A stretch of 64,000 bases of DNA from NCBI GenBank assembly GCA_964577565.1, contig CAZNZL010000002.1, forward strand, positions 88,650 to 152,649, read 5' to 3'. Numbering within the stretch: the first letter of the stretch is position 1; each line of letters begins with the position of its first letter. Shown in pieces: positions 1 through 64,000 of the stretch. The DNA is from an uncultured Candidatus Saccharibacteria bacterium. GTDB lineage: Bacteria; Patescibacteriota; Saccharimonadia; Saccharimonadales; JAGQNJ01. A model generated the notes under the pieces. The model ran no database searches. It saw nothing but the letters and a program-made list of their open reading frames with translations, and was not told where the DNA came from. The position numbers and the translations under genes are program-made.

Positions 1-1035
1 AAAGCCGGATGAACCTGGCCCGTAGCCCACGGGATTATCTTTAATATCTTCTATGGCGTTTCGCCAAAATAGTAACCGTAGTTCGTTGGGGTCTTCTTGA
101 ACGGTACTCTCGTCGGCATGAAAAATAACGTTTTGTATGAAGTAGGTGTTGCGTACTGCGTAGAATAGGCCTGCTACGGCTACTACAATGGCTACACCAA
201 CCACGACTAGTTGTTTGTGAGCTTTTATCCAGGTATGGACTTTATATCGGCTCGCAATGTAGCCGGCACCAAAAACAACTGCGGCGGTAAACGTGCCCAG
301 CCACGCACTTCTTGAAAAGGTTAGTAAGGTAGCCAGCAAAACCAAACCAAGCATTCCCCCCAACATCATTTTTTTATTGGCCCGTTTAGCTCGTGCCAAT
401 AAGATCATCAGCAGACTGGTAATTATCAGGAGATATGACCCTAGAGAATTAGGGTCGCGTACGGTAGACATAATGCGCTCAAAATCTGGTTTATCGTCAA
501 TATAAAAGGCGGGCAGCACACCGTTTGCCTTAGAGTACCCAAGCGCGGTAAAAAACCCGTCAGGCAATACAAGATACTGAATAACACCAAACCCCGCTAC
601 AATAACCCCCGAGAGCACCACGATTCGCAGAGCAGTTCGCTGCAGGGTTTTGGGGTCGTGTAACTGAACCAGCATCAAGCCGTACACAAAAAACAACAAG
701 AACCGCAGGTTGTAGACCACTCCAATTATCTCAGCCAACACCTCAGGCTCACGAAAGAAGGGGAGTGCCATAGTTATGAGTGCATACACCAAAATGACAT
801 ACACAATTTTATGTGCAAACAGTGCCCTAATATTTAACTTGTTAAGTATTGTTGTAAACGTTAGGGCAAATCCAACCACGAGCACGATGTCTTTTAAAAC
901 CTTCATAAGCTCAAAGCCGCCAAGGTTGACACCTATTACCGTAGATATCAATATATGAAACGGCACGTATGCCAGCAAACCATAAAATATATAAAGCCCG
1001 GCTTGTTGGCATATATCGATCAGTTTTGTTCGCAT
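1..1035 (-). CDS. Polytopic membrane protein, O-antigen ligase/Wzy-like polymerase family (3' end of gene lies outside the window)
   Basis: Reverse-strand translation from ATG (complement of 1033-1035) gives a multi-TM protein (MRTKLIDICQQAGLYIFYGLLAYVPFHILISTVIGV...) with the long hydrophobic stretches typical of O-antigen ligase/polymerase. It sits next to a glycosyltransferase gene. The plus-strand ORFs 293-505 and 776-958 are antisense artefacts. Confidence 0.45.
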   Translation of the reverse strand, partial: MRTKLIDICQQAGLYIFYGLLAYVPFHILISTVIGVNLGGFELMKVLKDIVLVVGFALTFTTILNKLNIRALFAHKIVYVILVYALITMALPFFREPEVLAEIIGVVYNLRFLLFFVYGLMLVQLHDPKTLQRTALRIVVLSGVIVAGFGVIQYLVLPDGFFTALGYSKANGVLPAFYIDDKPDFERIMSTVRDPNSLGSYLLIITSLLMILLARAKRANKKMMLGGMLGLVLLATLLTFSRSAWLGTFTAAVVFGAGYIASRYKVHTWIKAHKQLVVVGVAIVVAVAGLFYAVRNTYFIQNVIFHADESTVQEDPNELRLLFWRNAIEDIKDNPVGYGPGSSGF

Positions 1036-1059
1036 ATATCTCTATTGTAAACTGTAACC

Positions 1060-2148
1060 ATGCATATTGTCATTGACGCGCGCAATCGACGCTCAAGCAC
1101 CGGCCGGTACACCGACAGATTACTAGAGCACCTTCAAGAAATTGACCATGATAATACGTATACCGTACTCGTACAACCAGATGATCCGTGGCAGGGGAGC
1201 AGTAAAAATTTTTCTGCCCTGCCCGCTCCCTATAAACAATTCTCGTTTAATCCTATTGAGCAACTAAGGTTCGCCTGGCAGCTATATCGCATTCGCCCCA
1301 ATCTAGTTCACTTCACGATGACCCAAAGCCCCCTGTTCTACTTTGGCAAGATTGTAACAACGACCCATGACCTTACTATGCTGCGCTTTGCCCGGCCGGG
1401 TAAATTGCCGGTGTGGGTTCATGTCATTAGAATGACGTTATACCGCTTTATGTTCTGGTGGAGTCATCGCAAGTCTCGCGCCATCATTGTACCGAGCCGG
1501 TTTGTGGCCGATGATCTGGCCAAACATCAACCCTTTACTCGTAAAAAAATAACCGTTATCTATGAAGCTAGCGAGCCGCCCCTAAAAACCAAAGCCAAGC
1601 GCCTAAGGGGTGTTCAGCGACCCTTTATCTTTCATGTCGGCAGCCCCTTCCCTCATAAAAACATCGACCGCCTTGTTAAGGCGTTTGAGCAACTAAAAGT
1701 TAGCTACCCCAATTTGCAGCTGGTCCTGCCCGGTAAAAAAGAGTTTTACTTCTCTCAACTAGAGCAGCACATTAAACCAAGTATGGTAGCAAAAGACATA
1801 GTAATGCCAGGCTTTATCAGCGATGCTGAACTAAAGTGGCTATACGAAAATGCCGAATGCTACGTTTTGCCTAGCCTGAGTGAAGGTTTTGGCCTGCCCG
1901 GGCTTGAAGCCATGGCACACAGCTGCCCGCTGGTGAGCAGCAACGCCACCTGCCTACCAGAAATATATGGCAAAGCTGCCCACTACTTTAACCCAGAAGA
2001 CGTAACTGATATCCAGCTTAAAGTTGCTGAGGTGCTGGGCGACAAAAAACTGCGTGCTAACTTAGTTAAAAGAGGCACTGCGCAGCTTAAGAAATACTCG
2101 TGGCAAACAATGGCTAAAGAGACATTAGCCGTGTATAACAAATTTTAG
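1060..2148 (+). CDS. Glycosyltransferase, GT4 family (GT-B fold)
   Basis: C-terminal EGFGLPGLEAMAHSCPLVSS...LPEIYGKAAHYFNPED motif is typical of the GT1/GT4 E-x7-E nucleotide-sugar binding region. Confidence 0.8.
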   Translation: MHIVIDARNRRSSTGRYTDRLLEHLQEIDHDNTYTVLVQPDDPWQGSSKNFSALPAPYKQFSFNPIEQLRFAWQLYRIRPNLVHFTMTQSPLFYFGKIVTTTHDLTMLRFARPGKLPVWVHVIRMTLYRFMFWWSHRKSRAIIVPSRFVADDLAKHQPFTRKKITVIYEASEPPLKTKAKRLRGVQRPFIFHVGSPFPHKNIDRLVKAFEQLKVSYPNLQLVLPGKKEFYFSQLEQHIKPSMVAKDIVMPGFISDAELKWLYENAECYVLPSLSEGFGLPGLEAMAHSCPLVSSNATCLPEIYGKAAHYFNPEDVTDIQLKVAEVLGDKKLRANLVKRGTAQLKKYSWQTMAKETLAVYNKF

Positions 2149-2612
2149 GCTTCAGCCTGTTTGCCGGCCTTGATAACCACGTGGCGATCCCTGCCCTCAC
2201 CTTCTGATATCGTCTCAAGACCATGATCAGCTGCTACTTTGTGAATTATACGGCGGTCAGCTGCACCCATTGGTCTGACGTGGTAGTCGTCATCCTTCTC
2301 TTTGGCGGCTTGTATCCACTCTTGCGCCTTTTGCTCTAGCCGTTCGGCACGCTGTTTTTTGTAATCAGCAACGTCAACAAACACCCGCGAGTAATCAAAC
2401 CCGTGGTTGCGCATGGCAGTGCCAATCAAAAACTGCATAGCGCGCATGGTATCGCCACGCTGACCAATTAAAAAGCCGTTAAGGTGCGTAGACGGCACGT
2501 GTAGCTCTATAACCTCGTCTTCATTAACAGTGGCGTACACATCGGTGTTGAGCCCAAAAAACGACAACATGTCTTCTAAATATTTCTTGGCGTATTGAAC
2601 TGCTTCTTCCAC
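2145..2612 (-). CDS. khpB: Jag/KhpB-like RNA-binding protein (KH + R3H domains)
   Basis: Conserved position downstream of yidC. C-terminal R3H-like segment (HVRPMGAADRRIIHKVAADHGLETISEGEG). Confidence 0.7.
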   Translation of the reverse strand: MEEAVQYAKKYLEDMLSFFGLNTDVYATVNEDEVIELHVPSTHLNGFLIGQRGDTMRAMQFLIGTAMRNHGFDYSRVFVDVADYKKQRAERLEQKAQEWIQAAKEKDDDYHVRPMGAADRRIIHKVAADHGLETISEGEGRDRHVVIKAGKQAEA

Positions 2613-2615
2613 TCT

Positions 2616-3539
2616 TTACCTCCTTGCCCGTTTCTTAGTTTTCTTTGAGGTTTTCTTTTTAGTTTTTGGTTTTTTAGGAGATAGCACCTCGCCTTCGAGC
2701 GGCTCGTTTGTTTTTTCTGTGGCGGCTTCTAGCTCGGTTTCATCTTGACGCAAGACACGTGATTGTTGCAATATAGCGACCACACTGGTGGTAAGCCAGT
2801 ATAGCGGCAGCGCAGCTGGTAGCCCAAGCGTAAAGAAGAACACAAAGGCTGGGATCATATAAATAGTAAACCGGCTGGTTGCGGCGGTCATTTCGCTTTG
2901 GTCGGTTTGTTTGCCCTCGCTTGCCTCACGCAAAATGTCGCGGAGTTTCTTGCGGTCTTTTGTATCAGGCATGAGTTGTTTACCTTGATAAAACTGTGCA
3001 ACAGCACTTAGCACCACAATTACCAAGGCTGGTATATACCAGCCTTTTGTCTGGCTTGTTGCTGGCCGCGTTAAGTCGACAAGCCCGATGAATGAATTGT
3101 CAAATTTGCTAATACTCGAGCCAAGCTCTTGAAGCCACGGTAATTTATGTATCCATGAATAGGTAAAGGTGTTAACGACATTCGGATCGTTAACAAGTCG
3201 GGTAATCGCACTATAGAGGCCGATAAAAATCGGTAGCTGAACAATAATTAAGCCAAATGACGCAAACGGGTTAATCTCTCTTTCTTTATACAGGGCCATT
3301 ACCATCATTGATTCTTTTTGGCGATCCCCTTTGGCGGCTTTTTTAATGCGCTTTAGTTCTGGCTGCAGCTCACGCATGGCTTTGGCGTGATGAAGCTGCT
3401 TTTTAACGAGGGGCCACATCGCCAGACGAACCAAAATCGTAAATATGATTATGGCAAGGCCAAAATTGTGCCCGGGTAAGAGCCCATAAATAGCAACTAG
3501 AACGTTAAAAATAGGCTGCACAATAAGTGTGGTAAACAT
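2616..3539 (-). CDS. yidC: Membrane protein insertase YidC
   Basis: N-terminus MFTTLIVQPIFNVLVAIYGLLPGHNFGLAIIIFTILVRLAMWPL and the multi-TM 60-kDa inner membrane insertase pattern. Lies in the canonical rnpA-yidC-jag order. Confidence 0.85.
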   Translation of the reverse strand: MFTTLIVQPIFNVLVAIYGLLPGHNFGLAIIIFTILVRLAMWPLVKKQLHHAKAMRELQPELKRIKKAAKGDRQKESMMVMALYKEREINPFASFGLIIVQLPIFIGLYSAITRLVNDPNVVNTFTYSWIHKLPWLQELGSSISKFDNSFIGLVDLTRPATSQTKGWYIPALVIVVLSAVAQFYQGKQLMPDTKDRKKLRDILREASEGKQTDQSEMTAATSRFTIYMIPAFVFFFTLGLPAALPLYWLTTSVVAILQQSRVLRQDETELEAATEKTNEPLEGEVLSPKKPKTKKKTSKKTKKRARR

Positions 3540-3597
3540 GAATTCTCCTCTTTGGTACTACTATAATATCACGACCCGTATCTGTTGCGACAGCAGG

Positions 3598-3945
3598 TTA
3601 GGGTATGAGGTGGGCGTTTTTAAGTTGTTTTTTTACCTCGTGCTCGAGCTTGGTGGCAGGCATGGTCGCTACTTCTTCACTGTGAACAATAAAAACTATG
3701 TCTACCGGCTCTGTAAAAAACGGAGCTAGTTGGCGAACCAGCTCATACATACGCCGCCGAATGCGGTTTCGGACCACAGCCGATTTGTGCACGCGCCGGC
3801 TAACAACGACTGCCGCCCGGTACGCACTACCGCGGCGATTTGGTACATACCTAAGCACAAAATACTGCCCTCTAACCGTTTTACCACGGGTAAATATATA
3901 CCGAAAGCTGGCTGTGTTATGAAAGCGATGTTCTTTAGATAACAT
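3598..3945 (-). CDS. rnpA: Ribonuclease P protein component
   Basis: 115-aa basic protein between rpmH and yidC. RnpA-like RNR motif (VVRNRIRRRMYELVRQ). Confidence 0.85.
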   Translation of the reverse strand: MLSKEHRFHNTASFRYIFTRGKTVRGQYFVLRYVPNRRGSAYRAAVVVSRRVHKSAVVRNRIRRRMYELVRQLAPFFTEPVDIVFIVHSEEVATMPATKLEHEVKKQLKNAHLIP

Positions 3946-3958
3946 CGTTGGTCCTGTA

Positions 3959-4096
3959 TTAGGCTGATAGCTTTGTGCGCCCTTTTAAGCGGCGTCGCTT
4001 TAGTACGCGTTGACCCGCTTTAGTGCTCATGCGCTTAAAAAAGCCGTGCATACGGGCACGCTTACGCGTTTTGGGTTGAAATGTTCTTTTTGGCAT
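3959..4096 (-). CDS. rpmH: 50S ribosomal protein L34
   Basis: Manual reverse translation gives [45 protein letters not shown] (45 aa). It is absent from the ORF track because it is shorter than 60 aa. Confidence 0.85.
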
Positions 4097-4368
4097 AGAT
4101 TCAATTGTACCTTTAAAGTTTATAAAATAAAAAGTTCGGCCCTACATAAGCCGTGAGCGCGTGTTCGTAAAAAACACAATATTTACCCCACTAATAGTAT
4201 CAAGTTTTCCACCGGTCGCCAAGTTTTTTCCACAATTTGTGAGGTGTTAGAGAGCCATGTGTACAACTCTACAGGTAAAACGGTTGCGTGCTAGTGCATC
4301 AGCATCGTTGTGTAAATGGCTGTGGAAAACTACGCCTCAGATTGTTATAGTAAATACAAAGGAAGGTT
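4097..4368. promoter_or_regulatory. Putative oriC / dnaA promoter region with DnaA-box-like motifs and an AT-rich stretch
   Basis: rpmH-dnaA intergenic region. TTTTCCACC (4205-4213), TTTTCCACA (4227-4235) and its reverse TGTGGAAAA (4321-4329) each differ by at most 1 nt from the TTATCCACA consensus. An AT-rich segment lies at 4100-4160. A further TTTTCCACA sits at 5867-5875 in the dnaA-dnaN spacer. Confidence 0.5.
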
Positions 4369-5742
4369 ATGAAGCGAGGGACTACACACGACACTTTGTG
4401 GCAAGCAGTTTTGGGTGAAATTGAGGTTTCAATTTCGCGGGCCAGCTTTGTGACATGGTTTAAAAACACCGTGTTGTTGAAAAATCAGGGCGGCACCTAC
4501 GTTATTGGTGTACCTAATATCTTCATTAAACAGCAGCTAGAGCGAAAATTTAACGACCTCGTTACGAAAACGCTCATTAATAACGGGGTTACACCGGTAA
4601 ATATTGAATACAAGGTTGTGTCTGGTTCTGCCCTGCATAAAAAAATTGAGGATGAGCCGGTTATTTTAAACCAGAAAGCAGTCGACAAGCCCGTAAAAGC
4701 TACCAATGCGTTGTCACACAGTTATCGCCAAGGGCTGAATGTGCGCTACACGTTTGAGACTTTTATTGTGGGTGGTGCTAATGAGCTTGCTTATGCTGCT
4801 TGCCAAGCCATAGCGCAAAACCCTGGCAGCAAATACAATCCGCTCTTTTTATATGGTGGCGTTGGAATTGGTAAAACCCACCTTATTCAAGCCGTAGGCA
4901 ATGAGGTTTTATCGCAAAATCCAAAGGCCCGCGTTGTCTATATTTCTACCGAGCAATTCGTTCAGGAGTTTATTGACGCCGTGCGCTACAAAAAAAATAC
5001 CGACTTTGCAAGTTACTACCGCAACGCAGATGTACTGATTATTGATGATATTCAATTTATTGCTGGTAAAGACAAAACCCAAGAAGAGTTTTTTCACACC
5101 TTTAATGCCCTGCATCAAGCTAACAAGCAAATTATTATCAGTAGCGATAAACCGCCGCGCGATATACCGACACTTGAAGAGCGATTGCGCTCACGTTTTG
5201 CCTGGGGTATGTCAATCGATATGCAAACCCCCGATTTTGAAACTCGCTGCGCCATCATTCAAACCAAAGCAGGTGCGCGAGGCGTACAATTAACCCCTGA
5301 TGTTGTTGAATACCTTGCCCAAGGCGTGCGCACTAATATTAGAGAACTAGAGGGTGCGCTCAACCAACTACTTGCGCTGTGCGAAATGAAGCAAATCAGC
5401 CCCGATATAGCGTTAGCAAAAAGCCTTTTAGGTGGCAGTAAAAACCGGCCTAAACATGTTAGCCCCAAAAACATCATTGAACGAACAGCGAAACACTTTC
5501 ATGTCAGTATAGACGAGTTACTTGGCCCAAAGCGCGATAAAGACATAGTGGTACCACGCCAAGTTGCTATGTATATGCTGCGCAGTGAGCTCCACTTAAG
5601 TTTTCCTAAAATTGCCCGAGAGCTGGGCCGTAAAGACCATACCACTGCCATTCATTCGATTGAAAAGATTGAACGCGAGCTTTTAACAGACCAACATATT
5701 AAAGATGCGGTCTCGCAAATTAAGGAACGACTCTATGTATAA
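4369..5742 (+). CDS. dnaA: Chromosomal replication initiator DnaA
   Basis: AAA+ Walker A GGVGIGKTHL, Walker B LIIDDIQF, and a C-terminal DNA-binding domain (VAMYMLRSEL...HTTAIHSIEKIE). RBS AGGAAGG upstream. Confidence 0.95.
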   Translation: MKRGTTHDTLWQAVLGEIEVSISRASFVTWFKNTVLLKNQGGTYVIGVPNIFIKQQLERKFNDLVTKTLINNGVTPVNIEYKVVSGSALHKKIEDEPVILNQKAVDKPVKATNALSHSYRQGLNVRYTFETFIVGGANELAYAACQAIAQNPGSKYNPLFLYGGVGIGKTHLIQAVGNEVLSQNPKARVVYISTEQFVQEFIDAVRYKKNTDFASYYRNADVLIIDDIQFIAGKDKTQEEFFHTFNALHQANKQIIISSDKPPRDIPTLEERLRSRFAWGMSIDMQTPDFETRCAIIQTKAGARGVQLTPDVVEYLAQGVRTNIRELEGALNQLLALCEMKQISPDIALAKSLLGGSKNRPKHVSPKNIIERTAKHFHVSIDELLGPKRDKDIVVPRQVAMYMLRSELHLSFPKIARELGRKDHTTAIHSIEKIERELLTDQHIKDAVSQIKERLYV

Positions 5743-5975
5743 AGCTGTTGCTACTACCCACATAACTTGTGCACAATCTGCCCGTCTTTACACAGGCAAT
5801 TTTATTTACAACGCACCTGTGGGTAATACCCGGTTCTTTCACACACCCTTACTGCGGTTTTTCCACACCACTTTCCATGTTGTTTGGCGGAAGATTACTG
5901 ATTACAAACCCATTTATACCCATCTTACACACCACTTACTACTAAAACTACAATTATATTAAAGAAAGGATAATA

Positions 5976-7067
5976 ATGGATCTCCAGGTCACTCAAGAAA
6001 ATCTTCACAAAGCATTAAGTAATGTAGCCCGGGTTGCAACCGGCCGCACAACCCTACCTATTCTTAGTAATATCCTTATTCAAACTGACAATAACCGCCT
6101 GCGTCTGTCAGCAACAAACCTCGATATCGCAATCTCTCAACATATTGGTACTAAAATTAAGAGCGACGGTTCCCTAACTATACCCGCGCGCTTGTTTCAG
6201 GACTTTGTAGGTAACCTTCCTAAAACCACTATTCACCTAAAGCAAGAAAACCATAAACTTCATATAACAGCCGAAAAGTATAAATCTACTATTAATGGTT
6301 CGCCGACTGATGAGTATCCGGTGATGCCTGCAATTCAAAACGGCAGTACTTTTACGGTTGAGGCGGGTGCCTTTAAAAAGGCGCTGCAGCAAGTTATTTT
6401 TGCGGCCTCAAATGATGAGGCGCGGCCGGTTTTAACCGCCGTTAACCTTTATAGTCATGATGGACAGCTTATCATGGCAGCCACCGATAGTTACCGGCTG
6501 GCCGAAAAACTCGTAGCTCCCCTAAAACAGGACGTTTCACTGTTGATACCAAGCAGTGCAATGCATGACTTACTGCGTATCTTGGGCGATCAAGAGGGTG
6601 AGATAGAAATTCTCTACGATGACCAACAGGTACGGTTTGTTATTGGTGATACCGAATTGATTGCACGCCTTATTGATGGCACCTACCCAGACTATAGAAA
6701 ACTTATACCGAAGCAATTTGCCACTGAGGCGCTTATATCGAAAGACGAACTTATTAATATTACGAAAGTTTCTGGCTTATTTTCGCGCGAAAACGCCGGC
6801 AGTATTACCATTACCGCCAGTAAAGATAATCAAAACATAAGCGTGCGTTCTATTGCCTCACAGCTTGGTGAAAACGAAGCTAGCGCTGATGGCTCGGTAA
6901 CTAATGACGGCTCAATTACGCTTAACTCTCGTTATTTATTAGAAGGGTTGCAAGCTTTAGAGGGTGATAAAGTAAACTTTTGTTTTAATGGCAAACTCGA
7001 AGCCATTATTATTACCGCACCCGACCACGACAATTACACCCATGTTATTATGCCGCTCAAAAGCTAG
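5976..7067 (+). CDS. dnaN: DNA polymerase III beta sliding clamp
   Basis: 363 aa starting MDLQVTQENLHKALSNVARV..., a three-domain clamp, immediately after dnaA. Confidence 0.93.
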   Translation: MDLQVTQENLHKALSNVARVATGRTTLPILSNILIQTDNNRLRLSATNLDIAISQHIGTKIKSDGSLTIPARLFQDFVGNLPKTTIHLKQENHKLHITAEKYKSTINGSPTDEYPVMPAIQNGSTFTVEAGAFKKALQQVIFAASNDEARPVLTAVNLYSHDGQLIMAATDSYRLAEKLVAPLKQDVSLLIPSSAMHDLLRILGDQEGEIEILYDDQQVRFVIGDTELIARLIDGTYPDYRKLIPKQFATEALISKDELINITKVSGLFSRENAGSITITASKDNQNISVRSIASQLGENEASADGSVTNDGSITLNSRYLLEGLQALEGDKVNFCFNGKLEAIIITAPDHDNYTHVIMPLKS

Positions 7068-7081
7068 GTATAGTAGATAGA

Positions 7082-8140
7082 ATGGTGTTTACGTCTGTTC
7101 GGTTACAGAATTATCGGTCGTACCAAGACGGTGCCTTTGAATTTAGCCCAAACGTAAACATAATTGTTGGCCCCAACGCGAGTGGTAAAACCAATTTACT
7201 TGACGCCCTGCATCTAAGTGCTAATGCCACATCAATTAAGCCGTCTCGCGAACGTATGGTGCGTGTGGGTGCTAATTGGGCGCGAGTTGATACATTGACT
7301 AACACCAACCAAACGCGGGCTGTAAAGCTCCGAGAAAACGAAACTGGGCTTATTATTGAGGTTGATGAAAAGTCATACAAGCGCTTACCGCAACGTTTGC
7401 GCCTACCTATTATTTTATTTGAGCCAAGCCAGCTCTATCTCATAACCTCATCGCCTGATATGCGACGAACACTCATTGACGATATGCTCGAAAAGCTTGT
7501 TCCTGCCTTTAGTAAACAAAAAAATAACTACTTAAAAGTCTTGCGGCAGCGTAACGCACTCCTTAAGCAGCCAATCGAACGGGTCAAACAGCAAATTTTT
7601 GCCTGGGATATTCGTTTAAGCGAGTTGGCGGGCCATATTGTTGAGCACCGCCTTACGTTACTAGAGGATATGAACGCCAAAGCCAGCGCTATATACAGCG
7701 ACATTGCCCAGCACGACCACCATATTAACTTTTCGTACGATAGCAAGATTCCGCTTCCGGGCTATGCAACCAATCTTACAAAAGTGCTCCAAACATCACT
7801 AGAAAACGATCATCACCGAGGGTTTACGGGGTATGGGCCTCACCGCGACGATATCACCATTGCAATTGATAACGATGATATACGAGATGTGGCTTCACGA
7901 GGAGAAACCAGAAGCATTCTCTTAACAGTCAAGATTATTGAAGGTACATTGCTTGAAGCGGCGTATGAGCACAAGCCGCTATTACTGCTGGATGATGTCT
8001 TTGGTGAGCTCGATGGCCAACGCCGCAAACGGCTTATTGAATTTATTGGTGGTAACCAGGTTTTTATAACCACCACCGACGCAGACATCATTGGCCACGA
8101 GTTTGCACAGCAAACAAATATAATTTATACCAATAGTTAA
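7082..8140 (+). CDS. recF: DNA replication and repair protein RecF
   Basis: N-terminal Walker A GPNASGKTNLLDAL and C-terminal LLLDDVFGELD (Walker B / ABC signature region). Follows dnaN. Confidence 0.9.
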   Translation: MVFTSVRLQNYRSYQDGAFEFSPNVNIIVGPNASGKTNLLDALHLSANATSIKPSRERMVRVGANWARVDTLTNTNQTRAVKLRENETGLIIEVDEKSYKRLPQRLRLPIILFEPSQLYLITSSPDMRRTLIDDMLEKLVPAFSKQKNNYLKVLRQRNALLKQPIERVKQQIFAWDIRLSELAGHIVEHRLTLLEDMNAKASAIYSDIAQHDHHINFSYDSKIPLPGYATNLTKVLQTSLENDHHRGFTGYGPHRDDITIAIDNDDIRDVASRGETRSILLTVKIIEGTLLEAAYEHKPLLLLDDVFGELDGQRRKRLIEFIGGNQVFITTTDADIIGHEFAQQTNIIYTNS

Positions 8141-9738
8141 TTAATTGAATAAACCACTTTGTATTTTTTTGTATCCAAGCCGCTATTTCGAATTTGTGAT
8201 TCAATTATAGCTTTTTTTTCGGCAATTTCTTTAGGGTCATACGCATAGCTAGCCAGGGATTTGTTAAACACGGTTCTTGTAACATCAGGAACAACCAGTA
8301 TGTTATTTTTATGTATTGAAACAGCTCTCACCTCAGGCGAGTCCATTAAACGTGAAATATGAGTATCGATTCCATCACTGCGGCCACTACTAATAGCCAA
8401 TACACTTGATCTATTATTCTTTTCTATACACAGGAGGGTTTTATCGCTGTTAATCTGTCGGATTCCGCAAAAAGTATAGTCTCGAAATGAGTATCGGTAA
8501 TATCCCGTCATAGTTTCGGGATTGATTGTTAACAAACCAGAATCTGTTACTGCTAAAATCCCCCTGTTGTAAACTTCCATTTGCCTAACATTAGGTATGG
8601 TTCCGGTTTGCTCTAATTCATTCTGATTAATGGTATATAAATATAGCGTTTCATCGCTTAACACGCACAGTTTATTACGGCCACATAGTCGAGCTTGGCT
8701 TGCTGCAAAATCTAATCTATATCGCCGCTCGTTGTTATTCGAATAAATAACTACTTCGCTAAAGTTCAAAGGAGAATCATCTGGAGACGAGCCTTCGTCT
8801 TCTTCCTCGAAGTATTTATTGCTAATCACTGAAGTACTTGGGTTCAAGAAGCTATAACCAAGATATTCGGGGTTGTAATGCTGGTTATTTAGGATGGTAA
8901 TACTGTCATCAGCGGTGCTTATTCCATAGAAATTTATACCAGATAATTTAGTTGGCTGAATATTCAATTGCTGTGGGGGTGTTGAGAGGTTTTGGTAATA
9001 AAGGAACTCATCGCCCAGAGTACCGTAAACAAGGTAGCCGTTTTTATAGGGGGATATACCATATTCTTTATCTGGATCCAACCCTTCAACTTTCTTAAAC
9101 GCGTTCAAAGCGACCGTATGTGTCGAGGTATTGACGGGGTATAGTCCAAATTCTGTACCGTGCTCATCTTTATGGCTAACAAATGCTTTAAGTTGACCAG
9201 AATCTATAACAAACCCTAACAAACTAATCTCATTAGCGTCAACCGCTAACGGTAGGCTATAACCGGGCGAATTATTTGAAGGACCAACATGAAAGTTAGC
9301 GCTACTAATACTACCACCACACTGCCAACTAATTAGGTTATCCCCGTTTTCTGAATAAAGGCATTGGCTGGGTTTATCTCCGATGTATTGTCGTGCCTCT
9401 TCTTGTTGGTGTTTTGAGTTAACATGAGTCGTTTGAAAAAAACCCCGAGCGTTGGCAACAGAGAAATAACTACCATCTCTACCAGAAGTGGTAACTCTGT
9501 ACACGCCTCTCTTAACAAGTTTTCTTACATTGCCCCTAAACGTACCAGCAACTTGTGTATTTTCGTTTTGTATTGTGAAATTTATGTTGTTTGTGCCGGA
9601 AGATGTGTTTATTTGTATAAAAGAGTACTGTGAGGCTGCGAGGATTGCAATTAAGCACATACTCGTTAGTAAGATTAATATTTTATGTCGGTAGATCTTG
9701 TGAATCATTAAACCAATTAGTGAATTTTGTTGCATCAT
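8137..9738 (-). CDS. Secreted or membrane-anchored hypothetical protein (533 aa), last gene of the T4SS-like operon
   Basis: N-terminal hydrophobic signal/anchor (ILILLTSMCLIAILAASQ). A 4-nt overlap with the upstream gene suggests an operon. No recognizable catalytic motif. Confidence 0.5.
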   Translation of the reverse strand: MMQQNSLIGLMIHKIYRHKILILLTSMCLIAILAASQYSFIQINTSSGTNNINFTIQNENTQVAGTFRGNVRKLVKRGVYRVTTSGRDGSYFSVANARGFFQTTHVNSKHQQEEARQYIGDKPSQCLYSENGDNLISWQCGGSISSANFHVGPSNNSPGYSLPLAVDANEISLLGFVIDSGQLKAFVSHKDEHGTEFGLYPVNTSTHTVALNAFKKVEGLDPDKEYGISPYKNGYLVYGTLGDEFLYYQNLSTPPQQLNIQPTKLSGINFYGISTADDSITILNNQHYNPEYLGYSFLNPSTSVISNKYFEEEDEGSSPDDSPLNFSEVVIYSNNNERRYRLDFAASQARLCGRNKLCVLSDETLYLYTINQNELEQTGTIPNVRQMEVYNRGILAVTDSGLLTINPETMTGYYRYSFRDYTFCGIRQINSDKTLLCIEKNNRSSVLAISSGRSDGIDTHISRLMDSPEVRAVSIHKNNILVVPDVTRTVFNKSLASYAYDPKEIAEKKAIIESQIRNSGLDTKKYKVVYSIN

Positions 9739-11660
9739 GCAGGCTCCCAGAATTCCAACTGGAACTCTTTTTTAATATCGACATGAAAGTGATCGGCGTG
9801 TCCAGATATGCACTTAACCTGTCCTTCAAGTCCCTTAGTTCGTGCATAGGACAATATTTGTTGGAGTGAATCATCACCCCGAGGAGGGCACCACCAAATA
9901 TTTCGAAGAACACCCGTGTCTGCAAATAACTTACCTAATGTAATAGTTGCGTTTTTGTCGTATGTTCCCTTCCATGATTTTGTATGACTTGCAACCTGAA
10001 GTTCACCTTCTCCACTTAGATCCACTGCGATCCCAATGTTATGTGATTTATGGCCACTCGCATTTAAATCACCAATTCGGAGCTTGGATTTGCCCTGCAT
10101 CGCATTGTTGAATGCCAGTGCGACACTATAAAGTACACAAACTAGCTGTTGACTTCCGTAGCGCTGACTTTGAGAGGAGTAAATAGTATATTCCCCAGCC
10201 GGAGCATCGGGTAACTTGAAGTACCCCTTACGCTGAGTATGTGGTTCAAGTACGGCTGGGCAGGTTATACCGGGAAGACTGGCTGAAGTATGGCACCCGG
10301 GCGTTCCGGTATTGCTTGGAGCAGAACCACCAAACTCAGCAAGAATAGATGTTGAGAATGGTAAGCGAATACCCATGTGTGGTATACAGGCTGATTCACT
10401 ACTACACGGTGACTCAAATCTTGCTAGAAAAATATACGTTGCCTCTTCAACGGTTGTGGCAGCTCGTAGTGCTGATAACACTCCCGGGCGAACATCTTCT
10501 TCCAGCTCTTTTTTTAAAAACTCTAGTTGTAACTCGAGTGAGTTAACGGGTTGGCGCCTTTCCCTTGCAAAATTTAATAAATTTGTTTGGCGGCCACCGA
10601 GCCATTGTGCCAGCCCCCAAGCTCTACCATGCGGGTATTCAGATGTAGTTCCCGGGTATGCTGCTATTGGGTTAAAGCCAGATTCAGACTGTAGGTTACC
10701 CATTATTCCGGCAGCCTGCGGTGCAGTAAAGCCCATTGTGCCCACCAAGAAATTCCATACCTTTTCTCGGTTGTCGTTTCCGGGCAGTAAACTAGCTGAA
10801 CCTCCCGGCGCACAACTACAGTTGCCTCCTGTGGTAGCACTTGAATTTTGATTCACTGCTGAAGCACTTCCCAGAGCAACTGAATTAACTACAAGGTCGG
10901 TTAAACTGGCAATGCCTTCCTGTGTAGGATGCAAGCCATCTCGAAGATTGCCGTTTGGATCATTCGTTGGACTTACGGTTGGATCACCTCCCGGAGAGAC
11001 TAATTTAAACCAATCTATAATTGAATATCTACTTGAGCTGGACAAATCACCTAACCGTTGATTAAATTCCCCTAAATAAGCTAAGTTATTAGGCCATGCT
11101 GCGGTTCCTACAGTATTAACCCACCAGACTTCAATTGTTGGGTTTTTTTGACGAATAGCGGCGATAACTTGTTCTATCGGATTATTATTGAGGCCTCCAT
11201 TCGAACCCAGTGCAACAACTATTCCCTGTGCATTTTGAATTTTTGAAGCGTCTGCATCGACTGCTTCTCTGGCTGGCGCGAGACTGCCTTCTGCCGTAGG
11301 AGCTCCAATGCCTCCACCGGTCCAAGACCTTCCAGCTGCTGCATTAATGGTGGCAGTCATCCCTTTTTCAGAAAACTTACGTTTATACTCGGCTTCAGCA
11401 GCAACGGTAATTGAATCCCCCAACACGTAGACATTAGTAATGGCTTGCGCTGAAGATTGCGGACCGCAAGAATCTGCATAATCAAAGAATCGGCTGCCAC
11501 CGTCAATTATCGATTTTTGTTCTGGTGAAAGAGCCACAACAGTTTGAAGCGTAGATGCCAAGACAAAAATAAATGCTGCACAAAATGATCCTAAATGTAG
11601 TCTGCTAACAGTTGAGCTAAACATTGCTAATATTTTATATAATCGTTTCTTACGTGACAT
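9735..11660 (-). CDS. Multi-domain secreted peptidoglycan hydrolase (SGNH/GDSL-like + phage-tail-lysozyme-like + M15 zinc peptidase-like)
   Basis: Signal/anchor at the N-terminus. VYVLGDSITV fits an SGNH block I. GIMGNLQSESGFNP...GLAQW resembles the phage tail lysozyme family. C-terminal SGHKSHNIGIAVDL...GHADHFHVDIK resembles the H-x6-D...H zinc site of VanY/M15 peptidases. Confidence 0.6.
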   Translation of the reverse strand: MSRKKRLYKILAMFSSTVSRLHLGSFCAAFIFVLASTLQTVVALSPEQKSIIDGGSRFFDYADSCGPQSSAQAITNVYVLGDSITVAAEAEYKRKFSEKGMTATINAAAGRSWTGGGIGAPTAEGSLAPAREAVDADASKIQNAQGIVVALGSNGGLNNNPIEQVIAAIRQKNPTIEVWWVNTVGTAAWPNNLAYLGEFNQRLGDLSSSSRYSIIDWFKLVSPGGDPTVSPTNDPNGNLRDGLHPTQEGIASLTDLVVNSVALGSASAVNQNSSATTGGNCSCAPGGSASLLPGNDNREKVWNFLVGTMGFTAPQAAGIMGNLQSESGFNPIAAYPGTTSEYPHGRAWGLAQWLGGRQTNLLNFARERRQPVNSLELQLEFLKKELEEDVRPGVLSALRAATTVEEATYIFLARFESPCSSESACIPHMGIRLPFSTSILAEFGGSAPSNTGTPGCHTSASLPGITCPAVLEPHTQRKGYFKLPDAPAGEYTIYSSQSQRYGSQQLVCVLYSVALAFNNAMQGKSKLRIGDLNASGHKSHNIGIAVDLSGEGELQVASHTKSWKGTYDKNATITLGKLFADTGVLRNIWWCPPRGDDSLQQILSYARTKGLEGQVKCISGHADHFHVDIKKEFQLEFWEPA

Positions 11661-11662
11661 AC

Positions 11663-14452
11663 TTATTTTCTCACCTCTGTCATTACAGCATTAAAGTAGG
11701 CGTCATCAATATCGATCTTGCTTCCGCCGCACTTATTATATGCCTTGTGTGGGTGAATGCCGGATATATTACCGCACACTATGCTGTCTGAAGAAATAGC
11801 CTCAGTGCTTATATTATATTTTTGAACAAGATACTTCACGAGTTGCACTACGGCATCGAACTTTTTTCTATTAGTTGTTGGTCCGGTGGCTCCAAAATCT
11901 TCTGGCAGACCTTCAATTTCAATACCAAATGTCGTTGAGTTGGCCCCGGATGCATGGTTAACCTTATCGTCTTCGTTTGGGGTTAGCTGGTAAATATTGC
12001 CGTCGGCAGTAATGCCAAATTGAACTCCCAAGTTTCTCTCGCGCAGCGTCTCGGCCAAGCTATCAATGCCTTTACCATTAGAGCGTCCACCCCACCAATG
12101 CAAGGTAATACCTTGTGGTGTTATTTTTTCACCCGTTGTCGGCAGCGATGGTTGATATTTTTGAATCGAAGCATTTGAAGTGGTGGTTTGAGCGGGCGAA
12201 CCCTCTATGCCTATTTCGGCGCAAGCTTCTTCGTCAATACCTTCATAGCACGCCATTGCGGTGATGGCGGCTTTGTCGGCTAAATAGAACCGATAAGCCG
12301 TTAAGTCTGAATTGTTTCTGTCGGTGCACTTTTCTTTGTTATCTTCAAGCTTGATATAGCTCGGCGCTTGCGTGTATGTTAGCACCCCCGTGTCGGGGTC
12401 TATGGTAGCACCAAAACATGCCTCACCATAATCGCGGTTCATTCGTTCAAGTAGTTCGGGGTTGTTTTCGAACCGTTCGGCATTTTCGTAAGGGTTTTCG
12501 GCGCCGTTATCGAGCTCATCAAGCGTATAACCAAACTTATCTACCCCATAATCAAATGGCTCTGTGGTTGCGGCTGACACACCTGGAATAACTGACCCAA
12601 GGCTTTTTACTAAACTTGAAAAGGCTTTCAGGGGTGCCTTTGCAAACGATGCGAGGGTACGCTGGGTGTCTATAAACTCTGGATTTTTAATAATCGCGCT
12701 AGCTATCAGCGAGTTGGGTTCGTACGGGTCTACTATGCGGGCATACCAAGATTTATGCTTCATTTCTCGTTTTTCTTGCAGTTGCTGTTCACGCAGTAAC
12801 GCTCTGCGGTCACCGTCGCTTAATGCGGTGCAACCAAAGACTTGGCACTCGTTGTTTGCTGCCATAAATGCCCCCGAGTCACCCACGCTGCCAAGTGTGG
12901 CCCCTACTAAACCTGCTGCGTCCAATGCATCACCGGCCAACCATCGAACCACATCATCCATTACAGCTCCAAGAGCAACGTTTTGAGCCGCCTCAGAGCC
13001 AACAGAAACCAATAAGGATATAGGGCCAGATACTGAAAGTGCAATTCCCCCCACCGCCAATGCAATACCCCCAAGCGTAGAGTTTACTATTCCGCACAGA
13101 TGTGACACGCCCGGTGCATCTGTGATGGTGTCAATTGTTCTAAAAAAAGCTGGTTTTTCTTTGCCGGGTTTGGCAGATTCCGGAATTTTTTGCCCGGTAT
13201 TTTCGTTACCGAGCCCGTGCTGAATGCTTTCAGCATCAAAAACCGATGTTTTAGATTTTTCGTCATATAAATCTTCATATATGGCGCCAACCTCATCCAT
13301 GTTAACATCGTTACCAGATTGAATCTGAGAAGCCACAGAAATAATATCCATCGCTGTTCTTATAGAGGGTAGTTCAATATTTGATGCCTGTAATTCATGT
13401 GAAGCATCCCCTAATGCATCTAATCCACACAGCAGTCCTACTACTGCCGTGGCTCCTACACCCTTACCAAGGGCACCCCTCACTCTGCTAACTTTTTGTT
13501 CTGTGGTTAGGTTGGGGTCTCGCGCTGTGCGTTGAATTTCTTCGTTTCCTGCGTCAACTTCAGCTGCTTTAGCCCTGTCTTCATCTGAGGCTGGGTTTTC
13601 AGGGTCATCTTCTCGTGAGTTTGCTACCCTCGTTTCTGGGGTTGAACCATCTTGAATCTTTTTGGCGCGCTCGTCCTTTCGTTTTTTGATATACTCTCTC
13701 AAATCCTCATCAGCTGCTTTAGCAATATTTTTAAGTGGGTGGAAATCAACCCCACCACGAATTTTTAAGGTGCGACTTGCAATCGAAGTGCTTACGCCAT
13801 TGATATCGAGCGCATGAGTCATGGCTGAAATAGCGCCCCGGCGAGTTCGGGCCGATTCAGCACTTAAATCAAGGGTTGTAACGGTGCTGCCGTTCGGGGG
13901 GTCTGGAATATCAAAGCCGGAGGCTCGCATTTTTTCTAACGACTTCTTGCCTTCTGGGGTCGATATGTCAATGTCAATACCGCGAATTCGTGCAAAGCCG
14001 TCATGTCGTGCTGTCATACCACGTGCTGCGAGCTTTTTGTCGTAGTGATTGCCAAGTTTATTGCCTAAATAACTTAAGTTTCGACGGTGTGGTTCGTTTC
14101 GAGTGCGAGCCCACTTTATAAGTTTGCCAGTTCGAGTGTCGGAAAGTTCCTCGATATCACTAAAGTGTTTTTGGAACAAGCTGGCAATTTGTATGATCAT
14201 TGCCGGCCCTGACAAGAAGGAAGAAATCATCAAACTAATACCAATAATGATTCCTGCCGTACCGCTACCAATAAGAGCTTGCTTCTTTCTAAACTTAAAA
14301 CGGAGCTTGTCTTTTTTTGACAAGTTAGTATCCCACGGGCTGTTGCTTGAATCGCTAGAAGGATTATTACTCTCAAGAGCTGCCGCCTCTTTTTGTTCGG
14401 CTGATGTTGGAGTCGGTGTGGCTTTTTTGTCTTCTTTGTCGTAAACGGGCAC
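11663..14452 (-). CDS. Large membrane-anchored protein (929 aa) with a C-terminal N-acetylmuramoyl-L-alanine amidase (Amidase_2/PGRP)-like domain
   Basis: N-terminal TM segment (ALIGSGTAGIIIGISLMISSFLSGPAMIIQIASLF) followed by a long variable region. The C-terminus ITLHWWGG...HASGANSTTFGIEIEG...GIHPHKAYNKCGG resembles amidase_2. Confidence 0.5.
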   Translation of the reverse strand: MPVYDKEDKKATPTPTSAEQKEAAALESNNPSSDSSNSPWDTNLSKKDKLRFKFRKKQALIGSGTAGIIIGISLMISSFLSGPAMIIQIASLFQKHFSDIEELSDTRTGKLIKWARTRNEPHRRNLSYLGNKLGNHYDKKLAARGMTARHDGFARIRGIDIDISTPEGKKSLEKMRASGFDIPDPPNGSTVTTLDLSAESARTRRGAISAMTHALDINGVSTSIASRTLKIRGGVDFHPLKNIAKAADEDLREYIKKRKDERAKKIQDGSTPETRVANSREDDPENPASDEDRAKAAEVDAGNEEIQRTARDPNLTTEQKVSRVRGALGKGVGATAVVGLLCGLDALGDASHELQASNIELPSIRTAMDIISVASQIQSGNDVNMDEVGAIYEDLYDEKSKTSVFDAESIQHGLGNENTGQKIPESAKPGKEKPAFFRTIDTITDAPGVSHLCGIVNSTLGGIALAVGGIALSVSGPISLLVSVGSEAAQNVALGAVMDDVVRWLAGDALDAAGLVGATLGSVGDSGAFMAANNECQVFGCTALSDGDRRALLREQQLQEKREMKHKSWYARIVDPYEPNSLIASAIIKNPEFIDTQRTLASFAKAPLKAFSSLVKSLGSVIPGVSAATTEPFDYGVDKFGYTLDELDNGAENPYENAERFENNPELLERMNRDYGEACFGATIDPDTGVLTYTQAPSYIKLEDNKEKCTDRNNSDLTAYRFYLADKAAITAMACYEGIDEEACAEIGIEGSPAQTTTSNASIQKYQPSLPTTGEKITPQGITLHWWGGRSNGKGIDSLAETLRERNLGVQFGITADGNIYQLTPNEDDKVNHASGANSTTFGIEIEGLPEDFGATGPTTNRKKFDAVVQLVKYLVQKYNISTEAISSDSIVCGNISGIHPHKAYNKCGGSKIDIDDAYFNAVMTEVRK

Positions 14453-14472
14453 GGTCTAGGCTGCTCCTTAAT

Positions 14473-16422
14473 TTACATTGCCGGTGGTTGGTATGGCGTA
14501 TCTTGATTATCGGGACCTAGCTCAATACTGCCTTGTGGCTGGTCAAAGGTGCCCTGTTGCAAGGCTGCCTGGTCTTCGAGCTGTTGGACTTGTTGCGGGT
14601 TGGTGGTAATAAGACCTGTTTCGGTCGGGCTGGCAATTATTTGAATGTGAACGTGGTTTTGGCCAGCAAAGAATAAGCCTTGCCCTACCGGGAACTGGCT
14701 CAGGCGTTTCTTTTCTTCGCTGGTGAGCTTAAAGACATCGGCCAAAATATCGACTGCCGACGGTGACTGTTTTAATAATATTTGTAGCGACGCATTTGCC
14801 ACAATTGCTCTACCCATGCGCGAGCCAATAAAATCTTCAACGTCTTGAGAAATGGTCGTGATGCCAAGATTATATTTGCGGGCTCGTTTGGCCAGGCTAA
14901 ACATAAAGTTGGCCGAATCTTCATACTTCATTAATTGCCAGGCTTCGTCGACGATCATGATGCGGCGTTTCTTGTCGGCTTTGGCGCGGTTCCAGATGTA
15001 ATTTAAGACAATATACATCGCGACTGGGCGAAGCTCGTCTTCAAGATCACGAATATTAAACACGACCAACTGGTTATTAATATCTATGTTTGATTGTTGA
15101 GAAAAAATGCCGGCAAATGTTCCGGTTGTATATTTACGAAGCCGCTGTGCTAACTGCGGGCCGGTATTGCCCATATGAAGCAAGGTGTCATAAAGGTCAT
15201 TAATAGTTGGCGGCGGCGAATTATGAGTTAGCGGATCATTGGTAATACCAGCTTTGGCGTATGTTTCAATCAGTGCAGCATCAAGGTCGGCTTCTTCAAC
15301 GGGACTTAAGGCTGGTGCCACCGTTGCATTGCCGCCAGATTGTATTTGTGCTTGGGCACCACCCATCATCAAGCGCAACAAGCCATGTAGGGTTATAAGG
15401 TTACTGCGAAGTGCGTTGTCGGCTTCATCGGCATCTAGCACGCGGGGCAGATCAAAGGGGTTGATGCGCGTTGAAGAGTTAAGACTCAGGCGAACATACG
15501 CACCACCAACCGCCTCACTCATGCGTTGGTATTCGTTTTCAGGGTCAATAATTATCACTTCGGTGCCAAACATCATGCTGCGCAAAGCTTCAAGCTTAAC
15601 TGCAAACGACTTACCTGCACCTGACTTGGCAAAAACAACCGAGTTGCCATTTTCTAGGCTAAAGCGGTCAAATATAACCAGCCCCGAGTTATGCATATTG
15701 ACGCCATATAAAATGCCGTTGTCTTGCGTAAGATCGGCGCTGGTGAATGGAAAACTCGTACTCAACGCGCCCGTGCTCATATTCCGTCGTATCTGTAACT
15801 GGTCAGTCAACTGCGGTATTGTGCTGTTTAGCCCTTGTTCTTGTTGAGACGTTGCAGGTTTTGAGTATACTAATTGCTGGCCAAGAAGTGACTCAATTTT
15901 ATGAGTGACAAATTCGAGCTCGTCCATGCTATTGGCATATACGGTAAAGTAAAAGCCAAGCCGGAAGAAGCGCTCCTCGCCCACCTGAAGCTTGTCGCGA
16001 ATTTCTTCAGCATCCATAATGGCAGCTTGCGTACCGGGGTCACGTACCCGGCCTTTTTCAGCATTAATCTGGATGTCAGCCTCTAACTGGCTCACCTTTT
16101 TGCGTAGGTTCTCAAGCACCACCTGGCTTTCAACCGGGTAGATGTACATAGAAATATCCATAATCTCATCAATATTTATAAGACTACTAAGCCAACCAGT
16201 ATATAACTGCCTGGGGTAACCAAAAACGTAAAACGTTCTAGCAAGCCTGGTACCAATCTGAAAGTACGAGGCACTAAACTCTAGTGAGCTTGGTGCAATA
16301 AAATCGCGCAGCGCCGTAACACCCTTCTGAAATGCGGCACTGACTTCTTGAACTTCGCGGGCTGCCTGAGCTTGAGCTAAGGCAACGGGGTCTACTTTTG
16401 GTTTCTTTTTACCAAAAGCCAT
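14473..16422 (-). CDS. virB4: Type IV secretion ATPase VirB4/TrbE/TraE family
   Basis: Walker A VVFAKSGAGKSF, Walker B RIMIVDEAWQLM, 649 aa. Matches the VirB4/CagE C-terminal ATPase architecture. Confidence 0.85.
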   Translation of the reverse strand: MAFGKKKPKVDPVALAQAQAAREVQEVSAAFQKGVTALRDFIAPSSLEFSASYFQIGTRLARTFYVFGYPRQLYTGWLSSLINIDEIMDISMYIYPVESQVVLENLRKKVSQLEADIQINAEKGRVRDPGTQAAIMDAEEIRDKLQVGEERFFRLGFYFTVYANSMDELEFVTHKIESLLGQQLVYSKPATSQQEQGLNSTIPQLTDQLQIRRNMSTGALSTSFPFTSADLTQDNGILYGVNMHNSGLVIFDRFSLENGNSVVFAKSGAGKSFAVKLEALRSMMFGTEVIIIDPENEYQRMSEAVGGAYVRLSLNSSTRINPFDLPRVLDADEADNALRSNLITLHGLLRLMMGGAQAQIQSGGNATVAPALSPVEEADLDAALIETYAKAGITNDPLTHNSPPPTINDLYDTLLHMGNTGPQLAQRLRKYTTGTFAGIFSQQSNIDINNQLVVFNIRDLEDELRPVAMYIVLNYIWNRAKADKKRRIMIVDEAWQLMKYEDSANFMFSLAKRARKYNLGITTISQDVEDFIGSRMGRAIVANASLQILLKQSPSAVDILADVFKLTSEEKKRLSQFPVGQGLFFAGQNHVHIQIIASPTETGLITTNPQQVQQLEDQAALQQGTFDQPQGSIELGPDNQDTPYQPPAM

Positions 16423-17294
16423 TACAGCAGCTCCTTGTCCAGGTTGGGTTGGGGGGCTTCACCCTGGCCTTTGGTAATAACAGGAGCGGTCAAATCATCA
16501 AAATTCTTAAGCTGTTGCCTGGAGGAGGTGTCGGGGTTATAAGAGTCGTAATAGAGCTCGATTAACTCTTGCGTATCAAGCGGTACGCCGTGCACGCCGC
16601 ACTGCAGCAAACTGGCCAAAACGTTTTGCACACGGTTTCGTAGCTCGGTTTTGGCAGCTTCAAGGTCTTGTTCATTAACAACCACATGCTGCTCTTGTTT
16701 ACTAAATAGGCTGGTAAGGCCAGAAAAGAAGTTTTTACTTTGCGTAATAGCTTTCTGAACATCTGCCTTTGGAAAGAACGGTATCACCATATAGAATCGT
16801 TTATCCATAATATTCGTTTGCATTGACAAGTTGGTTATAAAGCCAAGGTAATCTTCCATGAGCATAGCTAGCAGCATATTATCGTGTTCGCTACGAATTT
16901 TATCGAGCCGTTCTATATACGGCCGAATATCAACACGCTCTGAACGCACAAAAATCTGTACCGGAAAGTACAGCGAGTTCAAAAAGCTTTGATAACCAGC
17001 TTCAACTGCTTCACGCTCTTGGGGGCTCATAAGGTCAAAGTTAATAGATTTTAGCATAATAACTGAGCGAAATGACCCGTCATTCATAATGACCACACCG
17101 TCTCTAATTTCGGCAAACTGTAAGGTATTTTGGGTGCTATTAGGGTTAGAGGGCGGAGCTTGCGGGAATGGTTGTTGACCAACAGCTTGGCCAGCCGGCG
17201 GTTGACTTCCCGACGGATAGCTTTGTTGTGGCGGAATAGGCTGGTTTTGGGCCGCCTGATTTGGTGTGTAGGGTTGATTTTGATCCGGATTCAT
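16422..17294 (-). CDS. P/Q-rich protein, possibly the detached N-terminal domain of VirB4
   Basis: Its stop overlaps the virB4 start (TAATG). A low-complexity P/Q-rich N-terminus is followed by a conserved-looking globular part (VIMNDGSFRSVIMLKSINFDLMSPQEREAVEAGYQSFLNSLYFPVQIFVRS). Confidence 0.4.
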   Translation of the reverse strand: MNPDQNQPYTPNQAAQNQPIPPQQSYPSGSQPPAGQAVGQQPFPQAPPSNPNSTQNTLQFAEIRDGVVIMNDGSFRSVIMLKSINFDLMSPQEREAVEAGYQSFLNSLYFPVQIFVRSERVDIRPYIERLDKIRSEHDNMLLAMLMEDYLGFITNLSMQTNIMDKRFYMVIPFFPKADVQKAITQSKNFFSGLTSLFSKQEQHVVVNEQDLEAAKTELRNRVQNVLASLLQCGVHGVPLDTQELIELYYDSYNPDTSSRQQLKNFDDLTAPVITKGQGEAPQPNLDKELL

Positions 17295-17328
17295 TAAGTA
17301 TGTTGCCCACCATGACCTTACCGTTCGT

Positions 17329-18285
17329 TTAGTGTAGGCTTATAACCACTTCGTCGTCAGCGCCCTGGTCTTTTATACGCTTGGCCTGACCGGCGATAGT
17401 TTGAACAGAAAGATCATCACTGTTTTTGACAATATTTAGTATAGCAGGGTCGCGAGGAGGTGTCACGGCCTGAGTACTCTGTTTTGCTTCCTTTTGCACG
17501 GGGTTGCTTCCAGGCGGATTGATGGTTTTCATATTGCTGTATTCATTGTGCTGGCGAGGCTCGGCACCCGAGGCTTGATCATCAGCTATAACTGGCGGTA
17601 GGGTGGGTCTTGCGGCTTGTGCTTTTTGTTGTTCTTCTTTGGACTTCTCGATACTGCGCTTAACCGCATCCTTATATTTAACCGAGGCCTTACCAATTAA
17701 GTCGTCCATAGACTTAGCCCGTGGGTTAGCGGCGGGGTCTAGCATATCGGCTGCTGGTTCTGCTGCTACAACAGACCCGCTGAGAGCCGCTATATCTACA
17801 AGCCTATCAGAGCTGCTGGTTTGAGCACCAGGGTACATGTTTGTTGCGTTTTTTATGGCCCACCCACGAGTATCAAGCGTCGTGGCCAGGGTTTTAAGAC
17901 GGCTTTTAACCTCGTCTTGAGAATAGCCTTTGGTCAGCTGCTTTTCTTGCTTTTTGGGAGCGGTAATTGTGACCAACTGCTTAATACCGGTCTGGTCCCA
18001 TATGCGTCGGCGCGGCTTTAAAAAGAAGCGTATTTTTGCCAGTAGCCAGATTTCAGTTGACTGGGCACCGCCTAGCGGAGCCGATAGCAAGCCAAAAAAC
18101 AACGCCGGTGGCACAAATATGAAGCCTATTGGCCAAAAAGAGGTTAAAAATAATCTAACCGCCAAAAAGCCGCTTACAATGGTTATAACTGCGTATATAA
18201 ACTGGCGTAAACTCAGCCAGCCAATGAGCTTATCTTCTGCTTCAATATCTTGGATTACTTTATACTGCGCCATAAGTTTGTGCAT
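17329..18285 (-). CDS. Membrane protein with two N-terminal TM helices, T4SS-associated (VirB3-like topology?)
   Basis: Two N-terminal TM helices (FIYAVITIVSGFLAVRLFLTSFWPIGFIFVPPALFFGLL) followed by a hydrophilic domain. Located between the VirB6-like and VirB4 genes. Confidence 0.4.
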   Translation of the reverse strand: MHKLMAQYKVIQDIEAEDKLIGWLSLRQFIYAVITIVSGFLAVRLFLTSFWPIGFIFVPPALFFGLLSAPLGGAQSTEIWLLAKIRFFLKPRRRIWDQTGIKQLVTITAPKKQEKQLTKGYSQDEVKSRLKTLATTLDTRGWAIKNATNMYPGAQTSSSDRLVDIAALSGSVVAAEPAADMLDPAANPRAKSMDDLIGKASVKYKDAVKRSIEKSKEEQQKAQAARPTLPPVIADDQASGAEPRQHNEYSNMKTINPPGSNPVQKEAKQSTQAVTPPRDPAILNIVKNSDDLSVQTIAGQAKRIKDQGADDEVVISLH

Positions 18286-20081
18286 TACGCTCCATCAGGT
18301 GGCTGAACAGTTTCACCCGCAGCATTTGGTCCAATAATACTTGGGTTGTCGCGAGCACTCGCATATTCGCGTACACGATTATGGAAATCGGGGTGTTCTT
18401 GAGGGTTGATTCGTGCCTCGTCTAGAAGTTGGCGAACATTTAATTCCACAGATTGGGTAATGGTATTGCCAGCAGCGTCTTTAGCAGGTTCGCCGTCAGC
18501 GCCTCTTACGGGTACTGTCCTGGTTTCACCAGTACTCATTGCAAATACATTATTTGCGAACTCCTCAGCCTTTTTAGGTGAAACACTAGATAACATACTA
18601 TGTAAGTTTCCTACATCCGCCAATGCCTTATCAATAGCTCTCTGGTCTCCAGTCTCTAACGCATCGCTTAGTAATTTTTGAGACTGCGCAGCAAAAGTTT
18701 CAACAGTCCTCTGGTGGCTACCAAGTACTTCCCGCGGATCTGCCCCAGCAAACGCTCCCTCTATCTGGTCGCCAGCAGAAATTTTCTTTTGAACGAAATC
18801 AACAGTTGAACCGTATGAATTGGAGCTAAACTCTGCACGACCCTTGTTCGCCTTCATCCATCCAGCTGCATCATAGGCTGTAATCAAGCCGGCGTTAACC
18901 ATTTGGTTAAGCTCTTCTTGCATTTGTGCTAAGCCTTCCTCCCCAGCTTCATAGGCGGTATTGGTATGGGCAACCCGGAACTTCTGTGCTGCAACGGCCA
19001 TACCTGTTGTGCCAACTCGTGCCCCTACGGCAGATTCTGCTCTAGCAAGCGCCATTTCTGCCTCTTGTTGGGTGTGCCCCATTGCTTGATATTGTCTGAC
19101 GAATTCTCTTCTGGTCATTGAGGTATCACGTAATAGTTTCGACGCGTCATCGTCGTTAAAGGCACGTGCCCCACCCTTCTCTAATTTTTCAGCAGCGGCA
19201 CGTTCCAAAACCGCTTGTTCTTGATCTTTCCACCTGTTTCTTCCCCTACTAGACAAGCTCCAACTTCCATTTGCGCCCAAAGAGGCGGCCCTTCTATAAA
19301 GACTACCCGTTCGGCCGCTACCAAGGCGTGTACTCGCGTTCATTCTGTTTTCATGAAGTTGCTTGGCTCGTTCTTGGCGCGCATTGCGCAAGCGGTCAAA
19401 CATACCACGGCTGCGGTTGTTGGCAATACCGGCAATGTTCGCAAAAGCGCTACCTGCAACCTGGAAGGTCTTAGGTATCAAAAAGTATGGCCCATAGAAA
19501 GCTAGTAATATAATCCCTACCTTAAATGCACCATTGCCATAGACATCTGGGGATGCAGCAATTCTAGCGGCAACCCGGCCACCTGCGACAATAAGCAATA
19601 TTAAAGGATACATGAGCAGTACTTTGCTGAAGCTCTCCCACCAAATCTTCCATAGCTTGTCAGTACCGGGTAATATCCAAGCTACTAACGCAAGAGGAGC
19701 ACTTACAACCAATACAACAATTAATATTTGGCGTATAGCTAGCACAAAAAACGCAATGGCTAAGGCCAGCAAGATAGAAGCACCAAGCAGGAGTAAACCC
19801 ACCCCGCCCCCGAGCGCAAACGCCGTACCACCAACAACAGCCGTACCACCTACTAGACCCGTAAGAGTAAGACCTACCGGTCCAACTGCTTCTTGTAGAA
19901 TCTTAGTTATTTCTAGCTCGTCACGACCACCAAACGGTGCGTACAGTAAACCCTCCAAGCCCCAAGCTACATTGCTTACCACAACTATTAAAAGCGTGAA
20001 AAGCGGCCATGATAGCTGAATAAGAATAACGGCGATTAACAGGCGCGGTAATACTTTTTTAACCGTATAGGCATCAAACAT
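18285..20081 (-). CDS. Polytopic membrane protein, VirB6/TrbL-like
   Basis: At least five TM helices in the N-terminal half, then a long hydrophilic C-terminal extension. This is the topology and operon position typical of VirB6/TrbL. Confidence 0.55.
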   Translation of the reverse strand: MFDAYTVKKVLPRLLIAVILIQLSWPLFTLLIVVVSNVAWGLEGLLYAPFGGRDELEITKILQEAVGPVGLTLTGLVGGTAVVGGTAFALGGGVGLLLLGASILLALAIAFFVLAIRQILIVVLVVSAPLALVAWILPGTDKLWKIWWESFSKVLLMYPLILLIVAGGRVAARIAASPDVYGNGAFKVGIILLAFYGPYFLIPKTFQVAGSAFANIAGIANNRSRGMFDRLRNARQERAKQLHENRMNASTRLGSGRTGSLYRRAASLGANGSWSLSSRGRNRWKDQEQAVLERAAAEKLEKGGARAFNDDDASKLLRDTSMTRREFVRQYQAMGHTQQEAEMALARAESAVGARVGTTGMAVAAQKFRVAHTNTAYEAGEEGLAQMQEELNQMVNAGLITAYDAAGWMKANKGRAEFSSNSYGSTVDFVQKKISAGDQIEGAFAGADPREVLGSHQRTVETFAAQSQKLLSDALETGDQRAIDKALADVGNLHSMLSSVSPKKAEEFANNVFAMSTGETRTVPVRGADGEPAKDAAGNTITQSVELNVRQLLDEARINPQEHPDFHNRVREYASARDNPSIIGPNAAGETVQPPDGA

Positions 20082-21128
20082 CTACAGTCCGCCCCCTATC
20101 GCCTGAGAAATAACCATAACAAGCCCTATTATAATAAGTGCAAATGTTGCAACTATCCTAAAGTAAGACCAAATGGCTCGCAGCTCAGAGCTATCGTACA
20201 GATTCTGACCATCTACATTAAGCAACGAATCAGCTATATCAAAGAGACTCGTTATACCATCAGACACGAGCTCTAAAATACCACAGACAATCCAGCCGGC
20301 GCTAAGACCCATTCTTTCGGTACATGACTGAGCTTGTTCTGAAGTGCTTTCATCGGCTCTAATGTCATACTTACCCCTGGGAGCTTCAATAACTATGTTA
20401 AGAATTTCTGAAGATTTTTTTATGGCAGGTATACATTTATCAGCTACAACCGAACAAAGCTGATACGTGCCGGGATTTATATTGTCAAAGTTAGCGGTGT
20501 AGGCGACGCCGTCAGGGGTTGTTCGGCGGTTGGCCTGCTTGCGTGCGACTTCTGCACCACTTGAATTTTTTAAAGTTAATGTATCAGATGCCGGGGCCTT
20601 TGAGGCATCGATTGCATCCAGTCCCGAGTCTGTTAAATCCGCCCCCTCCCAGTCTATGAGACTAGTTGCTCTTATGATCTTTGTCTCCGGATTGTCGACA
20701 TTACTATTTGATCTATTTAGTGTAACGGGCGCATTCGAGAACTCTGAAATTACATTTTGTGGACAGGCAGGTACTTGAGAACTTGTGCCATTTCCAATAG
20801 AGTTTAAGGTTCTGGGTTGAGTTAATGTTACCCCTGCAGTATTTCCATTAGGGGGCACGAATATGCTAATAAACATCCCACACCTTGAATTGCCGTTAAC
20901 GAGACCTTGCACCAGTGCACCCTCGCCAGCATAAATACCAGCATTGCTGCTCTTTAGGTTGCCAAAAGTATCCCCCCCTATTGTAAGCCTGATAGTACTA
21001 GAGTCTACGAACGTTGCTGACATGTTTGGGGCAGCATGAATTGAACCACGTAATATGAGTGGGGATAAAAAATTAAACAGTAGTAAAGCCACCGAAGTAA
21101 GGAGGGAGGTTGTTTTTTTTATTTTCAT
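20082..21128 (-). CDS. Secreted protein with a C-terminal membrane anchor (348 aa), first gene of the minus-strand T4SS-like operon
   Basis: N-terminal signal peptide (TSLLTSVALLLFNFLSPLILRGSIHA) and a C-terminal TM helix (VATFALIIIGLVMVISQAIGG). Confidence 0.4.
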   Translation of the reverse strand: MKIKKTTSLLTSVALLLFNFLSPLILRGSIHAAPNMSATFVDSSTIRLTIGGDTFGNLKSSNAGIYAGEGALVQGLVNGNSRCGMFISIFVPPNGNTAGVTLTQPRTLNSIGNGTSSQVPACPQNVISEFSNAPVTLNRSNSNVDNPETKIIRATSLIDWEGADLTDSGLDAIDASKAPASDTLTLKNSSGAEVARKQANRRTTPDGVAYTANFDNINPGTYQLCSVVADKCIPAIKKSSEILNIVIEAPRGKYDIRADESTSEQAQSCTERMGLSAGWIVCGILELVSDGITSLFDIADSLLNVDGQNLYDSSELRAIWSYFRIVATFALIIIGLVMVISQAIGGGL

Positions 21129-21251
21129 TATTGCCCACGCTGATTATCAAAAAAAAGCTTAAGTCGCACAAACATAGCATACCATAAATACGATGTAAAT
21201 AGTCCCTACTTTTATAATCTATCCTGGCAATGATAGAATACTTATTAATGT

Positions 21252-21713
21252 ATGCAGCCCGTAGCCCACAACAGTAATTCTCCAAACAACGCAAAAAAAA
21301 TCATCATTATAATGATGATTTTGGGCTTGCTCATCGCAAGTCTAACAATATTTTTTATTCAGCAAACCAATAAAAGCAAAACAGTTCCATCAGAGCACGT
21401 TCCAGCGCTTGAGTACATTAATCAGTTTAACTCATTTATGGTAAATGACCCAGATAAAGCGTATGAAGAGATCGAGGGTCGTTTCCGGCCAGAGCGACAG
21501 TTATTCAATGCAAGCGCCAGCTTTTTTAGGAGTGATATAGAAATTAACAAATGTAAGTACAAGGACGCAAAGGATTATTTTGATCAAGTCACTGAGGTAA
21601 CCATCTCCTGTCCGTTAAGAAACAACCAGCCCAGTGTAGCCATTGAATATCAAGTTAGTAAGTCAACAGACAATAGTTTATCTATATTAAGTTATGAATT
21701 CGCTGCAGACTAA
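21252..21713 (+). CDS. Small membrane-anchored hypothetical protein
   Basis: N-terminal TM segment (IIIIMMILGLLIASLTIFFI). First gene of the plus-strand set, divergent from the T4SS operon. Confidence 0.4.
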   Translation: MQPVAHNSNSPNNAKKIIIIMMILGLLIASLTIFFIQQTNKSKTVPSEHVPALEYINQFNSFMVNDPDKAYEEIEGRFRPERQLFNASASFFRSDIEINKCKYKDAKDYFDQVTEVTISCPLRNNQPSVAIEYQVSKSTDNSLSILSYEFAAD

Positions 21714-21801
21714 GCGGCAACCAAGCTTTAAATAAGTAAACATTGTCTGTGGTTGAAAAAAATGGTATTCTAAATCAGAAATTAGCGTAAATCCAAAAAT
21801 T

Positions 21802-22281
21802 GTGAAAAGTCTAACAAAAAAACTAGCCTCGGCAAAAAAAATGTTATTCGTAGCCACTCTACTTATTACTTTTAGCTTTTTAGTGATTTGGAGTAGCGAT
21901 ACGACCGGAGCCCAAAGCAACAACATACCCTCCGGCGGTAACGTGAATTCTCAAAACCCCGACCCAGGCCTGCCGATAAATACAGATAGATCAGCTATCG
22001 TTGATTGTAATGGAGATACCGCAAGCGGGGCCAAGAGGTGTCTAGAGAAAAACCCATTAGTGCAGCGCACCTTACAAGGTATTAACTTTTTGTCGGCTGG
22101 TGCGGGTGTTGTTATTACGGCATCTATAGTCATAGCGGGCATTCAATATGCCGCAGCTGGCCCGAACCCACAACAGGTTGCTGCAGCCAGAAAACGTATT
22201 ATTAGCTCGATTGTTGCCTTGCTTGCGCTGCTTTTCTTATACGCATTTTTGCAATGGCTCGTGCCCGGAGGAGTGATCTAA
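21802..22281 (+). CDS. VirB2/TrbC-like T4SS pilin paralog 1
   Basis: N-terminal signal/anchor, a Cys pair (VDCNGDTASGAKRCLEKN), and a C-terminal double hydrophobic helix (GINFLSAGAGVVITASIVIAGIQYAAAG...IISSIVALLALLFLYAF). Confidence 0.55.
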   Translation: MKSLTKKLASAKKMLFVATLLITFSFLVIWSSDTTGAQSNNIPSGGNVNSQNPDPGLPINTDRSAIVDCNGDTASGAKRCLEKNPLVQRTLQGINFLSAGAGVVITASIVIAGIQYAAAGPNPQQVAAARKRIISSIVALLALLFLYAFLQWLVPGGVI

Positions 22282-22670
22282 TGCTATACACACTTATTTC
22301 TTTCTTTGCCGCTGCTGGTGACGGCTGTCTGCCTGCTAATTCGGCGAAAAGCTTTTTTGGTCTGCCCCCCTGGTTTAAATATTTAAAGGGCGAGGAAGAT
22401 CAGTTTGGTAGGTGTGTCCCGGTTTTTGGTTGGGACAATCTAGAGTCGTTATGGTCCATTGCGCTGGTAGCGATAGAAATTTTACTCCGTATCGGTGCCT
22501 TGGTGGCGCTGGGGTATATAATATTTGCTGGATTTCAATATATTACTAGTAGTGGCGAACCCGATAAAACCAAGAATGCCAAAACTACCATAATCAACGC
22601 TTTGGTTGGGCTCGTGATTGCTATTTTATCTAGTTATATTGTGTCATTTATCGGGAGTCAAATAACGTAA
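22281..22670 (+). CDS. VirB2/TrbC-like T4SS pilin paralog 2
   Basis: Shares the C-terminal block ...AGFQYITSSGEPDKTKNAKTTIINALVGLVIAIL with paralogs 3-6. Start placed at the ATG with RBS GGAGGAG (22281); the ORF track extends it to 22254. Confidence 0.6.
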   Translation: MLYTLISFFAAAGDGCLPANSAKSFFGLPPWFKYLKGEEDQFGRCVPVFGWDNLESLWSIALVAIEILLRIGALVALGYIIFAGFQYITSSGEPDKTKNAKTTIINALVGLVIAILSSYIVSFIGSQIT

Positions 22671-22675
22671 TAGTT

Positions 22676-22972
22676 ATGAAAAACATTGTATTTTTACTTG
22701 CGCAGCAAATTGTTGACCCGAGCTTGGTAAATATTCCTAAACCGGATGCCAGTGACGGGCAAGTTCAGACCGTTATTAGGCTTGTCATGATGATAGCTGC
22801 TGCGGTAGCGGTACTTATGGTGGTGATTGGTGGTCTGATGTATGTAACTTCAAATGGCGAACCTCAAAGAGCAGCCCGGGCTAAGGACACAATTTTATAC
22901 GCCATCATTGGCCTGGTTGTGGCTATAATGTCAAACGTAATTGTGATGTTTGTACTAGGGAGAGCTGTCTAA
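22676..22972 (+). CDS. VirB2/TrbC-like T4SS pilin paralog 3
   Basis: C-terminal block VIGGLMYVTSNGEPQRAARAKDTILYAIIGLVVAIMSNVIV. Confidence 0.6.
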   Translation: MKNIVFLLAQQIVDPSLVNIPKPDASDGQVQTVIRLVMMIAAAVAVLMVVIGGLMYVTSNGEPQRAARAKDTILYAIIGLVVAIMSNVIVMFVLGRAV

Positions 22973-23356
22973 ATGAAACGGTTGCTCATAAAGCTGTCGT
23001 TAATAGCAACTGTCTGCGCTTCTTTGGTAGCGGTCCCGCTGGTTCATGCAGACGATCCGCTTGAGGCGGTTTGTAAAGGACCCCAAGCTTCTTCGTCTGC
23101 ATGCGTAAGCCGCACCAATCAAAACCCTGTGTTGGGGCCAGACGGAGTTCTCACCAAAGTCATTAAGATTCTGGTTATTGTTACCGCTGCGGCATCGGTA
23201 ATTATGATGATGGTCGGTGGTTTTCGCTACGCTATTTCAGCCGGCGACCCTTCAAATATCAATGCAGCAAAAAACACCATATTGTATGCGATTGTAGGCC
23301 TCATTATTGCAATAATTGCACAGTCTATCGTTTCATTTGTTATTAGTCGGCTTTAG
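22973..23356 (+). CDS. VirB2/TrbC-like T4SS pilin paralog 4
   Basis: Signal peptide, a Cys pair (AVCKGPQASSSACVSRT), and the C-terminal block MVGGFRYAISAGDPSNINAAKNTILYAIVGLIIAIIAQSIV. Confidence 0.65.
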   Translation: MKRLLIKLSLIATVCASLVAVPLVHADDPLEAVCKGPQASSSACVSRTNQNPVLGPDGVLTKVIKILVIVTAAASVIMMMVGGFRYAISAGDPSNINAAKNTILYAIVGLIIAIIAQSIVSFVISRL

Positions 23357-23383
23357 TTTTATAATAATACGAGAGGAACCAAA

Positions 23384-23767
23384 ATGATAAAAAAATTGAC
23401 ACTTCTAACCACAACAATGATTTCTTTGTTTGCTTTTTTATTTGCACCTATGGTCGTTCAAACCGCGTACGCAGCCGACAACAAGGAAGCCGCGTGCGAG
23501 GGGCTAGAGCTAACCGGTAGAGGTTGTGATGGTACTGCCGATGCTACCATTAATAACGTTATCAAGGTGGTAATTGACATATTCTCAGTCGTTGTGGGCG
23601 TAACTGCGGTGATTATGATTATGGTCGGTGGCTTTAAGTACATTGTGTCATCAGGTGATTCAAGCAATGTTAACAGTGCAAAAAATACGATTCTTTATGC
23701 ACTGGTTGGCTTAGTTATCGTAGTGCTTGCTCAGGTAATTGTACGGTTTGTATTGGGCCGCCTTTAG
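23384..23767 (+). CDS. VirB2/TrbC-like T4SS pilin paralog 5
   Basis: Signal peptide, a Cys pair (AACEGLELTGRGCDG), and the C-terminal block MVGGFKYIVSSGDSSNVNSAKNTILYALVGLVIVVLAQVIV. Confidence 0.65.
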   Translation: MIKKLTLLTTTMISLFAFLFAPMVVQTAYAADNKEAACEGLELTGRGCDGTADATINNVIKVVIDIFSVVVGVTAVIMIMVGGFKYIVSSGDSSNVNSAKNTILYALVGLVIVVLAQVIVRFVLGRL

Positions 23768-23842
23768 GTAAATAAACTTGAAAAACGCTACCGTCTTGTA
23801 GTACAGTGAAGGCAAATAGAATATGAAAGGAATCTCTCTATA

Positions 23843-24259
23843 ATGAAACGACTTAAAGAATACATTTTGTCACTTGCAGTAAGCGGATTATTGTTTGTGC
23901 CAGTTTTTGCATTTGCTGGTGTAGCGTCTGCTCAGACACCTAGTATTGAGGGTGGATTGCAGCGCGGTACATGCTTAAGTACGACAGCCACCGACTGTGA
24001 TACCCAAGATCCCGACGATTCTATAAACAACATCATAACCACAGTTATTAATATATTCTCGCTTGTTGTGGGTGTCGTATCCGTCATTATGATTATTGTC
24101 GGCGGGTTGAAGTACATAACATCTGGTGGTGACTCTGGTAACGTGAGTGGTGCCAAAAATACCATTCTGTACGCCATTGTTGGTCTTGTCATTGTAGCCT
24201 TAGCGCAAGTAATTGTACGCTTTGTCCTCGGCCGTGTTACTGAACCATCCGGCGTGTAA
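23843..24259 (+). CDS. VirB2/TrbC-like T4SS pilin paralog 6
   Basis: Signal peptide, a Cys pair (GTCLSTTATDCDTQD), and the C-terminal block IVGGLKYITSGGDSGNVSGAKNTILYAIVGLVIVALAQVIV. Confidence 0.65.
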   Translation: MKRLKEYILSLAVSGLLFVPVFAFAGVASAQTPSIEGGLQRGTCLSTTATDCDTQDPDDSINNIITTVINIFSLVVGVVSVIMIIVGGLKYITSGGDSGNVSGAKNTILYAIVGLVIVALAQVIVRFVLGRVTEPSGV

Positions 24260-24274
24260 TAGTTCTTACCGAAA

Positions 24275-24306
24275 TAAAAAAGCCCCCTCGACGAAGGGGC
24301 TTTTTA
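24275..24306. terminator. Bidirectional intrinsic terminator
   Basis: AAAAAA-GCCCCT-cgacga-AGGGGC-TTTTT lies between convergent genes (pilin paralog 6 on plus, hsp20 on minus). Confidence 0.75.
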
Positions 24307-24327
24307 AATTGCTTTAGACCTTTCTGT

Positions 24328-24825
24328 TTACAAAACCTGAATCTTCTTTACAGTGTCTTGCTTGACTTTGGTAAATGAAATCGTCAGTACACCGTCTTTT
24401 AGTACGGCTTCAATTTCATCTTCTTTGACGGCTATGGGCAGGGCAAGACTTCGCGAAAACTCGCCCCAATAACACTCTTGAACAAAGTAATTAATAACAT
24501 CTTCTTCGTTGCCCGCAGAAAGCGTACCACGAATACTTAAGGTGTTATCAGCAATACTTACATCGAGGTCACTCTTGTTGACGCCAGCGGTACGAGCCTT
24601 AACAACTAGCTTCTCTTTTGTTTCATACACGTCAACTGCTAACTGGCCAGGAACAGCCTCTTCTTCATCCCACTCGTCGTTTGGTGCTACTGGTGTTTGT
24701 CCTTGGGCGTCATCACCCTGTTGCCCCTGGGCCGCATTATCGTCAACAAAATCGTCCTCACCCAAGAATGCAGCCGTAAGCTCATCTTCCATCAACAAAT
24801 CATCATCTTGTTGCTTACGCGCCAT
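24328..24825 (-). CDS. Hsp20/alpha-crystallin family small heat shock protein
   Basis: Alpha-crystallin domain (AVDVYETKEKLVVKARTAGV...LPIAVKEDEIEAVLKDGVLTISFTK) preceded by an acidic N-terminal extension. Confidence 0.85.
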   Translation of the reverse strand: MARKQQDDDLLMEDELTAAFLGEDDFVDDNAAQGQQGDDAQGQTPVAPNDEWDEEEAVPGQLAVDVYETKEKLVVKARTAGVNKSDLDVSIADNTLSIRGTLSAGNEEDVINYFVQECYWGEFSRSLALPIAVKEDEIEAVLKDGVLTISFTKVKQDTVKKIQVL

Positions 24826-24957
24826 AGTTGTTACCCTCCACTATGTATACTATATTATTTGTACGGTCATGTTTTTGTCTTACCTGCAAGTATAGACTAA
24901 GCAAACAACAATAAGCAACATGCGCCCCAATATTTACAACAGAATAATCACAACATT

Positions 24958-25623
24958 ATGATTCCATCCCTGTTACGCTTAATCGCACCCGATGATTGCC
25001 TACAATGCGGCAATGAGGGCGAGTTATGGTGCCAATGGTGCCGGCTCGACTATGATTATTTGCCAAGCAGGTGTTTTCGGTGTCACACCATGACCCGAGA
25101 CTTTGATGTGTGTGCCTCGTGCCGTAAGGCGGTTGGTCTTAAACAGGTGTATGTTGCGTTTGAATATAAAGGAATCATCAAAGAGCTTATTTACGCACTT
25201 AAGTTTAAAAGTAAGCGGCAGACAGCAGAAATAATTGCTAGAGTATTGCATGAAATTTTGCCGCTTCAAAATCCCGGCACGATTATTATAAACGTACCCA
25301 CATCCAGGTCACGGGTTCGCCAACGTGGTTTTGATCAAACAGAATTAATTGCTCGAAAGCTAGCGCGTGAGCAAAAACTTCAATACATCCCTGCCTTATT
25401 GAGGCACGGTAATATACGACAAGTAGGTGCCTCAAAACAACAACGCCAAGCTCAGGTTAGCGGGTTGTATGCACTGCGGCCACGTGCTGATATCAAAGGC
25501 AAAGACATATTATTAATTGATGACGTTGTTACGACTGGTGCAACGTTGGCTGAGGCTTCGAGGGTACTGCGACGAGCGGGCGCAAAATCAATTACCTGCG
25601 CCGTCTTCGCCTATACTAAATAA
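24958..25623 (+). CDS. comFC: ComF family phosphoribosyltransferase-domain protein
   Basis: N-terminal Cys-rich zinc finger (CLQCGNEG...CQWCR...CFRCHT) and a C-terminal PRTase motif ILLIDDVVTTGATLAEASRVL. Confidence 0.75.
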   Translation: MIPSLLRLIAPDDCLQCGNEGELWCQWCRLDYDYLPSRCFRCHTMTRDFDVCASCRKAVGLKQVYVAFEYKGIIKELIYALKFKSKRQTAEIIARVLHEILPLQNPGTIIINVPTSRSRVRQRGFDQTELIARKLAREQKLQYIPALLRHGNIRQVGASKQQRQAQVSGLYALRPRADIKGKDILLIDDVVTTGATLAEASRVLRRAGAKSITCAVFAYTK

Positions 25624-25641
25624 TAGTTGACAAGTAAATAG

Positions 25642-26346
25642 TTGAGTAGTAAACTAATAACGGAAGGAGGTATTTTGAAGTTTAAGTTAAAGCAAACGTA
25701 TTTATATAAGCTCCATACGCTAACTAATTCGTTAGACAAAGCGTTTGATCAGGTGCTCAAAGAGCGATGTTCTATAGGATTGGCGCAGTTTATGTTGCTG
25801 CTTATGGTAAAACAACTCAACTCCCCTAGCCAACGAGAACTGGCACTTGAGCTCGAACAAACACCCGGAGCGATTAGTCGGCAGGTTGAAGTTTGTAAAT
25901 CAAGGGGTTGGTTAAAAGTTAAAGAAAACCCTCAAGACAGACGCGAACAATACATTGTGCTTACAAACTCAGGCAAAAGCAAGCTCACAACTTCTTTAAA
26001 AATCCTTAAAAAGCACCTTTTCACAATTTTTGAGAGCAGTGATGGGCATATGACGCTCATGGCGCACATCGATGCACTACAGAGTAATATTGCAAGCGTC
26101 ACAAACGATACATTTAAAGTAAGAAAGGAGCCAACTATGGCAGAACAAGTTCCTAAAGCAAAGCAATTATTTAGAGGTGATATTAACGATGCGGTTATTC
26201 GGGTACAAAAGGCCACCGGTGTTGAGATTACGCCATCGTGGTGGAACGCGAACGTCGGTAACGATGGCTCAACCGAACAAATCCTCGAACGATTTGATAA
26301 TGCTTACGCAAAGCTCATGGCTGAAAAAACCAAGCCAAAGCAGTAA
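25642..26346 (+). CDS. MarR-family winged-helix transcriptional regulator with an extra C-terminal domain
   Basis: wHTH segment SPSQRELALELEQTPGAISRQVEVCKSRGWLKVKENPQDRREQYIVLTNSGKS. A likely alternative in-frame TTG start at 25675 is preceded by GGAGG. Confidence 0.6.
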   Translation: MSSKLITEGGILKFKLKQTYLYKLHTLTNSLDKAFDQVLKERCSIGLAQFMLLLMVKQLNSPSQRELALELEQTPGAISRQVEVCKSRGWLKVKENPQDRREQYIVLTNSGKSKLTTSLKILKKHLFTIFESSDGHMTLMAHIDALQSNIASVTNDTFKVRKEPTMAEQVPKAKQLFRGDINDAVIRVQKATGVEITPSWWNANVGNDGSTEQILERFDNAYAKLMAEKTKPKQ

Positions 26347-26380
26347 TTTGCCAATATCTCCCCAAAAAGTAAGTTTTACA

Positions 26381-26406
26381 TTCTAACATTCTTAAGAATG
26401 TTAGAA
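26381..26406. promoter_or_regulatory. Perfect 26-bp palindrome TTCTAACATTCTTAAGAATGTTAGAA
   Basis: Read directly from the sequence. It lies between the MarR-like gene (plus) and tRNA-Ser (minus) and has no T-tract. Either an operator-like site or an atypical bidirectional terminator. Confidence 0.4.
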
Positions 26407-26420
26407 CTTGTGATTACGCT

Positions 26421-26511
26421 GGCGGAGGGGGTGGGATTCGAACCCACGAGACCCGTTAGGGCCTGCTGGTTTTCAAGACCAGTGCACTAGGCCGGACTAT
26501 GCGACCCCTCC
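26421..26511 (-). tRNA. tRNA-Ser (anticodon TGA), class II with long variable arm
   Basis: Reverse complement folds as GGAGGGG...CTGGT-CTTGAAA-ACCAG...long variable arm...GGTTCGAATCC...CCCCTCCGCCA. The CCA end appears to be encoded. Confidence 0.85.
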
Positions 26512-27027
26512 AACTTTGTTTGCTCTAAGAATGTAGTGTTGTTCCAAATGGCAGTTGGGACACAGCAGCTTTAAATTATTTGGATCATTGTTTGTCCTGT
26601 CTCTGTTAATATGGTGAATGTGTAATATATCCACCCTATTATAACCACATAATTCACACATATTTCCTCGAACTTTAATGATTCTTGCGCGAATCGCTTT
26701 TTGTGTTTCTAGTTGATCATATGGACGTTCAACTTTGTATTTCATACCCGCTCTATTTTTGTTTGAGCACTCTCTACTACAAGTCTTCTTGTTTAAGCCA
26801 GCTAGAAATGGTTTATTACAAATAATGCACGGTTTCTCTTTCCTGCATGATTTTCCATAACATGCCATACTACAAAAAACCCTACCTTTGCTATTTTTTA
26901 TCTCTACAGGTCTTTTGTATATTGGTTTGGCACAAAAAATACACTCAATATTTGGTTTCCTGATATAACGTTCGCTCACTAAGTCAGTATGCCAGGTTTT
27001 TAATGTGCGGAGCGGGAGGGATGACAA
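26497..27027 (-). CDS. HNH endonuclease (His-Me finger) with Cys-rich zinc-binding modules
   Basis: C-terminal HIHHINRDRTNNDPNNLKLLCPNCHLEQH is the HNH motif, and multiple CxxC pairs lie upstream. The last ~5 codons run into the 5' end of tRNA-Ser(TGA), so the true stop and expression are uncertain. Confidence 0.7.
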   Translation of the reverse strand: MSSLPLRTLKTWHTDLVSERYIRKPNIECIFCAKPIYKRPVEIKNSKGRVFCSMACYGKSCRKEKPCIICNKPFLAGLNKKTCSRECSNKNRAGMKYKVERPYDQLETQKAIRARIIKVRGNMCELCGYNRVDILHIHHINRDRTNNDPNNLKLLCPNCHLEQHYILRANKVGGVA

Positions 27028-27177
27028 CGTCTACAGCCATGCTCTCCGTCAACTGACGGATGCGCGTGGCTTTGATGAGCGCACCACTCGCTCACCATCG
27101 GCTCCGCCGCTGACCGCGAGGAACCGTATCCTACCACATCATTATTTTTACAATGACCTGCGGTCATTTCAAAATAT

Positions 27178-27270
27178 TGGCGGAGAGGGAGGGATTCGAA
27201 CCCTCGCGGGAGATTGCTCCCCCCTAACGATTTAGCAAACCGTCCCCTTCAGCCACTTGGGTACCTCTCC
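27178..27270 (-). tRNA. tRNA-Ser (anticodon GCT), class II
   Basis: Reverse complement GGAGAGGTACCCAAGTGGCTGAAGGGGACGGTTTGCTAAATCGTT...long arm...GGTTCGAATCCCTCCCTCTCCGCCA. Confidence 0.85.
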
Positions 27271-27569
27271 TCGTCAGAACCGACGGTCACCTTCCACAAA
27301 AGTTTTTAAACCAACTTTTGTTTCTCGCTTTGGTCGCTTCTTCCTCTCAGTTTTCCAAACGGTCAAATCGGCTGTAGCCGCTCCTTCATTTGAAAAACTG
27401 GGTTAAAAAGCCACTAAATACAAAAAATGCTTTATAAATCCATTGCTTTTTGGTATCAACATAGCAAGCACGCTATAACAGAGGTAAATTATACCATTCA
27501 TTCTTAATAAAGACAATTCATCTCTTCTCTGCTTTGGTTTCCTAATCATAAACCGGTAAAATGTAACTA

Positions 27570-28250
27570 ATGGATGCAGAAATCAGAAAGCGCACACAGC
27601 TTAAACTTTTTATAACCCAATTCTTGTTACCACAACCTATTGAGTTGCTCATTTACTTGTTTGTGAGCCTGCTAATACTGTTAATCACAACTAACCGCGT
27701 GTTGTTACAGATATTATCTGGCAGCAGCCCGGTGCCTGAGGCGGGTATCTCTGAGGTGCTCTCTCAGCGAGCCGACAGTTTTGATCAATTGTTGGCAATT
27801 CCTATATTGGGCCGAGTAGTCTTGTTCTTATTTTGGTTGGCGATTGGTAGCGTAGTATACATGTTGGTGTGGGTGTTTCAGAATATGGCGGTAGAGGTTT
27901 ATGATGATTTAACCTTGGCAAAGATAACCGACCCGCGAGCGCGCCAAGCCGCCAGTGAGGAGCTGCAAGAAGAATCAGAAGACGGTGGTTGGTGGGGCAC
28001 CACGCTGGCACATACAATTTTTGTTGGCTCGGGCGTAATTTTGTTTCTCTTCTTTTTGATTATTGCGGTTAACGGGCTGTTGCCGTTGTGGTCACAACTG
28101 TTTCAAATTGGTTTGCAATCAATAGGCCAGCTGGCCAGCGTGCTTAAAATAATTATGTCATTACTGGGCACAATGGTGATGGTGCATGTTTTTGTGTTAT
28201 TTTGGAAGTTCTTTTTTAGACTTAAAGGCTACGTTTTCAACTCATTTTAG
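27570..28250 (+). CDS. Polytopic membrane protein, hypothetical
   Basis: Several predicted TM helices (LIYLFVSLLILLITT; VVLFLFWLAIGSVVYMLVWVF; FVGSGVILFLFFLIIAVNGLL; LLGTMVMVHVFVLFWKFFF). Confidence 0.5.
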   Translation: MDAEIRKRTQLKLFITQFLLPQPIELLIYLFVSLLILLITTNRVLLQILSGSSPVPEAGISEVLSQRADSFDQLLAIPILGRVVLFLFWLAIGSVVYMLVWVFQNMAVEVYDDLTLAKITDPRARQAASEELQEESEDGGWWGTTLAHTIFVGSGVILFLFFLIIAVNGLLPLWSQLFQIGLQSIGQLASVLKIIMSLLGTMVMVHVFVLFWKFFFRLKGYVFNSF

Positions 28251-28252
28251 CC

Positions 28253-28843
28253 TTGCGGGCGTGGTACAATACGCTTATGCAGCCAGACAACGATCAGCAA
28301 AATGATCAGCAAACGGGTCAATGGCAATTTGTACAAGAAGATTCGCCTCGTGATAGTGCAGCAACATCATCTGCGGCGGGTAGTGGTGAGTTTAAGTGGT
28401 CGGCGTCAGAGTTTGTGGCCTATCAGAAAAGCGGCGGCTGGTATATAGCAGTGTTTTTTGGCTTGATTGCCCTTTCGGTCATTATTTTTCTGCTTACCAA
28501 CAGAGACTACTTATCAGCAGGTTCAACCATTGTTATTGGTATATTATTTATGATTTATGCCTCGCGCCAACCGCGTGTGCTCAACTACCAAATTGATAGG
28601 TCAGGTGTGCGCATAGAAGAAAAATTATACCCATATGGCGTTTTGCGGTCTTTTGCGGTAATAGACGAGGGCAATATTCATTCCATTTCCCTACTACCCC
28701 TTAAGCGATTTATGCCCTCAATCAGGATGTATTTTGAACCAAAAGATGAAACAACCATTATTGAGGTGCTTGGTAACTACCTACCCAAAGAAGATAAAGA
28801 CCAAGACATGGTTGACCGCTTTATGCACAAAATCCGCTTTTAA
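28253..28843 (+). CDS. Membrane protein, hypothetical (Q/D-rich N-terminus, two TM helices)
   Basis: TM helices WYIAVFFGLIALSVIIFLL and STIVIGILFMIYA. Adjacent to the preceding membrane protein gene with a 2-nt gap. Confidence 0.45.
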   Translation: MRAWYNTLMQPDNDQQNDQQTGQWQFVQEDSPRDSAATSSAAGSGEFKWSASEFVAYQKSGGWYIAVFFGLIALSVIIFLLTNRDYLSAGSTIVIGILFMIYASRQPRVLNYQIDRSGVRIEEKLYPYGVLRSFAVIDEGNIHSISLLPLKRFMPSIRMYFEPKDETTIIEVLGNYLPKEDKDQDMVDRFMHKIRF

Positions 28844-28860
28844 AAACGGAGTGTTTCTTC

Positions 28861-28951
<91 letters not shown>

Positions 28952-28969
28952 GTTGTTGATTGTATCAAA

Positions 28970-30358
28970 TTATCGCAGTTTTACTGGTACTTCTGTCGGG
29001 TAGATGCCATTCATACAGGCCATACATAGCTTACCAGCCATGGCGCTTAGGGCTCGTTGCAAGTTGCTTTCGGTCAGAAAATCAATGGAGTCAACCCCTA
29101 ACTCATTTTTCATGCCTTCACGATCCAAACGATTCGCAAGCAGATCAGCAGGGTTACCGGTATCCATACCATAAAAACACGGCCATTTATATGGAGGAGA
29201 AGATATTTTTAAATGTACTTCACTTGCCCCTGCTGCTCGTAACATGCCTACGAAGGCCTTCATAGTGGTGCCCCGAACAATTGAATCGTCAACTACGACG
29301 AGTCGCTTATCTGCAATAATGCTGCTTAAAGGATTTAGCTTTAGTCTGACCGCTGAATCTCGTTCCATTTGATCTTCTTTAATAAAGGTGCGGGTTATAT
29401 ACCGGTTTTTTTCTATACCCAGTTCAAACGGAATACCACTAGCTTGGGCAAAGCCTAAGCCGGCGTACGTGCCTGAGTCGGGGACGCCAAGCACCATATC
29501 TGCATCAGGGATGTCTTGCTCTGCTAATAGGCGTCCCATCTCTTTGCGAGCTGAAGCAACGCTAATTTCGCTAATCTCAGAACTTGGTCGGGCAAAATAG
29601 ACATATTCGAAAGCACACGTTTTTTGATCGCTTTCGGCGTACATGTCTGACCAAACACCGGCTGGCCCGATAGAGATAATCTCCCCTGGTAGAATTTGTC
29701 GGTCGTGAGTTGCACCAACTTGATTTAAAGCTGCCGTTTCACTGGCTACTACATACCCTCGACCATCCTTATATACGCCTATTTCAAGCGGACGAAAACC
29801 ATGACGGTCTCTAAAGGCAATTAACCTGTCTTCAGTCATGACAACTACCGAATAGGCGCCATCCGTACGCGCCGTCACCCGAGCAATCGCTGCCTCTAGT
29901 TCCTCATCTTCTTTCCATTCGCAAGCTATCTCATTTACCAACCAGTCGGTATCGGTGCCAAAAGGATTATGCTCAAGTTCTATGTGCCCATTGTGTGCCA
30001 AAGCAAAATGACGGCCATCATTCTGGTTGTGGTAGATGGGTTGAGCCGCTTCAAAGCCAGATCCTTTTGTAGTGCCGTATCTGGTGTGAGAAATGGCGAT
30101 TTTACCTTCTTGCACAAACCCATTACGTACGTGCTTGGTCATCACTTCAGATACAAGTCCGCAGCCTTTCGCGCCGCTAATGCCCTCCTCTTCTGATGCG
30201 ACCATAAAACCAGCTGCATCCTGGCCACGGTGTTGCAATGCCTCAGCACCTAAATAGGCAATTTTAACGACATCTTCACCAGGAGCGTATACCCCAAATA
30301 CGCCGCACGCCTCGCGTGGCTTATCTGCTTCGTAGTCTGGCAGCAAGAGTTCGCCCAT
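28970..30358 (-). CDS. purF: Amidophosphoribosyltransferase (glutamine-PRPP amidotransferase)
   Basis: N-terminal nucleophile context (CGVFGVYAP), Ntn glutaminase domain, and a C-terminal PRTase motif (LVVVDDSIVRGTT). Confidence 0.8.
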   Translation of the reverse strand: MGELLLPDYEADKPREACGVFGVYAPGEDVVKIAYLGAEALQHRGQDAAGFMVASEEEGISGAKGCGLVSEVMTKHVRNGFVQEGKIAISHTRYGTTKGSGFEAAQPIYHNQNDGRHFALAHNGHIELEHNPFGTDTDWLVNEIACEWKEDEELEAAIARVTARTDGAYSVVVMTEDRLIAFRDRHGFRPLEIGVYKDGRGYVVASETAALNQVGATHDRQILPGEIISIGPAGVWSDMYAESDQKTCAFEYVYFARPSSEISEISVASARKEMGRLLAEQDIPDADMVLGVPDSGTYAGLGFAQASGIPFELGIEKNRYITRTFIKEDQMERDSAVRLKLNPLSSIIADKRLVVVDDSIVRGTTMKAFVGMLRAAGASEVHLKISSPPYKWPCFYGMDTGNPADLLANRLDREGMKNELGVDSIDFLTESNLQRALSAMAGKLCMACMNGIYPTEVPVKLR

Positions 30359-30471
30359 TTATTTGTAGTATAAAAGTGCATAATCATATGCGCAATTAAA
30401 TAGTGTTGTCAAATTATAAGATTAGCCACTAGTATTACCTCTGTAAATGTGGTACTATATCCTAGTTCTTT

Positions 30472-32136
30472 TTAAAGGAAGAAGCGACCAGAGCGTGAAA
30501 GAAAATTAAACTTGGTTTTCTGTAGGGCGACCGTTGATTCTGACGTGCACCCGTAGTTCAGCTGGATAGAACGTCGGCTTGCGGAGCCGGAGGTCACAGG
30601 TTCGAATCCTGTCGGGTGTACCATATCGCTAATTTGAGTCGTTTTTGAACGGCTCATTTTTACTTTTAAAGAGTAAATCTCACTAACTTTAGGGGTGTAA
30701 ACTTTTTCGGCTGACTCAAACATTACTCTGTCTTTAAACAACAATTGTTTACACTCCCAGAATGTTGTACCCTGTAACGTCCACCAGTTTTGTCTTATAT
30801 GCTCGGCAAAGTCGATAGCAAACTTGGAGAACTCTATAAAATCTTCATCAACACTACTGGCTTGTACTATCTGTTTCCCAACATCTTCTATCTCCAGTTT
30901 TATCCTATCAATCTCAGGCTTTATATCCTCAGCTAGGTCAGGATTGAGGCTTAGACTTAGCACCAAGCTGCTTTTCTTTGACAGTAGTTCGTCCTTAAGG
31001 TTTCTCAGGTTCTTGGCTCGTTCTAAGCGGTAAACTTCTTCCTCTTTCCATACAAATTCAAGGGCGGATTTAAGGTCCGCCCTGGTATCGTCCGTCATCT
31101 CTAAATCGTCTAGAACATCGTTGATAGCCTTGTGCATTGTGTCTCGTGGGTAAGCCTTTTTGCACACCCTACAATGATAGTCGTTCCGCACCCAGCCTTT
31201 ACCGTTTTTGTGTACGCCGCCAGTAAATCTGCCCTCGTGTTTAGCATCTAAGCAATTGGCGTGATTAATAATGTTCTTTAAGGGAAACTCGGGGTTAAAC
31301 TGTTTCTTGCGTGTCTTCTTACGACCAGAAACAATTGCAACATTACGTTCGTATTCTTCGGGACTTATCATAGCCTCGCGTAGGCCTTTAGCTTCGGGCC
31401 AACCCTCTTTGATGAATATCCTGCCACAGTAATATGAGTCCAGCACAATAAGGTGAAAACGCTGCATATCTATTTTATTGCCTTGTGCAGTAGTGAATCC
31501 GCTGTCAAGCAGCCATCTCAGGGCTTCTGCTTCGGTCATAGCAAGCCTAGATATAGCTTTAAGTGCCGTTTGTAGCAATTTAAAACGGTTGCCTCTATCG
31601 TCTCGAACGTGAAGTCCTGCAACAGTGCCTTTCCTATAACCTAGATGTGGGTAGAACGGATAATAGCCATCAGCAACACGTTCTTTCATCTTGGTTGTAA
31701 CCGTAAGTATGCGTTCTTCGTTTTCTACTTCTGCATCATAGCTACCACGAGCCAATTCATACGACGCTTCGGCGGTATCGCCGTTGTATTTATGCTGGGA
31801 TGGGTCGCAGAAGATTAGCTTAACACCAAGCTGCTTAAACAAAACCTTAAAGTAGAACACCATATCAAGCTCACGCATAAAACGGCTTACCTTATCAACG
31901 AGTAAAAATTGTATGCCTTTGTTGTGCTTGCAGTAGGACAGGGCTTCTAGTAAGTCTTTCCGCCTCAGGTTTTTACCCTTTTTGCTAGAGGTTGCCATAG
32001 CCCACTCGTGAACAATTTCGGCTTCTAACTCATCAGCCATCTTGTTTACGCTAGATTGCTGTTGCTTCAAACTGTGATTGTTATCTTTTTGCTTCTTAGA
32101 TGAAACTCGCCTTATGGCGATTGCCTTTGCTTTCAT
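30472..32136 (-). CDS. Large serine recombinase (resolvase catalytic domain + recombinase domain + zinc ribbon), probable integrase of a tRNA-Arg-linked element
   Basis: N-terminal AIAIRRVSSKKQ...SLKQQ and LLVDKVSRFMREL...GVKLIF match the resolvase catalytic domain. CRVCKKAY is a zinc-ribbon. The C-terminal ~50 codons read through the tRNA-Arg in antisense (TGFEPVTSGS), so the annotated C-terminus may be artificially extended. Confidence 0.7.
   Translation of the reverse strand: MKAKAIAIRRVSSKKQKDNNHSLKQQQSSVNKMADELEAEIVHEWAMATSSKKGKNLRRKDLLEALSYCKHNKGIQFLLVDKVSRFMRELDMVFYFKVLFKQLGVKLIFCDPSQHKYNGDTAEASYELARGSYDAEVENEERILTVTTKMKERVADGYYPFYPHLGYRKGTVAGLHVRDDRGNRFKLLQTALKAISRLAMTEAEALRWLLDSGFTTAQGNKIDMQRFHLIVLDSYYCGRIFIKEGWPEAKGLREAMISPEEYERNVAIVSGRKKTRKKQFNPEFPLKNIINHANCLDAKHEGRFTGGVHKNGKGWVRNDYHCRVCKKAYPRDTMHKAINDVLDDLEMTDDTRADLKSALEFVWKEEEVYRLERAKNLRNLKDELLSKKSSLVLSLSLNPDLAEDIKPEIDRIKLEIEDVGKQIVQASSVDEDFIEFSKFAIDFAEHIRQNWWTLQGTTFWECKQLLFKDRVMFESAEKVYTPKVSEIYSLKVKMSRSKTTQISDMVHPTGFEPVTSGSASRRSIQLNYGCTSESTVALQKTKFNFLSRSGRFFL
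30547..30623 (+). tRNA. tRNA-Arg (anticodon read as GCG)
   Basis: GCACCCGTAGTTCAGCTGGATAGAACGTCGGCTTGCGGAGCCGGAGGTCACAGGTTCGAATCCTGTCGGGTGTACCA. The anticodon loop TTGCGGA gives GCG by my hand fold, which should be verified. Confidence 0.75.
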
Positions 32137-32744
32137 GGTTCATTGTTCCTTTTAACCAAAAAGCAGCCCTTTGGGTAAGCCAGTGGAATGGCAAAGGACT
32201 GCTCTTTGAAATCGATTACTAATTAACCACTATATTACCCAGTTATGAATTGTGATTGCCTCACTGAGGCATTGCAACTTTTCTATTTCATTTTATAAAT
32301 GGCATAGAGAAACTTAGCCCAATCAAGTGCTTCCGCGGACGGCTTCCTGGTCTTTGTTTGTTTCTCGGCCAATTGAAAAACAACCCTTTCTTAACCCGAT
32401 ACCAACGTCATTATTTGAATAATTTGCGTGCTTTACGTTGAATCGAATTAGGGTTGTTCTATAGGCTTACCTTGTTTACTTTACTGCCTATAATGATACC
32501 AAATTTAGAGGGCTAAATCAAGCGTACTACCCCCGTTATTTAGTTCATAGATAAACATAAAGTTATGTGGTTATTCCGCAATAATACGCACTCGTATCTT
32601 TTACTTATGAGTAAAGTTTTTTCAGAAATACGGTCCGAATAGGGTTGCTTGAATGGTACATTGATTGGTTCGAATATTTGTAAGGCTTTTGGTAGTTACT
32701 TTCTCTGTTTAACTTTTTGCATAATATTCTGATATATTAGAGCC

Positions 32745-33164
32745 ATGGTTGAGTTGTTTAATACTCCTTTGAGTTCGCCTGTTTACATAGGGCTTCTCGT
32801 TGTTTACTTTATTTGTGAATCAATATCAACGTTTGATACCAGAATCATACAGGCTAAGAAAAACGGATTTCTAAGAGAAGATGAAGCATTTGTCCCTCAA
32901 TGGACAGGCATATTTGCAATTCTTGGCTGGCTTTCTTTTCTTGGTCTGATACTCCTCAACTGGAAAATTGCGATAGCTGTCTTTATCATTAAGTTCATTC
33001 TAAAAGTTGCACCTGTGCTAGAAAATATCGGTGCGTTACTGCTACTTCCTGTAGTTGGTAAAGAAACTGCTTCAGCGGTTAATGTTATGAGTAGAGAACA
33101 GAATAAGGCCGCCAAGTCATTGAAAGCAATGTCCAAAGCGGCTAAAGACAAAAGAGCACCTTAG
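32745..33164 (+). CDS. Small membrane protein, hypothetical (element cargo)
   Basis: Three hydrophobic helices (VYIGLLVVYFICESIS; IFAILGWLSFLGLILLNW; IAVFIIKFILKV). Confidence 0.4.
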   Translation: MVELFNTPLSSPVYIGLLVVYFICESISTFDTRIIQAKKNGFLREDEAFVPQWTGIFAILGWLSFLGLILLNWKIAIAVFIIKFILKVAPVLENIGALLLLPVVGKETASAVNVMSREQNKAAKSLKAMSKAAKDKRAP

Positions 33165-33391
33165 ACTTCATAAATCTGTTTGTATTCAAAGATACGTCAA
33201 TAATTTGGGTGTATGCCTGCAAAATGGCCTAGGTGGCTTGGATTATTTAAATAATCCTGTAAGGTCGTCTAAGGAACTACGAGCTTCAATTTCTATCTGT
33301 TAAATCAGTGATTTTAATGAAAGCAAAGCACTGGTTTAACGACGCCTCTGTGAGCTATTTTGAGCGTGTTTGACAGGTTTTAGCTGCTTAG

Positions 33392-34561
33392 TTGTTAATA
33401 TGTATTTATGAGGGAGCTACTTTAGTGCAACGCGAGTATAGCGTAAACGATTCAACGTACGGACATTTTATGTTCAAAGGTATAAATGTTCTTGAACATA
33501 ATGTAGACGAAGAATTCAATAACATTTATCATACGCTTGCATATTCAGTTTGGGCCAATATCCCTGGGGATACGGGCAGATTGTTTTCTAACGATTTTGT
33601 TGCTAAGAGTGTGGACTATTTTTCGACTAGGACAGATAATGGCCAAGCAGTTTCTGACGGTGATAAATATATTGAAAATCTAACGATTATTCCCAACAGG
33701 TTCAAGGATGCTGGTAATGTAAAAGCTAGTTTTATATCTTGGCTGAAAATTCTTGAGCTTCTAAAAAATATTGAAGACAGATCTGGCAGCAAAATTCATA
33801 AAGGTACTGCGTTCTATTTTGCCGCTGGCGATGCAATTGAATCAAATGATTTTGAGTCCGGCATGATTATGATGCATCTGGCATTGAACGAAGACATTGC
33901 AAATAATCCAGACTGGGAAAGTACACCTGCACACGCATTTATGACAGTAAACCCTGAGAATGTCGGGCAATATCACAAGCCCCTCGTAGATGAAATGTCT
34001 AACTTAATAAAGAGACGACTAACCGAAGACCAAAAGAGTTATAAAAATTCTAGAAATGGCAATCTTGTTTATGATGATTTTAGGTCAAAATTTCTAAACA
34101 ACACAAACAAGGTCCAAACTTCAGCCAGATACTATTTTGTGTATAGCCTGCTTCGATTCTGGCACATGCGAAAAATTCATAAAGCACGTGTAACTGATGA
34201 CGTAATAGCTCCTTTGGTTTTTGGTAATTTGGTTGGTTCACTAACTCTTGTTGTTGAAACCTTATTGAGGGGAATTGTTCCTGCACCAACTAGGCCGTCG
34301 ATGGCTACAATTCTGCAATCGTTAAACATGGGAATTGATATTGGTTCACTCCAAGCAGAGACTGAAGCAAATGGATTTGACGCAACAATCAATTCTCTTA
34401 TTAGCGACGATTCAATAGAAAGTGACTTCAAAATTGCTTACCTTTGCAGAAACCAGGCCTTTCATGTATTGGAAAATGAGAACGTATACAACCAGCATTA
34501 TATTGAAATCACTCAGTCAATTTTTAATTGTATATTTTATACAGTCGAGAACCATCATTAA
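33392..34561 (+). CDS. Hypothetical protein (389 aa), element cargo
   Basis: Long ORF with no motif I recognize. Confidence 0.4.
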   Translation: MLICIYEGATLVQREYSVNDSTYGHFMFKGINVLEHNVDEEFNNIYHTLAYSVWANIPGDTGRLFSNDFVAKSVDYFSTRTDNGQAVSDGDKYIENLTIIPNRFKDAGNVKASFISWLKILELLKNIEDRSGSKIHKGTAFYFAAGDAIESNDFESGMIMMHLALNEDIANNPDWESTPAHAFMTVNPENVGQYHKPLVDEMSNLIKRRLTEDQKSYKNSRNGNLVYDDFRSKFLNNTNKVQTSARYYFVYSLLRFWHMRKIHKARVTDDVIAPLVFGNLVGSLTLVVETLLRGIVPAPTRPSMATILQSLNMGIDIGSLQAETEANGFDATINSLISDDSIESDFKIAYLCRNQAFHVLENENVYNQHYIEITQSIFNCIFYTVENHH

Positions 34562-35484
34562 GGAAAAGTATGGCAAGGCCAAACAAGAAACAGCATAAAG
34601 TTCCGAAGTCATACATGGAGCCATTTACAGACAAAAATGGCCTTGTATGGGTCGCAGATAAGAATCTAAGGCTCTATCAGGAAAAGCCTAAAAATATTTT
34701 GACTGAGAACGATTACTACACAGTTCGATTTCCTAGTGGTGGCGGAACATTGGCAATTGAAACTAAGTTTTTGGGTGGGATTGAGGCAAGCTATGCGGCA
34801 ATTTATAAAAACAAAATATCTAAGCATGAACTGTTGTCTGACGAAGAAAGGGCGATAGTTGCTATCTTTATTGCTTCAATGCTGGAACGAAGCCCACGCA
34901 GGCGAGAGGCAATCCAAGATATGTTTGACCAGGTAAAGAATATAACGGAAAAGATGCGAGCATCAGTAGCTGCTATGACACCTGAGCAAAGAAAAGTATT
35001 TGAGAGTCAGTCAAAACTAATTGGTGGCAATCCAGATAATTCAATCCCAGCTGATGAATTCTTAAAAGCAGGTGAAGATGTTGGTTCATTCCATAGTTCT
35101 GGAATACCAGAAAGCGTAGCAGTTACTGCACCACTAATTTATGAAATGAAATGGGCGTTTTTGATTCGACCCAAGGAATCAGAACCATTTATAACTTCAG
35201 ATAGTCCATGCACCTTTGATATTCCAACTTTACCGCCAAAATCAATATTCGGAGGGCTGGGCCATAAAGATGTTGAGGTAAGTATGGCAATGTCGCCCGA
35301 TATTGCGATTTTGTGCGGCTATCAAATGGAACAAGATTGGGGCTATATGCCCGCCAAAGAGTCAGAAGTACAGGAAATTAACAGAAGAATAAGGAGGAGG
35401 AGCGAGACGCTTGTAAGCAACGACAAACTACTCCTAGAAAGACAAATTGAGAGAATCAAGTCACTTATTAATCAAAAACCTTAA
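34528..35484 (+). CDS. Hypothetical protein, possibly DUF4238-like
   Basis: The N-terminus KKQHKVPKSYMEPFTD resembles the HxVPxxYLxxF start of DUF4238 proteins, which are common in defence and mobile islands. This is a weak call. Confidence 0.35.
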   Translation: MYILYSREPSLRKSMARPNKKQHKVPKSYMEPFTDKNGLVWVADKNLRLYQEKPKNILTENDYYTVRFPSGGGTLAIETKFLGGIEASYAAIYKNKISKHELLSDEERAIVAIFIASMLERSPRRREAIQDMFDQVKNITEKMRASVAAMTPEQRKVFESQSKLIGGNPDNSIPADEFLKAGEDVGSFHSSGIPESVAVTAPLIYEMKWAFLIRPKESEPFITSDSPCTFDIPTLPPKSIFGGLGHKDVEVSMAMSPDIAILCGYQMEQDWGYMPAKESEVQEINRRIRRRSETLVSNDKLLLERQIERIKSLINQKP

Positions 35485-35690
35485 CTGCATTATTTAAATA
35501 ATTTTGCCTTTAATCAGGGTTGCTTAGGGTTAATAGGTGTTTAGGTCTTTATAGACTAAGGGTTCTATGCCCCCCGGGCTATAACTACTATACTTACCGG
35601 TGCTCTTATATGAGTGATACTCACCAGCGATGATACTTCGCCATCTCTGTAACTCTAGGGTAAGCGGGTGTAAATTTTCACACAGGTAGA

Positions 35691-35733
35691 GTACCACGAA
35701 AGGAGCCAGGTTTTATCCTGGCTTTTTTCGTGG
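35691..35733. repeat. Hairpin module A, copy 1 (GTACCACGAAAGGAGCCAGG-ttttat-CCTGGCTTTTTTCGTGG)
   Basis: Seen directly in the sequence. A near-identical copy lies at 37818-37860. Confidence 0.7.
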
Positions 35734-35853
35734 CTGTTCTGACATGATTCTGGTTCTGTGACAGAGATTTTGCGTAAGCAAAATATCGTAGTCACGGGTT
35801 CGCTCATGAGGAACTATCGCATCCGCCAGCTGGCGGAGAGAAAGTGACGAAAT

Positions 35854-35878
35854 GTTGTCATCCTGCCTTGGTGTACCA
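35854..35878. mobile_element. attR-like degenerate copy of the tRNA-Arg 3' end
   Basis: GTTGTCATCCTGCCTTGGTGTACCA compared with tRNA-Arg 3' end GGTTCGAATCCTGTCGGGTGTACCA is about 17/20 identical with one indel over the 3'-most 20 nt, ending in the identical GGTGTACCA. Confidence 0.5.
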
Positions 35879-35965
35879 GAGTGGAATTACAGATAGGGAT
35901 TGAAATCGTTTTCAATCTCTTTTTTGTTGGATATTTCTTAACACCTTGGAATGAGTTTGAATCCC
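35871..35965 (+). repeat. Cassette-boundary module B, copy 1 (GTGTACCA core + terminator-like hairpin + promoter-like segment)
   Basis: GTGTACCAgagtggaattACAGATAGgGATTGAAatcgtTTTCAATCTCTTTTTTGTTGGAtATTTCTTAACACCTTgGAAT...GAATCCC. The hairpin at 35898-35917 is followed by a T-run. Confidence 0.7.
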
Positions 35966-36021
35966 GTTTGGTGTTTTGCTTGTGCTTGGGATTGAAGTCA
36001 CAATCACCTAAGATTAGATTT

Positions 36022-36402
36022 ATGGCGCTGGAAGATTTATCAGGATTAGTTCAAAGGCTACGTGAAGAAGGCATCAGAACCGAAAGGCTTGATGACTGGC
36101 AGAATAAAGGTCTGCTTGGGATAATGCTCGGTACAGAAAGCGGAGCTTACTATATCGTGGAGCCGGTAGGTAATCCAAGTTTAGTCACAAGGCTTTCCGA
36201 AGCACCCCCATATTATGGTGAATACAGAATGCCTGCTACAGAGGCGATGGTGCGAAGACAAGGAAATCCCGATAGAAGATTGGAATTAGGAAATCCTATG
36301 AATATATTAGGACTTTCAAGAAAAGGTCCAGAGTTTGACCCTGACTCACTATATACAACCACTCCCCTAGTTGAAATTACTTACCTGGAAGCTGCCGGCT
36401 AA
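36022..36402 (+). CDS. Hypothetical cassette protein
   Basis: The ORF track starts at 35881, but residues 1-47 are translated repeat sequence. Start reassigned to MALEDLSG at 36022. The stop TAA at 36400-36402 abuts module B copy 2. Confidence 0.45.
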   Translation: MALEDLSGLVQRLREEGIRTERLDDWQNKGLLGIMLGTESGAYYIVEPVGNPSLVTRLSEAPPYYGEYRMPATEAMVRRQGNPDRRLELGNPMNILGLSRKGPEFDPDSLYTTTPLVEITYLEAAG

Positions 36403-36522
36403 AATTGTTTGAACTTCGTGTACTACCGTGTACCATTTGGTAATTACAGATAGAGATTGAAGTCGCTTTCAATCTCTTTTTAGTTGGACAATTTTAAACA
36501 CCTTAGAATAAGTATGAATCCC
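36403..36522 (+). repeat. Cassette-boundary module B, copy 2
   Basis: aaTTGTTTGAACTTCGTGTACTACCGTGTACCAtttggtaattACAGATAGAGATTGAAGTCGCTTTCAATCTCTTTTTAGTTGGACAATTTTAAACACCTTAGAATaagtaTGAATCCC. It begins immediately after the stop codon. The hairpin at 36455-36474 is followed by a T-run. Confidence 0.75.
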
Positions 36523-36589
36523 ATATATCATCTTGCTTATGCTTGCGCTGCTCGACCCTCATCGTTACTATAGATTTAAGGAGATTTCT

Positions 36590-36967
36590 ATGTCTGGTGA
36601 AAAAATTGGTCAAGAAGCTGATTTGTTAGCTCAGAAAGAACTGTGGGCGCAGTCTATGGCAGACCTAGTTACTACTGAAAGAGGGATAGATGAGGAAACG
36701 GCACTTTCAGCAGCTCGCTGGGCTTGCTTGTGGGTGGATGACTATAAAACTCTAATGGCTGCGCAACCACCAGCTAATTTAGATGAAGTCAAAGCTCACC
36801 TCGAAACCGCAAGAGTAAGCTCACTAGAGAGAAGCACTGGTTTGACGCGTTACCCTACGGGAGTACCTACATTGCGCGCGATTATTGCAGCACAAGATGT
36901 ATTTTGCTGGGCTTTTGGGGATGAAGCAGAAGATGTCAGGCAGCTGCTTGATACTCAGCCAGAATAG
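36590..36967 (+). CDS. Hypothetical cassette protein
   Basis: The ORF track starts at 36533 inside the repeat. Start reassigned to the ATG at 36590, which is preceded by AAGGAG (MSGEKIGQEADLLAQKE...). The stop TAG at 36965-36967 abuts module B copy 3. Confidence 0.5.
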   Translation: MSGEKIGQEADLLAQKELWAQSMADLVTTERGIDEETALSAARWACLWVDDYKTLMAAQPPANLDEVKAHLETARVSSLERSTGLTRYPTGVPTLRAIIAAQDVFCWAFGDEAEDVRQLLDTQPE

Positions 36968-37080
36968 TTTGAACTTCGTGTACTACCGTGTACCATAGTG
37001 AAACTACAGATAGAGATGAAGCACATTTCAGTTTCTTTTTTGATGGATATTTCTTAACACCTTAGAATCCATTTGAACCC
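36968..37080 (+). repeat. Cassette-boundary module B, copy 3 (hairpin partly degenerate)
   Basis: TTTGAACTTCGTGTACTACCGTGTACCAtagtgaaactACAGATAGAGATGAAGcacaTTTCAgTTTCTTTTTTGATGGATATTTCTTAACACCTTAGAATccaTTTGAACCC. Confidence 0.75.
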
Positions 37081-37135
37081 TGTTAAGTGTTTTTCATTAC
37101 CTTATTGCATTTTGTAATGTATATGTGCTATAGTA

Positions 37136-37396
37136 ATGAATATGAAGAATACTATTACTATCACCAGCAAGGGGCAGGCAACCATTCCAGCTTCTTATCG
37201 TCGCAAACTAGGGGTAGGAGCAAACGGAGGCACTCTAGATATACGTTTTGATGAATCTAGGGGCGAACTTGTTATAGCAAAGCCATTAAGCGTAGAGGAG
37301 TTAAGCGAAAAATTAAGTGGTTATATAAAATCAGGGACAAAGCCTCTGGTTGATGTTGATGCTTATTACCAGAAGAATCGTGACGGTCGCAAATAA
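37136..37396 (+). CDS. AbrB/MazE/SpoVT-family antitoxin (VapB-like)
   Basis: TITSKGQATIPASYRRKLGV is a swapped-hairpin beta-barrel motif. The stop overlaps the start of the PIN gene (ATGA). Confidence 0.65.
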   Translation: MNMKNTITITSKGQATIPASYRRKLGVGANGGTLDIRFDESRGELVIAKPLSVEELSEKLSGYIKSGTKPLVDVDAYYQKNRDGRK

Positions 37397-37800
37397 TGAG
37401 ATTCGGCGGCTCATTAGACACGAATGCATTACTGAGGTTACTCTTGAATGACGTGGCCGAACAGCACAAGGCCATAAAAAAATTACTACGTGAGGCGAAG
37501 GGCCAGCTTGCGGTTGCCGACATTGCGATAATTGAATTGGTGTTCGTGCTTGAAAGATACTACGGCTTTTCCCGTCAACAAGTCAGCGAAGCTGTCACCG
37601 GACTTATGCTACTCCGAGAAATAAACTGCAACCGCCCGCTATTTGAAAAAACGCTACCCATTTATATAAGCCATTCTGCACTATCTTTTGAAGATTGCTG
37701 CCTGAGCACATACGCGATACTCAATCAGGCTGAACCCTTATGGACCTTTGATAAAAAGCTGGCTACTCAAGCGAACAGCGCCAAGCTAATTGCCGTTTGA
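37396..37800 (+). CDS. PIN-domain toxin (VapC-like)
   Basis: N-terminal acidic residue in LDTNALLRLL and further conserved acidic residues. The stop TGA lies inside the conserved GTTTGAACTT repeat start. Confidence 0.65.
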   Translation: MRFGGSLDTNALLRLLLNDVAEQHKAIKKLLREAKGQLAVADIAIIELVFVLERYYGFSRQQVSEAVTGLMLLREINCNRPLFEKTLPIYISHSALSFEDCCLSTYAILNQAEPLWTFDKKLATQANSAKLIAV

Positions 37801-37860
37801 ACTTCCCTTACTACCGTGTACCACGAAAGGAGCCAAGTATTATCATGGCTTTCTCGTGGT
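37801..37860. repeat. GTGTACCA junction + hairpin module A, copy 2
   Basis: ACTTCCCTTACTACCGTGTACCACGAAAGGAGCCAAGtattatcATGGCTTTCTCGTGG. Direct repeat of 35691-35733, terminating the cassette array. Confidence 0.7.
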
Positions 37861-37888
37861 TTCTACAACCGGGTTTGTATCAGGATTG

Positions 37889-38560
37889 TTACAATGTCTC
37901 AACCAATTTAACTAACTTTCGGGTTCTTGCCAGGTTTCTAATTACAGTCCTTTTGTGGTTGAGCCGTTTATGCAGAATCACTTTGTGCTTTGGTCTGGCC
38001 TCAATTATTGCGTTGAATGTTCTTATTGCGCCGTCAAAAGGAACTATCTCATCGGAGTGACTAGATATCAACAGTACCCTCTTATTTTTATAGTTTGCAA
38101 GATCAGGATATTGAAGCCGTGACCATGCGCTTCTAAGCGTCTCTTCGTTATAGTTGGTTTTTTTGAAGTATTCGCGAATATGCGGCATGCGCCAAACAGC
38201 TTGGGCAACGTCACCCCCAGTATTCATTACACACCAATCAACTTCAGGTATTCTTGCCATACAGTTGTACCCAATAAATGCACCTAAACTACTGCCAAAA
38301 ATGCCTACAGTAGTGTTTGTGCTTAAACCGCTGATCTTGCTCTGCAACGAGCTACAGACTTGGTCAATAGCTGAAATTAATCCATTTGGGTCCCCAGCTG
38401 ACCAAATGCTTTCCTTGAACTCATAGGCTTCTACGGAGTAGCCCAGTCTCACCAATGATTGTATTGGTAGCCTACACCGAGAGATAGTTACGCCATACGG
38501 GCAAAGAAAGAAGATGAATTTATCTTTATTGTTGCCAAATGCTTTACTCTTGAATAACAC
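37889..38560 (-). CDS. Alpha/beta hydrolase fold esterase/lipase-like protein
   Basis: GxSxG nucleophile elbow GIFGSSLGAFIGYN, about 220 aa. Confidence 0.5.
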   Translation of the reverse strand: MLFKSKAFGNNKDKFIFFLCPYGVTISRCRLPIQSLVRLGYSVEAYEFKESIWSAGDPNGLISAIDQVCSSLQSKISGLSTNTTVGIFGSSLGAFIGYNCMARIPEVDWCVMNTGGDVAQAVWRMPHIREYFKKTNYNEETLRSAWSRLQYPDLANYKNKRVLLISSHSDEIVPFDGAIRTFNAIIEARPKHKVILHKRLNHKRTVIRNLARTRKLVKLVETL

Positions 38561-38927
38561 AGTTAGATTATACAGGGCGAGACTATGAAGCAGTATTAGT
38601 TATGCTAGTTCTTGCTTTGTTAAAAATACTGTACCGCGGGCAAGTCCAAGACACGCTGTCAAGGGTGCTACCGTTGATAATGTTTCTCGGGCGCTGTGTA
38701 AGTTTTCAAGTCACCCACAACCAGAAACATTAAGACTCAGACCACTGCTCGCTTCAGTTGAAGTACCGCCCATTAATGACGAAGCTCGTCAAATTCTACA
38801 GGAATTAGTTCTGAGATAATCCCTCATCTTGAAGATCAATTACGTGAGCAAGACAGAAGTCGCATAAAATAATAAGCTATATTTTGCTCATGCTTGCAAT
38901 TGATACGGATTATGCTAGGGTTTAAGT

Positions 38928-39503
38928 ATGAAACCGAATGCCTCAGAGTTTACAGGTATAACGCCTCTTTCAGAAGGCCATCCAAATATCGATGCCTCTC
39001 TTCAGGCGAGTAATGATTTGCTGGACCCAACACAAATGTTTGACTTAGGCAATATTTTACCGGAAGAAATGGTACATATTCATACTGCAGAAGGTAGCTT
39101 GACTTTACTTCATCCACCAGAGTCAACCTGGGGGGCCGGCAGTAGCTGCATCACACATGTAGTAGAGAGTACTATTAAAGGAATCAAAGCAGATGACGTC
39201 ATTCGTCTAGACGGCTGCTCGGCTGGCATAACTACCTATGCACAAACTGGGTTTATTGGTCAGTATGGCCGTTTAATGTACTCTAAATTTCCGAAGCGAC
39301 TACTGCCAGATGAAGACGTTGCATATTTGCAAGGTCTTGAGCCTGAAGAAAGGAAGAGGGCGCTAGATACCTTAGGGTTTATTTCTATTGAAGACGGCAC
39401 GTACTATACAGAAAGATGGGACGGTACGTATCATTTTACGGCTGAAATTCTTAGAGCTGAGCGAGAAAAACCTGGTGAAGACCCAGAGCCAATTTTCGAA
39501 TGA
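38928..39503 (+). CDS. Hypothetical protein (191 aa)
   Basis: ORF with the promoter-like motif TTGCTCATGCTTGCAA upstream. No recognizable domain. Confidence 0.4.
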   Translation: MKPNASEFTGITPLSEGHPNIDASLQASNDLLDPTQMFDLGNILPEEMVHIHTAEGSLTLLHPPESTWGAGSSCITHVVESTIKGIKADDVIRLDGCSAGITTYAQTGFIGQYGRLMYSKFPKRLLPDEDVAYLQGLEPEERKRALDTLGFISIEDGTYYTERWDGTYHFTAEILRAEREKPGEDPEPIFE

Positions 39504-39680
39504 GAACACCTTCAATCGTTACCAGCAACTTAGGTAAGCTTAGAGAGTATGTAGCGCTTTTACTAAAAGATAGTGAAAAAGCTTTACGATTTTTTGGCTC
39601 AACCCTCCTTGCCCCTTCGTAAAAGCGTAGGTTAAATCGCCTATGCTTGCAAAATATGAGGTGAGTAGTAGAATTGTCGT

Positions 39681-40238
39681 ATGTCGGGAACTCTCACAAC
39701 TTCTTATCAAGCAACCTCTGAGAAGCTCCCACTACTGGGCGAAGAAGCTATCCTGGAAACGTTATATGAAGTTGGTCTTCCAGAAGAATTGTATATTGTT
39801 CTTGGTGGTGCCAACATGGTTTTAAGGGGTATCAAGCCAACCACGCAAGATGTGGATTTACTTGTGTCTGAAGAGGGCTTTGCTCTACTAAGAGAGCGAC
39901 CTGCATCCACATTAAAGCGCCCGCCCGCTCGAGCAGTGGCGTTAGGTGCGGCAAACCCTACGGTATGGGTACACGATAACGAAACGCCGATGCCAATTAG
40001 TGCTACCGAATCACTTGGTGATGGATTTTATCCGATGACATTTTGGGAATTCAAAGGCCAGTCTGAAGCGGTTCGAGGTATTCCATGTCTAAATCTTGAC
40101 AATGTTATCGAGTCAAAAAAGGCACTCCAGCGGCCTAAAGATAAAGAAGATCTTATGCGCATCGGTACTTTTTTGGGTGTAGAAATTCAACTCCCGATTC
40201 CGACTGTTGCGTTGCCACATATTGAGTCCACTTTTTAG
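39681..40238 (+). CDS. Minimal nucleotidyltransferase-fold protein (Pol-beta-like NTase superfamily)
   Basis: LGGANMVLRGIKPTTQDVDLLVS matches the hG[GS]-x9-13-DhD signature of the NTase fold. Confidence 0.45.
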   Translation: MSGTLTTSYQATSEKLPLLGEEAILETLYEVGLPEELYIVLGGANMVLRGIKPTTQDVDLLVSEEGFALLRERPASTLKRPPARAVALGAANPTVWVHDNETPMPISATESLGDGFYPMTFWEFKGQSEAVRGIPCLNLDNVIESKKALQRPKDKEDLMRIGTFLGVEIQLPIPTVALPHIESTF

Positions 40239-40302
40239 TCTACGTGGTTTTACACAATTGCCTTTGCTTGAATAAAGGCTGCAAGCGTAGATAATATAAT
40301 CT

Positions 40303-40590
40303 GTGGCTGGAGAAGTATTACTGAGTTATAACGATTTAACGACCTTACGTATAGAGTCTCGCGAGGCGCTAGCTAGGTTAGGCATTAGTTCTAACCCTGG
40401 CTTTACAAATCGGAATATTATTGATGGTTTAAGTCGTGCTATAGGGGTAGGTTCGGAGTTTCCTGAAAACATGGAGTGGTCTGAATATTCAGGTGAAATT
40501 TTTAGAGATTGTTTGGGAGAAATCCTAGGTTTAGAATTACCACCAAGTGCTTCAGAAGTAGTTGATGGGCTTCGGAGGGTGACACGTTAA
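40303..40590 (+). CDS. Hypothetical small protein (95 aa)
   Basis: ORF only. Confidence 0.3.
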   Translation: MAGEVLLSYNDLTTLRIESREALARLGISSNPGFTNRNIIDGLSRAIGVGSEFPENMEWSEYSGEIFRDCLGEILGLELPPSASEVVDGLRRVTR

Positions 40591-40638
40591 GATCTTTTGC
40601 TGATATCTCAGCAACTCCGCTTATGCTATTCTTAAAAC

Positions 40639-41235
40639 ATGAAACATAATCAAAAAGGCTTCGGCGCGGTAGAAGTAATAATTGTAATTATAATTCTTGG
40701 GTTGGTTGGCGGTGTGGGCTGGTATGTCTTCTCAAAAAATAAAGACTCGTCCGAACCATCATCCAGCACTCAAGTAGAAGAACAATCTGAAGAAGCCGAG
40801 CAAAACGCTGAACCAGAAGCGAAGGTCATCGATAACGAACGCTTTACCCTAACCTTGCCAAATGGCTTTGAAGAATCAGCAGAGAGAATATTTACCTACA
40901 CCGCTAAGCCCGGAAAAACCTATTCATATGCAAATGCCACAACCGGCGATTATTTTGAACTTAACTTCGAGATTGCAGCCAGCGGCATCAGCTCCGACTA
41001 TACGTGGTTTTTTACCGAGCAAAACAATAAGATTACGCTTGAAAAAGCCTCAACCACTGTATGTTCGAGTGCGAATGACGAGATGTGTACATCCGCTGGC
41101 AATAACCGGCTCGATAGTTACATTGGCAGTAAAACGCAAGAAGATTACTACTTTACGTTTGGCAATACAAAAACCGAATCCCCTGCCGATGTAACGTTTG
41201 TAGATGAATTTATAGAAAACCTAACAATCAAATAA
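40639..41235 (+). CDS. Type IV pilin-like protein (class III signal peptide)
   Basis: MKHNQKG|FGAVEVIIVIIILGLVGGVGWYVF has a basic leader ending in Gly, Glu at +5, and a hydrophobic helix. This is a prepilin-type N-terminus. Confidence 0.5.
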   Translation: MKHNQKGFGAVEVIIVIIILGLVGGVGWYVFSKNKDSSEPSSSTQVEEQSEEAEQNAEPEAKVIDNERFTLTLPNGFEESAERIFTYTAKPGKTYSYANATTGDYFELNFEIAASGISSDYTWFFTEQNNKITLEKASTTVCSSANDEMCTSAGNNRLDSYIGSKTQEDYYFTFGNTKTESPADVTFVDEFIENLTIK

Positions 41236-41401
41236 AAAGTCGCTTTGGTAACACCGAAGAATCACTAAAGCCGTGGTGAGGTGTTTACGGTTTAACTTGT
41301 ACGCAAGGCACCTGGTAGAGCGTTTGGTAGATCTCACAGAACCGCGAACTAAGTGATCAATTAACGTGCTGTCTTAAGCCAGGCTGGTATATAATTTTAT
41401 T

Positions 41402-41695
41402 ATGGAAGACGGGCCAGAAGTACTACCACAAGAAACAGAAGAACGACCTCTCATGTCCGAGGAGCAGCTCAGAGAAGCAGTAGAGCATTTAGCTAGGGCA
41501 CCACGGCGCACTCCAGACGGCATGAGTGAGATTGTACTAAGATCCTGGAAATTGCCCGACCCAATGCTTAGTCCAGAAGATCAAAGACTGGAAAAAAGAG
41601 TAAAAGCAGAAGTGTTTAGAAAATTTGGTTGGGACAAGCGTCGTTCGGAGCGGCGCACGACTGAACAATCTATTCCCAACCCGGAAGATCTTTAG
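41402..41695 (+). CDS. Hypothetical small charged protein (97 aa)
   Basis: ORF only. Confidence 0.3.
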   Translation: MEDGPEVLPQETEERPLMSEEQLREAVEHLARAPRRTPDGMSEIVLRSWKLPDPMLSPEDQRLEKRVKAEVFRKFGWDKRRSERRTTEQSIPNPEDL

Positions 41696-41709
41696 AACTA
41701 TTTTTTGCA

Positions 41710-42330
41710 TTGGAAACATTTTGGGTGTATAAAAAAGCCATGGCAAATGGTGAGCAGCATGTAGCAGAATTTAGAGACGTTGTTGAAACTGTACTTGAAA
41801 AACACAGAAGACTACAAGCAGCGGCAGATGCCCAGTCGTCGCTTCGTCGGATACGTCCAAATAATACGGGTTTACGTGCGGCTGGGTTGGTGTTTGCGCA
41901 CATCTTGCCCAGACAAGGGCGAAGCTCGGTTTTTGGATTACGACCCAAAGAGCTGTGGGGTGTTGCTGACCAATACGAGTATAAATTCAAAAACCATTCC
42001 GGAAGAATGGCGCTTCTATCATCAATCGAACTGCCCGGCACACTGGTTAGGCGTGTTGAATTTTCAGGATCAGCTCCGCTCCTTGGCATTAGCACGGAAA
42101 GAGAATTAGACAAAGAAGAAGCTGCACTGGCAGTAACTTGGATTAAGTCACCTCATTTGTATCCAGAAATTCATAACCAGCTGGCTTCACTCTTACCCAC
42201 AGAAGTTGAAGCTACGGGGGCAGAATTTGCTAAACAGAACGAAGCTAGAGATCAGTATCAAAGAGATATGGAAGCAGTACGACGAGCATCGATACCAGGG
42301 CCTGATTTTTACAATCGTACTATCGGCTAG
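41710..42330 (+). CDS. Hypothetical protein (206 aa)
   Basis: ORF only. Confidence 0.35.
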   Translation: METFWVYKKAMANGEQHVAEFRDVVETVLEKHRRLQAAADAQSSLRRIRPNNTGLRAAGLVFAHILPRQGRSSVFGLRPKELWGVADQYEYKFKNHSGRMALLSSIELPGTLVRRVEFSGSAPLLGISTERELDKEEAALAVTWIKSPHLYPEIHNQLASLLPTEVEATGAEFAKQNEARDQYQRDMEAVRRASIPGPDFYNRTIG

Positions 42331-42336
42331 TCTAAA

Positions 42337-43173
42337 CTATTGATCTGAAAGTACGTGGTGAATCTGATCAACCACGGGGCCGAGCTCTTCGCGCTTTACG
42401 CCCGCAAACGGAAACGCCGCACCGTGCTCACCAATGTAATCAAGATGTACATGTGCTACCTTAAGCGCAAGTTTGCGTAACTGACTATAGCGGTCTTCGT
42501 GGGTTTCGTCACCTGCCTCAAGAATTTTGAGCGCTACCCTGCCCGCCTGAACACTAGTCATGAGATAACCGATACGCTCAGACAAATTAAATCCTTGCCT
42601 TAGCAGGGTGCCTTCTTTATTGGCGATAGTATCCTCGGCCAGTTCTATTATTTCTTCGGGTACGTCATCGTACAACATCCCAAACAGATATTCTCTTATA
42701 ATAGCTTCACTAACTTCATGATCATCAGTTTTGTCATGAAAGGAAACATCACCGACGGGAGTGATGCCACAAGCTTCCGCTAGCTCCGGTAGTTCACATT
42801 CGCCCGTATCATGAAGAAGTGCCCCCAGCCTACCTCCAACTACTTCTAAATTGGTAAATGGTTCTGCGCCTGGTGTTGTTTGCTGGTGTAGAGCTAACAA
42901 GCGAAAAATATTTTCTTCAGTATGCGTCATGTGCCGCAGCGGGTGAATATCGTCGCCCAAGTCTGCCAACATCTGGGTACGATCGTAACCATATTTTTGG
43001 GCGTATCTAACGGGTTGCGTTGCATGATGAACGCCAAAGTCGCTCGTGGCATAACGGCCAAAAAGCTCGTCGTAAGTTAGGTGGGTTGCCCCTGGGTGTA
43101 ATAAATTTGGCGATGTTATTGCCACCAAGTCTGCTGTTTCCCCACCCCGTAATGCTTCGACGCTCGTGCTCAT
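42337..43173 (-). CDS. HD-domain metal-dependent phosphohydrolase-like protein
   Basis: H...HD arrangement: IHPLRHMTHTEEN followed by LGALLHDTGE. Confidence 0.45.
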   Translation of the reverse strand: MSTSVEALRGGETADLVAITSPNLLHPGATHLTYDELFGRYATSDFGVHHATQPVRYAQKYGYDRTQMLADLGDDIHPLRHMTHTEENIFRLLALHQQTTPGAEPFTNLEVVGGRLGALLHDTGECELPELAEACGITPVGDVSFHDKTDDHEVSEAIIREYLFGMLYDDVPEEIIELAEDTIANKEGTLLRQGFNLSERIGYLMTSVQAGRVALKILEAGDETHEDRYSQLRKLALKVAHVHLDYIGEHGAAFPFAGVKREELGPVVDQIHHVLSDQ

Positions 43174-43217
43174 AGTTACCCTCTCTTTTATTTGAGCCTT
43201 ATTGTAACAAAGGTTAC

Positions 43218-43778
43218 TTGGTATTATATAGAATTATGTCGTTGAGTTTAATTATAGGCCCAATGAAAAGTGGCAAGTCGCTTGAACTTGTGGCACGTGT
43301 AGCGCCCTATGAATTTGCAAAAAAGAAAGTGTTGTATATCCAGCCCGTGCATAATGTACGCGATGAGGGGATTAATTCTCGCCTTGGTCTAAATACCAAA
43401 GCAAAAAAAGTTAAAACTCTAAAAGAAGTAGTAGACGATTTTGATGTTATTGGCATTGATGAAGTACATATGTTTGATGCTTCTGATGTAGAACAAATTA
43501 AAAAATGGCTTCAAAACGGAAAAATCATTGCTATTAGTGGTCTTGATATTGACTATAAGGGCCAGATGATGGCGATTATCAAGAAGCTGCTTGAGCTGAA
43601 GCCTGACTATCTCATTTCAAAAACATCCGTATGTGAAGTCTGTCATGAATATGCTGCTGTCTATACCCAGGTGCTTCATGGCGGCATAGAAGTCACTAGT
43701 GGCGTACCACCGGTAGTACCTGACGATGGAACGTATACATATGAACCACGGTGCCGCAACTGCTTCATCGCCCGGTAA
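43218..43778 (+). CDS. tdk: Thymidine kinase
   Basis: P-loop IGPMKSGKSLEL, IGIDEVHMFD, and a C-terminal zinc ribbon (CEVCH...CRNCF). Confidence 0.85.
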   Translation: MVLYRIMSLSLIIGPMKSGKSLELVARVAPYEFAKKKVLYIQPVHNVRDEGINSRLGLNTKAKKVKTLKEVVDDFDVIGIDEVHMFDASDVEQIKKWLQNGKIIAISGLDIDYKGQMMAIIKKLLELKPDYLISKTSVCEVCHEYAAVYTQVLHGGIEVTSGVPPVVPDDGTYTYEPRCRNCFIAR

Positions 43779-43862
43779 TCTTTAATATCAAATTACATAG
43801 AACATGTTTTGCTTGTGCTTGCAAGGTTTTTTGAAATGCTATATATTCTCTAGTGCTTACTA

Positions 43863-44192
43863 ATGGAGCTTTATTATATGGAGAGTGTGAAAAAAACATC
43901 CGACAGAAACACCGAAGCAAGTACAGAAGATAGCGATATAAAAACCGCACAGAAAGCAGACTTATCTGATACTGATGCTTTGCTTGAAGAAATTGACGAA
44001 CTACTTGCAGATGAAGTAGCTGCAAGTGAGGCTGCTGAACGTGAAGCTTATAAAGAAAAGTTGCGGTCAATTAACTTTATAGGCAAGAGGGCTACTGATC
44101 CTTGTGCTGATGTAATAAGGGTGCCTGAATTTATGGCTGAACCTTTACTGCGAACAGGGATGTTTAAGGAATCAAATTGCGAAGGCTGCTAA
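43863..44192 (+). CDS. Small acidic protein with a Pup-like helix motif
   Basis: TDALLEEIDELLADE resembles the Pup Mpa-binding helix TDDLLDEIDDVLEE. It lacks a C-terminal GGQ/GGE. A more likely start is MESVKK at 43878. Confidence 0.35.
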   Translation: MELYYMESVKKTSDRNTEASTEDSDIKTAQKADLSDTDALLEEIDELLADEVAASEAAEREAYKEKLRSINFIGKRATDPCADVIRVPEFMAEPLLRTGMFKESNCEGC

Positions 44193-44309
44193 AAAAGTAC
44201 AAGTTTAATATTAGCCGCGTATTGCCCAAAACCGAAATGATCGGAAGATTATAAATATATAATCGATAAGTTCGACTCCCGGCATACTTATGATACCTGG
44301 ACACCTAGT

Positions 44310-45158
44310 TTAAACATTGTAGCTGCTTAAGTCTTGTGCAACCGTTATTTTGCCCTTAAAGCCCGAGCGTCGCGCATCGTTAATGATTTCTGCTACAGAG
44401 TTATTGCCGGTATAGTGTGTGAACACAAGTTTTGCACTGTTTGCACGTTGAGCGAGTACGGCTGCTTCGTACGGATTAAGGTGGCCTTGATCTAGTGGCT
44501 TGCCAATATCAATCGCAGCTTCGCATAAAAATAGGTCTGCATTGTTGGCAGCTAATTGTAGTCCGGGTGACAACGTTGAATCGCCGGAATAGGCGATGAT
44601 TGCACTGGGAGTTTCAATGCGGTATGAGTATGCCTCTAGTTGATAATGTTTCGTTTTGTAAGCAGCTATTGATAACTGACTATTAATATTTACACGATAC
44701 TTGTTGACTAAAGGGGTGAACTTTAAATTTACTCGCTTTAGCAAATCTTTATTGTACGACCATCCTTTTGTCATGTATTCAGTGCGCACCTCTTCTTCAA
44801 TGTCAGACGGTCCAATAATATGAAGCGATTCTTTTTGGCTCCTCTTCATGGCGTATAAATAAAAAGCTTGTAAAATTGGCTCAAGCACAAAATGATCTGC
44901 ATGATAATGACTGATACACACAACATCAATGTCGGTTAGTTTGATTCCTAGCTTGTCTATTTGCGGTAAAACACCTATTCCTGCATCGAGTAATATTTTG
45001 TAATCGCCAACCTCTAGTAGGTGTGATGACGGGTATCGAAACTTACCTTCGCCTTGTGTAATAGATATGCCCGACCCAAGAACGGTTAATTTTACCGGAA
45101 TTGTTCGTTGCGCTTTTTTGTTTGCCATTTTTTTATGGCGCATGATTTTTCGAAGCAT
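44310..45158 (-). CDS. Metallo-beta-lactamase fold hydrolase (possibly class II phosphodiesterase/RNase Z-like)
   Basis: HxHxDH motif ISHYHADHF, with additional His and Asp residues downstream. Confidence 0.7.
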   Translation of the reverse strand: MLRKIMRHKKMANKKAQRTIPVKLTVLGSGISITQGEGKFRYPSSHLLEVGDYKILLDAGIGVLPQIDKLGIKLTDIDVVCISHYHADHFVLEPILQAFYLYAMKRSQKESLHIIGPSDIEEEVRTEYMTKGWSYNKDLLKRVNLKFTPLVNKYRVNINSQLSIAAYKTKHYQLEAYSYRIETPSAIIAYSGDSTLSPGLQLAANNADLFLCEAAIDIGKPLDQGHLNPYEAAVLAQRANSAKLVFTHYTGNNSVAEIINDARRSGFKGKITVAQDLSSYNV

Positions 45159-45168
45159 GTCTCTATGC

Positions 45169-45813
45169 CTACACCATTACTTCCATTTGACAAGCATATT
45201 GTTCTTCAGGCAGATACACACTGTACTTTATGGTCCCAACGTCATCGTACTTTTCTTTGCCAGTGTAATGTTTGAGTTCATTTGTTATGGTAATATCTTT
45301 CTGAAAGGGTTCAGTAAGCATAATATAGTTATCTTGCGGAACCGAATTTTTTAATAATCTATGAGCAGCTATTACATCTACACCAGACAACTCCTCGTAC
45401 TGAGCAATTTTATGCAATAGGGCCTTTCCCTGGTGCACAATAATTTTTAGACCCAGTTTTTCTATGCCCCGACATGAGTTACCGTAGCATAGTTTAGAGC
45501 CACTTAGGTTAACAAGTTCGCACGCAAAGGTTTCAAAAAATAAGGGTAGTTTACGAGCTATTAGTTGTCTGGTATTACGCCACTTGGCTCTGTTTTTGTC
45601 TCTTACTGCATAGACAAAAACAGCATCGCCCTCAAGTTTAGAGACTTTTAAGGGGATTTTAATTTGTTCGATCAGCGCCGCAATCAGTTCACCAATAACG
45701 ACCTCACTATGAACCTCGTGGCTGCGGTGATTTGCAATCATAAACTTTGTATAACCGCTAATATCTAAGAGAATGAGAATGGCATCTCTACGCTTAACGC
45801 GATTAAAAAACAT
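45169..45813 (-). CDS. Stand-alone class III nucleotidyl cyclase (CHD) domain protein
   Basis: ILLDISGYTKF (metal-binding Asp, FxDIxGFT-like), KLEGDAVFVYAV (second Asp), and GVDVIAAHRLLKNSVP (G..VN.AARL-like). Confidence 0.6.
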   Translation of the reverse strand: MFFNRVKRRDAILILLDISGYTKFMIANHRSHEVHSEVVIGELIAALIEQIKIPLKVSKLEGDAVFVYAVRDKNRAKWRNTRQLIARKLPLFFETFACELVNLSGSKLCYGNSCRGIEKLGLKIIVHQGKALLHKIAQYEELSGVDVIAAHRLLKNSVPQDNYIMLTEPFQKDITITNELKHYTGKEKYDDVGTIKYSVYLPEEQYACQMEVMV

Positions 45814-45965
45814 AAGCTTATTTTAGCACGGCGTGCCAAGCCAAGATTTTGGCGGCTATTCAAATCTTTCGCACCGATCGAAGCATACGCCCAGAAAAGA
45901 AACGGACTCGTTTGTCGTAATGTTCATTTTGACTTATACTAAGCTTATAAACATAAGCAGCTAAG

Positions 45966-46520
45966 GTGAACTACATGCCAAAGCAGTCTATCTCAATCGT
46001 GAACGAAAAAAGTTTTTTTGTGTTGGCATTAGCCAGAATTGCGCTTGGACTGACGTTTTTATGGGCCTTTTTAGACAAACTGATGGGGTTGGGTTTTGCG
46101 ACCTGTCGCGATGCTAAAACCGATGCCGTAACTATGTTTTGCGAGAAAGCATGGGTTAATGGCGGCTCACCAACGTCCGGCTTTTTACAATTTGGCACTA
46201 AGGGCCCCCTGGCGGGCTTTTATCAGAGCCTGGCTGGTAATGCTGTTATAGATTTTCTCTTTATGGCTGGCCTGTTGCTTATAGGGGTTGCCCTAATTGC
46301 AGGTATAGCCATGAGGTTGGCAACTATATCGGGTACACTGCTACTGTTAATGATGTGGTCTTCGATGTTGTTACCCGAAAATAATCCGATTATTGACGAG
46401 CATATTATTTATTCGCTTGTATTGTTGAGCCTTCTGGCCTCAAATAGCCAGCAAAGGTTAGGTTTACGCAGTTGGTGGGTTAGGCTTCCTGTTGTCAAGA
46501 GATTTCCGGTTATGGAGTAG
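45966..46520 (+). CDS. DoxX-family membrane protein
   Basis: Four TM helices with the DoxX-like start FFVLALARIALGLTFLWAFLDKL. Confidence 0.55.
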   Translation: MNYMPKQSISIVNEKSFFVLALARIALGLTFLWAFLDKLMGLGFATCRDAKTDAVTMFCEKAWVNGGSPTSGFLQFGTKGPLAGFYQSLAGNAVIDFLFMAGLLLIGVALIAGIAMRLATISGTLLLLMMWSSMLLPENNPIIDEHIIYSLVLLSLLASNSQQRLGLRSWWVRLPVVKRFPVME

Positions 46521-46525
46521 GCAAT

Positions 46526-48193
46526 TTGCCGATGGCAAAAGCAAATAACATCAGACCAGCAATACGGCGCTTTTTTAAGGGCGACATACATGACAACTGG
46601 GCCGCCAAAAGATTTTATAGCCATGATGCCAGCCTGTTTGAATTAGAGCCCGAGCTGGTTGTCTTTCCGCAAGATGTTGATGACATTTGTCAGCTGGTAA
46701 AGTATGTTCAAAATAATAAAAAATCAAACCCTAGTTTGTCACTCACTGGCCGTAGCGGCGGTACCGATATGTCGGGTGGCGCTATTAATGACTCAATCAT
46801 TGTTGCCTTCGAGCGTTATTTTACGCATATCAAACCTTTAAAAGACAAAACAGTAAGCACTCAACCCGGCGTTTATTATCGAGATTTTGAGCGCGTGACA
46901 CTAAAAAACAACCTGCTCTTACCAACCTACCCTGCCTCACGCGAGCTTTGTATGATTGGCGGTATGGTGGCAAATAATGCAGGCGGAGAAAAATCTTTAA
47001 TCTATGGTAAAACCGACCAATATGTAACTCAACTTACAATTGTTTTAAAAGATGGGCAAGAGCACACGTTTAAGCCACTACAGAAAGCAGAGCTCACAAA
47101 AAAGCTCAAAGAAAAGGGGCTCGAAGGTGATATTTACAGGGGTATCTATAAATTAGTAACTGAACAAAGCGAAACTATAGCCGGATCGAAGCCGCAGGTT
47201 AGCAAAAATTCTACCGGTTACAATATTTGGGATGTATGGGACGGCAAAACCTTTGACCTAACTAAAATTATTGTCGGGTCGCAAGGAACATTAGGTCTTA
47301 TAACTGAAGTAACGTTTCGTTTAGTGCCCGCTAAACCGCTGTCAGGAATGCTGGTAGTCTTCTTAAAAGACCTTGATTCACTCGGCGAGATTATAAAAGA
47401 GACCCTACCGCTACAACCCACAAGCCTGGAATCATTTGATAATCATACGTTAAAATTTGCATTTCAATTTTTCTTTAGTTTTCGTAAAACACTTGGCTGG
47501 AAACGGTTTATTTTGTTGGGACTCAGTTTTATACCGGTCTTAAAGCATATCTTGCGTTTTTTACCGAGCTTTCCCAAGATTGTTATGTTGTGCCAGTTTG
47601 AGGGTGACAATCAAAAACAAATAGATCAAAAAATCCTTGCCTTGCAAAAAATCATGGAACGCAGAGGTATTGCTACGCAACCAGCCGAAAACAAGCACCA
47701 AGAAGAAAAATTTTGGATAATGCGCCGCGAAAGCTTTAATTTGTTAAGAAAAAACGTGAGACGCAAGCACACCGCGCCGTTTATTGACGATTTGATTGTG
47801 CCGCCTGATGTTTTGCCAGAATTTTTGCCTCGCCTGATAGCTATATTAGAGCGCTACAAGTTTTTGTACACCATTGCTGGCCACATGGGTGACGGCAACT
47901 TTCATGTTATTCCGCTAATGAACCTAAGAAACAAATCAGAACGCCAAAAAATCTACCCTGCGTTAGAAGAGGTAACCAAGCTGGTGCTTGAATATCATGG
48001 GTCACTTTCAGGTGAGCATAATGACGGAATGATACGCGGACCAATGCTAGAACACATGTATAGTCCAGAAATGGTCGCAATTTTTAAGCAAATTAAACAT
48101 ATATTTGACCCCGACAATATTTTTAATCCGCATAAAAAAACTGACGCAAATTTGGAATTTTCTAAACGCCACATCAGGAGAAACTTTTTATAA
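46526..48193 (+). CDS. FAD-linked oxidase (PCMH-type FAD-binding; GlcD/D-lactate dehydrogenase-like)
   Basis: FAD-binding segment FPQDVDDICQLVKY...GRSGGTDMSGGAIND and a C-terminal oxidase domain. Confidence 0.7.
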   Translation: MPMAKANNIRPAIRRFFKGDIHDNWAAKRFYSHDASLFELEPELVVFPQDVDDICQLVKYVQNNKKSNPSLSLTGRSGGTDMSGGAINDSIIVAFERYFTHIKPLKDKTVSTQPGVYYRDFERVTLKNNLLLPTYPASRELCMIGGMVANNAGGEKSLIYGKTDQYVTQLTIVLKDGQEHTFKPLQKAELTKKLKEKGLEGDIYRGIYKLVTEQSETIAGSKPQVSKNSTGYNIWDVWDGKTFDLTKIIVGSQGTLGLITEVTFRLVPAKPLSGMLVVFLKDLDSLGEIIKETLPLQPTSLESFDNHTLKFAFQFFFSFRKTLGWKRFILLGLSFIPVLKHILRFLPSFPKIVMLCQFEGDNQKQIDQKILALQKIMERRGIATQPAENKHQEEKFWIMRRESFNLLRKNVRRKHTAPFIDDLIVPPDVLPEFLPRLIAILERYKFLYTIAGHMGDGNFHVIPLMNLRNKSERQKIYPALEEVTKLVLEYHGSLSGEHNDGMIRGPMLEHMYSPEMVAIFKQIKHIFDPDNIFNPHKKTDANLEFSKRHIRRNFL

Positions 48194-49365
48194 TGCAAGT
48201 GGTAATTGTAGGAGGCGGTTTTGGTGGCGTAAAAGCAGCTTTATCGCTAGCAAATAAACGCGACATAGAGGTTAAGCTGATATCATCGCAGAACATTTTC
48301 GAATATCATGCTGCCCTGTATAGAGCCGCTACGGGACGCTCACCGCTTGAGGTTGCCATACCCCTTAATGATTTTTTTGCCTACGCTCATAACATAGAGG
48401 TTGTGATCGATACTATAAATGATATTAATCCAAAAACTAAACACGTTTTAGGTGATTCGGGTGCTCGGTATCAGTTTGATGCGCTCATTTTGGCGATGGG
48501 CAACGTAACTGATTACTATAATATTAAAGGGTTAAAAAAGTATTCGTACGGTGTTAAAACAATTCACCAGGCATTAAAACTAAAACGTCATTTGCACGAA
48601 CAATTGTTGAATGCAGAGTCTGACAATGACTATGTTGTGGTTGGGGCTGGCGCGACGGGCGTAGAATTAAGTGCTGAGCTAACGGCTTACTTAAAAAAAA
48701 TTCGTCGTAAGCACAAAATTAAACGCAAATTTACGGTTCATCTTATTGAGGCTGGCCCAAGGGTGCTTGCCGCTATGCCAGCAAACTTCTCAAGCGTAGT
48801 TCAAAAACGGCTCAAAAAGCTCGGCGTAAAAACACGTTTTAATACGCCTGTCTTGTCAGAAACCATGGACGGCATCAAACTTGAAACCAAGCCCATACAA
48901 TCGCACACTGTCGTATGGACGGCTGGCGTTGTCAATAACCCCTTGTTTAGTAAATTTCCGGATGTTTTTAAAACCGGCAAATTGGGGCGCGTAAAGGTAG
49001 ATGAGTTTCTACAAGCCTCGCCAGATTTATACGTTATAGGAGACAGCGCCCTAACACCTTACAGCGGCATGGCTCAAACCGCCTTAAAAGATGCTGATTT
49101 TGTAGCACGTAATATTTTACGAGCACAAAAAGGCCGGTCTGCTCTAACGTATCGACCCAAGCAGCCAGTGTATGCAATACCGGTAGGCACACGATGGGCA
49201 GCTGTTTTATGGGGTAATATTCGCGTACATGGGCGATTTGGTTGGGTGCTACGGCGTATTGCTGATCTTCGGTTGTATCTCTTGTTTTTGCCCATGGCGA
49301 AGGCGGTTCGGGTTTGGCGGTACGGCTATGAAGATGTTGAGGTTTGCCCGGTGTGCAAGCAGTAG
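48193..49365 (+). CDS. Type II NADH dehydrogenase-like FAD/NAD(P)-binding oxidoreductase
   Basis: Two Rossmann dinucleotide motifs, VVIVGGGFGGV and VVVGAGATGVE. Confidence 0.7.
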   Translation: MQVVIVGGGFGGVKAALSLANKRDIEVKLISSQNIFEYHAALYRAATGRSPLEVAIPLNDFFAYAHNIEVVIDTINDINPKTKHVLGDSGARYQFDALILAMGNVTDYYNIKGLKKYSYGVKTIHQALKLKRHLHEQLLNAESDNDYVVVGAGATGVELSAELTAYLKKIRRKHKIKRKFTVHLIEAGPRVLAAMPANFSSVVQKRLKKLGVKTRFNTPVLSETMDGIKLETKPIQSHTVVWTAGVVNNPLFSKFPDVFKTGKLGRVKVDEFLQASPDLYVIGDSALTPYSGMAQTALKDADFVARNILRAQKGRSALTYRPKQPVYAIPVGTRWAAVLWGNIRVHGRFGWVLRRIADLRLYLLFLPMAKAVRVWRYGYEDVEVCPVCKQ

Positions 49366-49377
49366 TACTATGTAGGT

Positions 49378-49812
49378 ATGATAAAAAAAGTCACTAACTC
49401 AATTTTTAATGATTTGATCTTTATTACGTGGATCGTTGCCCTGGTGGCTACAATTGGTAGCCTGGGTTTGAGCGAGGTTATGAATTTAACACCATGCACG
49501 CTTTGCTGGTATCAGCGAATTTTGATGTTCCCGCTTGCCTTTATTTTAGGGGTAGGTGTATATCGTAAAGACACTAATGCCGCCTACTATGGGTTGCCCT
49601 TAAGTATTGTTGGCGGGCTGATTGCGCTGTATCATTCATTGTTGCAATGGGGCATTATAAAAGAGGTAGTATCAACCTGTTCTATTGATAGCTCGTGCGC
49701 GGTCCCGCAGATTAACTGGCTTGGTTTTATTACCATACCCTTCATGTCGTTCTTATCATTCCTAGTTATAAGTGCCTTGATGTTTTTACAGGTACGACGT
49801 TTGCGTAGATAA
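49378..49812 (+). CDS. dsbB: Disulfide bond formation protein B (DsbB/BdbC family)
   Basis: Four TM helices. CxxC in the first loop (CTLCWYQR) and a second Cys pair in the second loop (CSIDSSC). Confidence 0.65.
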   Translation: MIKKVTNSIFNDLIFITWIVALVATIGSLGLSEVMNLTPCTLCWYQRILMFPLAFILGVGVYRKDTNAAYYGLPLSIVGGLIALYHSLLQWGIIKEVVSTCSIDSSCAVPQINWLGFITIPFMSFLSFLVISALMFLQVRRLRR

Positions 49813-49905
49813 ATTTTTTCCTAACAACAGAATGGTCCTATTGTTGTAAAAACTGCAGCGGTATTTTGATTGACAATGCTTATGTAAATTGGCAAAAATG
49901 GACAT

Positions 49906-50259
49906 ATGGGCTTCCGCCGCCGCGAGCATCATGTAGCATCCCTAGATGAGCTTAGCGCAGAAATTGCGTGTAATGGTGGTACGATAAGGGGATATTATTA
50001 CGAGACTACTGGCCAGCATCCCGAAATAGTGTCTGATTTTTCCAGAGAAGACACATTAGTAGAAGACGTGATAGGTGTGCCGGGTATTTTTCATCGTCCC
50101 GAAGGTTTTGAAGACCACAGCAATGATATAGTCTTTGTGTCTGAAGCGCTAGAAAGTTTTGGTGCTCGGGTGGTAACAGATGAGGCGGTAACCGGTTACG
50201 CTGTTTCGGTTTTAACGCGGCATAATCTTGGCGGAGCGGCTACAGCAGGCGTGCGCTAG
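49906..50259 (+). CDS. Hypothetical protein (117 aa)
   Basis: ORF only. Confidence 0.35.
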   Translation: MGFRRREHHVASLDELSAEIACNGGTIRGYYYETTGQHPEIVSDFSREDTLVEDVIGVPGIFHRPEGFEDHSNDIVFVSEALESFGARVVTDEAVTGYAVSVLTRHNLGGAATAGVR

Positions 50260-50387
50260 TAGTATCCTCCAGTTTGTTTATGCAAACGGTATTAGCTGGG
50301 GCGTAGTTGCACTAAGTTTTCTGCCTCTTAAAAAGTAAAAAATGTACTCGCGACTGCCAGCTACAATCTAAAATCTTACAGACGCAA

Positions 50388-51494
50388 TTATTTATGCTGC
50401 TGGCTGGTATTTTGAGTTTGCGGAGATTCAGATGGGTTTGAACTGGGCGGTGTTTTCTCGGGCGTGGTTGGACTGGTGCGCTTTTGAATAACTTTATAGG
50501 TAACAAAAAGGATAACGCCAACGAGCAATAAACCAATGCCAAATAACGAGAAGTAACCGCTTATAAGATTGGCAAAATGCTGACTGATATGTTGAAGGGG
50601 CTTTTGAAATTCATTGGCTCCAGCCTGTTTTTCAGCCAGCGCAAAGACGCCTTTGACTGTTCCTTGCGAAATAAAGCCCAGCAATAGATACAACAAGCCA
50701 AGCGGAATAGCGGCCAGGCCTAGGGTTCGTAACGCTCGGTACCGTGGTTGGCTAAAGACTGCTATAACTGCTACTGCCACTACAAACAACACTCCGCTTA
50801 TTAGCGGCAGCCGTTTTACCCAGGTATATGTTGATTTAATCGGGGCAAGGTTTTGACTAATCGATTGCTGGCTTTCTTGCTCGATCTGTTGACTAGTGGT
50901 TGCGGTGTTTTCGTTACCAGGATTGCTTTGGGCATCTTGGCCTAAAAGATTGTTCGCATCAGTCGCCAGGATTTGTTGACGGACTTTCTCGACTTCTGCG
51001 GCTGTATTATAGCCGCGGGGAATGCATTCAATGGCCGTAATGTCATTGGTGGTGGGTACTACGCTGCGCGAGCAAGCAGGCAGAGTAGCCAAGCGTGCTT
51101 CTATATTTTGTGTTACGTGATTAGCAAAGTTTGCCTTAATTGCGTCTACATCGATCTTGATCTGGGGGTTGTCCGTCTTGCCATCTAACCAGGCGTACGT
51201 GGTATCTATACCGTCTTCTGCAATATTTTGAATGGTTTCATCGCTAAGAGATTTGTTTATGGCATCTTCTACCAGGGGGCCTGACACTTGTTGAGCGGTT
51301 TCGTCGCCTTGTATAAATTGTGAGCGAACCTTCTGTGCCGTTATACTGTATAGTTCACTATCTTTTAAGAGTTGCTTTGTCTGCTCTGGCTGGCCAACCA
51401 CCTTAAGAAACACAATGCTACCAACAAACAAAAGGGCGCTAATTACCAAAATGAATTTGCTTATGCCTACTGCTACTTTGTGTGAGGTTTTCAT
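50388..51494 (-). CDS. Membrane protein with a C-terminal S/P/T/Q-rich tail, hypothetical
   Basis: N-terminal TM helix plus two C-terminal TM helices. The tail is SPTTPEKTPPSSNPSESPQTQNTSQQHK. Confidence 0.45.
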   Translation of the reverse strand: MKTSHKVAVGISKFILVISALLFVGSIVFLKVVGQPEQTKQLLKDSELYSITAQKVRSQFIQGDETAQQVSGPLVEDAINKSLSDETIQNIAEDGIDTTYAWLDGKTDNPQIKIDVDAIKANFANHVTQNIEARLATLPACSRSVVPTTNDITAIECIPRGYNTAAEVEKVRQQILATDANNLLGQDAQSNPGNENTATTSQQIEQESQQSISQNLAPIKSTYTWVKRLPLISGVLFVVAVAVIAVFSQPRYRALRTLGLAAIPLGLLYLLLGFISQGTVKGVFALAEKQAGANEFQKPLQHISQHFANLISGYFSLFGIGLLLVGVILFVTYKVIQKRTSPTTPEKTPPSSNPSESPQTQNTSQQHK

Positions 51495-51512
51495 GACAAG
51501 TGTTTATGCTAT

Positions 51513-51932
51513 ATGTATACTTGTAGTATGCAGGAAGAAAGCGTTTTTACCAAAATTATTAAGGGTGATATTCCGAGCTATAAAATTTATGAAGATGATC
51601 AGGTCTTGGCGTTTCTTGATATTCACCCTATTCAGCCTGGACATATATTGGTAGTGCCAAAAGTTCAAATCGATCATCTTTGGGATTTACCTGACGATGT
51701 CTACCAGGCCGTTTGGCGTGTTTGTAAACAGTTGGCTGCTCACCTACAGAGTCGCCTTGGGGTTAAACGGGTTGGCGTCCAGGTACTGGGCCTTGATGTG
51801 CCTCATGCGCACGTACATCTTGTACCCTTTAATACATCTGCAGAATTTAGACACATACCTGATTTACAGGCAGAACCAGATCATGTTGCCTTGGCGGAAA
51901 TGGCTCAAAAACTTAAGCTGGAGGCCCTGTAA
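51513..51932 (+). CDS. HIT-family nucleotide hydrolase
   Basis: Histidine triad HAHVHLVP and PGHILVVPK. Confidence 0.85.
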   Translation: MYTCSMQEESVFTKIIKGDIPSYKIYEDDQVLAFLDIHPIQPGHILVVPKVQIDHLWDLPDDVYQAVWRVCKQLAAHLQSRLGVKRVGVQVLGLDVPHAHVHLVPFNTSAEFRHIPDLQAEPDHVALAEMAQKLKLEAL

Positions 51933-52114
51933 TGCCCCCTACCGTCGTAGCCCTTATGTTTGGCGCTGGGTTTGGCGCTTGGGTTTATACAAAAATTTAT
52001 CGAAACACGGGGGGTAATACCCAGAATGCTCTGGTCGTGGCGGCGGTAGCAACGGTTTTTGGCTTTATGGCGATGTTATTACTGTTGCGTTTTATAGACC
52101 AAGCCTTGCTGTAA
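51932..52114 (+). CDS. Small two-TM membrane protein
   Basis: 60 aa, hydrophobic. Its start overlaps the HIT gene stop. Confidence 0.4.
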   Translation: MPPTVVALMFGAGFGAWVYTKIYRNTGGNTQNALVVAAVATVFGFMAMLLLLRFIDQALL

Positions 52115-52237
52115 CTAGCCATTTAATACTAGTTTTGCCTTCCCTTTTTCGTCCACAACTGGTAATATGAGGTTTATATGGATCCCGTTAAGCGCTTGAT
52201 AAGCAGAGTGTTTTATGGGTAAAAGGAGTAATCAAGG

Positions 52238-53134
52238 GTGGAATCAGCAGATTTAGCAAATCTCCAGAGACCTAACGGGATGGACGAGGTAGGTCTCGGT
52301 AAACAGCTGCAAAACGCGCGCGTCAGTGCGGGCTTAACGCAACAAGTACTCTGTCAAAAAGCAGAAATTTCTTACTCTACCCTTGCAAAAATAGAACGAG
52401 GCGCCATTAAGGCGCCATCAATTTTTACCATCGAGCGGATTGCTGACGTTTTAGGAATGTCGTTAGATGAGCTATTGGGCCGCCAAGTAGCCCCTACCCT
52501 CCCCCCGATAATGCCAAAAAAGACCTCTAAAAGCGGTGTGCGGTTTGTTTATTTTGATGTAAATGGTTGTTTGGTGCGCTTTTTTCACCGTGCCTTCCTG
52601 CGCCTAAGCGAAGAGCGAGGTGTTCCGGCTGACGCTGTCGAGTCTACTTTTTGGCACTACAATGATGCGGTTTGCAGGGGCGAAATGAGCATGGATGACT
52701 TTAATGCGCGACTTGCAGAAGCCCTCGGCCTGCCAGAGGTTGATTGGGCTGATTATTATATGGAAGAGGTTGACCCCATCCCCGAAATGCACGAATTGCT
52801 TACGTGGGCAGCCGAACATTACCAGATTGGGCTCTTAACCAATATTATGCCCGGTTTTATTGATGAAATGCTCGAACTCAAGCTTATCCCTAACCTCCCC
52901 TATACAGCGATTGTTGATTCGTCACAAGTGGGCTCAATCAAACCAGAAGAAGATATTTACAAAATTGCAGAAGAAAAAAGCGGCTGCGAGCCAAAAGAGA
53001 TTTTACTTGTTGATGACAGCCGGTCTAATGTCATTGCGGCTGAAAAACGTGGCTGGAAGGTGTTGTGGTTTGATGATTATCGCCCAGCCGAAAGTGCCGA
53101 GCGTATTAAGCAAGCCCTTGAATTTGCCGATTAG
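52238..53134 (+). CDS. XRE-family HTH domain fused to a HAD-superfamily hydrolase domain
   Basis: N-terminal LTQQVLCQKAEISYSTLAKIERG (HTH_XRE). C-terminal LLVDDSRSNVIAAEKRGWKV (HAD motif III/IV region). Confidence 0.6.
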   Translation: MESADLANLQRPNGMDEVGLGKQLQNARVSAGLTQQVLCQKAEISYSTLAKIERGAIKAPSIFTIERIADVLGMSLDELLGRQVAPTLPPIMPKKTSKSGVRFVYFDVNGCLVRFFHRAFLRLSEERGVPADAVESTFWHYNDAVCRGEMSMDDFNARLAEALGLPEVDWADYYMEEVDPIPEMHELLTWAAEHYQIGLLTNIMPGFIDEMLELKLIPNLPYTAIVDSSQVGSIKPEEDIYKIAEEKSGCEPKEILLVDDSRSNVIAAEKRGWKVLWFDDYRPAESAERIKQALEFAD

Positions 53135-55683
53135 CTGAGGCGTTCTAGCTCGGCCGTAAAGGCTGCCACTTCTGCTTCTGCAAGCGCGAGCTGGTCTTTG
53201 GTTTCTTGTACGACGTGGGCGGGCGCGTTAGCCACGTACGACTTGTTTGCAAGGCGTTTTTTAAGCGAGCTAACAGCTTGTTCAGCCTGTGACTGTTTTA
53301 TGCGTAGCTCGGCTACATAGGCCGTGTAGGCTTCATCAGGAACTTCTAACCAGCCCTCGGCTGACTGTAGCTTAACACCGTCTGATTGACTAACCTCTTG
53401 CAAAGATGCAACACCAGCCAGGCCTTGTATAAGCTCAGCATGTTTGGCGATTAAACTGTCCGCTAAATAACTCAACATCGGTTTGTTGAGTTTGAAGTTC
53501 TTTGATAGCTGGCGAATTTCACCCACTACTGCCTTGACTGCTTCAAATTCTGTGGCGAGGGCTTTGTTGCCTGCCACCACATGAGGCCACGGGGTGGTTA
53601 TCAGCAGGCTGTCTTTCTGCCAGCCCAGCGTTTGCCAAATGGTTTCGGTGACGAATGGCGCAAACGGGTGAGCAAGCTTAAGAATAGTTTCAAGCACATA
53701 CGCTAACATGTCGCTATTGTTCTCTGTTTTAGCGGCTTCTATGTACCAATCGGCTACGTCATTCCAGATGGTGTGATAGACCAGCTCATAGCTTTCTGCA
53801 AAACGATAATCTTCTAAGTACTCCCCTACTTTTTCTGTGGCATGTTGTAAAAGATTCAACACCCAATGATCAGCTGTTGTTTCTGGTTTAGGCGGAGCAG
53901 GTTGATAATTTGCTCCTACCTTCCCTTCTACAAAACGGGCGATATTCCATAGCTTATTACAGAAGTTCCGTCCCCCTATGACCTTGGCCATTACAAACGG
54001 CTGGTTATTACCAGGTGTTTGGCCGCTTACCATTCCCATGCGCAGGGCATCTGAGCCATAGGTGTTGATCACATCCATAGGGTTAATAACATTACCTTTG
54101 CTTTTGCTCATCTTGGCGCCGTGCTCATCCATAATAAGGCCGTGCAGATAAACTGTTTTAAAGGGGACTTTTCCGGTTACGTACAGCCCAAGCATAATCA
54201 TGCGAGATACCCATTGTGCCATAATGTCAAAGCCGGTCTCCATAAGGCTATTAGGGTAGAATTTCTTGTAGTCGTTACTATTCGGGTAGCCGAGGGTGGC
54301 AAAGGGCCACTGACCGCTTGAAAACCACGTATCAAAAACATCCGGGTCGCGCTTATAGGTTTGCCCATTAACGGTTATAAACTCTTCGTTTACTCGAGTA
54401 TCAAAGATCCAGTCTTGGTCATCTTCGGTGTTTTGAAAGGCTGGTATTGGAATGCCCCACGCAATTTGGCGTGAAATATTCCAATCTTTTAAACCCTCTA
54501 GGTAGATAATAAGTTGGTCTTGTTTTTGGGCCGGATAAAAGGTAATTTGATTATCTTTCAGTACTTTTATAGCTTTTTGGGCAAGGGGTTTCATATCAAC
54601 AAACCACTGTTCACGTAACAGCGGCTGAATAACGGTGCCACACTTGTAACAGTGGCCAACGCTATGATGGTGTGATTTTATCTTGGTGAGCAAGCCCTGG
54701 TTTTTAAGGTCAGCCACAACTTTTGTACGAGCTTCTTCTACGGTTAATCCACGGTAGTCCTCCCCTGCCTCATGCGTCATGGTGCCATCATGGCCAATTA
54801 CGCTAATTTGCGGCAGATCATGCCGCTCGCCCGCCTCAAAGTCATTGGGATCGTGAGCTGGCGTAATTTTAACGGCGCCCGTGCCAAACTCTTTATCTAC
54901 CATTTCATCGGCGATAATCGGAATTTCACGGTTTGTCAGGGGTAGCTTGGCCGTTTTACCAATAAACTTTTTATACCGTTTATCTTTGGGGTGGACGGCA
55001 ACAGCGGTATCCCCCAGCATGGTTTCGGGACGTGTCGTGGCAACAATAATTTGCCCGCTGCCATCTGTTAACGGATAGGCAATCTCCCAAATATGCCCCT
55101 CGGTTTCTTTGTGCTCTACCTCAATGTCTGCAAAGGCGGTACCATGAAACGTACAAAAGTTTACCAAGCGTGTACCTCTGTAAATAAGCCCATCATCCCA
55201 CAGCATTTTAAAGGTGTCATAGGCACGGCTAATCACTGTATCATCAAGCGTAAACGTAAAGCGACTCCAGTCTACACTGGCTCCCAAGCGTCTAATTTGG
55301 GAATAAAGGTTTTCACGGTTTAGGGCAACAAATTCCCAGATGGCGTCATAAAGCTCATCTCGCGAGTAATCAAAGCGGCTCTTCCCTTCTTTCTCAAGCT
55401 CTTTTTCATATACCACTTGGGTTTCAAAACCGGCATGGTCGGCCCCTGGTACCCACAATACTTCTTTGCCCTGCATACGATGGTACCGAACAACAATGTC
55501 TTGTAGGGCAAACATAAAGCTGTGGCCCACATGTAGATTGCCATTAGCGTTCGGCGGGGGTAAAACAATACTAAAAGTGCCCTTTCCGCCCCTGTTTTTT
55601 GGCGCAAACGTATCACTTTGTTCCCAAAGTTTATAAATGTCTGATTCGTACTTATTTGGTTCGTAAACTGACGGTAATCTCAT
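53131..55683 (-). CDS. valS: Valine--tRNA ligase
   Basis: HIGH motif PPPNANGNLHVGH, KMSKS, 850 aa, and a C-terminal coiled coil. Confidence 0.92.
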   Translation of the reverse strand: MRLPSVYEPNKYESDIYKLWEQSDTFAPKNRGGKGTFSIVLPPPNANGNLHVGHSFMFALQDIVVRYHRMQGKEVLWVPGADHAGFETQVVYEKELEKEGKSRFDYSRDELYDAIWEFVALNRENLYSQIRRLGASVDWSRFTFTLDDTVISRAYDTFKMLWDDGLIYRGTRLVNFCTFHGTAFADIEVEHKETEGHIWEIAYPLTDGSGQIIVATTRPETMLGDTAVAVHPKDKRYKKFIGKTAKLPLTNREIPIIADEMVDKEFGTGAVKITPAHDPNDFEAGERHDLPQISVIGHDGTMTHEAGEDYRGLTVEEARTKVVADLKNQGLLTKIKSHHHSVGHCYKCGTVIQPLLREQWFVDMKPLAQKAIKVLKDNQITFYPAQKQDQLIIYLEGLKDWNISRQIAWGIPIPAFQNTEDDQDWIFDTRVNEEFITVNGQTYKRDPDVFDTWFSSGQWPFATLGYPNSNDYKKFYPNSLMETGFDIMAQWVSRMIMLGLYVTGKVPFKTVYLHGLIMDEHGAKMSKSKGNVINPMDVINTYGSDALRMGMVSGQTPGNNQPFVMAKVIGGRNFCNKLWNIARFVEGKVGANYQPAPPKPETTADHWVLNLLQHATEKVGEYLEDYRFAESYELVYHTIWNDVADWYIEAAKTENNSDMLAYVLETILKLAHPFAPFVTETIWQTLGWQKDSLLITTPWPHVVAGNKALATEFEAVKAVVGEIRQLSKNFKLNKPMLSYLADSLIAKHAELIQGLAGVASLQEVSQSDGVKLQSAEGWLEVPDEAYTAYVAELRIKQSQAEQAVSSLKKRLANKSYVANAPAHVVQETKDQLALAEAEVAAFTAELERLS

Positions 55684-56501
55684 ACGTACTCGTACAGTAT
55701 AGCATCCCTGTTAGGTTTATCTTAAGTCGTCTATTTCATCCCGCCCGCGTTAGCGGGCTACGGATGACCTCTTTCTTGTGTCGTCAAGAAAGAGGCAAAG
55801 AAGCCGACTGGCGACTGTCTTCACGTGATGTATCTGATTATAAGGAGAACGTTTGCCTCCGGAACTCCTCAGTATAGTGCCACTGGCACTAGTACTTCGT
55901 CTAACATCCTCGGCAACAAAGTACACGTTCTCCTTACAACATCTACTCAGGTTCAGCCAGAGCCAGATATACTCCAGCCTCTTCTGGCTCCTGATGAATG
56001 AATATCAAAAGCACAATTGAAGCCTGAGGACTTCCCGGTAGCTGCCGGGTGACTGCAAGGAATCGTCCGAAGCATTGTGTCTTTTGACAATGAAGTCATA
56101 AAGAGCCAGGAGCTAGGCTGCGGCTTTTTGGCATACTTTTGCAGCTGTAGGTAAAAGTATGTCGCTATAGGCAACGAAGTTGCCGAGTGAAAGTATTTAG
56201 AAGAGGGGAGAGAGGGTGTTTAATGTCGTTATTCAAGTGCAAGTAGGAGAAAAACTAAAAAAAAACACCCCTGTTGGAGTGAAAAATTTCACGTGAAATA
56301 AAGCAAACTTAACACAAATCACTCGGTTAAGTGCTTACAAATCCCACCCAGATTAAACTGAAACTTTTGTTTCGTATGTGCGATCCTGATGGATTTCAGG
56401 ACGGTACCCTCGTGTTTGTTTTACCCCTCTATACTACCAAGCCAAAACGAAAAGCATCAAGATTGACAAAAAGCATAAGCAGTGCTATAATACTTAATGT
56501 T

Positions 56502-56816
56502 ATGTCAAACACAAACATCGTAACTAATCCTCCAGAAGCCGTTCCAGATCAATCCGGCTGGGTTAAGATTGGAGAATATACGCTCGATCACTTAGATGGG
56601 CCAGGAACTGAGGCGGGCAAAACACGGCTCGATGAAATTAGAGAGCATCATAAAGCCCTCGGCGCGCGAACGGTAGAAATCTCGATGAACGGCAAAAACT
56701 CTGATGAGGCAAACCATTGGAATATCCAGAATGCTCGCTTGGGTGGTCCCAAAGGTGACAATATCTTCTCAGTATCTGCTCATTATCCACCCCAAGAAAA
56801 GGGCAGGGAAGAATAA
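56502..56816 (+). CDS. Hypothetical small protein
   Basis: The ORF track starts at 56331. A sigma70-like promoter TTGACA(56462-56467)-17-TATAAT(56485-56490) precedes the ATG at 56502 (MSNTNIV...), so the shorter start is preferred. Confidence 0.4.
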   Translation: MSNTNIVTNPPEAVPDQSGWVKIGEYTLDHLDGPGTEAGKTRLDEIREHHKALGARTVEISMNGKNSDEANHWNIQNARLGGPKGDNIFSVSAHYPPQEKGREE

Positions 56817-56867
56817 TATAGCACCGTAGTCCGCCTAGTTTAACGTACTTCTAACGAAAGTGAAGCG

Positions 56868-58004
56868 TTACATTGATAAATTGGGGTAGATGTCGAGTGA
56901 GTAAGGGTCGGCAGTTGGCTGGTTGTGCATGGCTTTAAAGCAGCCAAGGGTAGCTATCATGGCGCCGTTGTCAGTGCATAGTTTAGGATCGGTATACTGC
57001 AAGATTTGCGCCGCCGTGGCAGTGTTGCCAGCCCTGCTGGTAAGCAGGTCACGGCGGCGCAAATCTTGCAAGCCAAGTACCTTGGTTAATCTACCTTCTA
57101 ATTGGTGGCGGAGTTCTTGGCTGGCAGCAACACCTCCCGCAATAACGACGCTGCGAGGTTGAAACTCTGTAAACGCCTCACATGTCTTATCAACTACTGT
57201 TTCGATGGCAATTTTCTGAAAACTAGCGGCTAAATTGGCCTTTTGGGCATCAGAGAGGCGCCCTGACAGCTTAAAACTAGGAAAGGTATGATCTACGCCC
57301 GCTTCGCTTTGGGCAGCCCGTAGGACGGCCGTTTTGAGCCCAGAAAAGCTAAAATCATAACGGTTTTCCATTTTAGCCTTAGGGAAAGTAAGAGTATCAG
57401 CGTTGCCGTTTTGGGCAGCTTTGGCAATACTGGGGCCGCCAGGGTAGGGGAGGCCAAGCATTTTGGCTACTTTATCAAAAGCCTCACCAATGGCGTCGTC
57501 GTGGGTCTGGCCAAGTAATTGGTAATCAAAATGATCACGGAACAACGCTAACTGCGTATGCCCACCACTCACAATAAGTGCAAGGCAAGGGAAGGCTGGC
57601 TGACTACTCGGCAATACATAGCTGGGCAGAGGAGTAGATGTAATAAAGTTGGCGTAGACATGACCCTCTACATGGTTAATAGCATACAGGGGTTTATTTT
57701 TGGTAATTGCCAGGGTTCGAGCGGTAAGCACGCCAATCAACAAAGAACCCCCCAGTCCTGCCCCATAAGTTACGGCAACTGCATCTATAGAAGACCAATC
57801 CATTTGCCCCTGCTTAAGGGCAGCATCTAATGTGGGGGTCATAGCCTGTATGTGTTCACGGGCTGCAATCTCTGGTACGACACCACCGTATTGGGCGTGG
57901 ATATCCATGCTGCTTGCGGTAACACACGCCAATAATTCGCGGCCATCTTTAACGATGCCAACGCTGGTTTCATCGCAGCTGGTTTCAATCCCTAACACAA
58001 TCAC
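56868..58004 (-). CDS. tsaD: tRNA N6-adenosine threonylcarbamoyltransferase TsaD (Kae1/Gcp family)
   Basis: N-terminus MIVLGIETSCDETSVGIV, with metal-binding His residues in INHVEGH. Confidence 0.88.
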   Translation of the reverse strand: MIVLGIETSCDETSVGIVKDGRELLACVTASSMDIHAQYGGVVPEIAAREHIQAMTPTLDAALKQGQMDWSSIDAVAVTYGAGLGGSLLIGVLTARTLAITKNKPLYAINHVEGHVYANFITSTPLPSYVLPSSQPAFPCLALIVSGGHTQLALFRDHFDYQLLGQTHDDAIGEAFDKVAKMLGLPYPGGPSIAKAAQNGNADTLTFPKAKMENRYDFSFSGLKTAVLRAAQSEAGVDHTFPSFKLSGRLSDAQKANLAASFQKIAIETVVDKTCEAFTEFQPRSVVIAGGVAASQELRHQLEGRLTKVLGLQDLRRRDLLTSRAGNTATAAQILQYTDPKLCTDNGAMIATLGCFKAMHNQPTADPYSLDIYPNLSM

Positions 58005-58030
58005 ATTGACATTATAACAGAGAAGAACTA

Positions 58031-58765
58031 TTGAATAACATTACAAAACGTGGTATAATACCTATTATGAGTGATCATGATCCATACTCATTTGGTAAAC
58101 GCTGGCCTGAAGAATTTGAATTATTTGAGCAAGATGTAGCGGACACTCCAGTTGTACCCCCTGAAGCTTTTGAATCCTCAGAGGTGCCAGCCGAGGTTAC
58201 TCACGCAAATAGGCATGAGCTACTTATGGCGTCGCCAGGTGTTTTACTTGAAGATCTAAACTTACATGATCGTTTAGAAATTATTACAGACAATCACCCT
58301 AGTTCAGAACTCGAGGGCAGGCTCTACATCCAGTTGTTGCCTTGGCACAATCAAAAAAGCATACCATCAGGCGAGGCGGTGCGTGCCTACGTTTTAAGTT
58401 CTACGTTGCCTGAGTTGCAGCCAAATATCCAAGTAAGCATAAACGGGGCTTGCATTGGCGATTACATGCCACAAACTGGCATAATCAGGCGGGACTGTAA
58501 CGTAATGTTGTCACGTATTTCTATGATTCCACTTAATGAGGCTATCCGAGGACAAACAGAACCCACACCTGACTACATAAAAAAGATGCTTGATAAAGGT
58601 GGGTGGGAAATGGATCCCAAGACCGGACTAATTTATGTGTTACACACTGGTGACCCTATCATAACGCCTCCTGTTACAAATCTGCGCAAGAGAGAGCCCG
58701 GAAGCACCGAAGATGTGCAACTTGAATGGCAACCGGCTTCTACGTTTAATCCTGACCAAGACTAA
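58031..58765 (+). CDS. Hypothetical protein (244 aa)
   Basis: ORF only. Confidence 0.35.
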   Translation: MNNITKRGIIPIMSDHDPYSFGKRWPEEFELFEQDVADTPVVPPEAFESSEVPAEVTHANRHELLMASPGVLLEDLNLHDRLEIITDNHPSSELEGRLYIQLLPWHNQKSIPSGEAVRAYVLSSTLPELQPNIQVSINGACIGDYMPQTGIIRRDCNVMLSRISMIPLNEAIRGQTEPTPDYIKKMLDKGGWEMDPKTGLIYVLHTGDPIITPPVTNLRKREPGSTEDVQLEWQPASTFNPDQD

Positions 58766-58779
58766 CGTATTATAAAAAC

Positions 58780-60078
58780 ATGAACGGCCGCAAACTAGTT
58801 AAAAAAGCACTGCCTAAAGCTGCGTTTCGAAAAATAGCGCCCTATGGCCACTGGGCAGAGGCGGTCATTGCACAGCAAAAACATCGTTTTCCGGCTAAAA
58901 CCTTGAAGGTTATTGGCGTGACAGGGACGGATGGCAAGACTACAACCTGTAATTTAATTGCAGCTATGCTGCGCCATAGCGGTAAAAAGGTAGCCATGAT
59001 AACGACTGCTAGCGTGGATTATGGCGACGGCAAGGGCCCCGGTCCTAACCCAACCTCGCTAACTACCGGCAATGTGTTCCAGATAATGAAGCTGATTGAA
59101 AAAATCAACCAGCACAATGTGGAATGGCTGGTGCTAGAGGTGTCAAGCCATGCCCTTGATCAGCGCCGGGTGTGGGGTATTCCGTTTAGCATTGCGGTTC
59201 ACACCAACATGAGCCAAGAGCACCTTGATTATCACGGCACGTTTGAGAATTATCGCAAAGCTAAACAACGGCTTTTTAAGCTGTGTAATGCCAATAAAAC
59301 CGGTCTGCAAACAGGTATTATTAATGCCGATGACCGCACCGCGCTGTACTTTGTAAAAGATATTAAAAATGCCGTAACGTACGGTGTTAAAAAAGGCGGT
59401 ATTAAGGCTCATAATGTTGAATCAACCCTAACTGGCAATGCTTTTGAGGCCACCGTTGACGGCGAAACGTATTACATTAATTCGCCATTAGTGGGTGAAT
59501 TTAATGTCTATAACGCGTTGGCGGCAGTTGGAGTGGGGCGAGCACTAGGCCTCACTAAAAAACAGATTGAAAGTGGTATTGCGGTCTTAAAGAGTGTGCC
59601 TGGACGCATGATGCCTCTTACAGCAGGTCAAAAATATAAGGTTTTTGTTGATTATGCAGTGACGCCAGCAGCGATTGAAAATGTCTTAAGGACATTACGA
59701 GAGGTGGCGCCAAAAAGTAAAATCCATATTGTTTTTGGTGCCACTGGTGACCGCGATAAAGCCAAGCGCCCCATGATGGGCAATGTTGCCGCTAGCCTAG
59801 CGGATTTTGTGTATTTGACCGATGATGAAACGTATACCGAAGACCCCGAAACAATTCGGCAAGCGGTCTTTGATGGGGTGCGGCCAAAAGATCGCGCTAA
59901 AGTGACCATAATTGGTGACCGTAAAGAGGCGATTCGCGCTGCCCTTACCAATGCAAAAAACAGTGACGTCGTGGTGATTACGGGAATAGGCCATCAAACG
60001 ACGCGCAACATGGGCGGCAAAAAGCAAAAATGGAGCGATATAGAAGTTACAAAGCAATTACTAAAAGCCAAAAAATAA
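58780..60078 (+). CDS. murE: Mur ligase family protein, MurE-like
   Basis: ATP-binding IGVTGTDGKTTT and LEVSSHALDQRRV...TNMSQEHLDYHGTFENYRKAKQRLF (MurE central-domain pattern). 432 aa, so it lacks a long N-terminal domain. Confidence 0.65.
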   Translation: MNGRKLVKKALPKAAFRKIAPYGHWAEAVIAQQKHRFPAKTLKVIGVTGTDGKTTTCNLIAAMLRHSGKKVAMITTASVDYGDGKGPGPNPTSLTTGNVFQIMKLIEKINQHNVEWLVLEVSSHALDQRRVWGIPFSIAVHTNMSQEHLDYHGTFENYRKAKQRLFKLCNANKTGLQTGIINADDRTALYFVKDIKNAVTYGVKKGGIKAHNVESTLTGNAFEATVDGETYYINSPLVGEFNVYNALAAVGVGRALGLTKKQIESGIAVLKSVPGRMMPLTAGQKYKVFVDYAVTPAAIENVLRTLREVAPKSKIHIVFGATGDRDKAKRPMMGNVAASLADFVYLTDDETYTEDPETIRQAVFDGVRPKDRAKVTIIGDRKEAIRAALTNAKNSDVVVITGIGHQTTRNMGGKKQKWSDIEVTKQLLKAKK

Positions 60079-60291
60079 AAAATCCCTAATATGGGACATA
60101 TAACAAGGTTTGTAAAGCAGCGTTTTTTCTATCAATTTCCGACCAATCGGTAGAAAATGACGCTGCTTGTGGCGTGAACTGGATGCTGGTACGTGCCCGG
60201 GGGACAGAACTGGTTACCGATGGTTTCGGTAAGGTTCTTATCAACCCCGGGCAGCACTCCCAGCGATCTTCAGTTGCCTGACCTCAGAGAG

Positions 60292-60696
60292 TCAGGACTT
60301 GCGACTCCTCCGCGGGTCGCGCTTGCGCGGGGTGTTGCGGGAGGTCCGCGAAGGGCCGGCGGGAACCTGGCTCTCGTTCGCGGTGGTCTTGTCGTCCTCG
60401 GGCTGCTTGCTGCCGCGCTTGAGTGCGGTGGCCTGTTCGATGATGAACGTGATCAGCCTTTTGGCCTCGGTGCGCGAGACGGGTGCGTCAGTCGTCACAT
60501 GGACGACTTCGGTCCCGATGAGGAGCTTGGCGTCCATGTCCTCGAGTCGATCGGTGATCGAGCTCTCGGTCATGAAGGGGACGATGTCCTCGATGCCGCT
60601 CCTCCAGAGCTGCATCTTCTTGACCCGGCTGTCGTTGGCACTCACGACTTCGTACGTGAGCTGGACTTGCCGGTCACCGATTCGTGTCTTTGGCAT
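60292..60696 (-). CDS. Hypothetical protein (134 aa, basic C-terminal tail) encoded in a GC-rich island
   Basis: A perfect RBS AGGAGG lies 5 nt upstream of the ATG on the minus strand. Codons are G/C-ending, unlike the rest of the window. The plus-strand ORFs 60193-60708 and 60299-60718 are judged artefacts of high GC. Confidence 0.55.
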   Translation of the reverse strand: MPKTRIGDRQVQLTYEVVSANDSRVKKMQLWRSGIEDIVPFMTESSITDRLEDMDAKLLIGTEVVHVTTDAPVSRTEAKRLITFIIEQATALKRGSKQPEDDKTTANESQVPAGPSRTSRNTPRKRDPRRSRKS

Positions 60697-60811
60697 CGTA
60701 CCTCCTAAGGTACTGTAGTCGGATAAGACGGGGGTATTATACCACTAGCGTTACGCTTATTCAAGATATAAAGTTGAATATAAACGAAATATATTGTAAA
60801 ATAACAATCAT

Positions 60812-61447
60812 ATGACAAGTATTGAAGGTGGCTCTAGCCCAGAATTTTATCCCGATTATATTGATTTATTGAGCACAATTGCAATTGTGTTTGACGAAGC
60901 ATTTTTAGAGATGGGAAGAGATCGTGGTCGAGGAAGAGCTGATTGGGTGCAGGTTGACACTATGAGTAGCGAATCGCCTATGTACAGTGTATTGCTGAGC
61001 CCTACTGGCGGTAAGCCTGAGGCAGGTAGTGAAATGATCAGGTTAATGGCGCGACCAAATCCTAAGCTTGCAGATCTCAATATAACCGATATTGAACAAG
61101 TAGCAGCGTGGATGTTTAATAACGACACTGGTGAGTTGGCCTACGACACCAGTGCTTTTTTTGTTGAACATCGGCTAGATGACGGTTCAAAAAAATATCA
61201 TGTAGTAACAGAACAAGGCTTTAAGCCGTGGCTACCATCTTATCAAGCTTCTAGATCGTTGGGCGAACTCGCAATGCCCACAGATTTTAGCGTGGAAGAT
61301 ATTGTACAAGCAAAGCCTGCCAGAGAAGATCAGAACTCAGAAAAAATGAAAAAACTAGCAGCAGCAGATCGTAAGTATGCTCGTGAACTAAAGAATAAAA
61401 TTTCACCTGATTCTAGAGATCAGTGGTTTCTGGTGCCTCAAAACTAA
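60812..61447 (+). CDS. Hypothetical protein (211 aa)
   Basis: ORF only. Confidence 0.35.
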   Translation: MTSIEGGSSPEFYPDYIDLLSTIAIVFDEAFLEMGRDRGRGRADWVQVDTMSSESPMYSVLLSPTGGKPEAGSEMIRLMARPNPKLADLNITDIEQVAAWMFNNDTGELAYDTSAFFVEHRLDDGSKKYHVVTEQGFKPWLPSYQASRSLGELAMPTDFSVEDIVQAKPAREDQNSEKMKKLAAADRKYARELKNKISPDSRDQWFLVPQN

Positions 61448-61454
61448 CCTCTCT

Positions 61455-61522
61455 TGACAAAAAAATTAGCAATTGAGTATAGTGAGTGCTGAAAGTTGGC
61501 ACTCTAGCCTTGAAAGTGCCAA
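61455..61522 (+). promoter_or_regulatory. groESL promoter with two CIRCE-like inverted repeats
   Basis: TTGACA (61455-61460), 17 nt, then TATAGT (61478-61483). TTAGCAATT-N9-GAGTGCTGA (61466-61492) compared with CIRCE TTAGCACTC-N9-GAGTGCTAA. A second inverted repeat TTGGCACT-N11-AGTGCCAA lies at 61496-61522. Confidence 0.6.
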
Positions 61523-61567
61523 CTCACTTCTATACAATAGAGTAAACAGAGTAATAAGGAGGATTAC

Positions 61568-61861
61568 ATGGCTGTACCTATTCAACCATTAGCAGATTAT
61601 GTCATAGCCGAGGCAGAAGCGGCCAAAACTAAAACAGCAAGCGGACTGTATGTGCCTGATAGTGCGCAAGAAAAACCATCAACTGCCAAGGTTCTAGCGG
61701 TTGGTCCGGGTAAAGTGGGCGATGATAACAAACGCGTACCGGTAGGCGTAAAAGTGGGCGACCGGATTATATATAAAAGTTACAGTACGACTGAAGTTAA
61801 ACACGACGGCAAAGTATACATTTTAGTAAAAGAAGATGACATTTTAGCGGTCGTCAAATAA
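61568..61861 (+). CDS. groES: Co-chaperonin GroES
   Basis: 97 aa, MAVPIQPLADYVIAEAEAAKTKTASGLYVPDSAQEKP, with RBS AAGGAGG upstream. Confidence 0.95.
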   Translation: MAVPIQPLADYVIAEAEAAKTKTASGLYVPDSAQEKPSTAKVLAVGPGKVGDDNKRVPVGVKVGDRIIYKSYSTTEVKHDGKVYILVKEDDILAVVK

Positions 61862-61877
61862 CAGAGGAGGTTCTTGA

Positions 61878-63530
61878 ATGGCAAAAAAAGTTTTTTATGA
61901 TGAAGACGCGCGCCGAAGAGTACTAGAAGGCGCAAAAATTTTATACGAAGCCGTAAAGACTACAATGGGTCCAAAAGGCCGCAACGTAGTTATTAGCAAA
62001 TCATACGGCAACCCAACCGTAACACATGACGGCGTAACCGTAGCAAAAGGTGTAGAAATAGAAGATAAAGACGATGAGACCCTGGGCTACAAAGTGGGAG
62101 CAGAGCTTATCAAACAAGCTGCCAGCAAGATGAACGATGTGGCCGGTGACGGTACGACCACGGTTACGGTGTTGACCTACCACATTTTAAATGAAGCTAA
62201 TAAGCTGATTGCGGCCGGTCACAACCCAATGCTGCTTCGAAAGGGCTTAGAGAAAGCCGCTCATGACGTTTTAAGACAACTTGGTGGCATGAGCGAAGAC
62301 ATTAAGAGTAACAAACAGCGCGTGGCTGAGGTAGCAACTATTAGTGCCGGTGATCCAGAAATCGGCAACCTTATTGCCGATGTCATTGAAAAGGTCGGCA
62401 AAGACGGTGTAGTCACGGTAGAAGAAGGCCAAAGCCTGATGCTCGAGAGCGAAGTCGTAGAAGGCTTTACGATGGATCGTGGTTTTGTGAGCCCGTACAT
62501 GGTAACCGATGCAACACGCATGGAAGCTGTAGTTGAAAAGCCAGCCATCATCATTACCGATAAAAAGATTTCTTCTGTCCAGGAATTCCTACCAATCTTA
62601 GAGAAGTTAGCCCAAGCCGGCAAAAAAGACCTTATCATCATCGCCGAAGATGTAGAGGGCGAAGTGCTCGGCACGTTGGTGCTCAACAAGCTTAAGGGTG
62701 TGCTAAATGCGGTTGCTATTAAAGCACCATCATTTGGTGACCGCCGTAAAGACATCTTGCAAGACATCGCTATTTTAACTGGTGGTGCGCTGATTAGCGA
62801 AGAACAGGGTATGACCTTTGAAAACGTCGACCTTGACGTAATTGGTACAGCTCGCAAAGTGATTGTAACCAAAGACGAATCAACCATCATTGAAGGCGGT
62901 GGCCGCGCATCAGAGGTGAAAGAGCGCATTGCCCAGATTGCTGCGCAAGCAGATAACGCCTCAAGCGAATACGACAAAGAGCAGCTTGATAAGCGCCGTG
63001 CCGCTTTGCAAGGTAAAGTTGCCGTCATTAAAGTTGGTGGCGCCACTGAGACCGAGATCGAAGAGAAGAAGTTCCGCGTTGATGATGCTGTTGCAGCAAC
63101 TAAAGCAGCGCTCGAAGAAGGTATTGTACCGGGCGGCGGTGTAACCCTTGTTAACTTGGCTGAAGCTATTAAAGCTAGCGGCGCTGATAGCCAGTCTGCC
63201 GGTGCACAGCTGCTGAAGAGCGCCCTTGAACAGCCGTTCAGAATCTTAATGCAAAATGCGGCAGTCAACCCTGACGAATGGCTACCTCAGGTTAAAAAAG
63301 CTAAGGCAGGCCAAGGTGTGGACGTAAATACCCCAACAAAACTGGTTGACCTTAAAGCGGCTGGTATTGTCGACCCATCTCGCGTAACCAAAGAGGCGAT
63401 TCAAAATGCTGTATCTGTTGCTGGCACCAGTATGACTATGGGTGCGTTAGTGGTGGATGTGCCAGAAAAAGAGGCTCCAGCCCCAGCCGGCGGTGGTATG
63501 GGTATGGGCGGCGGCATGATGGGCATGTAA
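61878..63530 (+). CDS. groEL: Chaperonin GroEL
   Basis: 550 aa with a C-terminal GGM repeat tail ([13 protein letters not shown]). Confidence 0.97.
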
Positions 63531-63810
63531 AAACTATCACACCACGCTTGCCTGTCTTCTGACAGAGCCAGAAGCTCTGCCAGCGTTCTTGGCACCCATC
63601 ACGTTTTTTCTTTCCGGTACGCCCTCAACGTATCATTTATACGTTTCGGTTTGTTCCTCAAGAAAAAAACGCACTGGTCACTCAAGTGTGAAAGTTTTGT
63701 AAAAAAATCGAAAAGCGGCTTCGCCGGACCGATCCTGCTCTTCCCAAAAAAGAGGCTTGGCGAGAGGTCTCTTTTATTTTGGCGATTAAAATGCTATAAT
63801 ATATTAAATT

Positions 63811-64000
63811 ATGAATGATTTTACAGGTGAAGCAGATTTTAGCAGACAAGTAGAAGATGCAATTGCCAAAGATGCTGAGTTTATTGATTCAGCCCACAAA
63901 CTTGTTAATTCACTTGTCACAAATGGCATGGTGCGGGCCTACTGGAACATGTACCAAAAGGATCCAAGTGTTGAAGTTTTAGGTTCACCTGATCTAGATG
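63811..64000 (+). CDS. Hypothetical protein (N-terminal fragment, gene continues beyond the window)
   Basis: ATG at 63811 preceded by a TATAAT-like -10 (63793-63798). MNDFTGEADFSRQVEDAIAKDAEF... Confidence 0.35.
   Translation, partial: MNDFTGEADFSRQVEDAIAKDAEFIDSAHKLVNSLVTNGMVRAYWNMYQKDPSVEVLGSPDLD

Follow-up and report, generated by a model that had tools for sequence, protein, structure and literature searches.

A chromosomal, origin-proximal type IV secretion locus of Saccharibacteria and its probable role in host contact

Background

Saccharibacteria are tiny bacteria living on other bacteria. [quoted passage not shown] 2023, PMC10633639). The system has been covered by McLean 2020, Wang 2023 (PMC10633639) and the phylum-wide survey of Quinonero-Coronel 2025 (PMC12102498), and origin proximity, pilin arrays and the missing relaxase already appear in published accounts, including PMC12102498. 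Here we describe a locus of this kind in the window, the whole 64-kb stretch of DNA analysed, which is from a Saccharimonadales genome. By sequence and comparison, it encodes a minimal T4SS of Gram-positive (MPF-FATA-related) type.

Results

Comparison with the closest described systems

The window locus and SEML1_0006-0019 have the same order and strands and follow directly after dnaA-dnaN-recF. Both include a PF18013 hydrolase, a large protein that ends in a wall peptidase, then VirB4, a TrsD-like ORF, PrgI and a VirB6-like protein, as well as six divergent PF18895 pilins with hsp20 and a ComFC-sized gene beyond them; this match is drawn entirely from gene order, sizes and domain annotations in published tables. 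The two differ in several parts. In ML1, an NTF2-like gene separates the genes of two long VirB6-like/T4SS proteins (998 and 1088 aa), whereas the window has one VirB6-like unit of 348 + 598 aa. One ML1 hydrolase combines two lysozyme-like domains with a cysteine peptidase and the other carries a DD-peptidase; in the window, one combines an esterase, a lysozyme and a LAS peptidase and the other carries an amidase. The operon ends in two small Ig/prealbumin-like proteins in ML1 and in one 533-aa protein in the window, which also carries an extra 153-aa gene ahead of the pilins.

Compared with the Patescibacteria T4SS clade as a whole (Quinonero-Coronel et al. 2025, PMC12102498), nothing essential differs: an MPF-FATA-related VirB4, a separate TrsD, a PrgI-type VirB3, a VirB6-like protein, VirB2 arrays (2-11 genes), the lack of a relaxase and proximity to dnaA/dnaN/rnpA are all shared.

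Architecture of the locus

The features of the locus and its immediate context are as follows.

4369..8140, plus strand: dnaA (4369-5742), dnaN and recF (7082-8140); context genes, assigned by Pfam
8137..9738, minus strand: last operon gene product, 533 aa, membrane-anchored near its N-terminus (residues 20-38), with a large portion outside the cytoplasm
9735..11660, minus strand: 641-aa peptidoglycan hydrolase of three domains, N-terminal anchor or signal
11663..14452, minus strand: 929-aa protein, a scaffold of ~750 N-terminal residues plus a C-terminal Amidase_2
14473..16422, minus strand: VirB4 ATPase, 649 aa, central and C-terminal domains
16422..17294, minus strand: TrsD-like protein, 290 aa, the VirB4 N-terminal domain as its own ORF
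17329..18285, minus strand: PrgI/VirB3-like protein, 318 aa, two neighbouring TM helices (25-63), then a long hydrophilic tail
18285..20081, minus strand: VirB6/TrbL-like polytopic protein, 598 aa; residues 1-210 hold at least five TM helices
20082..21128, minus strand: 348-aa protein; signal peptide, variable ectodomain, TM segment at the C-terminus
21129..21251: divergent intergenic region, 123 bp between both operons, with weak promoter-like matches on both strands
21252..21713, plus strand: small type II membrane protein, 153 aa, TM helix 17-35, ectodomain of ~110 aa, two conserved Cys
21802..22281, plus strand: pilin 1, 159 aa, VirB2-like, PF18895 27.2 bits
22254..22670, plus strand: pilin 2, 138 aa, PF18895 39.5 bits
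22676..22972, plus strand: pilin 3, 98 aa, the shortest, PF18895 49.6 bits, no obvious signal peptide
22973..23356, plus strand: pilin 4, 127 aa, PF18895 36.5 bits, signal peptide and two hydrophobic helices
23384..23767, plus strand: pilin 5, 127 aa, PF18895 49.3 bits, 57% identical to pilin 6
23843..24259, plus strand: pilin 6, 138 aa, PF18895 51.0 bits, TrbC 27.8 bits
24284..24299: GC-rich hairpin with T runs either side, a terminator-like pattern on both strands
24328-24825, minus strand: hsp20, context gene, assigned by Pfam
24958-25623, plus strand: ComFC/GntX-like phosphoribosyltransferase gene, context, assigned by Pfam

The sequence-only reading had counted eight tightly packed minus-strand genes, and the ORF list of the window agrees with it exactly: eight abutting or overlapping genes run from 21128 down to 8137, their junctions ranging from a 4-nt overlap to a 34-nt gap. 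This operon encodes a VirB6-like component (two ORFs), a PrgI/VirB3-like protein, VirB4 (a TrsD-like N-domain ORF plus the ATPase), two peptidoglycan hydrolases and one anchored protein. The divergent plus-strand set consists of seven genes (21252-24259), one for a small membrane protein followed by six for VirB2-like pilins (PF18895). Between the two sets, promoter-like 9/12 matches with an extended TG lie at 21211-21239 (plus strand) and 21199-21171 (minus strand); at 14 against a shuffled expectation of 9.6 +/- 3.4, promoter-like sites in 21129..21251 are not above expectation. By its sequence, the hairpin at the far end resembles a terminator that would serve both the pilin operon and hsp20, which run towards each other.

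A conserved core locus without conjugation genes

The genes ahead of dnaA are rnpA, yidC and jag, and the only three TTTTCCACA boxes in the window, at 4226, 4321 and 5859, are intergenic and flank dnaA. Nearly all of the 46 loci of at least 19 kb that we examined keep the order comFC-hsp20-pilin array-VirB6-PrgI-TrsD-VirB4-hydrolases-recF-dnaN-dnaA; hsp20 was found in 38 related loci and comFC in 24, counts that are limited by flank length. Synteny beside dnaA-dnaN-recF is conserved in dozens of species, and VirB4 identity exceeded DnaA identity in 43/43 paired comparisons. Because the same gene order recurs in ~45 other species, we read the locus as a vertically inherited core locus and not a mobile element. 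The initial proposal that it sits among core housekeeping genes rather than on a mobile element is borne out by flanks that are syntenic across dozens of species.

The ORFs scanned in the 64-kb window, which include all of at least 250 aa, gave no relaxase, T4CP/VirD4 or VirB11 domain; three of those of at least 250 aa (33392-34561, 42337-43173 and 50388-51494) match no family. Within that scope, the earlier statement that these components are absent from the window stands. The closest plasmid VirB4, that of Embleya (40% identity), lies in the order PrgI-VirB4-T4CP-relaxation protein-NlpC/P60 hydrolase, and the two conjugation genes of that series, T4CP and relaxation protein, are exactly those absent from the window locus. 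A T4CP could be encoded elsewhere in the genome: distant T4CP homologues are numerous in Patescibacteria, and strain ML1 has a non-essential one far from virB4 (PMC12102498).

An ordinary integrative conjugative element, with relaxase, T4CP and integrase just outside the cluster, might be suspected from a large serine recombinase gene (30472-32136) that lies ~6 kb past the pilin array and adjoins a tRNA-Arg gene and a low-GC stretch. However, conserved hsp20, comFC, further genes and tRNAs set this recombinase apart from the locus, and neither mobile-element boundaries nor a patchy distribution was found, the locus and both flanks (dnaA-dnaN-recF and hsp20-comFC) being syntenic across dozens of species. 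The better conservation of VirB4 than of DnaA, the GC content of the locus (0.39-0.48, overlapping the 0.38-0.48 of the remaining window) and the lack of a relaxase or T4CP in the scanned window ORFs all weigh against such an element as well. This explanation is nearly dead, and we assign it next to no probability.

The same neighbourhood bears on DNA uptake. Helicobacter ComB is a T4SS without relaxase or T4CP, and a ComB-like machine importing DNA or nucleotides would agree with the absence of both from the scanned ORFs and with the ComFC/GntX-like gene, a conserved neighbour 700 bp past the pilin array. In S. epibionticum, however, competence depends on type IV pili and ComEC; since cells survive the deletion of comEC while the T4SS is essential, transformation is not the role for which the T4SS is required. 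SEML1_0021, the gene at the ComFC position, is moreover non-essential in the Tn-seq table (PMC10633639). We consider an uptake machine very unlikely.

The secretion core

VirB4 carries the Walker A motif AKSGAGKS and the Walker B motif IMIVDE (read from the translation) and matches Pfam PF19044 and PF12846 (TraG P-loop, AAA_10), PDB 4AG5 (E = 9e-47) and, over its ATPase domain, TrwK (E = 3e-6). It scores 372.8 bits against NCBIfam NF045971 (CD1110 family; cut-off 325) and is 80-95% identical to VirB4 of 80 Saccharibacteria/Saccharimonadales species among the matches listed. NF045971, sequence identity and PDB 4AG5 together place it in the MPF-FATA-related Patescibacteria type. The TrsD-like ORF, which shares 1 nt of its stop codon with the start codon of virB4, matches NF045971 positions 2-102 (E = 9e-7) and NF041427 TrsD (E = 4e-6), both below cut-off. 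A separate TrsD-like ORF just upstream of virB4 is kept in 78/80 loci at ~70% identity, an arrangement known from the literature (PMC12102498). The 'small TM proteins' of the first description therefore divide: the PrgI/VirB3-like ORF is one, and the 290-aa ORF at 16422-17294 is instead the TrsD-like VirB4 N-domain. The former, which corresponds to SEML1_0010, is a PrgI-type VirB3 by PF12666 (32.4 bits against a gathering score of 27).

Of the two calls that the sequence-only reading had made for the core, VirB4 thus passes its HMM threshold and VirB6 formally fails, the VirB6-like protein having no match in Pfam or NCBIfam scans. Other evidence still supports the VirB6 identity, namely a precomputed PF19590.5 TrbL_3 match and fold matches, including TrwI. 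The 598-aa protein has the 'extended VirB6' layout, with a helical hydrophilic C-terminal domain of ~390 aa. Its start codon abuts the stop codon of the 348-aa ORF, and the last ~90 residues of the 348-aa protein align directly upstream of the VirB6 domain in single proteins of 780-1280 aa. The two are fused in 36/56 homologous ORFs, and the split is shared with the closest relatives (L002-L004). From these alignments, we take the 348-aa protein to be the N-terminal part of the VirB6-like protein, split in this lineage and fused in most relatives. Some homologues carry a domain of phage tail-fibre chaperones in the VirB6 N-terminal ectodomain. Neither a VirB8-like nor a VirB5-like component was identified at the locus.

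The order VirB6-VirB3 (PrgI)-VirB4-wall hydrolase is shared with Gram-positive MPF-FATA systems (CTn2 CD1110 type, pCF10 Prg/Pcf, pGO1 Trs); VirB4 meets the CD1110-family model, and TrsD is as in pGO1. Unlike these systems, the window locus has no T4CP, relaxase or surface adhesin, and its VirB2-like pilin array is absent from Gram-positive conjugative systems, from which it also differs in being chromosomal, core and origin-proximal. With Gram-negative VirB/Trw systems (Agrobacterium VirB, R388 Trw), it has in common VirB2-type pilins, the VirB6 fold match to TrwI and the VirB4/TrwK match, but it lacks VirB5, VirB7, VirB9, VirB10, VirB11 and VirD4, and its envelope is monoderm.

The pilin array

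The earlier count of seven plus-strand genes with six VirB2/TrbC-like pilin paralogs is upheld, all six passing the PF18895 (T4SS_pilin) gathering score of 26.6 with 27.2 to 51.0 bits. TrbC/VirB2 models are matched below threshold by five of them, and all have the two-hydrophobic-helix hairpin layout of VirB2. Pilin 1 has a long N-terminal extension of species-variable length, and pilin 2 may start at ATG 22254 (138 aa) or at ATG 22281 (129 aa; the public contig gene call). Such small proteins have been proposed to be toxin subunits and not pilins, on the model of the Bordetella ptx/ptl locus (McLean et al. 2020). A Ptl-like exporter secreting the six proteins would fit a layout in which T4SS genes flank four to six genes for small proteins with Sec signals, but the reported similarity to pertussis toxin S1 is 11% (McLean et al. 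2020), six of six array proteins exceed the PF18895 cut-off, and five also match TrbC/VirB2 below threshold. These pilin-model matches and the hydrophobic two-helix hairpin in each array protein disfavour soluble toxin subunits, and we hold a toxin exporter to be extremely improbable.

Six-gene arrays are found in 28/45 complete related arrays. In 28/28 of them, the gene at the same position as pilin 1, 2 or 3 has the matching paralogue as its best match, showing pilins 1-3 to be old positional orthologues. The positional orthology of pilin 4 is ambiguous (identity 38% on the diagonal against 38-40% off it). The pilin 6 position has a mean between-species identity of 61% over the C-terminal 75 residues; pilin 6 is the best conserved paralogue between species and the candidate major pilin. 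Within the array, identity ranges from 20 to 57%, the upper value lying slightly above a reported maximum of 54% (PMC12102498). Bartonella and Anaplasma likewise carry several tandem divergent VirB2 genes in a host-interaction T4SS, copies that are thought to give antigenic or host-range variation. In the window array, by contrast, the pilins of positions 1-3 have stable orthologues from species to species and that of position 6 is highly conserved, a pattern in better agreement with fixed, distinct roles.

The 153-aa protein gene, first in the pilin operon, belongs to a rare family, with only seven relatives among 1.84 billion representative proteins and no Pfam or PDB match beyond the TM helix. 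Of 49 related loci, roughly ten carry such an ORF, and in five of these the ORF at the same position is matched by one relative (P0142).

Cell-wall hydrolases and the last operon gene

The 641-aa hydrolase corresponds to SEML1_0006, which is essential in Tn-seq (PMC10633639), and carries PF18013. Its three domains are an SGNH/GDSL esterase (GDS and DGLHP motifs; PF13472 34.2 bits against a cut-off of 32.9), a Phage_lysozyme2 domain (PF18013, E = 5e-29) and an M74-like LAS-type metallopeptidase, for which PF03411 is below cut-off (E = 3e-4) and the motifs SHNIGIAVD and HADHFH were read from the translation. The 929-aa protein, at the position of SEML1_0007, combines a conserved, mostly helical scaffold (TM 59-77; a glycine-rich hydrophobic stretch at ~450-520) with a C-terminal Amidase_2 (N-acetylmuramoyl-L-alanine amidase; PF01510, E = 1.7e-13); its AlphaFold model is poor (mean pLDDT 54). 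Jointly, the two hydrolases carry four domains: esterase, lysozyme-like, LAS-peptidase-like (sub-threshold match plus motifs) and amidase.

Both genes lie directly downstream of virB4, and we compared this position with 30 related species, where the two proteins after virB4 span 16 catalytic families, among them GH3, tyrosine phosphatase and Exo_endo_phos. In homologues of the 929-aa protein, the N-terminal part is retained and the C-terminus is instead a VanY, GDSL, M74 or beta-lactamase-type domain. By these comparisons, the hydrolases carry swappable catalytic domains on a conserved scaffold, a small addition of the present analysis.

Retention of ~750 N-terminal residues with exchange of the C-terminal domain, and families some of which are not typical of VirB1, would also be expected of a protein-effector exporter. 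In that case, the two large proteins would be secreted substrates rather than housekeeping VirB1 analogues, each with an N-terminal scaffold/targeting region and interchangeable wall-degrading 'warheads' delivered onto or into the host cell; protein export was offered as an alternative by Wang 2023 (PMC10633639). However, both proteins have N-terminal membrane anchors or signal peptides by TM prediction, so Sec export would suffice, no T4CP was found among the scanned ORFs although T4CPs recruit substrates in most effector systems, and multidomain hydrolases also occur in conjugative Gram-positive T4SSs (PMC12102498). We regard an exporter as unlikely; it is compatible with our preferred explanation, a host contact/exchange interface, and not exclusive of it.

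The gene for the 533-aa protein overlaps the upstream hydrolase gene by 4 nt and is convergent with recF. The protein has no match in Pfam or NCBIfam scans; homologues of 21-40% identity occupy the same position in nine related loci, and in other species the position holds 1-3 unrelated ORFs of ~150-500 aa.

Discussion

We think it probable that the locus is a chromosomal, vertically inherited Saccharibacteria T4SS that serves as a host contact/exchange interface and not for conjugation. Pilins would be inserted into the membrane by Sec/YidC, and a VirB3-VirB4-VirB6 platform would extract and polymerise them into a pilus-like filament or channel. The hydrolases would act as VirB1 analogues, opening the cell's own wall and probably the host's, although they may act on their own cell wall only. 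The whole apparatus would form part of a contact/exchange interface with the host bacterium, and conjugation would not be its role. Several points speak against this explanation: to our knowledge, a pilus has yet to be observed, Gram-positive T4SSs as a rule do not form one, and neither a VirB8-like nor a VirB5-like component was identified at the locus.

A doubtful alternative to a conventional secretion channel is a wall-piercing device for feeding or attachment, built of a filament, a VirB6 fibre base and exchangeable hydrolase heads. Its filament may be fixed in composition, with three specialised pilins of ancient origin, the conserved pilin of position 6 as the major one, and lineage-specific variants that arose from this major pilin; at its base, the variable N-terminal VirB6 ectodomain may be a host-recognition fibre; and its hydrolases may consist of a scaffold with exchangeable catalytic heads matched to host wall chemistry, setting host range.

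The original interpretation of the locus as T4SS-like, chromosomal, origin-proximal, non-mobile and probably involved in host interaction in an epibiont is supported by synteny and by the SEML1 match. It is right, but it is the published view and not a discovery: the system was already described and is already known to be essential in a cultured relative. Small additions made here are the VirB6 split, the orthology of pilins 1-3 with the conservation of pilin 6, and the swappable hydrolase domains.

The Saccharibacteria T4SS is the first T4SS reported to be essential for its own carrier bacterium, possibly a pilus-forming T4SS in a monoderm cell, and probably part of host exploitation by ultra-small epibionts. 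The window adds a further environmental example of this system, for which catalogues spanning thousands of genomes and genetic tests in culture already exist. Comparison shows which of its parts are invariant (VirB4, TrsD, pilin 6 and gene order) and which are plastic (the heads of the hydrolases, the ectodomain of VirB6, the final gene of the operon and the small gene before the pilins), and this split indicates where host specificity may reside.

Organization of the locus

Our ORF map gave the same coordinates as the sequence-only reading: eight packed minus-strand genes run from 21128 down to 8137 and diverge from seven plus-strand genes. Neighbouring minus-strand genes overlap by up to 4 nt or lie up to 34 nt apart, and 123 bp separate the two operons. 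In this divergent region, a promoter scan returned matches no more often than in shuffled sequence. A hairpin flanked on each side by T runs (24284-24299) lies between the pilin operon and the convergent hsp20.

Genes of the locus and its flanks (window coordinates, strand, description and basis)
20082-21128, minus: N-terminal part of the probable VirB6-like protein, 348 aa; aligns upstream of the VirB6 domain in fused homologues
18285-20081, minus: probable VirB6-like protein, 598 aa; precomputed PF19590.5, fold matches
17329-18285, minus: PrgI/VirB3-like protein, 318 aa; PrgI model, 32.4 bits against a cut-off of 27, two adjacent TM helices
16422-17294, minus: TrsD-like VirB4 N-domain, 290 aa; model matches below cut-off
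14473-16422, minus: VirB4 ATPase, 649 aa; NCBIfam CD1110-family model, 372.8 bits against a cut-off of 325
11663-14452, minus: scaffold with C-terminal Amidase_2, 929 aa; Amidase_2 domain match
9735-11660, minus: three-domain wall hydrolase, 641 aa; GDSL/SGNH esterase, Phage_lysozyme2 and M74-like LAS peptidase domain
8137-9738, minus: final minus-strand ORF; convergent with recF, 4-nt overlap
21252-21713, plus: 153-aa protein gene heading the pilin operon; ORF map
Between 21802 and 24259, plus: six VirB2-like pilin genes; PF18895 matches above cut-off
Flank adjoining the operon end: dnaA (4369-5742), dnaN and recF; context genes
Same flank, beyond dnaA, minus: jag/khpB, yidC and rnpA; context genes

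Secretion machinery

The VirB4 claim was borne out, with the 649-aa ORF passing the cut-off of the NCBIfam CD1110-family model. It also matched Pfam TraG P-loop and AAA_10, recovered from the PDB the Firmicute VirB4 structure 4AG5 (E = 9e-47) and TrwK (3e-6), and carries readable Walker A and B motifs. The preceding 290-aa ORF, whose stop overlaps the virB4 start by 1 nt, matched the first ~100 positions of the same CD1110-family model and a TrsD/TraD model (E about 1e-6, both below cut-off); a PDB search with it gave no match. As this ORF is a TrsD-like VirB4 N-domain, VirB4 is encoded in two pieces.

The 598-aa protein had been called VirB6/TrbL-like, a claim that found no backing in our HMM scans and some in precomputed annotation and fold. 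Pfam and NCBIfam scans returned no match (Pfam-A hmmscan was empty even at E = 10), and Pfam on the N-terminal domain alone and on 25 homologues yielded nothing but two sub-threshold TrbL matches. The databases disagree here, as PF19590.5 (TrbL_3) is given as a precomputed match for the identical protein and most of 120 homologues in the public protein collection; that model seems to be absent from the Pfam-A copy scanned. At least five TM helices fall within the first 210 residues, followed by a long hydrophilic tail. PDB sequence and profile searches gave noise only, e.g., influenza HA2 at E about 0.1. An AlphaFold model built on 51 sequences was confident (mean pLDDT 85.6), and its four best Foldseek matches in the PDB were chains of the R388 TrwJ/VirB5-TrwI/VirB6 stalk complex (probability at most 0.92, E about 1). 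The protein is thus probably VirB6-like. In 36/56 homologous ORFs, which encode single proteins of 780-1280 aa, the last ~90 residues of the 348-aa protein align immediately before the VirB6 domain; the probable VirB6 is split into two ORFs in this locus. The split is common to the closest relatives and is therefore no error. In some homologues the extension contains a tail-fibre chaperone domain (PF13884).

Hydrolases and pilins

The two very large cell-wall hydrolases described from the sequence were recovered as the 641-aa three-domain enzyme, whose Phage_lysozyme2 domain scored E = 5e-29 with catalytic motifs visible in translation, and the 929-aa protein with C-terminal Amidase_2. AlphaFold modelled the latter poorly (mean pLDDT 54), and Foldseek with that model returned only noise. 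In related loci the module starts with a protein of ~780-1700 aa (mostly 850-1300), continues with a hydrolase of ~400-1100 aa and closes with one to three smaller proteins. The ~750 N-terminal residues of the 929-aa protein are retained in its homologues, which end in Amidase_2, VanY, GDSL, M74 or beta-lactamase-type domains, with sixteen catalytic families in the module across 30 species. Judged by its domains, the module is one of constant layout with variable catalytic heads. A competing explanation makes the system an effector exporter with these hydrolases as cargo; in the reading we prefer, they would open up the wall of the cell itself and probably that of the host.

All six proposed VirB2/TrbC-like pilin paralogs scored above the PF18895 cut-off, five with additional sub-threshold TrbC/VirB2 matches, and every one has a two-helix hydrophobic hairpin. 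Of 45 complete related arrays, 28 contain six genes. Numbered in plus-strand order, pilins 1 to 6 showed mean same-position identities between genomes of 43%, 47%, 42%, 38%, 46% and 61%, respectively. Off-diagonal identity for positions 1-3 was merely 25-36%, lower than at the same position, so pilins 1-3 are old, distinct orthologues. By these identities pilin 6 (23843-24259) is the most constrained paralogue; pilins 5 and 6 are 60% identical within a genome, and pilins 4 and 5 seem to be derived from pilin 6. That six pilins exist solely for antigenic variation is disfavoured because positions 1-3 are stable orthologues between species; the classes are better matched by fixed structural roles than by antigenic variation alone.

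The 153-aa gene that opens the pilin operon is genuine but rare. A word-indexed search with its protein found no homologue, and a profile of the protein and its positional analogues matched only TM helices in the PDB. Seven relatives were present among 1.84 billion representative proteins, one of which (P0142) matches same-position ORFs in five related loci. An ORF occupies this position in about 10 of 49 related loci.

Conservation and genomic setting

At least 550 VirB4 relatives were found among species-representative genomes; the best 80 of them share 80-95% identity and are almost all labelled Saccharibacteria or Saccharimonadales. Gene order and orientation were kept beside dnaA-dnaN-recF in nearly all of 46 loci of at least 19 kb, as comFC, hsp20, pilin 6 to pilin 1, VirB6, PrgI, TrsD, VirB4, large protein, hydrolase, variable small protein(s), recF, dnaN, dnaA and rnpA. 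Both flanks are syntenic between species, in line with the initial view of a core neighbourhood and not a mobile element, and the locus is core and vertically inherited, not an island. VirB4 was more conserved than DnaA in 43/43 paired genomes (median identity 84% vs 71%, mean gap 14 points, somewhat inflated because loci were ranked and chosen by VirB4 similarity) and exceeded DnaN and RecF in every paired comparison, which indicates very strong constraint on the ATPase. TrsD, at 70%, was about as conserved as DnaA. Hsp20 (~77% identity between species) and a ComFC/GntX-like gene (24328-25623) are fixed neighbours of the pilin array; in Southlakia epibionticum, Hsp20 scored essential and SEML1_0021, at the ComFC position, non-essential (Wang et al. 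2023, PMC10633639).

Three TTTTCCACA boxes, the only ones in 64 kb, are all intergenic and flank dnaA on either side. Such DnaA-box-like sites cluster only near dnaA (4.4 kb), whereas the lowest cumulative G-C skew falls at about 33 kb, in a 64-kb window too short to place the origin. With the origin at dnaA, the 13-kb T4SS operon would run head-on to replication; with the origin at the skew minimum, it would be co-directional.

Elsewhere in the window, an HNH-endonuclease ORF (26497-27027) and two no-family ORFs are interspersed with three tRNA-Ser genes (tga, gct, cga) at 26420-28951. In the region 30472-36000, the gene of a large, 554-aa serine recombinase (Resolvase domain, PHROG integrase) has tRNA-Arg(gcg) (30547-30623) embedded in its 3' end in antisense orientation. 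Rightward of this gene, GC falls to 0.38-0.40 and ORFs mostly lack a family, save a DUF4238 protein. This region may be an integrated island and is unrelated to the T4SS. The recombinase had prompted an ICE reading, rejected because the T4SS locus is syntenic across related species. At 35691-37852 lies a tandemly triplicated gene module, with 118-nt segments spaced 557 and 559 nt apart (80% and 60% identical to the first) and three occurrences of the 29-nt element GTTTGAACTTCGTGTACTACCGTGTACCA between copies.

Conjugation genes and plasmid relatives

Consistent with the reported absence of relaxase, VirD4 and VirB11, a scan of all window ORFs of at least 250 aa found no domain of a relaxase, coupling protein or VirB11-type ATPase; the 389-, 368- and 278-aa ORFs matched no family, so a conjugation role is not positively excluded for these three. 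The nearest plasmid-borne VirB4 (40% identity) is from Embleya, an actinomycetotal genus (L082, NZ_CP108778.1, 274386-285538), where the order is large membrane protein, PrgI, VirB4, T4CP, replication-relaxation protein and NlpC/P60 hydrolase. Our locus resembles this arrangement minus the two DNA-processing genes and plus the pilin operon. Plasmid-borne relatives from Actinomycetota share 37-40% VirB4 identity and relatives from Bacillota about 30-37%. Actinomycetota is the phylum of known Saccharibacteria hosts, and its place as closest plasmid-borne VirB4 relative is suggestive as to the system's source. Another rival explanation is a Ptl-like toxin exporter.

Relation to the epibiotic secretion system

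The interpretation as a non-conjugative, host-interaction T4SS agrees with the published literature. In McLean et al. 2020, a T4SS region (VirB4, VirB6, VirB2, GntX/ComF-like gene) carrying a row of four to six small secreted proteins is described as conserved across Saccharibacteria. By Tn-seq, Wang et al. 2023 (PMC10633639) found SEML1_0006-0019, the T4SS genes of S. epibionticum ML1, essential for growth on host, with Gram-positive-like composition, essential pilins and no recognisable coupling or relaxase proteins. Their tables run dnaA, dnaN, recF; the minus strand then carries two small exported proteins, a hydrolase with PF18013, a protein of 1113 aa ending in a DD-peptidase fold, VirB4, an ORF of TrsD size, PrgI, a pair of long VirB6-like or T4SS proteins and an NTF2-like protein, followed on the plus strand by six pilins with PF18895, then Hsp20 and a ComFC-sized gene. 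A phylum survey (Quinonero-Coronel et al. 2025, PMC12102498) reported an MPF-FATA-related VirB4 clade together with TrsD, PrgI, VirB6 and arrays of 2-11 VirB2 genes. Relaxases were almost absent from it, most T4CP homologues lay far away from virB4, and the loci were often close to dnaA, dnaN and rnpA. The feature is real, correctly read and already known; its parts list, conserved gene order and lack of conjugation genes nearby are direct observations, and its identity is close to certain.

A 2025 review calls such systems unique among monoderms and speculates that T4SS and pilus are a conduit for signals or uptake. A DNA uptake machine is a further rival; the matching S. epibionticum T4SS is essential for epibiotic growth and independent of ComEC. 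The explanation we favour is, as a whole, likely, and its pilus and host-interface mechanism somewhat less firmly probable. VirB3, VirB4 and VirB6 would make up a platform in the membrane and build a filament or channel by polymerising Sec-inserted pilins, and the locus would serve these bacteria as a device for host contact and exchange.

Follow-up and report, generated by a model that had tools for sequence, protein, structure and literature searches.

Modular putative wall hydrolases encoded in a chromosomal T4SS operon of Saccharibacteria

The 64,000-nucleotide stretch of DNA analysed here (the window) comes from an uncultured member of the Saccharibacteria, ultrasmall bacteria that live attached to hosts. 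It encodes two large proteins, A and B, which probably serve the Saccharibacteria type IV secretion system (T4SS) as its two dedicated cell-wall cutters, opening the peptidoglycan for its channel and pilus. Their genes sit inside the T4SS operon, and their enzyme parts are exchanged cassette-fashion between lineages on two constant "handles"—a short tag on A and a long scaffold on B. While the gene pair itself has already been noted in a cultured relative and its kind is known too, the modularity of these hydrolases is apparently unreported.

A conserved T4SS operon next to dnaA–dnaN–recF

A first-pass annotation had proposed two large open reading frames at 9735–11660 and 11663–14452, embedded in a T4SS operon. 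Both exist at exactly these coordinates, on the minus strand, and the proposed context was borne out, with VirB4, PrgI/VirB3, and five VirB2-like pilins encoded alongside. The operon is tightly packed (intergenic gaps of −4 to +34 bp), of the monoderm conjugation type (MPF_FATA), and adjoins dnaA–dnaN–recF. Its genes and the neighboring pilin array are as follows.

8137–9738, minus: 533-aa membrane-anchored protein with one N-terminal TM segment; the operon's last gene
9735–11660, minus: ORF A, 641 aa, ATG start, predicted exported tri-modular peptidoglycan hydrolase at the operon's "A-position" (ORF list, Pfam; positional equivalent of SEML1_0006)
11663–14452, minus: ORF B, 929 aa, GTG start, membrane scaffold bearing a C-terminal hydrolase module (ORF list, Pfam; positional equivalent of SEML1_0007)
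14473–16422, minus: VirB4-like ATPase, C-terminal two-thirds of the protein (NCBIfam conju_CD1110, 372.8 bits, cutoff 325; Pfam P-loop_TraG)
16422–17294, minus: 290-aa protein matching the VirB4 N-terminal domain (split VirB4, TraC/TrsD-like; VirB4 models matched over the first ~170 positions only)
17329–18285, minus: PrgI/VirB3-like protein (PF12666, 32.4 bits)
18285–20081, minus: 598-aa polytopic protein, likely a VirB6/TrbL-like subunit (at least five TM segments, then a hydrophilic C-terminal domain)
20082–21128, minus: 348-aa protein, either exported or in the membrane (a signal peptide plus C-terminal TM segments); the operon's first gene
21802–24259, plus: five VirB2-like T4SS pilins in consecutive, divergently transcribed ORFs (PF18895, 27–51 bits)

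In relatives, the counterparts of the 290-aa protein carry the precomputed annotation PF26593 (TraC-like), and the protein at the position of the VirB6-like candidate is annotated as PF19590 (TrbL_3). Searches of Pfam, PHROGs, and NCBIfam returned no significant family match for the first-gene product and none at all for the 533-aa protein; homologues of the latter occupy the same position in three related loci (L008, L002, and L012), diverging fast. Among the window's large ORFs, neither a relaxase nor a coupling protein was found, and the literature on the clade reports none either; the T4SS here is chromosomal. The order VirB6-like gene, PrgI, split VirB4, B, A, and a ~500-aa gene, beside recF–dnaN–dnaA, is kept in independent Saccharibacteria contigs. 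This T4SS is a chromosomal, origin-proximal, conjugation-derived system conserved in Saccharibacteria.

Genomic context bears on two other readings. It effectively refutes the view of A and B as what is left of a prophage lysis or tail module: the lysozyme and amidase modules do match PHROGs tape-measure, tail, and endolysin families, but nothing outside the catalytic modules does, phage structural genes are absent from the vicinity, and the surrounding genes, which belong to the T4SS and to replication, are conserved across lineages. It is also highly improbable that the two serve the cell as general autolysins, in growth, budding, or the release of daughter cells, and simply happen to adjoin the T4SS genes. 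The organism makes its own peptidoglycan, as indicated by a Mur ligase, and a division role would equally fit the essentiality of the pair's counterparts in Ca. Southlakia epibionticum ML1, SEML1_0006 and SEML1_0007, both scored essential by Tn-seq (Wang et al. 2023, Cell; PMC10633639). However, the place directly after virB4 is kept even in distant Saccharibacteria, where the ORFs overlap or nearly abut, and Gram-positive conjugation operons have hydrolases at the same position (PMC12102498).

Four catalytic domains on two proteins

Domain HMM searches and structure predictions back the four catalytic domains assigned to A and B by the first-pass annotation, with one family assignment refined. 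The segments of the two proteins, all on the minus strand, are listed below.

11535–11612, minus: A residues ~17–42, hydrophobic signal peptide or anchor (hydropathy scan; a basic RKKR stretch precedes the hydrophobic core)
11466–11534, minus: A residues 43–65, conserved tag ALSPEQKSIIDGGSRFFDYADSC that follows the signal peptide (tag HMM)
10914–11426, minus: A residues 79–249, likely peptidoglycan O-acetyl esterase domain of the SGNH/GDSL type (PF13472, 34.2 bits, barely over the cutoff of 32.9)
10398–10775, minus: A residues 296–421, phage-tail-type lysozyme (PF18013 Phage_lysozyme2, 101.6 bits, cutoff 28.2)
9738–10286, minus: A residues ~459–641, LAS-type zinc peptidase, MepA/M74-like (AF2, Foldseek, profile versus PDB)
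12203–14452, minus: B residues 1–750, lineage-specific scaffold with about three TM segments (59–86, 324–344, and 449–481; hydropathy, homologue conservation)
12209–12250, minus: B residues 735–748, conserved junction motif CYEGIDEEACAEIG, where the variable tail starts (strict regex)
11666–12121, minus: B residues 778–929, Amidase_2 (N-acetylmuramoyl-L-alanine amidase) module (PF01510 at residues 778–892, 51.5 bits, cutoff 26)

In A, the SGNH domain has the OatA C-domain as its nearest solved structure in profile searches against the PDB (6WN9/6VJP, E = 1e-11; PatB weaker), and the catalytic residues Ser83, Asn154, Asp241, and His244 are all present. It most likely strips O-acetyl groups from MurNAc: the closest solved relative is an O-acetyltransferase domain, and we infer the esterase direction because the domain is fused to a lysozyme. 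A lipase or phospholipase acting on host membrane lipids is a distinctly doubtful alternative. The Pfam family is named GDSL-like lipase/acylhydrolase, JGI labels some relatives "lysophospholipase L1-like esterase", and Saccharibacteria are unable to make fatty acids (PMC10633639), yet lysophospholipase-like structures reached only E = 2e-3 or worse in the profile search that returned OatA, and in every case the domain comes fused to wall hydrolases. The adjacent lysozyme module matches phi29 gp13 (3csr, E = 1e-5), with E326 aligned to gp13 E45 within a common "QSES" motif.

The C-terminal module of A had been called M15-like, which holds at the level of fold and clan and fails at that of family, as none of the M15 Pfam families matched. 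It has a LAS/Hedgehog–DD-peptidase fold closest to M74. In a Foldseek search, MepA (1tzp/1u10) was the top match (E = 1e-5, probability 1.0) to its AF2 model (pLDDT 90), followed by Hedgehog N-domains, and a profile search against the PDB gave 1tzp at E = 0.008 with an alignment spanning both zinc motifs; the match to Peptidase_M74 (PF03411, residues 481–549) scored 20.9 bits, under the cutoff of 25. H537, H540, D547, H621, H624, and H626 are invariant, and the zinc motifs read H540-x6-D547 and H624-x-H626.

B does not have the single N-terminal TM anchor first ascribed to it, but about three TM segments within a scaffold that was kept in 18 of 18 homologues from the first search pass, whose tails differ. 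Neither sequence nor fold comparison matched the scaffold to a solved structure, and AF2 gave a weak model of it (pLDDT 54). Four cysteines (679, 709, 735, and 744) are invariant or nearly so, which suggests an ectodomain; together with hydropathy, they predict a topology in which the amidase faces outward. The junction motif (consensus CYEGxDExxCxExG; the strict regex matches 101 of 154 family members) is followed by an S/G/T/A-rich linker and, in the window, by the amidase module. This matches PDB entry 6srt (E = 5e-4), and H785, E845/E847, H900/H902, and C908 are conserved across amidase-type tails.

We propose that A leaves the cell by Sec and is probably held at the machine by the tag past its signal peptide. 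Its three enzymes would act in series: the SGNH domain would de-O-acetylate MurNAc, the gp13-type lysozyme would cut the glycan strand, and the MepA-like LAS zinc endopeptidase would cut peptide cross-links. The three-TM scaffold of B would keep the Amidase_2 module outside the membrane, where it would take stem peptides off MurNAc. Jointly, A and B would make a local hole in the peptidoglycan for passage of the T4SS channel and its VirB2-type pilus—the role of PrgK, TraG, and CwlT in monoderm conjugation systems—with catalytic modules that may serve as interchangeable cassettes on the two handles.

Four complementary bond specificities would also reduce peptidoglycan to small fragments, and according to the literature, Patescibacteria lack many biosynthetic pathways and draw building blocks from their host. 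The hydrolases might, then, feed an auxotrophic epibiont with muropeptides, amino sugars, and amino acids freed from its host's wall, with channel opening being secondary. We regard this as unlikely: the tight translational coupling to T4SS structural genes and the tethered B scaffold point to local, machine-associated action, and the operon has no genes for uptake or recycling linked to it.

Module exchange between lineages

The ~23-aa tag is the sole part common to A-position proteins. Its HMM matches ten of ten A-position proteins of B-anchored loci, regardless of the modules carried, and 21 of 57 proteins in the list of A homologues, as compared to 0 of 183 controls; within the window, it matches A only. 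For B, an exhaustive search defined a scaffold family of 932 clusters with at least 12 tail types, ~84% of the tails being LAS peptidases and only ~4% Amidase_2. Tail type hardly follows scaffold phylogeny, with 66 parsimony changes versus 69–77 with shuffled labels on a crude NJ tree of representatives at ≤50% identity; nearest neighbors agree in tail type in only 32% of cases.

A close relative (L007; protein identity to the window 94.6% for VirB4 and 92.6% for DnaA) delimits the exchanged segment by DNA comparison.

8093–12206, minus: variable cassette comprising the tail of B together with the whole of A and the 533-aa gene

L007 has no homologous DNA for this segment, while both flanks align at 75–77% nucleotide identity. 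Where the window has 4.1 kb, L007 carries a different 2.4-kb cassette; homology stops at position 12207, and the breakpoint lies at the conserved B junction motif. The L007 protein at the A-position combines a transglycosylase-like domain with CHAP and shares nothing but the tag with A. In most well-resolved genome pairs, one module is of a glycan-cleaving type (PF18013, GH73, or transglycosylase-like) and another of a peptide-cleaving type (VanY, M74-like, M23, CHAP, or divergent LAS), and which scaffold bears which varies. In other lineages, the M74-like LAS module occurs on the B scaffold or free-standing, and many A-family members are exactly PF18013 plus M23.

Module turnover is higher than would be expected for a presumably stable wall, if the cell's own wall were the only substrate.

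The first-pass annotation had suggested that the machinery breaches a foreign, possibly host, wall. This is plausible, and cassette-like module turnover is indirectly consistent with it. In a fuller form, which we hold as a tentative though serious possibility and a compatible extension of the T4SS-hydrolase reading, the enzymes, or at least their variable modules, would act mainly on host peptidoglycan at the attachment site, with a repertoire tuned to host wall chemistry and contributing to host range. The T4SS core passes down vertically and with high conservation, yet the segment of tail, A, and 533-aa gene is wholly replaced in L007; the loose coupling of tail type to scaffold phylogeny points the same way, although it comes from the crude tree described above, and the arrangement of a variable tail behind a conserved junction motif is reminiscent of polymorphic effector systems. 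Moreover, the literature describes the T4SS as essential only in epibiotic growth, its role being "completely unknown". On the other hand, A and B bear Sec-type N-termini or TM segments, like self-acting T4SS hydrolases, ordinary Gram-positive conjugative elements also vary in their hydrolase modules, and no co-varying immunity gene turned up, a difference from polymorphic toxin systems.

Comparison with known systems

A and B are the positional equivalents of SEML1_0006 and SEML1_0007, a putative orthology judged from their synteny, their lengths, and the positions of their domains. The ML1 pair (643 and 1113 aa versus 641 and 929 aa) likewise lies directly 3′ of virB4 and ahead of recF–dnaN–dnaA, on the strand opposite to recF, and the rest of the operon agrees (PrgI, VirB6-like, and ~290-aa genes plus a pilin array), the window operon corresponding to SEML1_0003 to SEML1_0011. 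PF18013 occupies residues 299–431 of SEML1_0006 and 296–421 of A, whereas all catalytic modules flanking it differ by their domain descriptions: in the ML1 protein, the N-domain is glucosaminidase-like and the C-domain a Cys-proteinase; A has an SGNH domain and a MepA-like LAS peptidase. Similarly, SEML1_0007 ends in a Hedgehog/DD-peptidase fold and B in Amidase_2, both being wall hydrolase ends. The peptidase and lysozyme homologues 3′ of virB4 are essential in ML1 (PMC12102498).

The first-pass annotation had contrasted the pair with the one small VirB1-like lytic transglycosylase of typical T4SSs. This contrast applies to diderm systems only, since large, membrane-anchored, multi-domain hydrolases such as PrgK, pIP501 TraG, and CwlT are the norm in monoderm ones (PMC12102498). 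As in the window, PrgK (pCF10), TraG (pIP501), CwlT (ICEBs1), and TcpG are encoded in a T4SS operon beside virB4 and begin with an N-terminal TM segment or signal peptide; they unite two or three different wall-cutting domains per protein, and hydrolases of this type are needed for the function of their systems (PMC12102498). In contrast to these systems, the window has two hydrolase proteins instead of one, PF18013, SGNH, M74-like, and Amidase_2 domains in place of the SLT/CHAP/LytM/NlpC set, and in B a 750-aa three-TM scaffold that has no counterpart there.

The single modules have relatives elsewhere. The phi29 tail-tip enzyme gp13 (PDB 3csr/3csq) has a lysozyme homologous to that of A, with the catalytic "QSES" region aligned, and joins it to a LAS-type M23 peptidase where A has the MepA-like one; unlike A, it is a virion protein without signal peptide, SGNH domain, or T4SS context. 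E. coli MepA (M74; 1tzp/1u10) is the best structural and sequence match of the A C-terminus and shares the H-x6-D and H-x-H motifs, albeit at only ~17% identity and a TM-score of ~0.5, and the module of A is fused to other hydrolases. OatA, PatB, and Ape1, the nearest solved relatives of the SGNH domain, have the Ser/Asn/Asp/His blocks in common with it; the SGNH domain of A lacks an AT3 acyltransferase partner domain.

Finally, B resembles polymorphic toxins and effectors (CdiA-CT, Rhs, T6SS/T7SS cargo) in its constant N-terminus and variable enzymatic C-tail, in the demarcation motif at the junction, and in the uncoupling of tail type from the phylogeny of the constant part. Its tails, however, are almost without exception wall hydrolases, not nucleases or pore formers, and its scaffold belongs, as a membrane protein, to an essential machine, whereas a polymorphic toxin is secreted.

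Domain architecture of the two hydrolases

ORF calling placed both hydrolase genes on the minus strand, exactly at the coordinates given in the first-pass annotation:

11663–14452, minus strand: ORF B, 929 aa, GTG start; scaffold with a C-terminal hydrolase
9735–11660, minus strand: ORF A, 641 aa; tri-modular hydrolase

In ORF A, the phage-tail-lysozyme segment previously proposed by eye was recovered as PF18013 (Phage_lysozyme2; residues 296–421) at 101.6 bits, well over the Pfam gathering cutoff of 28.2. Aligned with phi29 gp13 (E = 1e-5), this module places E326 opposite gp13 E45, which we take to be the catalytic glutamate. The N-terminal SGNH/GDSL domain likewise held up: residues 79–249 match PF13472 (Lipase_GDSL_2; 34.2 bits versus a Pfam cutoff of 32.9), all SGNH blocks are complete (GDS at S83, GSNG at N154, DGLH at D241/H244), and a profile search against the PDB returned OatA-C at E = 1e-11 (identity of 6VJP confirmed in PMC9487903), with lysophospholipase-like structures at E = 2e-3 or worse. 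This best match places the domain in the branch handling peptidoglycan O-acetyl groups and, because it comes without an AT3 partner and is fused to a lysozyme, it probably works in the esterase direction.

The C-terminal module of A (residues ~459–641) had been called M15-like, an assignment that stands at the level of the LAS fold and its clan and falls at that of the family. The Pfam models for M15, VanY and M15_3/4 gave zero matches to A at E = 0.1 or better; PF03411 (Peptidase_M74) scored 20.9 bits, under its Pfam cutoff of 25, and the NCBIfam model for MepA (NF006947) scored 17.2 bits against a cutoff of 272, so A is not a curated M74 member. Six residues of the module—H537, H540, D547, H621, H624, and H626—are invariant, and its structure was modeled at pLDDT 90. 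Foldseek returned MepA first (E = 1e-5, probability 1.0) and Hedgehog N-domains next, and in the profile search against the PDB the MepA alignment spans both zinc motifs. A thus combines the LAS/Hedgehog–DD-peptidase fold (clan MD) with both H-x(3-6)-D and H-x-H, and the invariant residues, modeled fold, and MepA matches together identify its C-terminus as a zinc peptidase of the LAS type, with M74 as its closest family and the probable model for how it acts.

The amidase_2-like C-terminus proposed for B was confirmed as PF01510 (Amidase_2; residues 778–892) at 51.5 bits versus a Pfam cutoff of 26; with it, three of the four domain calls (PF18013, PF13472, and PF01510) clear the curated Pfam cutoffs. 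Amidase-type tails keep H785, E845/E847, H900/H902, and C908, with H-x7-C spacing, and by analogy H785, H900, and C908 of B are putative zinc ligands. Three TM segments are predicted in B from a hydropathy scan, basic residues ahead of TM1 point to a cytoplasmic N-terminus, and four conserved cysteines fall within residues 679–744; taken together, these features suggest that the C-terminal half lies outside and presents the amidase outward.

The T4SS operon and its probable counterpart in Ca. Southlakia epibionticum ML1

The claim that A and B sit in a T4SS operon was borne out by a PrgI/VirB3 gene, a split-VirB4-type gene, pilins, and a VirB4 that clears the NCBIfam cutoff of the monoderm CD1110 family (372.8 bits versus 325). 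The region is chromosomal and near the origin, with yidC, jag, rnpA, dnaA, dnaN, and recF at 2.1–8.1 kb. The operon spans 21128 to 8137 (minus strand), its genes separated by −4 to +34 bp, in the order 348-aa exported protein, 598-aa polytopic protein, PrgI/VirB3, 290-aa protein, VirB4, B, A, and 533-aa anchored protein. By its position the 598-aa protein is VirB6/TrbL-like; with at least five TM segments, it occupies the place annotated TrbL_3 in relatives, which rules out B as the VirB6 subunit. VirB4 itself is apparently split:

16422–17294, minus strand: 290-aa protein, with VirB4 models matched over the first ~170 positions only (CD1110 2–102, TIGR00929 19–172, TrsD)
14473–16422, minus strand: 649-aa VirB4 protein, covering CD1110 positions 184–732

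Relatives also have a ~290-aa 'TraC-like' gene. Divergent from the operon, five VirB2-like pilin genes (PF18895) occupy 21802–24259 on the plus strand, in agreement with pilin arrays described from Saccharibacteria; one more small anchored ORF beside them (21252–21713), the sixth, matches no family. Neither a relaxase nor a coupling protein turned up among the window's large ORFs. A prophage origin was ruled out, as PHROGs matches fell only in the lysozyme and amidase modules.

Further along the window, three tRNA-Ser genes (anticodons TGA, GCT, and CGA) lie within 2.5 kb (26420–28951) with small ORFs between them. A 554-aa serine recombinase (PF00239; 30472–32136, minus strand) abuts or overlaps a tRNA-Arg gene (30547–30623, plus strand) and is followed by the lowest GC content of the window (0.38–0.40, at about 32000–36000); this may be an integrated mobile element. 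In the locus of one relative (L012), a 127-aa ORF with a CdiA_C toxin domain (PF18451, precomputed; 2593–2976, plus strand) lies inside the T4SS operon, between a TrbL_3-like gene and PrgI, with a 30-aa ORF after it; the two could form a T4SS-linked toxin/immunity pair.

Two consecutive genes directly downstream of virB4 and ending opposite recF occur in the window, in ML1, and in 11 further loci (contigs), where the gene order beside recF-dnaN-dnaA recurs; five of the six related genome loci stem from uncultured Candidatus Saccharibacteria MAGs. The placement in Saccharibacteria draws on such loci, on one named homologue, and on synteny with ML1. In ML1 (PMC10633639), SEML1_0003 to SEML1_0011 agree with the gene order of the window. 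Next after VirB4 come SEML1_0006 (643 aa), which combines PF01832, PF18013, and a Cys-proteinase fold, and SEML1_0007 (1113 aa), which ends in a Hedgehog/DD-peptidase fold; both are essential by Tn-seq, the data being from ML1 alone. PF18013 spans residues 296–421 of A versus 299–431 of SEML1_0006 and, in B as in the SEML1_0007 type, the larger protein (~930–1100 aa) joins a ~750-aa membrane scaffold to a C-terminal wall-hydrolase module. From synteny, size, and domain positions, we infer that A and B belong with this pair.

Tail repertoire and module exchange

The ~750-aa scaffold of B is kept in all homologues, with a tail that differs among them. An exhaustive search with the scaffold only yielded 932 clusters (50% identity) at E = 1e-3 or better and 487 at E = 1e-30 or better, and 154 tails were typed by seed HMMs, Pfam checks of cluster representatives, and profile searches.

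Tail types of B homologues
VanY (including combinations): 83 of 154
Divergent LAS, ~170 aa: 25 of 154
SGNH, alone or combined: 13 of 154
MepA-like: 11 of 154
M23 (one with an EEP domain): 8 of 154
Amidase_2: 6 of 154
M14: 5 of 154
Rarer types: CHAP, C39_2, beta-lactamase-like, NlpC-like, GH-A-like

A LAS-type zinc peptidase ends ~84% of the tails, and Amidase_2, the state in the window, is a minority (~4%). The window carries its LAS peptidase on A, not on the B tail, and this module shares 34–44% identity with the tails of two B homologues, P0073 and the L003 protein, a resemblance arguing that modules move between the A and B scaffolds. In another homologue (P0121; tail residues ~823–1231), an Exo_endo_phos domain (EEP, nuclease/phosphatase-like) precedes an M23 peptidase, as the sole non-wall-hydrolase module seen on a B scaffold. 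Homologues of A residues 440–641 (P0076–P0097) include free-standing MepA-like proteins of ~240 aa in metagenomes, and one partial relative, from a Patescibacteria group bacterium, is named 'pilin'.

Across genomes, what A-position proteins have in common is almost limited to a signal peptide plus a tag of ~23 residues (ALSxEQKKxxxxGxxYFDxxxxC; positions 43–65 of A). The tag was present in all ten A-position proteins from B-retrieved loci—a descriptive count, as all ten seeded the HMM—and in 21 of the 57 sequences of the A homologue list; in an HMM search it was absent from 183 control proteins, and within the window A alone carries it. According to precomputed Pfam assignments, SLT or GH73 may stand in for PF18013 in A homologues, whose C-termini are most commonly M23 and otherwise C39_2, VanY, NlpC/P60, Amidase_2, or CHAP.

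Mapped onto a scaffold tree of 154 tips, tail type changed 66 times, compared with 69–77 for shuffled labels, and agreed in just 32% of nearest neighbors, on a crude NJ tree of 50% representatives with partly home-made module labels. Scaffold pairs of >80% identity agree in their tails, while a 76% pair (B of the window and its homologue P0059) already differs. The exchange is clearest at the DNA level in contig L007, from a close relative (identity to the window: VirB4 94.6%, DnaA 92.6%, DnaN 90.9%, RecF 78%, B scaffold 74%). Homology ends at 12207 (B residue ~748) and restarts at 8092 within recF. The 4.1 kb of the window that lack homology comprise the amidase tail, the whole of A, and the 533-aa gene; the 2.4-kb counterpart in L007 encodes a VanY tail together with two genes, one for a 372-aa protein of transglycosylase-like plus CHAP type and one of 237 aa. 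The left breakpoint falls on the conserved motif CYEG(I/L)D(E/D)xxCxE(I/L)G, which has an S/G/T/A-rich linker after it. In our analysis, hypervariability within this otherwise conserved T4SS is confined to the two hydrolase genes.

The 533-aa gene within the swapped cassette (8137–9738, minus strand; at the end of the operon) matches no family and is 26% identical to its counterpart in another relative (L008); it represents one fast-diverging family found across loci with differing modules, and elsewhere its position is taken by unrelated small genes (190–240 aa). It was considered as a candidate immunity gene; among the loci compared, no gene clearly co-varying with the tail in that role was found.

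Target wall and comparison with known T4SS hydrolases

The role of the T4SS in Saccharibacteria has been called 'completely unknown' (PMC11665869), though the system is essential for epibiotic growth. The best-supported reading of our data is that A and B are its wall-opening components: A, exported and tag-bearing, would de-O-acetylate the wall and cut both glycan strands and cross-links, and B would serve as a membrane scaffold presenting the amidase outside. Most well-resolved genome pairs combine one glycan-cutting with one peptide-cutting module, the carrier of each varying, which argues for this pairing as a functional requirement of the machine. As to which wall is opened, N-termini of Sec type, as well as the parallel to PrgK, TraG, and CwlT, favor the bacterium's own, which the organism makes, given its Mur ligase; the extreme turnover of modules, in a machine that is conserved and passed on vertically in its other parts, favors a variable external substrate, namely the wall of the host.

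Tentatively, and with some doubt on our part, the B tail, A, and the downstream gene might be seen as a hypervariable wall-breaching cassette of a vertically inherited, essential T4SS, in which recombination at the CYEGxDExxCxExG junction and the A tag would re-equip the machine with new sets of esterase, glycosidase, amidase, and peptidase matching the peptidoglycan chemotype of new hosts. If so, the range of hosts open to an epibiont would be genetically determined in part by its module set, in the way that phages depend on their lysin and receptor-binding modules. The modularity makes this host-range hypothesis testable, ML1 being genetically tractable, and the constant elements defined here—A tag, B scaffold, and junction motif—offer a concrete handle on the T4SS. 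Should modules track host walls, the host specificity seen in CPR bacteria would be explained in part, and the modules would amount to a catalogue of wall-lytic enzymes in combinations found in nature.

The first-pass annotation had set A and B against the one small VirB1 lytic transglycosylase of typical T4SSs. That contrast fails for monoderm systems, whose VirB1 analogues are large and multi-domain (Quinonero-Coronel et al., who also mention that peptidase and lysozyme homologues after virB4 are essential in ML1); the kind is therefore known, and the earlier interpretation finds partial support, in its domain identities and T4SS setting. That a monoderm-type T4SS operon encodes multi-domain hydrolases is as such ordinary and already in the literature, and the A/B pair is of this published kind, with a new combination of modules. 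For cassette-like modularity with defined junctions we found no published description in the open-access literature, nor did open-access papers and bioRxiv yield a prior account of module shuffling in A/B-type proteins. Like the VirB1/PrgK/CwlT class, A and B are encoded in a T4SS operon, have either a Sec signal or a TM anchor, and contain at least one peptidoglycan hydrolase domain; the SLT, CHAP, and NlpC/P60 domains of characterized members had no Pfam match in either, and A and B are thus functional analogues of this class built from other domain families. In its constant N-terminal part, its junction motif, and tails swapped independently of phylogeny, B is moreover reminiscent of polymorphic toxin/effector systems.

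Follow-up and report, generated by a model that had tools for sequence, protein, structure and literature searches.

A large serine recombinase element at tRNA-Arg of a Saccharibacteria-type genome that very probably carries attP in the 3′ end of its own recombinase gene

In the window (the whole 64,000-nucleotide stretch of DNA analysed here), positions 30624-35696 very probably form an integrative element of 5,073 bp that belongs to a Saccharibacteria (CPR) family, is mobilized by a large serine recombinase (LSR), and carries attP in the 3′ end of its own LSR gene. Its insertion point is precisely the CCA end of tRNA-Arg in a Saccharibacteria-type (CPR) genome (Table 1). Integration cuts the LSR gene, leaving 504 codons beside the tRNA and the last 55 codons 5 kb away at the other end. 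The initial annotation had proposed an LSR-bearing integrated element of ∼5.3 kb at this tRNA, with attR at 35854-35878. The element and its integrase stand, but the right boundary and the attR assignment do not, as the true junction (35691-35696) lies 182 nt upstream and the right end is 35696, not 35878.

Table 1. Features of the tRNA-Arg locus and the adjoining cassette array (window positions)
Feature	Position	Strand	Details
LSR gene, integrated state	30472..32136	-	554 codons; Pfam Resolvase
tRNA-Arg(gcg)	30547..30623	+	intact, CCA encoded; ARAGORN, Rfam tRNA 67.7 bits
attL core GTACCA	30618..30623	+	crossover within these 6 nt; J0 vs J1 junction comparison
Terminator-like hairpin and T-run	30635..30656	+	directly after tRNA, from the P′ arm of the element; terminator scan
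Non-coding region upstream of LSR gene	32137..32744	.	∼600 nt; presumed control region
Cargo ORF, hydrophobic	32745..33164	+	139 aa; without family match
Cargo ORF	33392..34561	+	up to 389 aa; without family match
Cargo ORF, DUF4238 protein	34528..35484	+	PF14022 E 2e-34; likely ATG 34570
Detached LSR 3′ piece	35530..35696	-	55 codons and stop; tail MVLYLCENLHPLTLELQRWRSIIAGEYHSY...
attR P arm GTGTAAATTTTCACACAGGTAGAGTACCA	35668..35696	+	29 nt, GTGTAAA motif to terminal A; core GTACCA 35691-35696
U2	35697..35878	+	182-nt ORF-less unit, distinct from LSR element
Cassette 1	35879..36435	+	557 bp; ∼118-nt leader, ORF 36022-36402 (126 aa), 29-nt arm GTTTGAAC...GTGTACCA
Cassette 2	36436..36995	+	560 bp; leader, ORF 36590-36967 (125 aa), 29-nt arm
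Cassette 3	36996..37823	+	828 bp; leader, two toxin-antitoxin ORFs, 29-nt arm
B′-type flank and terminator-like hairpin	37824..37875	+	distal end of cassette array; repeat family D4

The recombinase gene and its division by integration

The ORF that adjoins the 3′ side of tRNA-Arg runs through 30547-30623, in the antisense overlap first described for it. Because it has a Pfam Resolvase match, an AF2 model with the expected domain layout, and full-length integrases among its Foldseek matches, we conclude from the modelled protein that it is a true LSR. The catalytic domain (PF00239, E 9e-13) covers residues 6-142, R10, V11, and S12 are invariant across the LSR family alignment, and the Recombinase domain was undetected in the Pfam search of this protein. 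The model contains a catalytic domain, an alpha-E helix, a recombinase domain, a zinc ribbon/beta-ribbon, and a long coiled coil; C295, C322, and C325 are invariant in the family, and H309 was invariant in the first family alignment. Comparison with characterized integrases, as the initial annotation had advised, gave top fold matches to full-length large serine integrases (9dxd, Bxb1 9iu2, and PhiC31 9rah, with 530-550 columns aligned) and a further match to the C-terminal domain of LI integrase (4kis). No second Resolvase-domain ORF occurs within 30624-35696.

Codons 1-504 of this gene (30624-32136) are element-derived, and the last ∼50 (30472-30623) are the antisense of tRNA-Arg and its flank. 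The integrated gene reads on into the antisense of the tRNA and acquires a tail that is predicted to be unstructured (residues 493-554 of the integrated-state protein are disordered in the AF2 model). When 35696 is joined to 30624 in a circular reconstruction, the LSR ORF continues in frame to give a free-form ORF of 559 codons, and both the in-frame continuation and a conserved tail were found in 14 of 14 reconstructed elements. The tail is also present in two unsplit LSR proteins. Its E and W residues are invariant and its V and H nearly so, in the helix motif LH..x..E..RW..I[IL]...Y..Y, a helix that was modelled with low confidence (pLDDT about 50-63). Entropies of 0.94, 0.80, and 1.27 bits at the three codon positions of the tail make the third position the most variable, as expected under protein-level selection. 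In tblastn searches, tails reconstructed from the loci L004 and L099 matched 35569-35697 on the minus strand (E 5e-4 and 4e-3, respectively). Across the family, the detached tail comprises the last 35-65 codons, and every recognised LSR domain remains in one piece.

An unsplit homolog (P0036) is encoded on three 4,636-nt contigs that come from independent assemblies of three samples. The ends of each contig overlap by 30 nt, and the three contigs differ only by rotation of a single 4,606-bp circle, which is that of a homolog 39% identical to the window LSR over the full reconstructed sequence and not that of the window element itself. The attP of this circle (GCTCCACCA) lies inside the ORF and is identical to the tmRNA 3′ end in L004, L006, and L007. 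Further unsplit LSR copies are P0098, P0109/L129, and L105. Because the tail is conserved in 14 elements and the gene is unsplit on the 4,606-bp circle, sequence comparison places attP inside the LSR gene and indicates that integration replaces a conserved C-terminal helix with residues read from antisense tRNA. The overlap of the ORF with the tRNA is not incidental; it is the mark of an integrase whose attP lies within its own gene.

The right end of the element is placed at 35696 because the LSR frame resumes there, encoding the conserved C-terminal tail. GTACCA is the sole stretch common to the junctions at 30623 and 35696, and the sequence to the right of this core is wholly different; cores at other LSR loci are 6-11 nt long. 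Eight loci have the exact 29-nt GTGTAAR...CCA arm, and the remaining ones have related far-end arms (by-eye alignment), giving 14 elements in total at three kinds of target RNA. The 3′ end of tRNA-Arg is the B arm of attB and now forms the left half of attL. In the reconstruction, attP consists of 35650-35696 joined to 30624-30690 and attB of 30580-30623 joined to 35697-35740; the predicted junctions are ...GGTAGAGTACCA/TATCGCTAATTTG... for attP and ...GGGTGTACCA/CGAAAGGAGCC... for the empty tRNA-Arg site. The hairpin just behind the tRNA lies antisense to the 3′ coding region of the LSR, and equivalent hairpins are carried by the P′ arms of all 14 reconstructed elements. Where the Islander criteria ask for a tyrosine-family integrase aboard and a displaced tDNA fragment at the far end, the sole recombinase here is of the serine family and the far end duplicates no more than 6 nt of the tRNA.

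The anatomy suggests that the free form would be a circle on which the 559-codon ORF runs across attP. Recombination of attP with attB would take place within the last 6 nt (GTACCA) of tRNA-Arg, leaving the tRNA intact and bringing a new terminator just behind it, and excision would restore the full LSR gene.

At all 21 homologous loci with a resolvable 3′ end, the LSR ORF lacks its own stop and reads 23-152 nt into the target. The target is a tRNA (tRNA-Gly, tRNA-Val, or tRNA-Arg) at 17 loci, a tmRNA at three, and an array-internal arm at one. Outside this set, L092 (a tmRNA) and L101 (a tRNA-Gly-like gene) agree with the same habit. Use of tRNA or tmRNA 3′ ends is thus a property of the whole recombinase family.

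The U2 unit and the cassette array

Next to the element, U2 comprises a terminator-like hairpin (35697-35730), a copy of the 5′ half of the tRNA T-arm (35791-35802), a 57-nt insert at the T-loop position, and a mimic of the tRNA 3′ end (35860-35878); the z value of its RNA fold is -5.9. This 19-nt fragment, 182 nt beyond the element end, reads ATCCTGCCTTGGTGTACCA and agrees with the tRNA 3′ end in 16 of 18 positions when a single 1-nt gap is allowed. The degenerate tRNA copy that had been proposed here is genuine, but the 19-nt similarity on its own is only modestly significant: when the 182-nt segment was shuffled 1000 times, 15 shuffles reached its score. There are two copies of GGTGTACCA where 0.30 would be expected, a count reached in 6 of 100 shuffles. 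Context shows the remnant to be tRNA-derived, as the related contig L130 has a homologous unit with a perfect ATCCTGTCGGGTGTACCA in the equivalent place. The L130 unit is 87% identical to U2, and the homology starts exactly at GTACCA/CGAAAGG, to the left of which L130 has unrelated DNA, the arm of a YecM cassette, joined at the identical nucleotide. Units analogous to U2 are also present in L122, L133, and L107. From its sequence, we read U2 as a putative second, tRNA-mimicking attB that bears the cassette array, in which a displaced or duplicated copy of the tRNA 3′ third may have become a second attachment site.

As the initial annotation had observed, the core recurs in the downstream array. 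GTGTACCA is present five times in the window, always on the plus strand, at 30616, 35871, and the array positions 36428, 36988, and 37816 (1.27 expected; 0 of 100 shuffles reached 5). The three cassettes and U2 are bounded by GTACCA junctions, and like arrays are found in L003, L100, and L107. None of the cassettes has an integrase gene, and each has its own terminator and a promoter-like leader that recurs from cassette to cassette; within the leader of cassette 1 lie a terminator hairpin at 35895-35920 and, at 35955-35974, a tRNA-like stretch, and the genes of cassette 3 encode a MazE/AbrB-type antitoxin (37136-37396) and a PIN toxin (37396-37800). The 29-nt cassette arms, which end in GTGTACCA, resemble the T-loop-to-CCA segment of the tRNA lengthened by 5 nt, and the flank at the distal end of the array shares about 83% identity with the first part of U2 (35697-35750; local alignment, 54 columns).

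Related cassettes occur at other tRNA genes. Homologs of cassette 1 lie upstream of the U2 unit in L130 and after tRNA-Met and a U2-like unit in L133, and those of cassette 2 lie directly after tRNA-Arg(ccg) in L124 and after tRNA-Arg(tct) and a U2-like unit in L122. The order of LSR element, short unit ending in a tRNA 3′ copy, and cassettes is also found at tRNA-Gly (L107/L108) and tRNA-Met (L003).

On sequence grounds, the cassettes would most likely be moved in trans by an LSR of the window type, since their arms match the LSR arm in 29-nt geometry and terminal core and they co-occur with family LSR elements at three target tRNAs (the window, L100, L107, and L003). Because the cassette arms (GTTTGAAC...) differ from the arm of the LSR element (GTGTAAAT...), mobilization in trans by the window LSR itself is something that we infer. 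A canonical LSR recombines attP with attB only, and the P-P′ joints between cassettes need attP × attL or attP × attR activity. The unlike arms, these noncanonical joints, and the cassettes of L122, L124, L130, and L133, which have no LSR gene in the available sequence, leave some room for a less likely alternative, that the window LSR does not move the cassettes and that another recombinase does, or homologous recombination at a hotspot with tRNA-derived repeats. Neither a tyrosine recombinase nor an integron integrase was found among the ORFs from 28 to 56 kb, however, and efficient homologous exchange would require longer and less diverged repeats than these 29-nt ones.

Mobility, right-hand end, and cargo of the element

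The relative L009 (PurF 63% identical) retains the gene order tRNA-Ser(cga)-purF-tRNA-Arg(gcg). A relative without the insertion had been called for, and L009 has no recombinase at tRNA-Arg, which is followed there by ParE toxin-antitoxin and Fic genes. The window's own genome has only one close contig in the collections, and neither an empty site nor an attP junction was recovered from them for the window element. This result, the lack of the conserved tail in the integrated gene, and the frameshifted LSR of L129, which indicates that family members do decay, are what would be seen if the element were a fixed, dead remnant whose tRNA overlap and far-end peptide are functionless relics at an immobile locus. 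We consider this unlikely. The 504 + 55 LSR codons of the window element contain no stop or frameshift, the same is true of all 14 reconstructed elements, the homolog is circular in three samples, and the content of the array differs between the window and L130. It is very improbable that the element instead extends from the tRNA to 35878 (about 5.25 kb), with a crossover deeper in the tRNA and the remnant 35860-35878 as attR in the style of classical islands: this remnant is the longest tRNA-like stretch downstream, and in L107 and L003 the LSR elements are followed by comparable remnants (17-32 nt), so that LSR element and short unit might co-travel, but ORF continuity and the conserved tail place the junction at 35696, circles and unsplit copies join P and P′ directly without a U2-like unit, most LSR elements have no remnant (L004, L007, L097, L099, L100, L104, L106, L116, and L117), and U2-type units occur without an adjoining LSR element in L130, L122, and L133.

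The element that ends at 35696 carries three cargo ORFs. Two of them, described at the outset as hypothetical, have no family match. The third had been assigned a DUF4238-like N terminus; the DUF4238 identity holds, but it extends over the full-length protein, which also matches weakly the PADLOC candidate defence family DUF4238-Pers (E 6e-06). The region upstream of the LSR gene contains no ORF of at least 50 aa and no Rfam match, and LOOT RNA is found at the equivalent position in two relatives.

Comparison with known systems

There are earlier but rare reports of serine integrases that target tRNA or tmRNA genes and of tandem arrays at these targets, in line with the original remark that serine-recombinase use of tRNA 3′ ends is uncommon. 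The SCCmec (cassette chromosome) elements of staphylococci are inserted site-specifically by LSRs into the 3′ end of a conserved gene, rlmH (orfX), with the CcrA/CcrB pair or CcrC as the recombinase. As at the window locus, their tandem arrays can be composite, with short repeats bounding pseudo-elements that lack a recombinase; they differ in that rlmH (orfX) is not a tRNA gene and in that attP is not known to lie inside the recombinase gene.

The ssrA islands of Dehalococcoides use a CcrB-like serine recombinase, DsiB (McMurdie et al. 2011, PMC3146451). DsiB is, like the window LSR, a reverse-strand serine recombinase (∼540 aa) adjoining attL at the 3′ end of its target, a tmRNA, with tandem island arrays downstream, many of them without an integrase and thought to be mobilized in cis or in trans (PMC3146451). 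Tandem recombinase-less units bounded by one short repeat are a trait that the window array shares with the Ccr and DsiB systems. The DsiB islands have a 20-bp direct repeat and T-loop insertion (PMC3146451), whereas the window has a 6-7 nt core at the CCA end; DsiB partners with a small serine recombinase, DsiA (PMC3146451), which has no counterpart on the window element; and a split integrase gene is undescribed for DsiB (PMC3146451). Orthology of the window LSR to CcrB/DsiB was rejected, as the NCBIfam CcrB equivalog scored 24 bits against a cut-off of 900.

We found no literature report of a serine integrase whose integration splits its own gene. In SSV-type (“suicidal”) integrases of archaeal viruses and plasmids, integration at tRNA genes splits the integrase gene (Badel et al. 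2020, PMC7253208), and this disruption has been proposed to control directionality without a recombination directionality factor (PMC7253208). The likeness lies in an attP within the integrase ORF and a gene split across both ends of the element. SSV-type enzymes belong to the tyrosine recombinases and have been described as confined to archaea so far (PMC7253208), in contrast to the serine recombinase of the window. Their split gives two inactive halves, whereas the window family detaches only the last 35-65 codons. Myxophage Mx8 targets the 3′ end of tRNA-Asp genes. In the account relayed by a later paper, its integrase carries attP in its own gene (IntP to IntX; Tojo et al. 1996, via PMC4383910). 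Mx8 differs from the window family in being a phage rather than a 4-9 kb element, in its tyrosine recombinase, and in having no cassette array. The window LSR shares the attP-in-gene trait of SSV-type integrases and Mx8 IntP but not their tyrosine chemistry.

Exchange of the C-terminal tail may alter the activity or directionality of the enzyme between the free and integrated states. We tentatively offer a further idea, which we hold to be less likely than not to prove correct: with attP inside the gene, the free circle alone would encode an enzyme with the conserved helix (integration-competent), and the integrated copy would encode a tail-swapped enzyme of different activity (excision-competent or silenced), a built-in directionality switch without a separate factor. 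Combined with tRNA-mimic landing pads and integrase-less cassettes, this switch would make the family a serine-recombinase analogue of an integron. If true, this analogue would be anchored at tRNA/tmRNA CCA ends in reduced-genome CPR bacteria. Integron-like traits are the small cassettes, most of them with a single gene, that line up in one orientation beside a recombinase and a fixed attachment point, and the presence of toxin-antitoxin cassettes among them. The junction repeats differ from integrons in being direct tRNA-like arms rather than imperfect attC palindromes, the cassettes have their own promoter-like and terminator sequences, and the recombinase itself is on a mobile unit. Identity with an integron was rejected, as no tyrosine IntI was found among the ORFs from 28 to 56 kb and no attC-type palindromes were found.

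Small cargo-carrying elements that integrate at tRNA genes and form islands are also known from the tycheposons of Prochlorococcus, 27 of 937 of which use a large serine recombinase (bioRxiv 10.1101/2020.12.28.424599), and from the TIGER survey, in which 14 of 297 serine-integrase elements are at t(m)RNA genes (PMC7192596). Neither account describes integrase-gene splitting or a CCA-end crossover. Tycheposons differ further from the window element in belonging to another host phylum and in that most of them have tyrosine integrases and replication genes.

The recombinase and its RNA gene targets

The initial annotation described a large serine recombinase (LSR) gene antisense to tRNA-Arg and a tRNA-like stretch further downstream, and all three features are present in the window. 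The LSR ORF encodes 554 aa with a Resolvase catalytic domain, the only part recognised by sequence models, and from codon 505 onward it is read antisense through the tRNA (…SD/MVHPTGFEPV…, slash at the boundary). In an AF2 model (pLDDT 76), the protein has a catalytic domain, an alpha-E helix, a recombinase domain, a zinc ribbon, and a long coiled coil, with the tRNA-encoded tail (residues 493-554) disordered. Comparison of this model with characterised enzymes bears out the earlier naming of the gene, as the top Foldseek matches were the full-length serine integrases 9dxd/9dxf, Bxb1 (9iu2), and PhiC31 (9rah), along with the LI integrase-DNA complex 4kis. From these results, we conclude that the window recombinase truly belongs to the large serine integrases, within which its family is small and distinct.

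A word-based search returned 28 relatives, including one under the name Candidatus Saccharimonadales, and HMMER, run exhaustively, retrieved 729 clusters at E <= 1e-30 (the family size of ~730 refers to clustering at 50% identity). PurF, encoded next to the LSR in the window, has its closest match in a Candidatus Saccharibacteria genome. Scanning viral contigs revealed no LSR relative, and there is thus no sign of a phage.

Across 21 loci, the RNA gene at the LSR 3' end was tRNA-Gly(gcc) in 12 and tmRNA in 3; tRNA-Gly(ccc), tRNA-Val(cac), tRNA-Val(tac), tRNA-Arg(tcg), tRNA-Arg(gcg) (the window), and an arm inside a tRNA-Met array (locus L003) accounted for one locus each. The LSR ORF lacked its own stop in all 21 and extended 23-152 nt into the antisense RNA gene. 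Beyond this set, L108 duplicates a tRNA-Gly locus, L092 adds a fourth case at tmRNA, and in L101 the target is a tRNA-Gly-like gene. These data demonstrate that targeting of tRNA and tmRNA 3' ends is family-wide, with at least six different tRNAs and tmRNA in use; the tRNA is never interrupted because the crossover falls at its CCA end.

Two LSRs of another subfamily (Resolvase and Recombinase Pfam domains) in L003, at 16558-18174(+) and 18840-20426(-), have 3' ends antisense to tRNA-Met genes at 18117-18192(-) and 18809-18883(+), respectively, and the antisense-overlap habit is therefore wider than the family studied here. One of the two stands at the head of an array (at least 17 kb) in which a member of the studied family is also present. 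In the window, tRNA-Arg and three tRNA-Ser genes (tga, gct, cga) are packed into 4.2 kb (26420-30623), and the order tRNA-Ser(cga)-purF-tRNA-Arg(gcg) is also kept in the relative L009.

Element boundaries and the split integrase gene

Downstream of each target, the final 6-7 nt of the local tRNA or tmRNA are repeated, preceded by a far-end arm. This arm is GTGTAAR…CCA, exactly 29 nt long, in 8 loci, and tRNA-Gly elements have related arms (GTGAAAAC, GTTGAAAC and similar) when aligned by eye. The position of the arm in the window therefore defines an element of 5,073 bp; in other loci, element length ranges from 3.7 to 9.3 kb.

Features of the window element and the downstream array (window coordinates)
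Feature	Position	Strand
LSR ORF, integrated form	30472-32136	-
tRNA-Arg(gcg)	30547-30623	+
Element	30624-35696	
Detached 3' end of LSR gene (55 codons)	35530-35696	-
Far-end arm	35668-35696	
U2, 182-nt unit	35697-35878	
tRNA-like stretch	35860-35878	
Cassette 1	35879-36435	
Cassette 2	36436-36995	
Cassette 3	36996-37823	

When the circular form of 14 elements was reconstructed by joining each far end to the LSR 3' end, the LSR ORF continued in frame across the rejoined ends in all 14, giving proteins of 541-575 aa that end in a conserved tail ([LM]V..[LV].K.[LF]H.[IL]..E[LI].RW[RQ].I[LI]…Y..Y), and attP therefore lies inside the LSR gene. The window LSR would have 559 aa in its circular form versus 554 aa when integrated. 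Variability at the three codon positions of the tail was 0.94, 0.80, and 1.27 bits, highest at the third, and the Arg codons before its invariant TGG vary freely. A tblastn search with the tails reconstructed from loci L004 and L099 returned window positions 35569-35697(-), with E values of 5e-4 and 4e-3, respectively; the 55-codon piece ending at the element boundary is the detached 3' end of the LSR gene. Structure prediction, at low confidence, makes the tail a helix after a disordered linker.

The initial annotation had extended a ~5.3-kb element to 35878, but the far-end arm, the in-frame rejoining of the ORF, and the conserved tail all place its end at 35696. The finding itself is real, and it is more interesting than was then proposed. 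Taken jointly, the window element, its boundaries, and its split gene are in our judgment very probably as described here.

The GTGTAAA motif of the far-end arm is the antisense of Leu-His codons. An earlier idea, that it mimics a T-loop for the zinc-ribbon domain, was dropped for the LSR element since these codons of the detached tail explain the motif. The heptamer is repeated in the LSR 3' coding region (30690-30760) and in the tail (35668-35680), and at the same positions in other loci; the copies in the 3' coding region are the antisense of K-V-Y-T-P and I-Y-T/S codons, with an inverted copy at E-C-K-Q. Coding constraints explain every copy, although the motif may also have a role at the DNA level.

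Among LSR family representatives, the tail was unsplit in three proteins. The unsplit homolog P0036 is present on three 4,636-nt contigs (L126-L128) from three different sequencing runs, each with a 30-nt terminal overlap, and the three represent a single 4,606-bp circle opened at different points, with 0 mismatches between them. In this circle, the LSR ORF crosses …GCTCCAGCTCCACCA/AGAGGG…, the P arm of attP ends in GCTCCACCA, identical to the tmRNA 3' end of L004, L006, and L007, and the terminator-bearing P' arm follows directly, exactly as the reconstruction predicted. These contigs show that a free circular form of a homolog exists. The circle also encodes a DnaJ-domain protein, a DUF5681 protein, and several small ORFs, and no replication gene was recognised on it. 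Further unsplit LSR copies were found in L105 and in L129 (10.6 kb), which has type I restriction-modification cargo. L129 (10,619 nt) is possibly circular, with a 23-nt terminal overlap, and carries, beside the restriction-modification system, a T5orf172 protein, a frameshifted unsplit LSR, and an intact attP.

A search of genome contigs for an empty site, via the neighbouring PurF, gave one useful relative, L009 (63% identical), which has no LSR at the corresponding tRNA and is too distant for an empty site to be read at the nucleotide level; an exact PurF look-up returned a single 1.6-kb contig, broken inside the tRNA. For the window, we predict an attP junction of GGTGTAAATTTTCACACAGGTAGAGTACCA+TATCGCTAATTTGAGTCG, an empty attB1 junction at tRNA-Arg of TCGAATCCTGTCGGGTGTACCA+CGAAAGGAGCCAGG, and cassette-circle junctions of the form ...CTACCGTGTACCA+TTTGGTAATTACAG.

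Two tmRNA-targeting elements carry, ~0.5 kb upstream of the LSR gene, a divergently oriented LOOT RNA (Rfam RF03000, 79-87 bits; L007 9364-9488(-), L092 3066-3186(-)). Rfam reported tRNAs only in the window and no match in the equivalent 600-nt non-coding stretch upstream of its LSR (32137-32744).

The U2 unit and the cassette array

Directly after the element lies U2, which has no ORF and consists of a long terminator-like hairpin, GTCACGGGTTCG (the 5' half of the tRNA T-arm), a 57-nt insert in the T-loop position, and ATCCTGCCTTGGTGTACCA. The last of these, at 35860-35878, is the stretch that the initial annotation took for the attR-like tRNA remnant of the element. Its similarity to the tRNA end is genuine (16/18 positions, one gap) and by itself only modestly significant, as 15/1000 shuffles reach its score; the reading as attR of the element was mistaken, as the stretch belongs to U2, and a unit 87% identical to U2 sits beside the arm of a YecM cassette in L130. 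The homology with L130, a contig belonging to the study series that also yielded the one other contig with an identical PurF, begins exactly at GTACCA/CGAAAGG, and to the left of this point L130 has the YecM-cassette arm, not an LSR tail. There the tRNA mimic reproduces 18 nt of the tRNA-Arg end perfectly, and a cassette with the same leader as in the window comes next.

As RNA, U2 folds far better than its shuffles (z = -5.9), and its start is ~83% identical to the sequence after the last cassette. An nhmmer search with U2 against an initial set of loci found no more copies. Units of the same design that copy the local tRNA are found between tRNA-Arg(tct) and a cassette 2-like cassette (L122), between tRNA-Met and a cassette 1-like cassette (L133), and between an LSR element and two cassettes at tRNA-Gly (L107). 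We read U2 as a spacer in which the 3' third of the tRNA is present as a displaced or duplicated copy. This copy may act as a second attB to which older cassettes became attached, and new insertions would enter the live tRNA, not the U2 copy.

Each of the three cassettes starts with a ~118-nt conserved, hairpin-containing leader, called as a terminator in cassettes 1 and 2 and diverged, and not called by the terminator scan, in cassette 3. Each has one or two + strand ORFs, those of cassette 3 being a MazE/AbrB-PIN toxin-antitoxin pair, and all three end in GTTTGAAC…GTGTACCA, 29 nt. The recurrence of this core, already remarked on in the initial annotation, holds: GTGTACCA occurs five times in the window, always on the + strand (30616-37823), against 1.27 expected, and 0/100 shuffles reach five. 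A reading of the junction repeats as attC-like palindromes was rejected, the repeats being direct. The cassette arm corresponds to the T-loop-to-CCA segment of the tRNA (24 nt) plus 5 nt, and this longer spacing is only a lead to attP/attB half-site geometry.

Homologs of the cassette 2 protein lie directly after tRNA-Arg(ccg) in L124 and after tRNA-Arg(tct) in L122, and the cassette 1 protein has homologs upstream of U2 in L130, whereas cassette 1 is downstream of U2 in the window. Array content varies between related contigs, and from these shifted positions it follows that cassettes swap place and partner while still tied to tRNA 3' ends. Integrase-less units of 0.6-1.9 kb with 29-nt arms also follow LSR elements in L003, L100, and L107; the arm of a 637-nt unit in L006 fits the motif poorly.

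A promoter-like TGTTTTGCTTGTGCTTG is repeated before small ORFs at 35972-35988, 38880-38896, and 43805-43821, and since it occurs inside and beyond the array, the variable region may reach further downstream than 37823. Behind an alpha/beta-hydrolase gene (37889-38560(-)), GTGTAAGTTTTCAAGTCACCCACAACCA at 38696-38723, 28 nt ending in AACCA, looks like the decayed remains of a far-end arm from an older LSR element; LSR tails used as tblastn queries lent this no support, and the relic-arm idea was rejected.

Proposed mechanism and relation to known systems

Large DNA is inserted mainly with serine integrases as tools, and the directionality of these enzymes normally depends on a separate factor. 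In the proposed mechanism, crossover would occur within GTACCA, the P' arm of the element would supply the tRNA terminator, exchange of the tail may modulate LSR activity or direction, and the cassettes would be moved in trans by the LSR. We offer the directionality-switch and integron-like part of this reading tentatively and consider that part doubtful; if such a switch operates, an integration that rewrites the LSR C-terminus would give integrase tools a new, compact direction control.

According to the Islander paper (PMC4383910), no serine integrase is known to target tDNAs. TIGER (PMC7192596) placed 14/297 serine-integrase elements at t(m)RNA genes, called these cases unproven, and asked for proof, and a tycheposon preprint (bioRxiv 10.1101/2020.12.28.424599) reported an LSR in 27/937 elements. 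The closest described system is the Dehalococcoides ssrA islands (PMC3146451), which have a CcrB-like integrase on the reverse strand beside attL, tandem islands, and islands that lack an integrase; their 20-bp repeat, however, lies in the T-loop, their integrase has a partner recombinase, and no splitting of its gene is described. An attP within the integrase's own gene is known for tyrosine recombinases only, namely the SSV type, said to be restricted to archaea (PMC7253208), and Mx8 IntP, as it is cited in PMC4383910, whereas the window LSR is a serine recombinase. In the literature searched, we found no description of Saccharibacteria elements of this kind or of a split serine integrase gene.

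The long-held view that serine integrases do not use tRNA genes stands against a whole LSR family that uses tRNA and tmRNA genes here. Saccharibacteria have very small genomes and few known gene-exchange routes, and this family offers them a concrete mechanism of gene gain. The material gained comprises elements of 4-9 kb whose cargo is of defence type, and cassettes of 0.5-0.9 kb that include toxin-antitoxin pairs.
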